From assembly GCA_964247135.1 (NCBI GenBank), contig CAXTTL010000052.1, forward strand, positions 1 through 23,278: DNA of 23,278 nucleotides, in the 5' to 3' direction. Below the pieces are notes generated by a model. The model saw only the letters and a program-made list of their open reading frames with translations. It ran no database searches and was not told where the DNA came from. Positions 1 to 23,278 of this stretch are shown piece by piece. Each line of letters starts with the position of its first letter. The stretch's first letter is position 1. The position numbers were made by a program, and so were the translations under genes. Source of the DNA: an uncultured Deinococcales bacterium (GTDB taxonomy: Bacteria; Deinococcota; Deinococci; Deinococcales; JAAFIG01).

Positions 1-19
1 CTGAGGTTTAAAAACCTAT

Positions 20-1351
20 TTAAAAACCTTGAGGCGCTTTGTAACCAAACACGTCCAACGCCTTCTCGAGCATCAGATCGTGCCCCGATTTCATCAGTTC
101 CTCGAGTTCACCTTTGACCTCGTAATTGGGGGTAATAAAATCTGGCAATGGCGTGCCGTTCGCATGAACCGTGCGAATGTGCGTGATTTCAATCGCGCCC
201 TTGTCGATCAAATCACTGGGAAACGTTCCAGTGTTGGCAATGCCGTAAGTCTTTTCGCCGATCACCACGCCGCGCTTGGCGTACTGCACCGCATCCGCCG
301 CGACTTCCGCGCCCGATGCACTTTCAGCGTTCACCAGCACCGCAATTTGACCACGGAATTTCACAGGTTTATTGATTTTCAGCGCCAAGTACGATTCGGG
401 GTCGCTCGAGTCAAGCCCAAACAACAAACCCGCACGGTAAGAAAATTCCAGGCGCTCATAACGCGTGTTGTACGCCAAGGTCACATCCGGCACAAAGGCG
501 CTGACCCCTGCCACGGTTTCGGTCACCAAACCACCAGGATTGTCACGCAGGTCAACAATCACCGTTTGAATGTTGTAAGAGATGGCTTGAGCAAACAAAT
601 CATGCAATTTTTGCGCTGTGCCGCGCGTGTTGAACGACGGCAGGTCGAGTACCGCCACGCCCGCAGGTAAATTTGGCACCCGAACCCAGTATGGCAATTC
701 GCCCGCCGAAAAATTCTTGCCCTGCATCGACAGCTCGAGCGGTTTGCCCGCCCGCAAAATGGAGAGCGCAAACGGTTTCCCACTGCGCACAAAACCCGTC
801 AGAAACGCCCGACTGGCGGTTTCTTGTTTGATAAATTCGGCACTTTTGGGATCAAGTTTTTCATCGACGCTCGGAAAGGGTTGCTTGTCGATGGCGGTCA
901 AACGATCACCGCGCAACAAACCAGCCTCGAACGCCGGACCGCCGCTGACGACTTTTTCGATCACATAATCGCTCGAGCCGGCGATACGGTTGTACTGAAT
1001 GCCGATTCTTAAGGTGCTCGAGACTTGCCCCGACTGCTCTTGCTGGGTTTGCTGGTACTCTTCGGGCGTGAGGTAATACGTGTGACCGTCGCCAAGTTCG
1101 TCAATCATCTGATTGATGATTTCCCTGGCGACCGCAAAATCGCAAGTGTCCTTTTTATCGGCGCAAGCTTTCTCGAGCAAGCCCTCGTACTTTTTGATGT
1201 GCGCCGCCAAATCCACTTTGGAAAAGCCGTTGTAATTGATTTGCAAATAAATTTTCACCTGATGAAACAAATCCGTTGCTGGACTGGCAAAAGCCGTACT
1301 ACCAAACAACACCGCAAACGCCACCAACAACCATTTTGCTTTCATTTTCAT
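20..1351 (-). CDS. S41 family (tail-specific/tricorn-like) serine peptidase with signal peptide and PDZ domain
   Basis: Signal peptide ending AFA-SPA; PDZ-like GGPAFEAGLLRGDRL; DLRDNPGG; catalytic Ser motif SASGAE; His in LGDGHT; GEKTYG. Confidence 0.9.
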   Translation of the reverse strand: MKMKAKWLLVAFAVLFGSTAFASPATDLFHQVKIYLQINYNGFSKVDLAAHIKKYEGLLEKACADKKDTCDFAVAREIINQMIDELGDGHTYYLTPEEYQQTQQEQSGQVSSTLRIGIQYNRIAGSSDYVIEKVVSGGPAFEAGLLRGDRLTAIDKQPFPSVDEKLDPKSAEFIKQETASRAFLTGFVRSGKPFALSILRAGKPLELSMQGKNFSAGELPYWVRVPNLPAGVAVLDLPSFNTRGTAQKLHDLFAQAISYNIQTVIVDLRDNPGGLVTETVAGVSAFVPDVTLAYNTRYERLEFSYRAGLLFGLDSSDPESYLALKINKPVKFRGQIAVLVNAESASGAEVAADAVQYAKRGVVIGEKTYGIANTGTFPSDLIDKGAIEITHIRTVHANGTPLPDFITPNYEVKGELEELMKSGHDLMLEKALDVFGYKAPQGF

Positions 1352-1465
1352 GAAAGCAGTTTACAACCAAAACCAAAAAAACAATGCCCAAATCATGACC
1401 AAAAAACAACCGTTAAAACTCGAGCAGTAATAGCCAGAAAACCAGATTTCTGGTAAACTGCAATC

Positions 1466-1720
1466 ATGACCAGCCCAAGCAAACAAAAAGTCACCATCAA
1501 CCTGCCAAACGACGTGGTTCGCGCCTACCGCCTTGCCGCTGTACGCCAAGGCGTTCCAGATCAAACCATCATCGAACAAGCCGTGCGGCAATACTTGGGC
1601 TTAAACGACCTCGAGCGTTTACAAAATGCGTTCGCGCACCTGGCGTTAACCGAAACCGATGCCGACCAACTGGCAGTTGAAATGGTCAAAGAAACCAGAA
1701 AAGCCCGTCGTAAAGCATGA
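1466..1720 (+). CDS. Ribbon-helix-helix (CopG-like) antitoxin
   Basis: KVTINLPNDVVRAYRLAAVRQGVPDQTIIEQAVRQYL fits an RHH fold; ATGA overlap with the downstream PIN gene; TAAACT 6 nt before ATG. Confidence 0.75.
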   Translation: MTSPSKQKVTINLPNDVVRAYRLAAVRQGVPDQTIIEQAVRQYLGLNDLERLQNAFAHLALTETDADQLAVEMVKETRKARRKA

Positions 1721-2160
1721 AAGTTGTGCTTGACACCAGCGTTTACATTGCAGGTTTTCTGAATCCAAAAGGCGGCAGTGGTGAAACATTGCGCTTATGG
1801 CGCGAAGAAGCCTTGTTTGAAGTCATCGCCAGCGAACAACTTTTTGATGAGTTGCTCGAGACACTGCAAAAACCCAGATTGCAAGGGCAATTTCAGGAGA
1901 ACGATCCCGAACGCGCCCTGGAAAGTTTCAAACGAACCGCCATCCTGCTGCCAGACCCGCCCAACCCACCCCAAGCCACCCGTGACCAAGACGACGATTA
2001 CCTGGTCAGCTTAAGCATCTCGAGTGACGCCGATGCACTGGTGACACTGGACAATGATTTGCTGGTGTTGGAACGCCTTGAACGCCACGATGGAAAACGT
2101 ATTCCCATTGTGCGTCCTGGCGATTTGCTGGGCTGGTTGCGTGAGGCAGGTTTGAGGTAG
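1717..2160 (+). CDS. PIN-domain toxin (putative TA system toxin component, PIN family)
   Basis: MKVVLDTSV N-terminus; RDQDDDYLV...ADALVTLDNDLL acidic PIN motifs; coupled to an RHH gene. Confidence 0.9.
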   Translation: MKVVLDTSVYIAGFLNPKGGSGETLRLWREEALFEVIASEQLFDELLETLQKPRLQGQFQENDPERALESFKRTAILLPDPPNPPQATRDQDDDYLVSLSISSDADALVTLDNDLLVLERLERHDGKRIPIVRPGDLLGWLREAGLR

Positions 2161-2313
2161 TTTCTTCTCGAGTTTCAAGACCAGATTGCCCTTCCAAAAC
2201 CGTCACTCGAGCATTTTTTGACTCACCACGTTTGAACGCAACTGCTTCTTGCAAGCCTTGCAAAATACCATTCACCACTTCATCACGACTCGAGGTTTGG
2301 CTGATGATGCCAT
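2161..2313 (-). pseudogene. Probable remnant of the N-terminus of a HigA-like antitoxin
   Basis: Peptide VVNGILQGLQEAVAFKRGESKNARV resembles, from recall, the 'I..GL.EAIA..KG' leader of HTH antitoxins; no HTH follows, and the upstream ATG (2313) is out of frame. Confidence 0.35.
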
Positions 2314-2385
2314 TGTGCGGCGCGAGTCAAACGAAAAGAATGGCAACCCGAAAAAGGTTGCCATCAAAAACTCGAGCTTTAAAAA

Positions 2386-3870
2386 CTACTGCAAGTTCGC
2401 GTTGTTCTGTTGCACCATCTGAATATTACCCGAAACTTTTTGGAGCACCGAATCCATGAGGCTCGAGCCTGTGAAATCTGGCAGCGGCGCGAGGTCGTAA
2501 CTGCTGACGAGTGCGCTGGCTTTTGCCCCGAAATACTCGAGGGCTTTTTGCAAGAGTTGATCGACGCCAGTGTTGAACAAATTAAATTCGGCATTTGGTG
2601 TGACGATATCGGGTTTGACGCTCGAGGGCAGCGGTGTGCCGTCCGTCCAGAAGGCGCGAACGGTTGGGAAGGCTGCCGAACCACCGTTGATCAAACCAAA
2701 TCGGGCGGTGTTGGTATTGCCAATGCCCAGCGTTTCTTCGCCAATAATTGGACCACGCTTGACTTTTTGGATGCCGCTGGCAAAGTATTCGCAGGCGGAG
2801 GCGCATCCATTGTTGACCAACATGGCGATTGGTCCTTTGAACAGTGCAGGATTATCGAGTTTCTGACTGCCAAGTTCGACGCCTTGGAGATTGGACACCG
2901 AGTATGTGCCATTGGAATACCGTTCTTCAGTGGTGCGTTGCTCTGCGTTGTAACGTGGTACACGGCGGATCGGTGCAGGAGTTTCAACAAAAGCCCCAAC
3001 CGCTTTCAAGCTTTCGGCGCCCAAGCCACCGCCATTGTCGCGTTGTTCAATCACAATCGCTTTGACATTTTTAGCAATGGCTTCGTTGACCAACGCATGA
3101 ACTTTTGCAGCCTGCCCCTCGAGAAACCAAGTCCGAATGGTCAGAATGCCGATGCCGTCCGAACGTAGCGAGAGCGTCGGGAAATCCGCCGTTTTGATAA
3201 TCGCACCAGTGACCACAATATCGAGCTTTTGGCGCTCTGGACCGCGTACAATCTTCATGGTGACGGGTTGCAAGGCGCGAACGAGTTTGGTGAAAGCAGC
3301 CTGTTGATCGCTGGCGGCTTTGGCGTCGGTAGCACTGGCAAAAAGCACATCGTTAAAACCGACCCAACGATCCCCAATTTTTAGACCTGCCGCCTCGGCT
3401 GGCGAACCAGGCACAACATTGGCAATCAGTCGATCAAAAATTTGTTTGCTGGTCAAATTGCCCTGATCGTCACGTTCGCAAACCCCCGTCGGCGTATCGC
3501 AAAAGCCTCGAGAGGTAATGCCGATCCGTGGTACTGGAGAAGTTCCACCCCCACCGATGCTCGAGTTTTCCTCGGCGACGGCGGCGGCTGTCAAATAATA
3601 CGCGTGTGGGTCATTGAGGTCATCTTCCATTTGCGCGATGATCGGTTCAGCTTTTTCGTAAGCACAATTGTCTTTGTCGTCCGCGCAGGCTTTATCGAGC
3701 AAGGGCTGGTACTTTGCCGTGTGCTCTTTCATGTTCACAGGGTTTGGACCAAAGTATTGCGTCTCGAGGTAAAACGTGGCTTGGTCAAACAAATCTTGGG
3801 CTGGGCTGGCAAACGCCAAGCTCGAGCCTGCAAAAATTGCGGCAAGCACTAAAACAACACGCGATTTCAT
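2386..3870 (-). CDS. S41 family peptidase with signal peptide and PDZ domain
   Basis: AFA-SPAQDLFDQATFY; LNDPHAYY; PGSPAEAAGLKIGD; QRDNGGG; CASACE; GEETLG. Confidence 0.9.
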   Translation of the reverse strand: MKSRVVLVLAAIFAGSSLAFASPAQDLFDQATFYLETQYFGPNPVNMKEHTAKYQPLLDKACADDKDNCAYEKAEPIIAQMEDDLNDPHAYYLTAAAVAEENSSIGGGGTSPVPRIGITSRGFCDTPTGVCERDDQGNLTSKQIFDRLIANVVPGSPAEAAGLKIGDRWVGFNDVLFASATDAKAASDQQAAFTKLVRALQPVTMKIVRGPERQKLDIVVTGAIIKTADFPTLSLRSDGIGILTIRTWFLEGQAAKVHALVNEAIAKNVKAIVIEQRDNGGGLGAESLKAVGAFVETPAPIRRVPRYNAEQRTTEERYSNGTYSVSNLQGVELGSQKLDNPALFKGPIAMLVNNGCASACEYFASGIQKVKRGPIIGEETLGIGNTNTARFGLINGGSAAFPTVRAFWTDGTPLPSSVKPDIVTPNAEFNLFNTGVDQLLQKALEYFGAKASALVSSYDLAPLPDFTGSSLMDSVLQKVSGNIQMVQQNNANLQ

Positions 3871-5136
3871 TTATTTCACCCCCAAAATCAAATAGGCTTT
3901 CTCGAGCGCTGGGTCTTTACCCGCCGCCAAGGCACTCAGGTCTTCTGGGACGCTGACATCTGGCGTGACCGCCATTGGAAATGGTGTGCCGTTCAACGCC
4001 ACAATACGGTCGTTGGAAACGTTGATGAACAAGCCGTTTGCCAGTGCCGTACCGCCAACGTCAAAATCCAGGCTCGGCAGTCCGCCGCTAACGCCACCCG
4101 CCCCTGCGGTCAGGTCGCCCACGATTTGGGCACGTTTGGCATTTTGCAGCAGTTGCGCGACAATTTCACCGCCGTGAACGGTGTATTTGTTGACCAACAC
4201 GACCAGATTGCCCTTCCAAAGTTGGGGCTTGTCGAGTTGTCCGACTGGGCTTTTGTTGCCCGCCTCGTCCTCGCGCACGATTTGGTTGGCTTGCACGGTA
4301 AAGGTCCTGGAGCTTTTGAAAAAACGGTTCTGGTATTTCAGACCGACGCTTTCCATGAACGCCCTGGCGGTCAGCATGGCTTCGCTGTCAAAACCCGTTC
4401 CAGAATCGCGCAGGTCGAGCACCACATTTTTTAAGCTGTCGTTGTTGGCTTTGCGAACCAGGGTGTGGACGCGGCTGGCAACATTGTCGCCCCAGTAAAA
4501 ATCTTGAACGTGAATGACCATCGTGTTCTTGGGGGCATTTGGCACGGCAAATGGTCTGGACACCTCTTCGACCACGGCTGGCGTAACATCAATTTTCTGG
4601 GCTGCGCCCGCACGATCAATCTCGAGCGTGATCGGTTTGGCATCGAGTTCCGCAGCCGTTAATGCCTCGAGCGTGGCGGGTTTGCCATTGATGGTTTTGA
4701 TGACATCGCCGCGTTGCACGCCAGCCAGGCTGGCAGGTTCGCCGTTGTTGGCTCGAGCCACCAGCAGTCCGCCCGTGTACGCCCTGGTTTGTACGCCGAT
4801 GACGGGATTGGGGCTGCCTTTGCCCGAGGTGAAACGGTCAAAGTCGCTGTTGATGAGTTCGACAAAAGGGTCTTTGAGGTCGGCAATAATTTTTTGAATC
4901 ACTGGCACGGCTTTTTCATAACCACATTTGGCGTCGGTGCCGCAAGCCTGATCGAGTTGCGGTTGGTAGGCTTTGCGCAAATCGCGGAAGTTGGCGACCT
5001 TGGCGGGACCCGAGTAATAAAACCCGACGTAAAACGTTGCCTGATCGAACAAATCCTGGGCTGGTGATGCAAACGCAGCCCCAAAAACGCTGGTGGTTGC
5101 CGTCGCAAGTGCCAAAAGAACAGCTTTCTTTCGCAT
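3871..5136 (-). CDS. S41 peptidase homolog, probably catalytically inactive
   Basis: Start reassigned to MRKKAVLL (ATG 5136, AGGAG SD); same AFASPAQDLFDQATFY N-terminus and PDZ domain, but DPH is DPF, ASxxE is VHGGE and DNPGG is DSGTG. Confidence 0.85.
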   Translation of the reverse strand: MRKKAVLLALATATTSVFGAAFASPAQDLFDQATFYVGFYYSGPAKVANFRDLRKAYQPQLDQACGTDAKCGYEKAVPVIQKIIADLKDPFVELINSDFDRFTSGKGSPNPVIGVQTRAYTGGLLVARANNGEPASLAGVQRGDVIKTINGKPATLEALTAAELDAKPITLEIDRAGAAQKIDVTPAVVEEVSRPFAVPNAPKNTMVIHVQDFYWGDNVASRVHTLVRKANNDSLKNVVLDLRDSGTGFDSEAMLTARAFMESVGLKYQNRFFKSSRTFTVQANQIVREDEAGNKSPVGQLDKPQLWKGNLVVLVNKYTVHGGEIVAQLLQNAKRAQIVGDLTAGAGGVSGGLPSLDFDVGGTALANGLFINVSNDRIVALNGTPFPMAVTPDVSVPEDLSALAAGKDPALEKAYLILGVK

Positions 5137-5273
5137 GTTGACTCCTTTTAAAATGTACACATTCAGGATAACTCGAGTTTTGGTTTTCAGAAAGTGATTT
5201 TGGTTTAGGTATCTCGAGCAGAACACTCATCCTCATGACGATTTTGTGCCAGAATACTGAGCGATGCCTGAGT

Positions 5274-5837
5274 TTAGCGTCGGCGTTTTCTGGGCATAAA
5301 ACCAGAACCCATATCGGGCGCGACACCATCGGCAATCAGATGCAACCACTGAGAAAGGTAATAACCCGCCGCCAACGCCAAAAGCGTGTTTCTGGCAACT
5401 TCGGGTTTGCGCCAAAAATTTTTGAACGACATCAGCAAATCAAACACAGGACCCCTGGTCACACCCTCGAGCTTAAAGTGAAGTATTGGATCGCGCAGAA
5501 AATACACGGGCAACGCCAGCAGCAACGCCAAATACACCAATCGTGTCAGTGGACCGACCAACCACGAATGGCTGATCCCACGGTGGCTGAAGACCCAACC
5601 GTAAGGCACCCACAAAAAACCCAACCAGCCCCAATTGTTCTTGATCGAGACGTGCTGCTCGGCTAAATCCAAATCTGGAGATAATAAAAACGTTCCCGCC
5701 ACAAACGCCCCCGCGAACGCCAGCACCGCACCAGGCTCGAGCCTCAAGAAGTGATGGGTGTGCGCGTAACTGTAGCCGGTGGCAACCGCCAGCAAACTGA
5801 GCGTGTTGATGGCATTGTGAACTTTACCGGACGGCAT
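5274..5837 (-). CDS. DUF2227-like putative metal-binding membrane protein
   Basis: MPSGKVH, LSPDLD, HRGISHS and WLHLIAD motifs with hydrophobic segments. Confidence 0.85.
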   Translation of the reverse strand: MPSGKVHNAINTLSLLAVATGYSYAHTHHFLRLEPGAVLAFAGAFVAGTFLLSPDLDLAEQHVSIKNNWGWLGFLWVPYGWVFSHRGISHSWLVGPLTRLVYLALLLALPVYFLRDPILHFKLEGVTRGPVFDLLMSFKNFWRKPEVARNTLLALAAGYYLSQWLHLIADGVAPDMGSGFMPRKRRR

Positions 5838-5875
5838 AACTCGAGATTATCACGTGTTGGCTCGAGGGTTGCCCC

Positions 5876-5943
5876 CCTCTCATCCCCGACCCTTCTCTCC
5901 TTGGAGAGAAGGGAGATTTATTCTTTTACACGTGTGGCTCGAG
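5876..5943. repeat. ~70-bp hairpin repeat (CCCTCATCCCC...CCCTTCTC-loop-GAGAAGGG...GTGTGGCTCGAG), copy 1
   Basis: Aligns by eye with 9363-9432 and 13484-13552. Confidence 0.85.
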
Positions 5944-5945
5944 GT

Positions 5946-6821
5946 TTAAATTTGGAGATTCTCGAGCGCCATTCGTGCGGCTGACAACGCGCTCGAGGCA
6001 CGGTTGAAGGTTGCTTCTGGAAATGCTTGTTTGATGGTTTCCTCGAGCAAGGGTGAAACGTTGAACACGCCGCCAGAAAAAACAATCGGCAGATTCTCGA
6101 GTTTAAAACGCATGTTCTTGGCAAGGCTCACCAGGGCATTTGCGGCTTGGGTCAGCACTTCTTGCGCATCGGTGCTGCCTTGATTGACCCCAATCCCCAC
6201 GATGGGCGCGAGGCTGGCGAGGGCTTGACGTCCACCGCCGTAAGCAAAGCTGCGCACAGCATCCCAATCGCTGCCGCCGATGTGCTCAAAAATAAGTCTC
6301 GAGAGAGGGTCTGAAATACCACGCTCGAGCCTGAACAGTGCGAGCTTGAGGGCTTCGCGTCCAATCCAGAAGCCGCCGCCAGCGTCGTCAATCAAAAAGC
6401 CGTAACCGCCAGACCGCAGCACGCTGCCATCACGCGCAACATGATAGGCAATCGAACCGGTGCCAGCGTAAACCAGAATGCCGGCACCAGGAGCAAAATT
6501 GGCACGGTACGCCAAATCCATGTCGTTGGTCACCTGAATCTTTTCGGGTAAAAGCTCGAGAAGCTCTGCGATCAAAACTTGAAACTCGAGAGCAACTTCT
6601 AAACTCAAACCCGTGATTCCAGCCGTGACCGCCGCGATTTGAAACGGTTTGACCCGCGTCAACAATTTCTCGAGGATCGCAAAATTGAACGCTCGAGATT
6701 CGGCAGTAAACACATGCCCACTGAAAGGTTCAAAGCTTCCAGTCTCGAGCACCAAACCTTTGGGGTTCATGACCACGAATTTGCTGCTGCTCGCGCCAAC
6801 ATCAATCCCGAGGGCGTTCAC
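5946..6821 (-). CDS. BadF/BadG/BcrA/BcrD-type N-acetylglucosamine kinase-like sugar kinase
   Basis: LGIDVGASSSK, VTNDM, AGTGSI, GGYGFLIDDAGGGFWIGR, FSGGVF; 4-nt overlap with nanE. Confidence 0.9.
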   Translation of the reverse strand: MNALGIDVGASSSKFVVMNPKGLVLETGSFEPFSGHVFTAESRAFNFAILEKLLTRVKPFQIAAVTAGITGLSLEVALEFQVLIAELLELLPEKIQVTNDMDLAYRANFAPGAGILVYAGTGSIAYHVARDGSVLRSGGYGFLIDDAGGGFWIGREALKLALFRLERGISDPLSRLIFEHIGGSDWDAVRSFAYGGGRQALASLAPIVGIGVNQGSTDAQEVLTQAANALVSLAKNMRFKLENLPIVFSGGVFNVSPLLEETIKQAFPEATFNRASSALSAARMALENLQI

Positions 6822-7525
6822 AGGCTGTCCGGCACTTCTTTCGCAAAGCGTTTGGTGATGTCCACAGGGCTGGTGATGGCAGTCCCAATGACCACCGCAC
6901 TCGCGCCAAGCTCGAAGGCGTGACCGACCTCAAACGGTGTCCAAAACCGCCCTTCGGCAATCACTGGCACGCTGACGCTTTGGGCAATCGCCTCGAGCGT
7001 CTTGAAATCGGGTCCAACGGTTTTGTTTTTGGCGGTGTACGGCGTGTAACCCGACATGGTGGTGCTGACGTAATCCGCACCCAGTTTTGCCGCCGCCACC
7101 GCGTCCAGAATCGTGCTGCAATCGGCAAACACCCGCAAGCCCAATTCGTTCTGAATTCTTGGAATCAATGTTTCGAGCGTTTCATTGTTCGGACGGGGGC
7201 GCGGCGTGGCATCAAGCGCGATAATGTCCGCTCCCGCATCGGCAAGCACCCGAGCGCTCTCGAAGGTTGGGGTGATATAAACCTCGAAGCCCTCAGTCCA
7301 GAGTTTGTTGAGACCAATGATCGGTGCGTTGGTGACTTCACGAATGGCTTTAATGTCCTCCGCACCATTGGCACGGATTGCAGCGGCGCCACCCATCAGC
7401 GCCGACAATGCCATCGCCCGCATGAAGGTTGGTCCACGCATGGGATTGTCGTCATAAGCCTGACAGGAAACAATCAAGCACGGGAAAACGAGTGGACGCG
7501 CATCGGAAATCGAAGAGATCGACAT
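6818..7525 (-). CDS. nanE: N-acetylmannosamine-6-phosphate 2-epimerase
   Basis: LIVSCQA, AAAIRANG, PIIGLNK, VYITPT, TTMSGYT, IAEGR, VVIGTAIT. Confidence 0.95.
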   Translation of the reverse strand: MSISSISDARPLVFPCLIVSCQAYDDNPMRGPTFMRAMALSALMGGAAAIRANGAEDIKAIREVTNAPIIGLNKLWTEGFEVYITPTFESARVLADAGADIIALDATPRPRPNNETLETLIPRIQNELGLRVFADCSTILDAVAAAKLGADYVSTTMSGYTPYTAKNKTVGPDFKTLEAIAQSVSVPVIAEGRFWTPFEVGHAFELGASAVVIGTAITSPVDITKRFAKEVPDSL

Positions 7526-7607
7526 GTTAACGCATTTAGATTACCGCATTCGGCTCGAGCAGATGAAGAGGCAAACTCAGGTTCAAGCCTCGAGAAGCCT
7601 TGAATCG

Positions 7608-7871
7608 TCAATGAAGTTTAATCAACCGTTCGTATTCGTTGTGCAAACCAATCCAAAACCAAAGAAACCCAGTTGGCACTTTAAGCGCCAAAGCACGGTA
7701 CGAATCATTGATCCGAACCGACCAGAGTTGCTTTCCAACTTCTTTAAAATGCAATGATGGATGGCTCGGGTTTTGCTCGAGCAAAGCGTGTTGCTTATCG
7801 GCAAGTTGTTGAATCTCGAGCGGCAAATCATGGAAACAAACCCAGAAACGAGCTGTGGTTTGATGACTCAC
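7608..7871 (-). CDS. ParE/RelE-superfamily toxin
   Basis: NPSHPSLHFKEVG..WSVRI...YRAL...WFWIGLHNEYERL; GTG start overlapping the antitoxin stop (GTGA). Confidence 0.85.
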   Translation of the reverse strand: MSHQTTARFWVCFHDLPLEIQQLADKQHALLEQNPSHPSLHFKEVGKQLWSVRINDSYRALALKVPTGFLWFWIGLHNEYERLIKLH

Positions 7872-8098
7872 CGTTTTGACACACGTCCAGCCGAGTAATC
7901 CTCGAGCGCCTCCGCCATCAAATCATCGAGCAAGCCGGCATCGACATCACGCTCGAGTTGCGCATCCCATTCGTCTTGGGTCACAGAAGTATTTTTTAAA
8001 TTTTGAATTTCCTCGAGAAGGCGCACCGCAATCTGATTTTGTTGCGTTTCGGACAACGCGTTCAAGGATTCAATCGCTTGTTGTAGCACTTGCGTCAT
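7868..8098 (-). CDS. Cognate antitoxin (small acidic protein)
   Basis: DEWDAQLERDVDAGLLDDLMAEALEDYSAGR; directly upstream of and overlapping the toxin; TAGCAT 6 nt before ATG. Confidence 0.8.
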   Translation of the reverse strand: MTQVLQQAIESLNALSETQQNQIAVRLLEEIQNLKNTSVTQDEWDAQLERDVDAGLLDDLMAEALEDYSAGRVSKR

Positions 8099-8126
8099 GG
8101 GAAAATGCTAGCACAACTTTGTGAAC

Positions 8127-9353
8127 CTACAACCGCAACCCCCCTGCCAAACTCGAGAATTCTTCGGGCGTGCTGGCATGACACAGCAAACCAATGAAAG
8201 GCAGTGCCGCCTGCATTCCTCGAGCGGTAGGTTTAAATTCTGGATGCGCCGCCAGAGGGTTCAGCCAAACCACGCCCGCGCTGCGGCGTTTGATTTCCTT
8301 CATCGCATTCTCGAGCACGTCCACCTCGCCAACGTCCAAACCGTCGCTCGAGATGATGACCACGGTATCTGGCGTCAAAACCCTGCTGGCGTGTTCACGC
8401 ACAAAAATCCGCAAGCTCTCCCCTATGCGCGTACCACCGCCCCAGGCTTTGGACAGGTTGTTCAACTCGAGCTTGGAGCGTTCTTGCGCGAGTCCGCGCA
8501 AATCCCTTGTGACATCTTTGAGTTCGGTGGAGAACGTGAAAACATCGACCCGCCGCGACCGTTGCGCCAAAGCGAATGCAAATTGCAAGACCGCATTGCT
8601 CGACTCGAGCATCGAACGGCTGCCGTCGAGCAGCACCACAATGCGCGGATTGCGATGCGGATGCCCCAACCAACGCGGATGCAGCGCATCGCCGCCCGTA
8701 GACAAACTCGAGCGCATGGTGCGCCTGAAATCAAACCTCGAGCCTTTTGGCAGGGTTCGCCATTTTCTCGAGCGTCCAAGTTTTAACTGGTTCACCAATT
8801 CGCTGGCGGCGCGAAGCATGGGTTCCAAACCGTCGCGCTTGATCTCGAGAACACTGGTTTCCGCCGAGGCAAGGCTGTACTTTGCCCGCATCACCATGTC
8901 GGTTTGCTCGGCGTTTTCATCGTCCTCCTCGGGCGTTTGGCGCTTGGATTCACCCTCAAAATCCTCATCGTCTTGCTCGTTATCGCTCGAGTTGTCCTTC
9001 ACTTTCTCATCCGATTTGTTCTTGGCTTCTTCAGCTTTTTGATTGTTCGGACGCTGCGGACGGTCAGGCTCGAGCGGCGGTTGATTTTCTTGCGGCACAC
9101 CCAACGGTTTCGGGAAGAAAAAATTCTTGAACGCCCGATCAAAAACCTCCACATCCTCGAGTTTTGCGCACAGCACCAAGCGCAGGGCATCCCGCGCCCT
9201 GGAAAGGCTCGAGATGCCAAGCAACTCAAACGCCCGAAGTGCGTCTCTGACCTCGGCGGGACCCAATTTAAAATCATGCTCGAGCCGCAACACCTCGCAA
9301 AAACCAAGGATGTTCTCGGGCAGGCTGGCGGCTGGGTAATAAGAATGTGCCAT
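8127..9353 (-). CDS. coxE: VWA-domain CO dehydrogenase maturation protein CoxE
   Basis: DFRRTMRSSL, LLDGSRSM (MIDAS), FTFSTEL, WGGGTRIGESL, IISSDGLDVG, VVWLNPL; downstream of a MoxR ATPase. Confidence 0.9.
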   Translation of the reverse strand: MAHSYYPAASLPENILGFCEVLRLEHDFKLGPAEVRDALRAFELLGISSLSRARDALRLVLCAKLEDVEVFDRAFKNFFFPKPLGVPQENQPPLEPDRPQRPNNQKAEEAKNKSDEKVKDNSSDNEQDDEDFEGESKRQTPEEDDENAEQTDMVMRAKYSLASAETSVLEIKRDGLEPMLRAASELVNQLKLGRSRKWRTLPKGSRFDFRRTMRSSLSTGGDALHPRWLGHPHRNPRIVVLLDGSRSMLESSNAVLQFAFALAQRSRRVDVFTFSTELKDVTRDLRGLAQERSKLELNNLSKAWGGGTRIGESLRIFVREHASRVLTPDTVVIISSDGLDVGEVDVLENAMKEIKRRSAGVVWLNPLAAHPEFKPTARGMQAALPFIGLLCHASTPEEFSSLAGGLRL

Positions 9354-9362
9354 TACGACCCA

Positions 9363-9432
9363 CCCTCATCCCCAACCCTTCTCCCGCCGTGCGGGAGAAG
9401 GGAGCTTAAGTTCTTTACACGTGTGGCTCGAG
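9363..9432. repeat. ~70-bp hairpin repeat, copy 2
   Basis: ccctcatccccaacccttctcccgc-cgt-gcgggagaagggag...tttacacgtgtggctcgag. Confidence 0.85.
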
Positions 9433-9488
9433 ATTCTGGCTTTTTTCGAGTGCGTAGAAGAAAACAACTGAGCACAGTAACGTAATTC

Positions 9489-10421
9489 TTATCGAACGGT
9501 GACATTGCCATAACCAAAATCAGTCTCGAGGTCATTGGTGCGGCTGCCAATGGCTTCGTTCCAAATTGGCGAAAGTCGGTCTATTTTGTTCTCGAGCAAT
9601 GCCCAATCTTCGCGGGCTTTGAGGATGCAGCCACGGGTTTGCTCGAGGGTGTGCTTGTCGAGCGCCTCGCGGTGCAAGCTCATGAGTGCCAAGCCCCAGT
9701 CGAGGGTTTCGGCAACGCCTGGAACTTTGTGAAACGGCATGGCGCGAAGTTCAACCATGACTTGGGCAATCTGAGTGGCGAGACGCTCGGAGATTCCTGG
9801 AAGTCGGGCATGAAGAATCTTTTTTTCTTGCTCGAGGTTGGGGTAACTTTGCCACAGGTACAAGCAGCGCCGCCGCAGCGCGTCCGAGAGTTCGCGGCTG
9901 CGGTTGGAGGTCAGACTCACAAACGGACGGTGCTTGGCTTTGATCGTGCCGAGTTCTGGGATGGTGATTTGAAACTCAGCCAGAAGCTCGAGCAAGAAGG
10001 CTTCAAAGGCTTCATCGGCGCGGTCAACCTCGTCGATCAAGAGCACACACGGTTTGTCCTGCGTGATCGCCTCGAGCAGCGGACGTTTTAACAAAAATTG
10101 ATCGGAGAAAATTTGAGATTCTCGAGCTTCCAGCGTACTCGAATCATTTTCAGTCAACCGAATTCGCAGCATTTGCTTGGGGTAATTCCACTCGTACAAC
10201 GCACTGCTCGAGTCCAGACCCTCGTAGCACTGCAAGCGAATCAATTTCGTCTCGAGCGCATCGGCGAGCACCTTGGCGCTTTCGGTTTTGCCGACCCCCG
10301 CAGGACCTTCGATCAGAAGCGGTTTTTGAATCGCCATTACAAGTTGCAACGCCGTGGCGAACTCGTCCGATGTCACATAACCCAATGCTTGAAAACGATC
10401 CTTTAAACTTGCAAAATCCAT
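9489..10421 (-). CDS. coxD: MoxR-family AAA+ ATPase CoxD
   Basis: Walker A EGPAGVGKT, LIRLQCYEGLD, Walker B LLIDEVDRAD, SDALRRRC; start reassigned to MDFASL (TGATG overlap with the upstream gene). Confidence 0.92.
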   Translation of the reverse strand: MDFASLKDRFQALGYVTSDEFATALQLVMAIQKPLLIEGPAGVGKTESAKVLADALETKLIRLQCYEGLDSSSALYEWNYPKQMLRIRLTENDSSTLEARESQIFSDQFLLKRPLLEAITQDKPCVLLIDEVDRADEAFEAFLLELLAEFQITIPELGTIKAKHRPFVSLTSNRSRELSDALRRRCLYLWQSYPNLEQEKKILHARLPGISERLATQIAQVMVELRAMPFHKVPGVAETLDWGLALMSLHREALDKHTLEQTRGCILKAREDWALLENKIDRLSPIWNEAIGSRTNDLETDFGYGNVTVR

Positions 10422-11608
10422 CACGAAGACACCACGTTTTGTGGCTCGAGGTACGCGCTGGGGTTTTTCAAAAAACGCCGTTTGCAATTCGGGCAAGAAA
10501 AATAGTACGTCACACCCTCGAGTTCGGTGAAATGCACGGCGCTCGCAATCTCGATTTCTTCGGCATCCACGGGGGACAGGGCGAAACCTGGACGCTCGAG
10601 GGACAAACCGAAGACGGTTGAACTTTTGTTTTGAAGCTCGAGATTTTCAGGTGGATTTTGTGTGGCGGCAATGTCGCGTAGGGGCGCATGGCTATGTGCC
10701 CCTACAGGGTCAACGGCGTTTGTTTCGCTCGAGACATTTTGGTTTTTCGCACGGTGGGCATCCGCATTGTACCCGCTCGAGTTCGTGAACATCGGCGTGT
10801 CCGAATCCCTGGCGGCAATGATTTCGGCAAGGATTGAAACGGCAACCTCGGACGGTGTTTTGGCGTTGATGTCCAAACCAATCGGGTTGCGAATTTTTGC
10901 GGTCAGGCTGGCATCCATCCCTTGAAGCTCGAGCAATTCGCGCACTGTCACGGCGCGTTTTCGGCTGGCGAGCAAACCGACAAAACCGACGTTGAAATTG
11001 AGCAGCAACTCGAGCGCGGGTTCGTCGTAATGTCCTTGCGAGGCGACGACCGCCGCCATCGAACCCAGGGTGTTTTCGGGTAATGACTCGAGATAAGCGT
11101 TCAAATCTTGGAGCGCCACGAGTTTGCAGGGTGCAGCCTCGAGATCGCGCAATTCCTCGCGGGTGACGACACGCACCACCTCATACTCGAGCATTCCACT
11201 TAAGGCGGCGACGGCTTGCGCGACGGGCGTGAAACCCGCCACCAGCAGCACTCGAGCGCGGGTGTGCGGCTCGAGGTAGACATCGGCTGCACCTTCGGAG
11301 GCGCAAGTCATGGGCACAACAATGCTTTCGGCATCGGCGGCGTGTTGCAAAGTCTCGAGGGTGGCATCAGGGCGAATCAAAACCAGCCTGGGTTTGCCCA
11401 AACGCAACGCCTCGAGCGCCTGTTTGCGCACGATTTCCCGAGAGCATGAACCACCGACAAAACCTTCCATGCGACCATCGGCAAAAATGATGGCTCGGTC
11501 GCCAATGTGCGAGCTGACCGGAGCGCGTCTCGAGACGACGGTGGCGGTCGTGAACGATTCGCCGTCACGTTTGAGTTGAGAAACCTGTTCAAAAAATTGC
11601 GAATTCAT
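10421..11608 (-). CDS. coxF: XdhC/CoxF-family Mo-enzyme maturation factor with C-terminal YHS domain
   Basis: GFVGGSCS, MTCASEG, VASQGHYDE, VGLLASRKR, PIGLDINAKTPSEVAVSILAEI; C-terminal EGVTYYFSCPNCKRRFLKNP. Confidence 0.85.
   Translation of the reverse strand: MNSQFFEQVSQLKRDGESFTTATVVSRRAPVSSHIGDRAIIFADGRMEGFVGGSCSREIVRKQALEALRLGKPRLVLIRPDATLETLQHAADAESIVVPMTCASEGAADVYLEPHTRARVLLVAGFTPVAQAVAALSGMLEYEVVRVVTREELRDLEAAPCKLVALQDLNAYLESLPENTLGSMAAVVASQGHYDEPALELLLNFNVGFVGLLASRKRAVTVRELLELQGMDASLTAKIRNPIGLDINAKTPSEVAVSILAEIIAARDSDTPMFTNSSGYNADAHRAKNQNVSSETNAVDPVGAHSHAPLRDIAATQNPPENLELQNKSSTVFGLSLERPGFALSPVDAEEIEIASAVHFTELEGVTYYFSCPNCKRRFLKNPSAYLEPQNVVSS
10678..10705. repeat. GTAG-type REP-like palindrome inside a coding sequence
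   Basis: GTAGGGGCGCAT-GGCT-ATGTGCCCCTAC, 12-bp arms with 1 mismatch. Confidence 0.75.
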
Positions 11609-11632
11609 GCAAACCTCGAGGGAGCTGTCCGT

Positions 11633-12130
11633 TCAAGCGGCGGATTGAAAACGTTGATCTTTAAGCACAACGGACGTTTCGATTTGTCGTTCAGGAATGT
11701 TCCAAAAAGTTTTGAGCAAGCGATTTTTTTCTTCCTCTGACACTTGGGTAAATCCGTGCTTTTCGTAAAAACGGATCGCCCAATCCGCCGCCTTCCAGGT
11801 TCCAATCAGAATCGGTTTCTGCGAACTGTCCACCAATTCCCGAAGCAGGATGCCTCCGATGCCGCCGCCCCTGCGCTTGGTGCCGACGTAGGCGTGCCGA
11901 ATCAAATTGACCTCACCTTTGTCCTGAATACCCATGACACCAACAATTTCGTCGTTCTCGAGGAAGCAGGTGAAGCGCACTCCATCGGCGATTTGTCCCT
12001 CGAGTTCGGTTTGCGGCATGTACGGTTCATGCCAACGGTCTGCCGGAATGATGCCTTTGTAGGCTTGGGCAGCATCGTTGATGATCTCGTAAATGCGTTG
12101 AACATCTTCTTGTGTTGCGTTGCGAACCAT
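11633..12130 (-). CDS. GNAT family N-acetyltransferase
   Basis: Start reassigned to MVRNAT (GGAGG SD); LIRHAYV..RRGGGIGG, AIRFYEKHGF. Confidence 0.9.
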   Translation of the reverse strand: MVRNATQEDVQRIYEIINDAAQAYKGIIPADRWHEPYMPQTELEGQIADGVRFTCFLENDEIVGVMGIQDKGEVNLIRHAYVGTKRRGGGIGGILLRELVDSSQKPILIGTWKAADWAIRFYEKHGFTQVSEEEKNRLLKTFWNIPERQIETSVVLKDQRFQSAA

Positions 12131-12149
12131 TGTTAACCTCCTCGAGAAG

Positions 12150-12833
12150 CTAATGAAAACCGTAATCAAATGCTTTGTTGCCGCGTTCGCCGTGTACCTG
12201 GGCGTTGAACGAAATGATGATCCGGTCTTTGTCACCATCGTAAGGCAAAGCTTTGTGATTTAACCACGACGGAAACACAATTAACGTCCCCGCTTCGGGG
12301 GTCACATCGACATTGCTGTCTTGCAAGTAGGCGTTGCCCATGTCCATGTGCGCCCCACCGAGCAAACCCAATTGATGCCCATAAAACCGGGTAATACCGT
12401 TGCTCGAGCCAAGATTTGGGTGCATTATTCGTTTCTCGAGTTCGTCAATTTGCACGTAATACACGCCCGACCACGAGCAATTGCCGTGGTTGTGAATGTC
12501 ATGAAAACCGTAACGGTTGGTGATCTGAAACCACGCGCCGACAATCTGCATTTGCAATTTGCTCGCACCACTGGCTTTCCAGATCGGGGCGTTCATGGCT
12601 TGCGCGATTTCAAACACACTTTGTGAAACAAAACCAAACACCGCCTCGAGTGCTTCAGATTGAAAACGCTCGAGAATGTCATCCGAACTCGAGAACATGT
12701 TCGCAGTGCTGCCCGAAGCGTCACGGTGCGCGTAAAAAAGTTTGACCAATTCCGCGTTCGCCGCCTCGTGACCCGCGAACGAACGCCGCAAGAGTGGTGT
12801 CGCCCAAAGTTGTTGAATGCCGTCTGTGTTCAT
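12150..12833 (-). CDS. Putative 2OG-Fe(II) oxygenase (TIGR02466-like)
   Basis: H-x-H (IHNHG), WSGVYYV, PEAGTLIVFPSWLNH, RIIISFN. Confidence 0.85.
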   Translation of the reverse strand: MNTDGIQQLWATPLLRRSFAGHEAANAELVKLFYAHRDASGSTANMFSSSDDILERFQSEALEAVFGFVSQSVFEIAQAMNAPIWKASGASKLQMQIVGAWFQITNRYGFHDIHNHGNCSWSGVYYVQIDELEKRIMHPNLGSSNGITRFYGHQLGLLGGAHMDMGNAYLQDSNVDVTPEAGTLIVFPSWLNHKALPYDGDKDRIIISFNAQVHGERGNKAFDYGFH

Positions 12834-12915
12834 GGTTTCCTCGAGCCTTGCATCACTTAAATTCTAAAAAATCTCGAGCAAGCAGCACTCGAGATTCCTG
12901 GCATGGCTCGAGTTG

Positions 12916-12940
12916 GTAGGGTGCGCCATGCGCACCCTAC
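12916..12940. repeat. GTAG-type REP-like perfect palindrome downstream of coxG
   Basis: GTAGGGTGCGC-CAT-GCGCACCCTAC, perfect 11-bp arms. Confidence 0.8.
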
Positions 12941-12954
12941 GGGTTTCTCGAGGT

Positions 12955-13404
12955 TTAATTTCCTGCCATGCGGGTTTTGACGTTGGCAAATGTTGCCGAA
13001 ATCAGTTTTTGCGCCTGACCATCGAGCACCCGTCCGCCAACCGTGGCAATCGGTCCGCGCATGGTTGCCGAACCGTTCCAGTCGAGCGTGGTGGTGCTGT
13101 CGCCGTTGTCTTTCAGGTCTGCGCCAGCCAGCAAATCCACCGCGCTGCCAAAGCCACCGCCCGAAATTTTGACGTTCATGCGTTCACCGTCGGCTTGCGG
13201 GTCGAGGGTGATCTTAAATTTGAAGTTGCCACGCACCATGCCAAGCCCGACGCTGACAATGGCATCGAAGTTTTTATCGTCATGAACAATGACTTCTTTG
13301 ACATCGGGAAGGCATGAAGCAACCTTTTGCGGGTCGTTGATGAATGCCCAAACTGCTGCTTTGGTCAGTGGCACTTGTTCTTGTCCGTTGTATTGAAGGT
13401 TCAT
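12955..13404 (-). CDS. coxG: CoxG (SRPBCC/START fold) CO dehydrogenase accessory protein
   Basis: VWAFINDPQKVASCLP, GPIATVGGRVLDGQA; downstream of coxL; AGGAG SD. Confidence 0.88.
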   Translation of the reverse strand: MNLQYNGQEQVPLTKAAVWAFINDPQKVASCLPDVKEVIVHDDKNFDAIVSVGLGMVRGNFKFKITLDPQADGERMNVKISGGGFGSAVDLLAGADLKDNGDSTTTLDWNGSATMRGPIATVGGRVLDGQAQKLISATFANVKTRMAGN

Positions 13405-13483
13405 TGTTGCTCCTGTGTTTCTAGATTTTGGATTTTTGAATCTCGAGTCTTTGATACACCAAAACCAACAATTGCTTGGTCTG

Positions 13484-13642
13484 CCCTCATCCCCAACCCT
13501 TCTCCCGCATGACGGGAGAAGGGAGTTTTAGTCCTACTTTGTGTCGCTCGAGGTGTCCTGTCCTTCTCCCTGCGGGAGAAGCGACCATGCCCGCCAGGTG
13601 CGTTTTATGGTCAAGAAGGTGGCGCGTAGCGCCGAATGAGGG
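13484..13642. repeat. Hairpin repeat copy 3 (13484-13552) plus an inverted related unit (13563-13642)
   Basis: ccctcatccccaacccttctcccgc...cgggagaagggag...gctcgag, then cttctccc-tgc-gggagaag...gtggcgcgtagcgccgaatgaggg. Confidence 0.8.
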
Positions 13643-13702
13643 CTTCGGGTTCAATCAATTGATTCCATTGGTCTACGAATGCGTCTTCTCGAGGCTCGAG
13701 AT

Positions 13703-16051
13703 TTAATCTGCGGCGTGGGCTTCGGCTGCACGAATCGCTGCCCACACTTTTTCGCGGGTGAGTGGCATGTCAATGTGGCGCACGCCAAGCGGTGAGAGCG
13801 CGTCAATCACGGCGTTCACGAACGCGGCTGGACTGCCGACGTTTGGGCTTTCACCCACAGATTTCGCGCCGATGGGATGGTGCGGGCTTGGGGTGACGGT
13901 GTGACCCGTTTCCCAGTGCGGACTCTCGAGGCTGGTTGGCACGAGATAATCGGTGAAGTTGGTGGCGAGGTTGTTGCCTGCCTCATCGTAAGCAATTTCT
14001 TGCATGAAAGCAATCGCAAAGCCTTCGGTTAAACCACCGTGAACTTGTCCTTCGACGATCATTGGGTTGATGATCGTGCCAGCGTCGTCGATGGCGAGGA
14101 AGCGACGGACTTTGGTCTCGCCCGTGTCACGGTCAACGTCCACCACGGCAACATATGTGCCGTGCGGGAAGACCATGTTCGGTGGGTCGTAGTACAGCGT
14201 TGCCTCGAGTCCTGGCTCAATATCCCCAGGGTTGGTGTAGGCGGCGAAAGCAATTTCTTTCATGGTGATGCTTTTGCCTGGTGCGCCCATGACTTGGAAT
14301 TTGTAATCTTTCCACTCGAGGTCGCGTTCGTCCACCTCGAGCACGTGCGCGGCGAACTTGCGGGCTTTCTCACGGATTTTGCGGGCTGCCAGTGCCAGAG
14401 CGCCACCTGCAACGGGGGTGCTGCGGCTGGCATACGTGCCCAAGCCATAAGGCGCAGTATCGGTGTCGCCCTCCTCAACCAGGAAGTTTTGCGGGTCAAG
14501 CCCGAGTTCTTCGGCAACAATTTGCGCCCAAGTGGTTTCGTGACCCTGCCCTTGGGATTTTGTGCCTGTGCGAATGATGCCCGCGCCCGACGGGTGAATA
14601 CGGATTTCTGCGCCGTCAAACATCTTGATGCCGAGGATGTCAAAGTGCTTGCTTGGACCCGCGCCCGTGACTTCGGTGAAGGTGCTGATGCCAATGCCCA
14701 TCAGTTCGCCCTTGGCGCGTTTTTCGACTTGTTCTGCCAAAAGTTCTTTATAACCAATTCGCTCGAGCGCCACGTCCATCGTGTGCTCGTAATCGCCGCT
14801 GTCATAAGTAAAATTGAGCGGTGATTTGTAGGGGAACTGCTCTTTTTTAATAAAGTTCATGCGGCGCAATTCGGTGGGGTCCATCTTCAGTTCGTCGGCA
14901 ACAATGTCCATCGCGCGTTCGATCAGGTAGCTGGCTTCGGTCACGCGGAAGCTGCAACGGTACGCCACGCCACCAGGTTGCTTGTTGGTGAAGTACGCGT
15001 CCAAATTGGCATACGCCACAGGAAAGTCGTAAGACCCAGAAACAATGCCGAACATGCCAGCAGGGTACTTGCTCGGGTCGGCGGCGGCATCGAACGCACC
15101 GTGATCGGCAACCGTATTCACTTTAAGCGCGGTCAGTTTGCCGTCTTTGCTCGCGCCAATTTCGATGTCCATGTGGTAATCGCGGGCGAAGCTCGAGGTC
15201 AGGTTTTCGGTGCGGGTCTCAATCCATTTGACGGGGCGCTTCAAGACCAACGCGCCAGCAATCGCGCAAACATAACCTGGGTAAACTGGCACTTTGTTGC
15301 CAAAACCGCCGCCCAAATCTGGCGAAATAACATGAATTTTGTCTTCTGGAATGCCGAGCACCAAGAACAACGCCGTGCGGTAGACGTGCGGCGCTTGCGA
15401 GGTCACGTAAAATTGAAGGCGTCCCATCGTGTCAAACTCGGCGATGCAGCCGCAAGGCTCGAGCGGCGCAGCATGAACGCGTGGGAAAACCACGTGTTGT
15501 TTGACCACGTGATCGCTTGCTGCAAGCGCGGCATCGGTGGCGCTCGAGTCGCCCACGTTCCAGTTGTAAATGTGGTTGGTTTTGCTCTCGCGGTCGGCGC
15601 GCAAAATCACGTCGTCTTTCATGGCTTTGTACGGGTCGGCAACCACCTCGAGCGGTTCGTAATCGACCTCGACCAGTTCTGCCATGTCGTAGGCGGCTTC
15701 TCGGGTTTCGGCGTAACAGGCGGCAACCTCTTGGTATTGGTACAAGACCTTGCCTTCTGCCAGCACCATTTGCTTGTCCAGACCGTGAAAGGTCGGCAAC
15801 CAGTTGACCTTGTAGGCGTTCAGTTCCGTGCTGGTGACGACAGCCACGGCGCCCTCGACTTTCATTGCGGCGCTCGAGTCGATACTCTTGATGTTGGCGT
15901 GCGGGTACGGGCTGTGCACCAGCGCCATGTACAACTGCCCCTTGAGGTTGATGTCGTCAATATAATTGCCTTTGCCTTGCAAGAAACGCGGGTCTTCTTT
16001 GCGTTTCATGCTTTTGCCCATCGCAAATTTTTCGGTTGTTGGTGCGGTCAT
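13703..16051 (-). CDS. coxL: Aerobic carbon monoxide dehydrogenase large subunit, form I
   Basis: Active-site motif GGVAYRCSFRVTEA (AYxCSFR); GGGFGNK, QGQGHET, GLGTYASRS, EGQVHGG; AGGAGG SD. Confidence 0.95.
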   Translation of the reverse strand: MTAPTTEKFAMGKSMKRKEDPRFLQGKGNYIDDINLKGQLYMALVHSPYPHANIKSIDSSAAMKVEGAVAVVTSTELNAYKVNWLPTFHGLDKQMVLAEGKVLYQYQEVAACYAETREAAYDMAELVEVDYEPLEVVADPYKAMKDDVILRADRESKTNHIYNWNVGDSSATDAALAASDHVVKQHVVFPRVHAAPLEPCGCIAEFDTMGRLQFYVTSQAPHVYRTALFLVLGIPEDKIHVISPDLGGGFGNKVPVYPGYVCAIAGALVLKRPVKWIETRTENLTSSFARDYHMDIEIGASKDGKLTALKVNTVADHGAFDAAADPSKYPAGMFGIVSGSYDFPVAYANLDAYFTNKQPGGVAYRCSFRVTEASYLIERAMDIVADELKMDPTELRRMNFIKKEQFPYKSPLNFTYDSGDYEHTMDVALERIGYKELLAEQVEKRAKGELMGIGISTFTEVTGAGPSKHFDILGIKMFDGAEIRIHPSGAGIIRTGTKSQGQGHETTWAQIVAEELGLDPQNFLVEEGDTDTAPYGLGTYASRSTPVAGGALALAARKIREKARKFAAHVLEVDERDLEWKDYKFQVMGAPGKSITMKEIAFAAYTNPGDIEPGLEATLYYDPPNMVFPHGTYVAVVDVDRDTGETKVRRFLAIDDAGTIINPMIVEGQVHGGLTEGFAIAFMQEIAYDEAGNNLATNFTDYLVPTSLESPHWETGHTVTPSPHHPIGAKSVGESPNVGSPAAFVNAVIDALSPLGVRHIDMPLTREKVWAAIRAAEAHAAD

Positions 16052-16111
16052 TAGCGGTGTCCTCCTAAAGTGATGATGCGGCTCGAGGGTTGAATAACGA
16101 ATCTCGAGTGT

Positions 16112-16612
16112 TTAATCGTCTGCGGCGGCTGGGATGGCTTGGCTCATCACGCCTGCGGCTTGTTGGATGGATTTGACGATGTTGTTGTAGCCCGTGCAAC
16201 GGCAGAGGTTGCCGCTCAAACCCTCGCGGATTTCGTGTTCGGTTGGGTTGGGGTTGTGCTTTAAGAGGGCAACGCTGGTCATCAGCATCCCTGGGGTACA
16301 GTAACCGCATTGCAAACCGTGCTGATCCCAGAAGGCTTGTTGCAGTGGGTGCAATGCCCCACCTGGCGCGAGCGATTCGACGGTGGTGACTTCGTGACCG
16401 TGCGCCATCGCGGCGAACATGGTGCAGGATTTCACGGGTTTATCGCCGTCCAACAAGACTGTACAAACGCCGCAACTCGAGGAGTCACAACCGACGTGCG
16501 TACCGGTCAAACCCGCTTGCTCACGGATAAAATGCACCAGCAAGGTTCGAGATTCGACGGTGGCGGTGACTTGCTTGCCGTTGATTTTAATGCTGACCGG
16601 AATCTCGTTCAT
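16112..16612 (-). CDS. coxS: CO dehydrogenase small [2Fe-2S] subunit
   Basis: [34 protein letters not shown]. Confidence 0.95.
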
Positions 16613-17484
16613 GCGTTCACCCCAAGACGTTGTAAAGCCTCACGAATGCCACGACCCACCAGCACTCGGGTCATGTCTTTCTTGTATTCGGCGCTGCCGC
16701 GTTGATCGGCGTTTGGACTGGCAATTTTCGGCGCTTCGGCGGCGGCGGCTTTGATCAACTCGAGGGTCGGTTTTTGCCCAACCAACATGGCTTCGGCTGC
16801 CGCGACGCGCATGGCAATTGGTCCTGCGGCGGTGATCGCAATGCCCGCTTGGCGAATCGTGCCATCAGCATTCAGGCTGATTTGCACGGCTGCGGCGCAA
16901 GTCGCGTAATCGCCAACTTTACGTTCAATCTTTTGGTAGCTGCCTTGGGTGTGCGCGTCGGGAATTGGGATTTTCAACTCGAGCGCCATCTCCCCTTCTT
17001 CAACGGCGGTCGTGTACGAATCGACCAAGAATTCATCAATGGGGACTTCACGCAAACCATTCTTGCCGCGCACGACCACCACGGCTCGAGAAGCGAGGCT
17101 GGTTGCCGTCCAGTCTCCCGCTGGATCGTTGTGACAGACGCTGCCAACGACCGTGCCCATGTGGCGAACAATCGGGTCGGCAACGACTTTGGAAACCGCC
17201 GTAATCAAGCTGTAACGCTCGAGAATCCAGGGTGCAAACTCGAGTGCGGCATCGCGGGTGGTTGCGCCAATGCGCAAGAAACCGTTCTCCTCTTTGAGAT
17301 ACTCGAGGTCTTTGATCGGGTTGATGTCCACCAGAACCGCTGGTCGGGCGAGGCGATAACGCATCGCGGGAATCAGGCTTTGCCCACCTGCCAGAACGCG
17401 TCCGTCAAAACCATGCTGTTGCAGGGCGGCAAACGCTTCGTCGGTGGTGTGGGCGCGAACGTACTCGAAACTGGCTGGGAACAT
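16609..17484 (-). CDS. coxM: CO dehydrogenase medium FAD subunit
   Basis: Start reassigned to MFPASFEY (AGGAG SD); [33 protein letters not shown]. Confidence 0.93.
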
Positions 17485-17630
17485 TAACCACGCTCCTGAA
17501 AATAATTTCGTAACCTCCCAGATTTGGGCGGGGAAGGCTCGAGTTTGGTAGAACAGTTTTGATACTAACGCAATTGAAACAAGAAAAGCAATGCGGTTTG
17601 TATCGTGAATTACAGCATAGAGTAACCCTG

Positions 17631-17644
17631 TCATGTCCACATGA
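17631..17644. promoter_or_regulatory. Candidate operator in the coxM/mocA divergent promoter region
   Basis: Perfect palindrome TCATGT-CC-ACATGA. Confidence 0.3.
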
Positions 17645-17693
17645 AGTCGCTGTGAAATGCTCGGTTCGCAAGCTTCAAGGTTAAACTCATGGC

Positions 17694-18308
17694 ATGAACC
17701 CCAAAGTCACCGCCGTCGTCATGGCAGCCGGCGCCTCCAGTCGAATGGGCGTCCATAAACTCTTGCTCGAGCTTGATGGCGAGAGCTTGGTGCGCCGCGT
17801 GGTGCGGCAGATTCTCGAGGTACAAGGTTTTTTTGAGGTGCTGGTCGTGACCGGACGCGAACCCGAAAACATTCAAGCCGCACTCGAGGGGCTTAACGTG
17901 CGGTTCGTGCAAAATGACGCCTATCTCGAGGGGATTGGCACTTCATTCAGGGCTGCCGTCAGTGTGCTCGAGCCTGACATTCACGGCGCAATGTTCGCGC
18001 TGGCAGATCAAGTTTTTGTCAGCACTGACTTGTACCAAAAATTACTCGAGGCTTTTAAACATGCCTACCTCGAGCAACCCTGCATCGTTGCCGCAGAATA
18101 CCCAACCGGTGAAGGCTTGGTGATTGCACCGCCGCACATTTTCAGCCAGCACTTTTTTGAAGTGATCGGCACGCAAGGGCACGGCGCAAAACCTTTAATC
18201 CAAAAGAATAAGACGCAAACAACCTTGCTCGAGTTTCCCGAAACAGCCTTGTTTGACATTGACGAACCCAGCGATCTCGAGAAAGCCAGATTGATGTTGG
18301 ACAGGTAG
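17694..18308 (+). CDS. mocA: Molybdenum cofactor cytidylyltransferase-like nucleotidyltransferase
   Basis: VVMAAGASSRMGVHKLLL, GIGTSF, ALADQ, DIDEPSDL; adjacent to an MCD-dependent CODH. Confidence 0.8.
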   Translation: MNPKVTAVVMAAGASSRMGVHKLLLELDGESLVRRVVRQILEVQGFFEVLVVTGREPENIQAALEGLNVRFVQNDAYLEGIGTSFRAAVSVLEPDIHGAMFALADQVFVSTDLYQKLLEAFKHAYLEQPCIVAAEYPTGEGLVIAPPHIFSQHFFEVIGTQGHGAKPLIQKNKTQTTLLEFPETALFDIDEPSDLEKARLMLDR

Positions 18309-18318
18309 GAGTGGATTT

Positions 18319-18543
18319 TTAATAAATGCTGCCACCATACTCGAGTTTTGCGTTGTTGTTTAAAGCCCACGCCTCAACCTGACGTTTGAAATCATCAAAA
18401 TCAAATCCAGGGAATTTTGCATCCCAGACGTTTTTATCGGGAATACAAACCGTCAATATGCCCATTGGGAGGTCTAAAATAAATTCCCCCATTGGACCGG
18501 AACAAACCAATTCTTCTTTCCAGCGAGCCTGAAACTTGTACAT
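18319..18543 (-). CDS. Small hypothetical protein
   Basis: Likely start MYKFQARWKEELVC with AAGGA SD; alternative start at 18588. Confidence 0.6.
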   Translation of the reverse strand: MYKFQARWKEELVCSGPMGEFILDLPMGILTVCIPDKNVWDAKFPGFDFDDFKRQVEAWALNNNAKLEYGGSIY

Positions 18544-18588
18544 GAATTTTCCTTCTGGCTCGAGAATTTTTAAAGCTCGAGACACCAT

Positions 18589-19014
18589 TTAAACCGTGTA
18601 GCGCTTGTTCCAACTTTCTGGAAAGCTCAATTTGTTGCCATAGACGAATCGAATCAATTGTCCATGATGCTGCACCTCATGTTCGAGCAGCGCAAACGCA
18701 AGGTCAATTTGCGCATCGCTGAAATTCGTAAAATCAATTTTGCTAAGTTGCTTGCGCGTCGCTTCCAGAGCCTCGAGTACCGATTCTTTCACGTGTGGCG
18801 TTTTCAGGCTGCACGAAAACCCCTGCCAACCACCAGCCTCGAGCGCCCTGAGATAACTCTCTCGAGCGCCAACAACGCACCAAAGCTGCCCCGAGATTTG
18901 ATTGGAAGGAAGATTGGGCAAGTCCAAAGCCAGGGATTCTTCCTCGAGATGCGCCACAAGGTCGTGCGTGAGTTGGAAGGATTTCTCGAGTTTTGTTTTG
19001 AGGTGGTGGTTAAT
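18589..19014 (-). CDS. DinB/YfiT-like four-helix-bundle protein (start uncertain)
   Basis: C-terminal LLEHEVQHHGQL; frame is open upstream of GTG 18957 to ATT 19014. Confidence 0.7.
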   Translation of the reverse strand: MNHHLKTKLEKSFQLTHDLVAHLEEESLALDLPNLPSNQISGQLWCVVGARESYLRALEAGGWQGFSCSLKTPHVKESVLEALEATRKQLSKIDFTNFSDAQIDLAFALLEHEVQHHGQLIRFVYGNKLSFPESWNKRYTV

Positions 19015-19078
19015 AAGAACCTTCTTTGTGGCTCGAGTGTGGTTTTGGAAGACTCGAGAGAATTGCTGTTAACCTCAA

Positions 19079-19984
19079 TTAGGTTGGAAAACGCTCACGG
19101 AGGTCTTGAATGCAACGAACAATTAGCTTCTCCTTGATTCTGGCTTCTTCTTCTGTCATGCGATCATGTTCGGGAGTACCTGGTTCGGCATAACCTACTG
19201 GACTGTTCGTAGTCTCAATGAAACCAAAATAGTTAAAAAACTCGATGAGTTCTAAAAGTTCTGTCGGGCGAGTGGTATCCCAGTCTGGTGATAATGTTGG
19301 AAGCACTTTCGAGAATACGTGGTTTAGGATTGCTTTTTCAATTGTTCTGCCACTCTCGTAAAGATAGCCTATTGTCTCACGAACAAAGTCAACAGGTGGG
19401 TTAATAACTTGCCCTGATTTGACAATGTAGTACTGAAAACGTGGAACATCAACATGTCGAATCACTGCCGCGTGATGTGCAACGGTATGACGAATTAGTG
19501 TAAGGTCACGCAAACGAGCATATTCAGAAACTGGTATTGGCTCGAGATTGATGGATTTGCGGAACAGTTTATTTATATCATCAGGATCAATTAAACCTGT
19601 TAGATCAGTGTCAAGTCGTTTAAAGGCGTTATCAGGTGTCCTATATATCGGTTGTGATCGAAGTTTTACAAGTTCAGGAAAATGAGCATTGATGTATGTG
19701 TTATCCGCCATACGAGCACCAAAATCACGCACGAAGTCTTCAAGAGCGACAACTCCAAGAAAGATAGCCAGTGCTGCCAGTGGCTTCTGAAAGTTAACTG
19801 CGTCATCTAAGGCTTCGCGTCTTTGTTTGGTGTCAAGGTCGCCGTCCCCAAAGTCTGGAAGTTGTAATAACTCTTTAGCTTGTGATTGCCGATAGGCAAA
19901 CAACCCACTGGATGAGTTAGTGCGAATGCCAAAAGTATATTCAATGATAGACGCATCGGGCAGAATCACGGTAGGCGTAAACAT
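19079..19984 (-). CDS. Hypothetical protein with HEPN-like RxxxxH motif, probably horizontally acquired
   Basis: ALEDFVRD helix and LIRHTVAHH; AT-richer than its neighbours; AAGGAG SD. Confidence 0.7.
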   Translation of the reverse strand: MFTPTVILPDASIIEYTFGIRTNSSSGLFAYRQSQAKELLQLPDFGDGDLDTKQRREALDDAVNFQKPLAALAIFLGVVALEDFVRDFGARMADNTYINAHFPELVKLRSQPIYRTPDNAFKRLDTDLTGLIDPDDINKLFRKSINLEPIPVSEYARLRDLTLIRHTVAHHAAVIRHVDVPRFQYYIVKSGQVINPPVDFVRETIGYLYESGRTIEKAILNHVFSKVLPTLSPDWDTTRPTELLELIEFFNYFGFIETTNSPVGYAEPGTPEHDRMTEEEARIKEKLIVRCIQDLRERFPT

Positions 19985-20030
19985 GTGTCTCCTTGAAGGC
20001 TTAACAAGAGCTATCCACTAAGCAAAACGT

Positions 20031-20076
20031 AACTCCCTCGAGAAGTGTAAAAAAACTCCCTCGAGAAGTGTAAAAA
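20031..20076. repeat. Perfect 23-bp tandem duplication
   Basis: (AACTCCCTCGAGAAGTGTAAAAA)x2. Confidence 0.9.
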
Positions 20077-20176
20077 ACCACAAGCTGTTTTTGACTCTAA
20101 GAATTCAAGCATTTCATTTCCTCTCGAGTATTTTGACTCCACCACAATACCCATTTCTCGAGTTTCTCACCCCAAC

Positions 20177-20217
20177 AAAAAATTCCAGCTCAAGGCTTCA
20201 AACTCGAGCTGGAATTT
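20177..20217 (-). terminator. Hairpin with T-tract on the minus strand (putative intrinsic terminator)
   Basis: AAATTCCAGCTC ... GAGCTGGAATTT inverted repeat, with an A-run on the + strand. Confidence 0.45.
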
Positions 20218-20270
20218 GCGCTTCAAACCTCTACAGTTGCAATTCTTGGGTTTTTTCGTAAGAATCTAAT

Positions 20271-21761
20271 ATGCCCTTTCAAAGATCAAGCGGTATTTTG
20301 CTGCATCCCACCTCTTTTCCTGGACGGTTTGGAATCGGTTCACTCGGTAATGAAGCTTACAGTTGGCTGGACTGGCTGGCAAACGCTGGACAGAAACTCT
20401 GGCAGATTTTACCGCTTGGACACACAGGTTACGGCGACAGCCCCTACCAAAGCTTCGGGGCTTTTGCGGGCAACCCACTGTTAATCTCGCTCGAGAAACT
20501 GCTGGAACAAAACCTGCTCGAAGCATCAAGCCTCGAGAATCCACCGAACTTTAGCCACGATTTGGTCGATTACGGCTGGATTTACATCTGGAAGTGGCAA
20601 AAACTCCGCGAGGCGCACAAACGCTTCAAAACCCACGCGAGCGCCAAGCAACTCGAAGATTACCAACAATTCCGAGCCGACAATGCCTCCTGGCTCGAGG
20701 ATTATGCGCTGTTTATGGCGTGCAAAGACGCGCACGGCGGCAAACCTTGGACCCAGTGGCAGATTAAACTCGTGCACCGCGACCCCGCAACGCTCGAGAA
20801 AAACCGCACTGAGCTGGCGGATAGTTTGGATTTGTACGCTTTCACGCAATGGGCTTTTTTCAGTCAATGGTCGGCGGTTCGCGCTTACGCCCATTCCAAA
20901 AACATTCAAATCGTCGGGGATATCCCGATTTTTGTTGCGCACGACTCCTCGGACGTTTGGGCAAACCAGCATCTGTTCATGCTCGAGCCTGACGGTTCGC
21001 CGGAGGTGGTGGCGGGCGTGCCACCAGATTATTTTTCAGCCACCGGGCAGTTGTGGGGCAACCCGCATTACCGCTGGGATGTCATGGCAAAAGACGGTTT
21101 TGCCTGGTGGTTGCAGCGATTCTCTGAAACCTTCAAGCAGGTCGATATTGTGCGGGTCGATCATTTCAGAGGCTTTGACGCCTACTGGGAAGTGCCTGGA
21201 CAAGCCGAGAACGCCATTGTCGGACGTTGGGTCAAAGCCCCAGGTCATGCGTTGTTTGAAGCCGTCCGAGCCAAGTTTGGCAACCTGGCGATCATTGCCG
21301 AAGACTTGGGCGTGATTACCCCGACTGTCGAAAAACTGCGCGACGATTTTAATTTGCCAGGCATGAAAATCTTGCAATTTGCGTTTTACAACAACAACGA
21401 CGACCCGTTCTTGCCGCACAATTACCAGCACAACTGCGTGGTTTACACCGGCACGCACGACAACGACACCACGCTGGGCTGGTGGGAATCCGAACCTGAA
21501 CTGACCAAAAACAAAGTCCGCGAGTACCTGCAAAGCGACGGCTCGAGTATCGTCTGGGATTTGATCATTGCCGCTTGGAAGTCAAACGCCGACATGGCAC
21601 TGACCACCTTGCAAGACTTGCTCGAGTTGCCCACCATCGCCCGCATGAACCTGCCAGGCAGCTTGGGGGGGCGCAACTGGGGCTGGCGTTACTCGAGCGC
21701 GGTGCTAAGTGATGCCTTAGCGCAGCGTTTGAGGGCATTGACCGAGGCTTGCAACCGTTGA
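20271..21761 (+). CDS. malQ: 4-alpha-glucanotransferase (amylomaltase, GH77)
   Basis: SGILLHPTS, GDIPIFV, GVPPDYFSATGQLWGNP, RVDHFRG, IIAEDLG, YTGTHDNDT. Confidence 0.97.
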   Translation: MPFQRSSGILLHPTSFPGRFGIGSLGNEAYSWLDWLANAGQKLWQILPLGHTGYGDSPYQSFGAFAGNPLLISLEKLLEQNLLEASSLENPPNFSHDLVDYGWIYIWKWQKLREAHKRFKTHASAKQLEDYQQFRADNASWLEDYALFMACKDAHGGKPWTQWQIKLVHRDPATLEKNRTELADSLDLYAFTQWAFFSQWSAVRAYAHSKNIQIVGDIPIFVAHDSSDVWANQHLFMLEPDGSPEVVAGVPPDYFSATGQLWGNPHYRWDVMAKDGFAWWLQRFSETFKQVDIVRVDHFRGFDAYWEVPGQAENAIVGRWVKAPGHALFEAVRAKFGNLAIIAEDLGVITPTVEKLRDDFNLPGMKILQFAFYNNNDDPFLPHNYQHNCVVYTGTHDNDTTLGWWESEPELTKNKVREYLQSDGSSIVWDLIIAAWKSNADMALTTLQDLLELPTIARMNLPGSLGGRNWGWRYSSAVLSDALAQRLRALTEACNR

Positions 21762-21771
21762 AGCTCGAGTT

Positions 21772-22317
21772 TCAGGCTTTAATTGCAGCCTCAAGCTTTT
21801 CAAACTCGAGGTGGTCGTAAACAAATTCGGCATATTGCGCAATCTGAATGCTCGAGTCTGGGGCAATTAAAAAATCGGCGGGCATTCGGTAAAAGTTGCT
21901 GCCCTCTTCTGGGGTTAAGGCAAAACCGCTCTCGGCAGCTTGCGTGATCATGGCTGGCGTTTCGGGTTTTGCCATTGTCGCGTTGACTTTTTCTTCGCTG
22001 CTTTCGACTCCGTACAGTGCATAGAGTTTTGCTTCTGGGTCAGAAATGATTGGGAACGGAGCATCTTGTTTGCCCACATATTGATTGATGCTCGAGCTTG
22101 GTGATTCAAAGACCGTGATGATCTCGAGGTGCTGGGCTTGAAGGCTTGGGAATTTTAGGATCAGTTGATGCACCCGCAAGTTGCACATGGCACATGCGCC
22201 GTTTCGCAAAAATGAAAGCAATAGCCATTTTCCAGCATAATCTTGAAGTTTGATCGGATTGCCCAAGTGATCTGAGACATGAAAATCTGGGGCAGGTATG
22301 CCTGGTTGGATACGCAT
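21772..22317 (-). CDS. Peroxiredoxin-like AhpC/TSA family protein
   Basis: APDF..D..G, FLRNGACAMC (CxxC), FPIISDP, MPADFLI; AGGAGG SD. Confidence 0.85.
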   Translation of the reverse strand: MRIQPGIPAPDFHVSDHLGNPIKLQDYAGKWLLLSFLRNGACAMCNLRVHQLILKFPSLQAQHLEIITVFESPSSSINQYVGKQDAPFPIISDPEAKLYALYGVESSEEKVNATMAKPETPAMITQAAESGFALTPEEGSNFYRMPADFLIAPDSSIQIAQYAEFVYDHLEFEKLEAAIKA

Positions 22318-22379
22318 GATGAACCCTCCTAAAATTGAGTGGGTCGTCTGATCAGAGACTCGAGAATACTAAGCCCACC

Positions 22380-22405
22380 TGACCAATTTAGTCAAGTAAG
22401 CTTAC
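22380..22405. promoter_or_regulatory. Candidate MarR operators
   Basis: TGACCAA-T-TTAGTCA (22380-22394) and GTAAGCTTAC (22396-22405) palindromes between divergent genes, just upstream of the TAGAAT -10. Confidence 0.45.
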
Positions 22406-22425
22406 CATCTGTTAGAATCATCATC

Positions 22426-22899
22426 ATGGCAAAACTCAAACGCAACATCCCAATCGCGCAACTCGAGGAATTGCGCCAGCAACCTCAACCCTTTGGACGC
22501 TTATTGATTCGTGCCCACCGCGCATTTTTTGCAGCAACAAACGCCAAATTAAGCGCTTTGGGGTATTCCGATTTTGGCAACGCCAAAGGCACGCTGCTGG
22601 CACAACTTGACGCAGACGGCACACGTTTGACCACGCTGGCAGAACGGTTGGGCATCACCAAGCAATCGGTCAGCCAACTCGTGACCGACCTCGAGCAAAA
22701 CGGGTATGTGCAGCGCCTGCCCGACCCCAGCGACAACCGCGCCAGTTTGGTGCGCTTCACCGAACGCGGTTGGCAATTTTGTCAAGATGCCAACCGCGTC
22801 AGATTAGAACTCGAGGCTGAATATGAACACGCGCTCGGCAAGGATGCCATGCAAAACTTGCGTGGCTTGCTCGAGAAATTTCTCGAGCAAGCCAATTAA
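22426..22899 (+). CDS. MarR family transcriptional regulator
   Basis: Start reassigned to MAKLKR; LAERLGITKQSVSQLVTDLEQNGYVQRLPDPSDNRA winged HTH. Confidence 0.92.
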   Translation: MAKLKRNIPIAQLEELRQQPQPFGRLLIRAHRAFFAATNAKLSALGYSDFGNAKGTLLAQLDADGTRLTTLAERLGITKQSVSQLVTDLEQNGYVQRLPDPSDNRASLVRFTERGWQFCQDANRVRLELEAEYEHALGKDAMQNLRGLLEKFLEQAN

Positions 22900-22902
22900 A
22901 AC

Positions 22903-23278
22903 TTATTTCTGCCCATCCAAATCGAGGTTTAACTCGAGCACGTTCACCCGCGCCTGTCCCAAAGCCCCGAAGGTCGCAGCTTGGGTATGGCGTGCGACGG
23001 CATCCCGCACCGCCGCCTCGCTGATGCCTCGAGCGCGTGCCACCCGAGCCAACTGAATTTCTGCCGCCTTTGGGCTGATGTCGGGGTCGAGTCCAGAGCC
23101 GCTGGTCGTGATGAGGTCGGCTGGAATGTCGTTGGGGGTCACGCCGTCTCGGGCGGCAATGTCTTTGGCGCTCGTGGCAATGCGTTCGATCAAGGCTGGA
23201 TTGCTGGGCGCGGCGTTGGAACCGCTGGCGGAGGTTGGGTCAGAACCGTTTCCGGCGCTGGAGGGGGGGGGGATAAAA
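22903..23278 (-). CDS. kdpC: K+-transporting ATPase subunit C (3' part; runs off the window)
   Basis: SGSNAAPSNP, DLITTSGSGLDPDISP, QLARVARARG, VNVLELNLDLD. Confidence 0.93.
   Translation of the reverse strand, partial: FIPPPSSAGNGSDPTSASGSNAAPSNPALIERIATSAKDIAARDGVTPNDIPADLITTSGSGLDPDISPKAAEIQLARVARARGISEAAVRDAVARHTQAATFGALGQARVNVLELNLDLDGQK

Follow-up and report, generated by a model that had tools for sequence, protein, structure and literature searches.

The window analysed here, a stretch of 23,278 nucleotides from an uncultured Deinococcales bacterium, contains 178 copies of the palindrome CTCGAG between positions 65 and 23033, about one per 131 bp. The first-pass annotation, made from the letters of this window, had counted about 178 by hand, and the recount gives exactly this number. 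None of 100 dinucleotide-preserving shuffles of the window reaches it, the shuffled sequences having on average 4.2 sites (standard deviation 1.9, maximum 9). The sites are found, as had also been noted, in all three codon phases and in genes of both strands: 95 are in the phase CTC-GAG, 15 in the phase nCT-CGA-Gnn and 33 in the phase nnC-TCG-AGn, the remaining 35 being intergenic, and the genes of the plus and minus strands have 38 and 105 sites, respectively. The 143 sites in the coding sequences of the window compare with an average of 21.3 over 200 synonymous shuffles, none of which has more than 33. The reading frames of the window are from a crude gene caller, and a few of them are mis-picked, for example around 9489-10496; a looser overlap rule in a second gene-calling run leaves the genome-wide figures unchanged.

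Three intergenic clusters, previously listed with five, four and five sites, are recovered with these same numbers. Four sites (2167, 2206, 2289 and 2371; cluster 2167-2376) are in the spacer between the plus-strand reading frame 1717-2160 and the minus-strand S41 peptidase gene 2386-3870. Five sites (12840, 12873, 12888, 12907 and 12947; cluster 12840-12952) are in a 121-bp spacer, where the last two flank a G+C-rich hairpin, and five others (20037, 20060, 20123, 20157 and 20203; cluster 20037-20208) are in the spacer upstream of malQ, where a 23-bp direct repeat holds the first two (20037 and 20060). Two sites, 7 bp apart, are at 13688-13700, immediately past the stop codon of the gene of the CO-dehydrogenase large subunit. 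The cox (aerobic CO dehydrogenase) operon, at 13703-17640 on the minus strand, has 20 sites, which have been traced across 17 relatives.

The genome assembly (386 contigs, 5.09 Mb, 84% complete) contains 33,925 sites, or one per 150 bp, and CTCGAG ranks first in frequency among all hexamers of this genome. The observed count is 24.8 times the zero-order expectation, 35 times the dinucleotide expectation and 14 times the trinucleotide expectation; the ratio of 1.24 to the maximal-order Markov expectation carries no information, since CTCGAG itself dominates the sub-words. The enrichment is genome-wide, as the first-pass annotation had proposed, since all 297 contigs of at least 5 kb carry the word, at 2.6-10.5 sites/kb; windows of 5 kb have 33.3 sites on average, with over-dispersion (standard deviation 7.9). 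Intergenic DNA (7.6-7.8/kb) is no less enriched than coding DNA (6.5/kb). The coding sites are divided over the three phases as 17,559, 4,681 and 6,711, in excess of synonymous shuffles by 7.0-fold (5.5-, 12.3- and 11.3-fold per phase) and of codon permutation by 17-fold, in agreement with the earlier argument that codon and dipeptide usage are insufficient to explain the word. It persists under codon control, is present between genes and extends beyond a single contig, the three points on which that earlier claim had been made to depend.

CTCGAG has altered protein sequences. It encodes 17,559 of the 22,878 Leu-Glu pairs (77%, against 4.9% expected), and the Leu-Glu dipeptide is 2.41-fold over-represented, when compared with 1.02-fold for Glu-Leu. 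At least 30 other palindromes are avoided by this genome, while CTCGAG is 25-fold enriched. The flanking bases show a weak preference, with G at -1 and C at +1 in 39% of the sites. A role at the level of the gene was considered and set aside, as the density profile around starts and stops is near-flat, except for a modest peak of 15.8/kb in the first 10 bases past stop codons.

The sites are also conserved. In the comparison with a congener at 85% identity, 1414 of the 1773 sites that could be aligned are retained, where the figure for hexamers in general is 44.9%, and CTCGAG ranks first of 721 hexamers; the fraction is 1265 of 1583 for coding sites and 148 of 189 for intergenic sites, the latter to be compared with an intergenic background of 44.4%. 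The per-base identity is 0.93-0.95 across the six bases and 0.84 at -1 and +1, so that the constraint spans exactly the six bases of CTCGAG. The single differences are spread evenly over these positions (34, 34, 27, 31, 32 and 39). Across five genera, the sites of the window persist when traced in the 17 relatives, with 43-100% of them kept per genome versus 21-56% of background hexamers; the site at 14204 is kept in 14 of the 14 genomes that cover it and the site at 15192 in 16 of 16.

Each of the 18 further genomes in the GTDB family of this bacterium has CTCGAG at 4.3-6.8 sites/kb. Outside the family, the remaining Deinococcota have 0.01-3.4 sites/kb, with a milder enrichment in cultured Thermaceae-type genera (2-3.4/kb, with about 3/kb in a Meiothermus-like relative). 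The enrichment is thus present in independently assembled family members, a comparison that the first-pass annotation had called for, and its guess of a Deinococcota-like host fits the Deinococcales origin; neither 16S rRNA nor rpoB is found in the assembly. Similarly, 11 loci of independently deposited Deinococcales metagenome-assembled genomes (MAGs) have 5.6 sites/kb, against 0.12/kb for 64 loci of other phyla with the same gene neighbourhood. The family MAGs are 57-94% complete, one of them (G011) being a single-contig genome, and the uniformity of density may be inflated by tetranucleotide-based metagenome binning that drops contigs lacking CTCGAG. Literature searches found no published description of CTCGAG hyper-abundance in Deinococcales.

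The relation of the word to foreign DNA is seen in the 5-kb windows, where those poor in CTCGAG are richer in palindromes that the genome avoids (6.8 versus 1.8 per window; Spearman -0.26, p = 2e-14). The CRISPR spacers of the family, 90 unique sequences from five genomes with 3127 nt in total, contain 22 sites (7.0/kb) where base composition predicts 0.73 (P = 4e-25). The spacers therefore carry CTCGAG at a host-like density, a density compatible with lineage-adapted mobile DNA as well as with kin chromosomes. The position of the word inside the spacers varies, and the CRISPR repeat itself contains it. For three spacers, the match is to ordinary genes on chromosomes of the genus; one of these is identical to part of a peroxiredoxin gene at 35 of 35 aligned positions. 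A lytic-phage origin of the spacers was rejected, as this lone near-perfect protospacer lies amid housekeeping genes and not in a prophage. A scan of IMG/VR for three closely spaced CTCGAG gives at least 120 stretches, mostly in phage contigs of 63-70% G+C, and is uninformative for this family because codon usage alone raises CTCGAG in such phages; none of the spacers matches the 120 IMG/VR loci listed. ComEC is found in 18 of the 19 family genomes and DprA in the source genome; both are widespread (10 and 11 of 14 control genomes, respectively), and their presence proves nothing specific.

Several known classes of short genomic words can be compared with CTCGAG. One is that of the uptake sequences of Neisseria (DUS) and the Pasteurellaceae (USS), the subject of Findlay and Redfield (2009, PMC2817400). 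CTCGAG resembles them as a short, family-wide word with thousands of copies, and there is further likeness in the co-evolution with the proteome, the scarcity in foreign-looking DNA and the competence genes of the carriers. Uptake sequences are oriented words of 9-12 bases that occur about once per kb. CTCGAG differs in being a palindrome of six bases, about ten times denser, with only a weak flank preference; this density and symmetry count against reading it as a tag. Chi, the signal of RecBCD/AddAB, is likewise short and over-represented; it identifies DNA as self and protects it from degradation. Unlike CTCGAG, it lacks symmetry, and its orientation follows replication. The CTCGAG host is unlike the Chi systems in that no match to RecC is found in the source genome, which has a sole UvrD-helicase/PD-(D/E)XK fusion protein, without an adjoining partner gene. 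CTCGAG is also the target of the type II systems XhoI, PaeR7I and BsuMI, an identical 6-bp palindrome, and the sharp edges of its constraint are as for a type II recognition module; however, the site is avoided by genomes that have or encounter systems of this type, whereas here it is enriched 25-fold. A search for the XhoI-family nuclease (PF04555) finds it in 0 of the 19 family genomes, and also in 0 of the 14 controls, so that this search has no positive control.

The closest parallel is with HIP1 (GCGATCGC) and the alternate HIPs, the iterated palindromes of cyanobacteria (Elhai 2015, PMC4390886; Xu, Lawrence and Durand 2018, PMC5861425). This parallel, already drawn in the first-pass annotation, is apt with respect to abundance, presence in all frames and between genes, and conservation: like CTCGAG, the HIP words are G+C-rich palindromes with a tens-fold excess (15-300 times for HIP1), conserved above background between genomes, lineage-wide and in hosts that otherwise avoid palindromes. 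HIP1 sites are described as conserved inside and between ORFs (PMC5861425), HIP1 is likewise reported from within a CRISPR repeat (PMC6604393), and it has been likened to Chi in a published abstract. CTCGAG differs as a hexamer, not an octamer, and in its occurrence in Deinococcota instead of cyanobacteria; it is present once per 150 bp, in comparison with about one HIP site per 1000 nt (PMC4390886), and has a large effect at the protein level. One-base deviations from HIP are biased to the first and last bases, whereas those from CTCGAG are even over the six positions. The role of HIP1 is itself unsettled, which weighs against the analogy as an explanation.

The first-pass annotation had listed methylation-directed repair or recombination, an uptake or self-recognition tag and the binding of a nucleoid protein as candidate mechanisms. 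It is quite possible, although we put this forward tentatively and at somewhat less than even probability, that CTCGAG is a HIP-type word that is read as an exact 6-bp site and tags resident or kin DNA in exchange or processing. The sites would be retained one by one through selection or a selection-like transmission advantage, and we propose that they are kept because something in the cells reads the exact 6-bp duplex palindrome. Such a reader would resemble a symmetric, type-II-like DNA-recognition protein, and the use made of its read-out could lie in uptake, in recombination or in sparing from degradation; it may also act via CTCGAG methylation, a possibility raised for HIP1 by recent work. 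Random DNA of the same composition has one CTCGAG per about 3.7 kb. A hexamer is therefore a weak discriminator, and to serve as a tag it would have to be read by its density. The searches for an XhoI-family nuclease and for a methyltransferase group common to the family, both with negative outcome in the 19 genomes, also count against this reading.

A more specific proposal, which we regard as possible but rather unlikely, is that CTCGAG is an ultra-dense palindromic kin-DNA tag, an analogue of both uptake sequences and Chi, which defines a family-wide gene-exchange community of uncultured Deinococcales. CTCGAG-rich DNA would then be favoured in uptake or recombination, or protected from degradation, and this preference would spread the word to all genes, intergenic spacers and mobile elements resident in the genome. 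The matches of CRISPR spacers to ordinary kin genes could be a trace of this DNA traffic.

Unlikely as well, and somewhat more so, is maintenance coupled to methylation, as in Elhai's model for HIP1, by which a methyltransferase would mark CTCGAG or TCGA and methyl-directed mismatch or short-patch repair would create and keep the sites, for use in strand discrimination or replication control. This would be in agreement with CTCGAG being a classic type II target, and with the at least 12 DNA methyltransferase-like genes of the source genome. Each alternate HIP of cyanobacteria is paired with a cognate methyltransferase (PMC4390886), and methylated CTCGAG and TCGA are reported from hot-spring metagenome bins ("Group 2", the phylum of which is not given in the text; bioRxiv 10.64898/2026.06.24.734251). 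In the survey of 19 family genomes (PF00145, PF01555, PF02384, PF07669, PF12950 and PF02086), however, no enzyme is recognised as cognate to CTCGAG, sequence alone being no guide to methyltransferase specificity, and the orphan CTCGAG/TCGA methyltransferase suggested earlier does not appear as a family-wide gene: with at most 30 loci per family search taken into the clustering, and with MAGs of 57-94% completeness, the largest ortholog group covers 9 of the 19 genomes, and the D12 methyltransferase groups cover 7 each. TaqI_C-type enzymes occur in 6 of the 19 genomes; PF01555 enzymes are missing from the single-contig genome G011, and C5 enzymes from G008. The best-conserved D12 enzyme was considered as the CTCGAG methyltransferase and rejected, being part of a SacI/EcoT38I-like cassette. 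The signature of Dcm/Vsr-type very-short-patch repair is also not seen, as the source genome (84% complete) has no match to Vsr (PF03852), the one-off words that derive from T:G mismatches by C-to-T change are not depleted (CTTGAG 1.16 and TTCGAG 1.33-1.74 times the expectation), and the congener differs about equally often at each of the six positions. Moreover, strand discrimination calls for about one site per kb, whereas CTCGAG is present every 150 bp.

It is doubtful that the word is explained by an abundant dimeric nucleoid protein, coating the chromosome at CTCGAG and organising or protecting the DNA, as proposed for HIP1 from its periodic spacing along the chromosome at 10-90 kb, which has been interpreted as a sign of nucleoid structure (PMC5861425). 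The uniform density over genes, spacers and gene ends would suit such a protein, as would the absence, over 5.09 Mb, of any gap between sites longer than 2644 bp. Even between genes, pairs of sites closer than about 10-15 bp are scarce, which is footprint-like: their intergenic frequency is 0.30 of that under random placement at 6-9 bp and 0.77 at 10-14 bp. Beyond 15 bp the intergenic spacing is near random, however, the 5-kb counts are over-dispersed, the known nucleoid proteins read degenerate or structural signals and not an exact hexamer with sharp edges, and the proposal comes without a candidate protein. Helical or other short-range periodicity was looked for, and only the 3-base coding period and the short-range exclusion are seen.

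More improbable still is that CTCGAG is a neutral by-product of biased mutation or repair, its sites having no function. The lower density in foreign-looking windows is what amelioration gives, and the word has spread everywhere, into the CRISPR repeat as well, but the same positions are kept far above background in genes and spacers across genera, and such a process would need to override amino-acid choice at Leu-Glu. All six bases are equally protected, from transitions and transversions alike, a pattern that no single-lesion repair bias explains. Explanations by codon or dipeptide usage, or by an artefact of assembly or library, can be dismissed: CTC and GAG are ordinary codons and 61% of the coding sites are in the CTC-GAG phase, but outside Leu-Glu pairs CTC is just 15% of the Leu codons and GAG 33% of the Glu codons, the shuffles fall short as given above, intergenic DNA is denser than genes, the mirror word GAGCTC, of the same codons, occurs 0 times, and separately deposited MAGs show equal density.

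For about thirty years HIP1 has lacked an explanation, and such iterated palindromes have been studied in cyanobacteria only. The case of CTCGAG is independent, denser and shorter, and shows that iterated palindromes are not a cyanobacterial oddity; since one explanation should cover both, it provides a comparative handle, in a phylum that is noted for its DNA repair and its natural competence. In practice, the word distorts k-mer binning, codon models and gene prediction for the MAGs of this family, and the 2-3.4 sites/kb of cultured Thermaceae-type genera suggest that the question is amenable to bench work. For the family itself, CTCGAG reshapes the proteome (Leu-Glu 2.4-fold), and a word that is preserved, protein-altering and family-wide is a denser counterpart, in another phylum, of cyanobacterial HIP1.

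By pattern search, CTCGAG occurs 178 times from position 65 to 23033 of the window, the same number as was counted by hand in the first-pass annotation, and the three intergenic clusters described there contain 5, 4 and 5 sites, as claimed. Dinucleotide-preserving shuffles of the window (n = 100) contain 4.2 ± 1.9 sites, and none of them reaches 178. In the whole assembly (G000; 5.09 Mb in 386 contigs, the window being contig C52, 52.7% G+C, 84% complete by marker genes, with 16S rRNA and rpoB both absent), CTCGAG occurs 33,925 times, or once per 150 bp, and is at the top of all 4096 hexamers, exceeding its expectation 24.8-fold (zero-order), 35-fold (dinucleotide) and 14-fold (trinucleotide). 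With a maximal-order Markov expectation the ratio falls to 1.24, since CTCGAG itself dominates the sub-words. The enriched word is the hexamer proper, the flank preference being weak (G at -1, C at +1 in 39% of the sites). All 297 contigs of at least 5 kb carry 2.6-10.5 sites/kb, with 8-64 sites per 5-kb window.

The genes of the window are ordinary ones. Three S41 peptidase paralogues of the C-terminal processing type (20-1351, 2386-3870 and 3871-5226), all on one strand, each score under the curated Ctp-family cut-offs; the window also encodes a MadB/MadC-like ATPase and VWA pair, an XdhC-like maturation factor, an aerobic CO dehydrogenase (cox) operon and MalQ, which is 95-96% identical to the products of Deinococcales MAG genes. 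Rfam families have no matches in the window. A dispersed repeat of ~170 bp (13455-13650), with two hairpins on a 'cttctccc...gggagaag' stem, is present in dozens of copies across G000 and its congeners, and a 23-bp direct repeat upstream of malQ (20030-20075) has one CTCGAG per copy.

When crude ORF calls are used, 95 window sites are read as CTC-GAG, 15 as nCT-CGA-Gnn and 33 as nnC-TCG-AGn, with 35 being intergenic, and the genic sites are found in genes of both the plus (38) and the minus strand (105). The 143 sites in coding sequences compare with 21.3 in synonymous shuffles (n = 200, maximum 33). In G000 the coding phases hold 17,559, 4,681 and 6,711 sites, and the density is higher in intergenic (7.6-7.8/kb) than in coding DNA (6.5/kb), a picture that is the same under two gene-calling settings. 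The excess is 7.0-fold over within-gene synonymous shuffles (5.5, 12.3 and 11.3 by phase) and 17-fold over codon permutation; together with the denser intergenic DNA, this bears out the earlier statement that codon or dipeptide bias is insufficient. Leu-Glu pairs in G000 are written as CTCGAG in 77% of the cases, versus 4.9% predicted from codon use elsewhere. Leu-Glu (2.41-fold) and Ser-Ser (1.63-fold) are over-represented as dipeptides and Glu-Leu (1.02) is not, which indicates that CTCGAG, as a DNA word, has altered protein sequences.

The same enrichment is seen in all 18 other genomes of the family, from five genera (4.3-6.8 sites/kb, computed from site counts and rounded genome sizes), and in 11 loci of independently deposited Deinococcales MAGs (5.6 sites/kb). 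Its presence in separately deposited MAGs excludes an assembly or library artefact, and both codon usage and artefact are refuted as causes of the excess. The same gene neighbourhood in other phyla (64 loci) has 0.12 sites/kb. When 150 other genomes of the phylum, outside the family, are considered, enrichment is intermediate (1.5-3.4/kb) in genera g13-g15 and in parts of family f2, genus g9 has CTCGAG about as frequently as the mirror control GAGCTC, and genus g7 avoids it (0.01-0.2/kb).

The sites are also conserved. From the congener G005, 350 kb was fetched, of which 250.6 kb aligns to G000 at 85% identity; 1414 of 1773 CTCGAG sites are retained, versus 44.9% for all hexamers, and CTCGAG ranks first in retention among the 721 hexamers having at least 100 occurrences. 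Retention is similar for genic (1265/1583, background 45.0%) and intergenic sites (148/189, background 44.4%). Each base of the hexamer has an identity of 0.93-0.95, against 0.84 for both flanking bases, so the constraint spans exactly six bases. The one-base differences from G005 number 34, 34, 27, 31, 32 and 39 by position, with transitions predominating. Of the 20 window sites in the cox operon, 79-100% are retained within the genus, where the background of hexamers is 51-56%, and 43-83% across the remaining four genera, where this background is 21-33%. Two of these sites are present in every genome covered; every genome also has private sites, which indicates site turnover.

CTCGAG is the sole palindrome in strong excess in G000. 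Roughly 35 of the 64 hexamer palindromes do not reach 0.2 of their expected count, GGCC (380 copies) is at 0.02 of expectation, and the assembly contains 0 copies of GAGCTC, 1 of GGGCCC, 3 of CGGCCG, 4 of AGGCCT, 5 of CGTACG, 7 of GGATCC and 11 of CCGCGG, with GAGCCC/GGGCTC found 10 times over both strands together. GAGCTC and GGCC are both absent from the window. The CTCGAG-poor windows of G000 are richer in the avoided palindromes and look like more recently acquired DNA, so far without the resident signature; further foreign contigs may have been lost from the assembly by composition-based binning.

A D12-class adenine methyltransferase (about 293 aa) and an adjoining protein are encoded at G000:C320:1064-2994 (locus L089:323-2244), with orthologues in loci L404-L409. 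The neighbour is always a 309-389-aa protein, which in 7/7 cases matches the SacI restriction endonuclease family (best E 3e-7) and also weakly matches EcoT38I (PDB 7e8r). This pair adjoins mqnE in 7 genomes, which belong to 3 genera. EcoT38I cleaves GRGCYC. The pair probably accounts for G000 having no GAGCTC and hardly any GGGCCC or GAGCCC. The GAGCTC-rich genomes of the family are G008 (568 copies), G010 (161) and G015 (114), and no intact pair is found among the matches from these three.

The methyltransferase-like genes of G000 comprise two C5 genes, five PF01555 matches and genes for one HsdM-like 799-aa protein, one 1500-aa protein, two MmeI-like enzymes and one D12 enzyme. The gene of a 258-aa PF01555 methyltransferase (G000:C189:4856-5653) lacks CTCGAG over its roughly 780 bp, against an expectation of about 5, and may be a recent arrival. 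Repertoires differ widely across the 19 family genomes: PF00145 is found in 18 (none in G008), PF01555 in 17 (none in the single-contig G011), PF02384 in all 19 (mostly HsdM-sized), PF07669 in 18, TaqI_C in six and D12 in 18. The set of G011 consists of one C5 enzyme, two D12 enzymes, two HsdM and two further proteins of 693 and 1111 aa. No methyltransferase ortholog group is common to the family, as clusters of the fetched genes (at most 30 loci per search) reach at most 9 of the 19 genomes. The orphan CTCGAG methyltransferase predicted by the analogy with HIP, which the first-pass annotation had named as a thing to seek, is not found, but may still be encoded, as the MAGs are incomplete and specificity is not readable from sequence. 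Vsr is not found in G000, and an XhoI-family nuclease is found neither in G000 nor in any other of the 19 genomes, using a model that matched no control genome either.

Being over-represented, independent of reading frame and conserved, CTCGAG is in the descriptive sense a highly iterated palindrome, like HIP1 of cyanobacteria. What sets it apart from HIP1 is the word and its length, the phylum and the density, as well as the lack of an identified cognate methyltransferase and the even distribution of one-base deviations over the positions. No published report of CTCGAG hyper-abundance was found in the literature, whose supplements could hold such data, and a term search of the HIP papers PMC4390886 and PMC13756078 gives no mention of the word. 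Four facts, namely a footprint that ends sharply at 6 bp, protection that is equal for the six bases, conservation both within and between genes and the cost at the protein level, point to a putative symmetric, type-II-like recognition protein, which would read the exact 6-bp duplex CTCGAG. The same facts argue for selection, or a transmission advantage, at each site and not for a lesion-specific repair bias. Elhai's model of methylation-coupled repair, proposed for HIP1, is unlikely to apply to CTCGAG.

The inter-site distances in G000 have a mean of 148 bp and a CV of 0.96, with a largest gap of 2644 bp. Distances of at most 10 bp are at 0.12 of the geometric expectation, and two sites 6 bp apart, a spacing that would generate GAGCTC, are found 0 times versus 219 expected. 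There is also a dip at 8 bp (11 versus 216 expected), being milder at 7 and 9 bp (87 and 115). In intergenic spacers, depletion is confined to distances below about 15 bp. No short-range periodicity is prominent in G000 except the 3-base coding period; for HIP1, a periodicity of 10-90 kb is reported. The site density is near flat over both ends of genes and rises modestly in the first bases 3' of stop codons. A function of CTCGAG as an architectural binding site is quite improbable, and a mutational drive without function is very unlikely.

The only CRISPR array detectable in G000 (C221, about 6960-8137, with G000:C9:61-168) has 17 repeats. The 37-base repeat itself includes CTCGAG, and the word is retained in all repeat variants, found in 7 of the 19 genomes. 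The 90 unique spacers of five genomes (3127 nt) contain 22 CTCGAG at varied positions, which is 7.0/kb and equal to the host density, whereas 0.73 sites are expected from base composition (P = 4e-25); GAGCTC is found 0 times in these spacers. Comparison with 120 IMG/VR loci gives no spacer match. A 37-base G000 spacer matches, in 35/35 aligned bases, a peroxiredoxin gene among housekeeping genes (G000:C25:927-961), and two G002 spacers, aligned over 24-26 bases with 1-2 mismatches, match a rhamnosidase gene and a PAS/GAF sensor gene of G000. What CRISPR adaptation samples in this family is therefore DNA as CTCGAG-rich as the chromosome, and the matches to ordinary genes suggest that the spacers are taken, at least in part, from kin chromosomes; lineage-adapted mobile DNA may account for the rest. 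Of the 19 genomes, 18 encode ComEC, and G000 encodes DprA, these being common genes that indicate capacity only.

A tagging function of CTCGAG has against it that the reader protein is only putative and that a hexamer discriminates poorly unless its density is read. It is favoured because the word is family-wide and weaker in foreign-looking DNA, because CRISPR-captured DNA, kin genes included, has it at host density, and because recent work links HIP1, the closest analogue, to methylation-dependent transformation efficiency, while the text of PMC13756078 has it proposed as an uptake sequence. We tentatively infer that the read-out serves DNA exchange or processing, in which CTCGAG may tag DNA as resident or kin.
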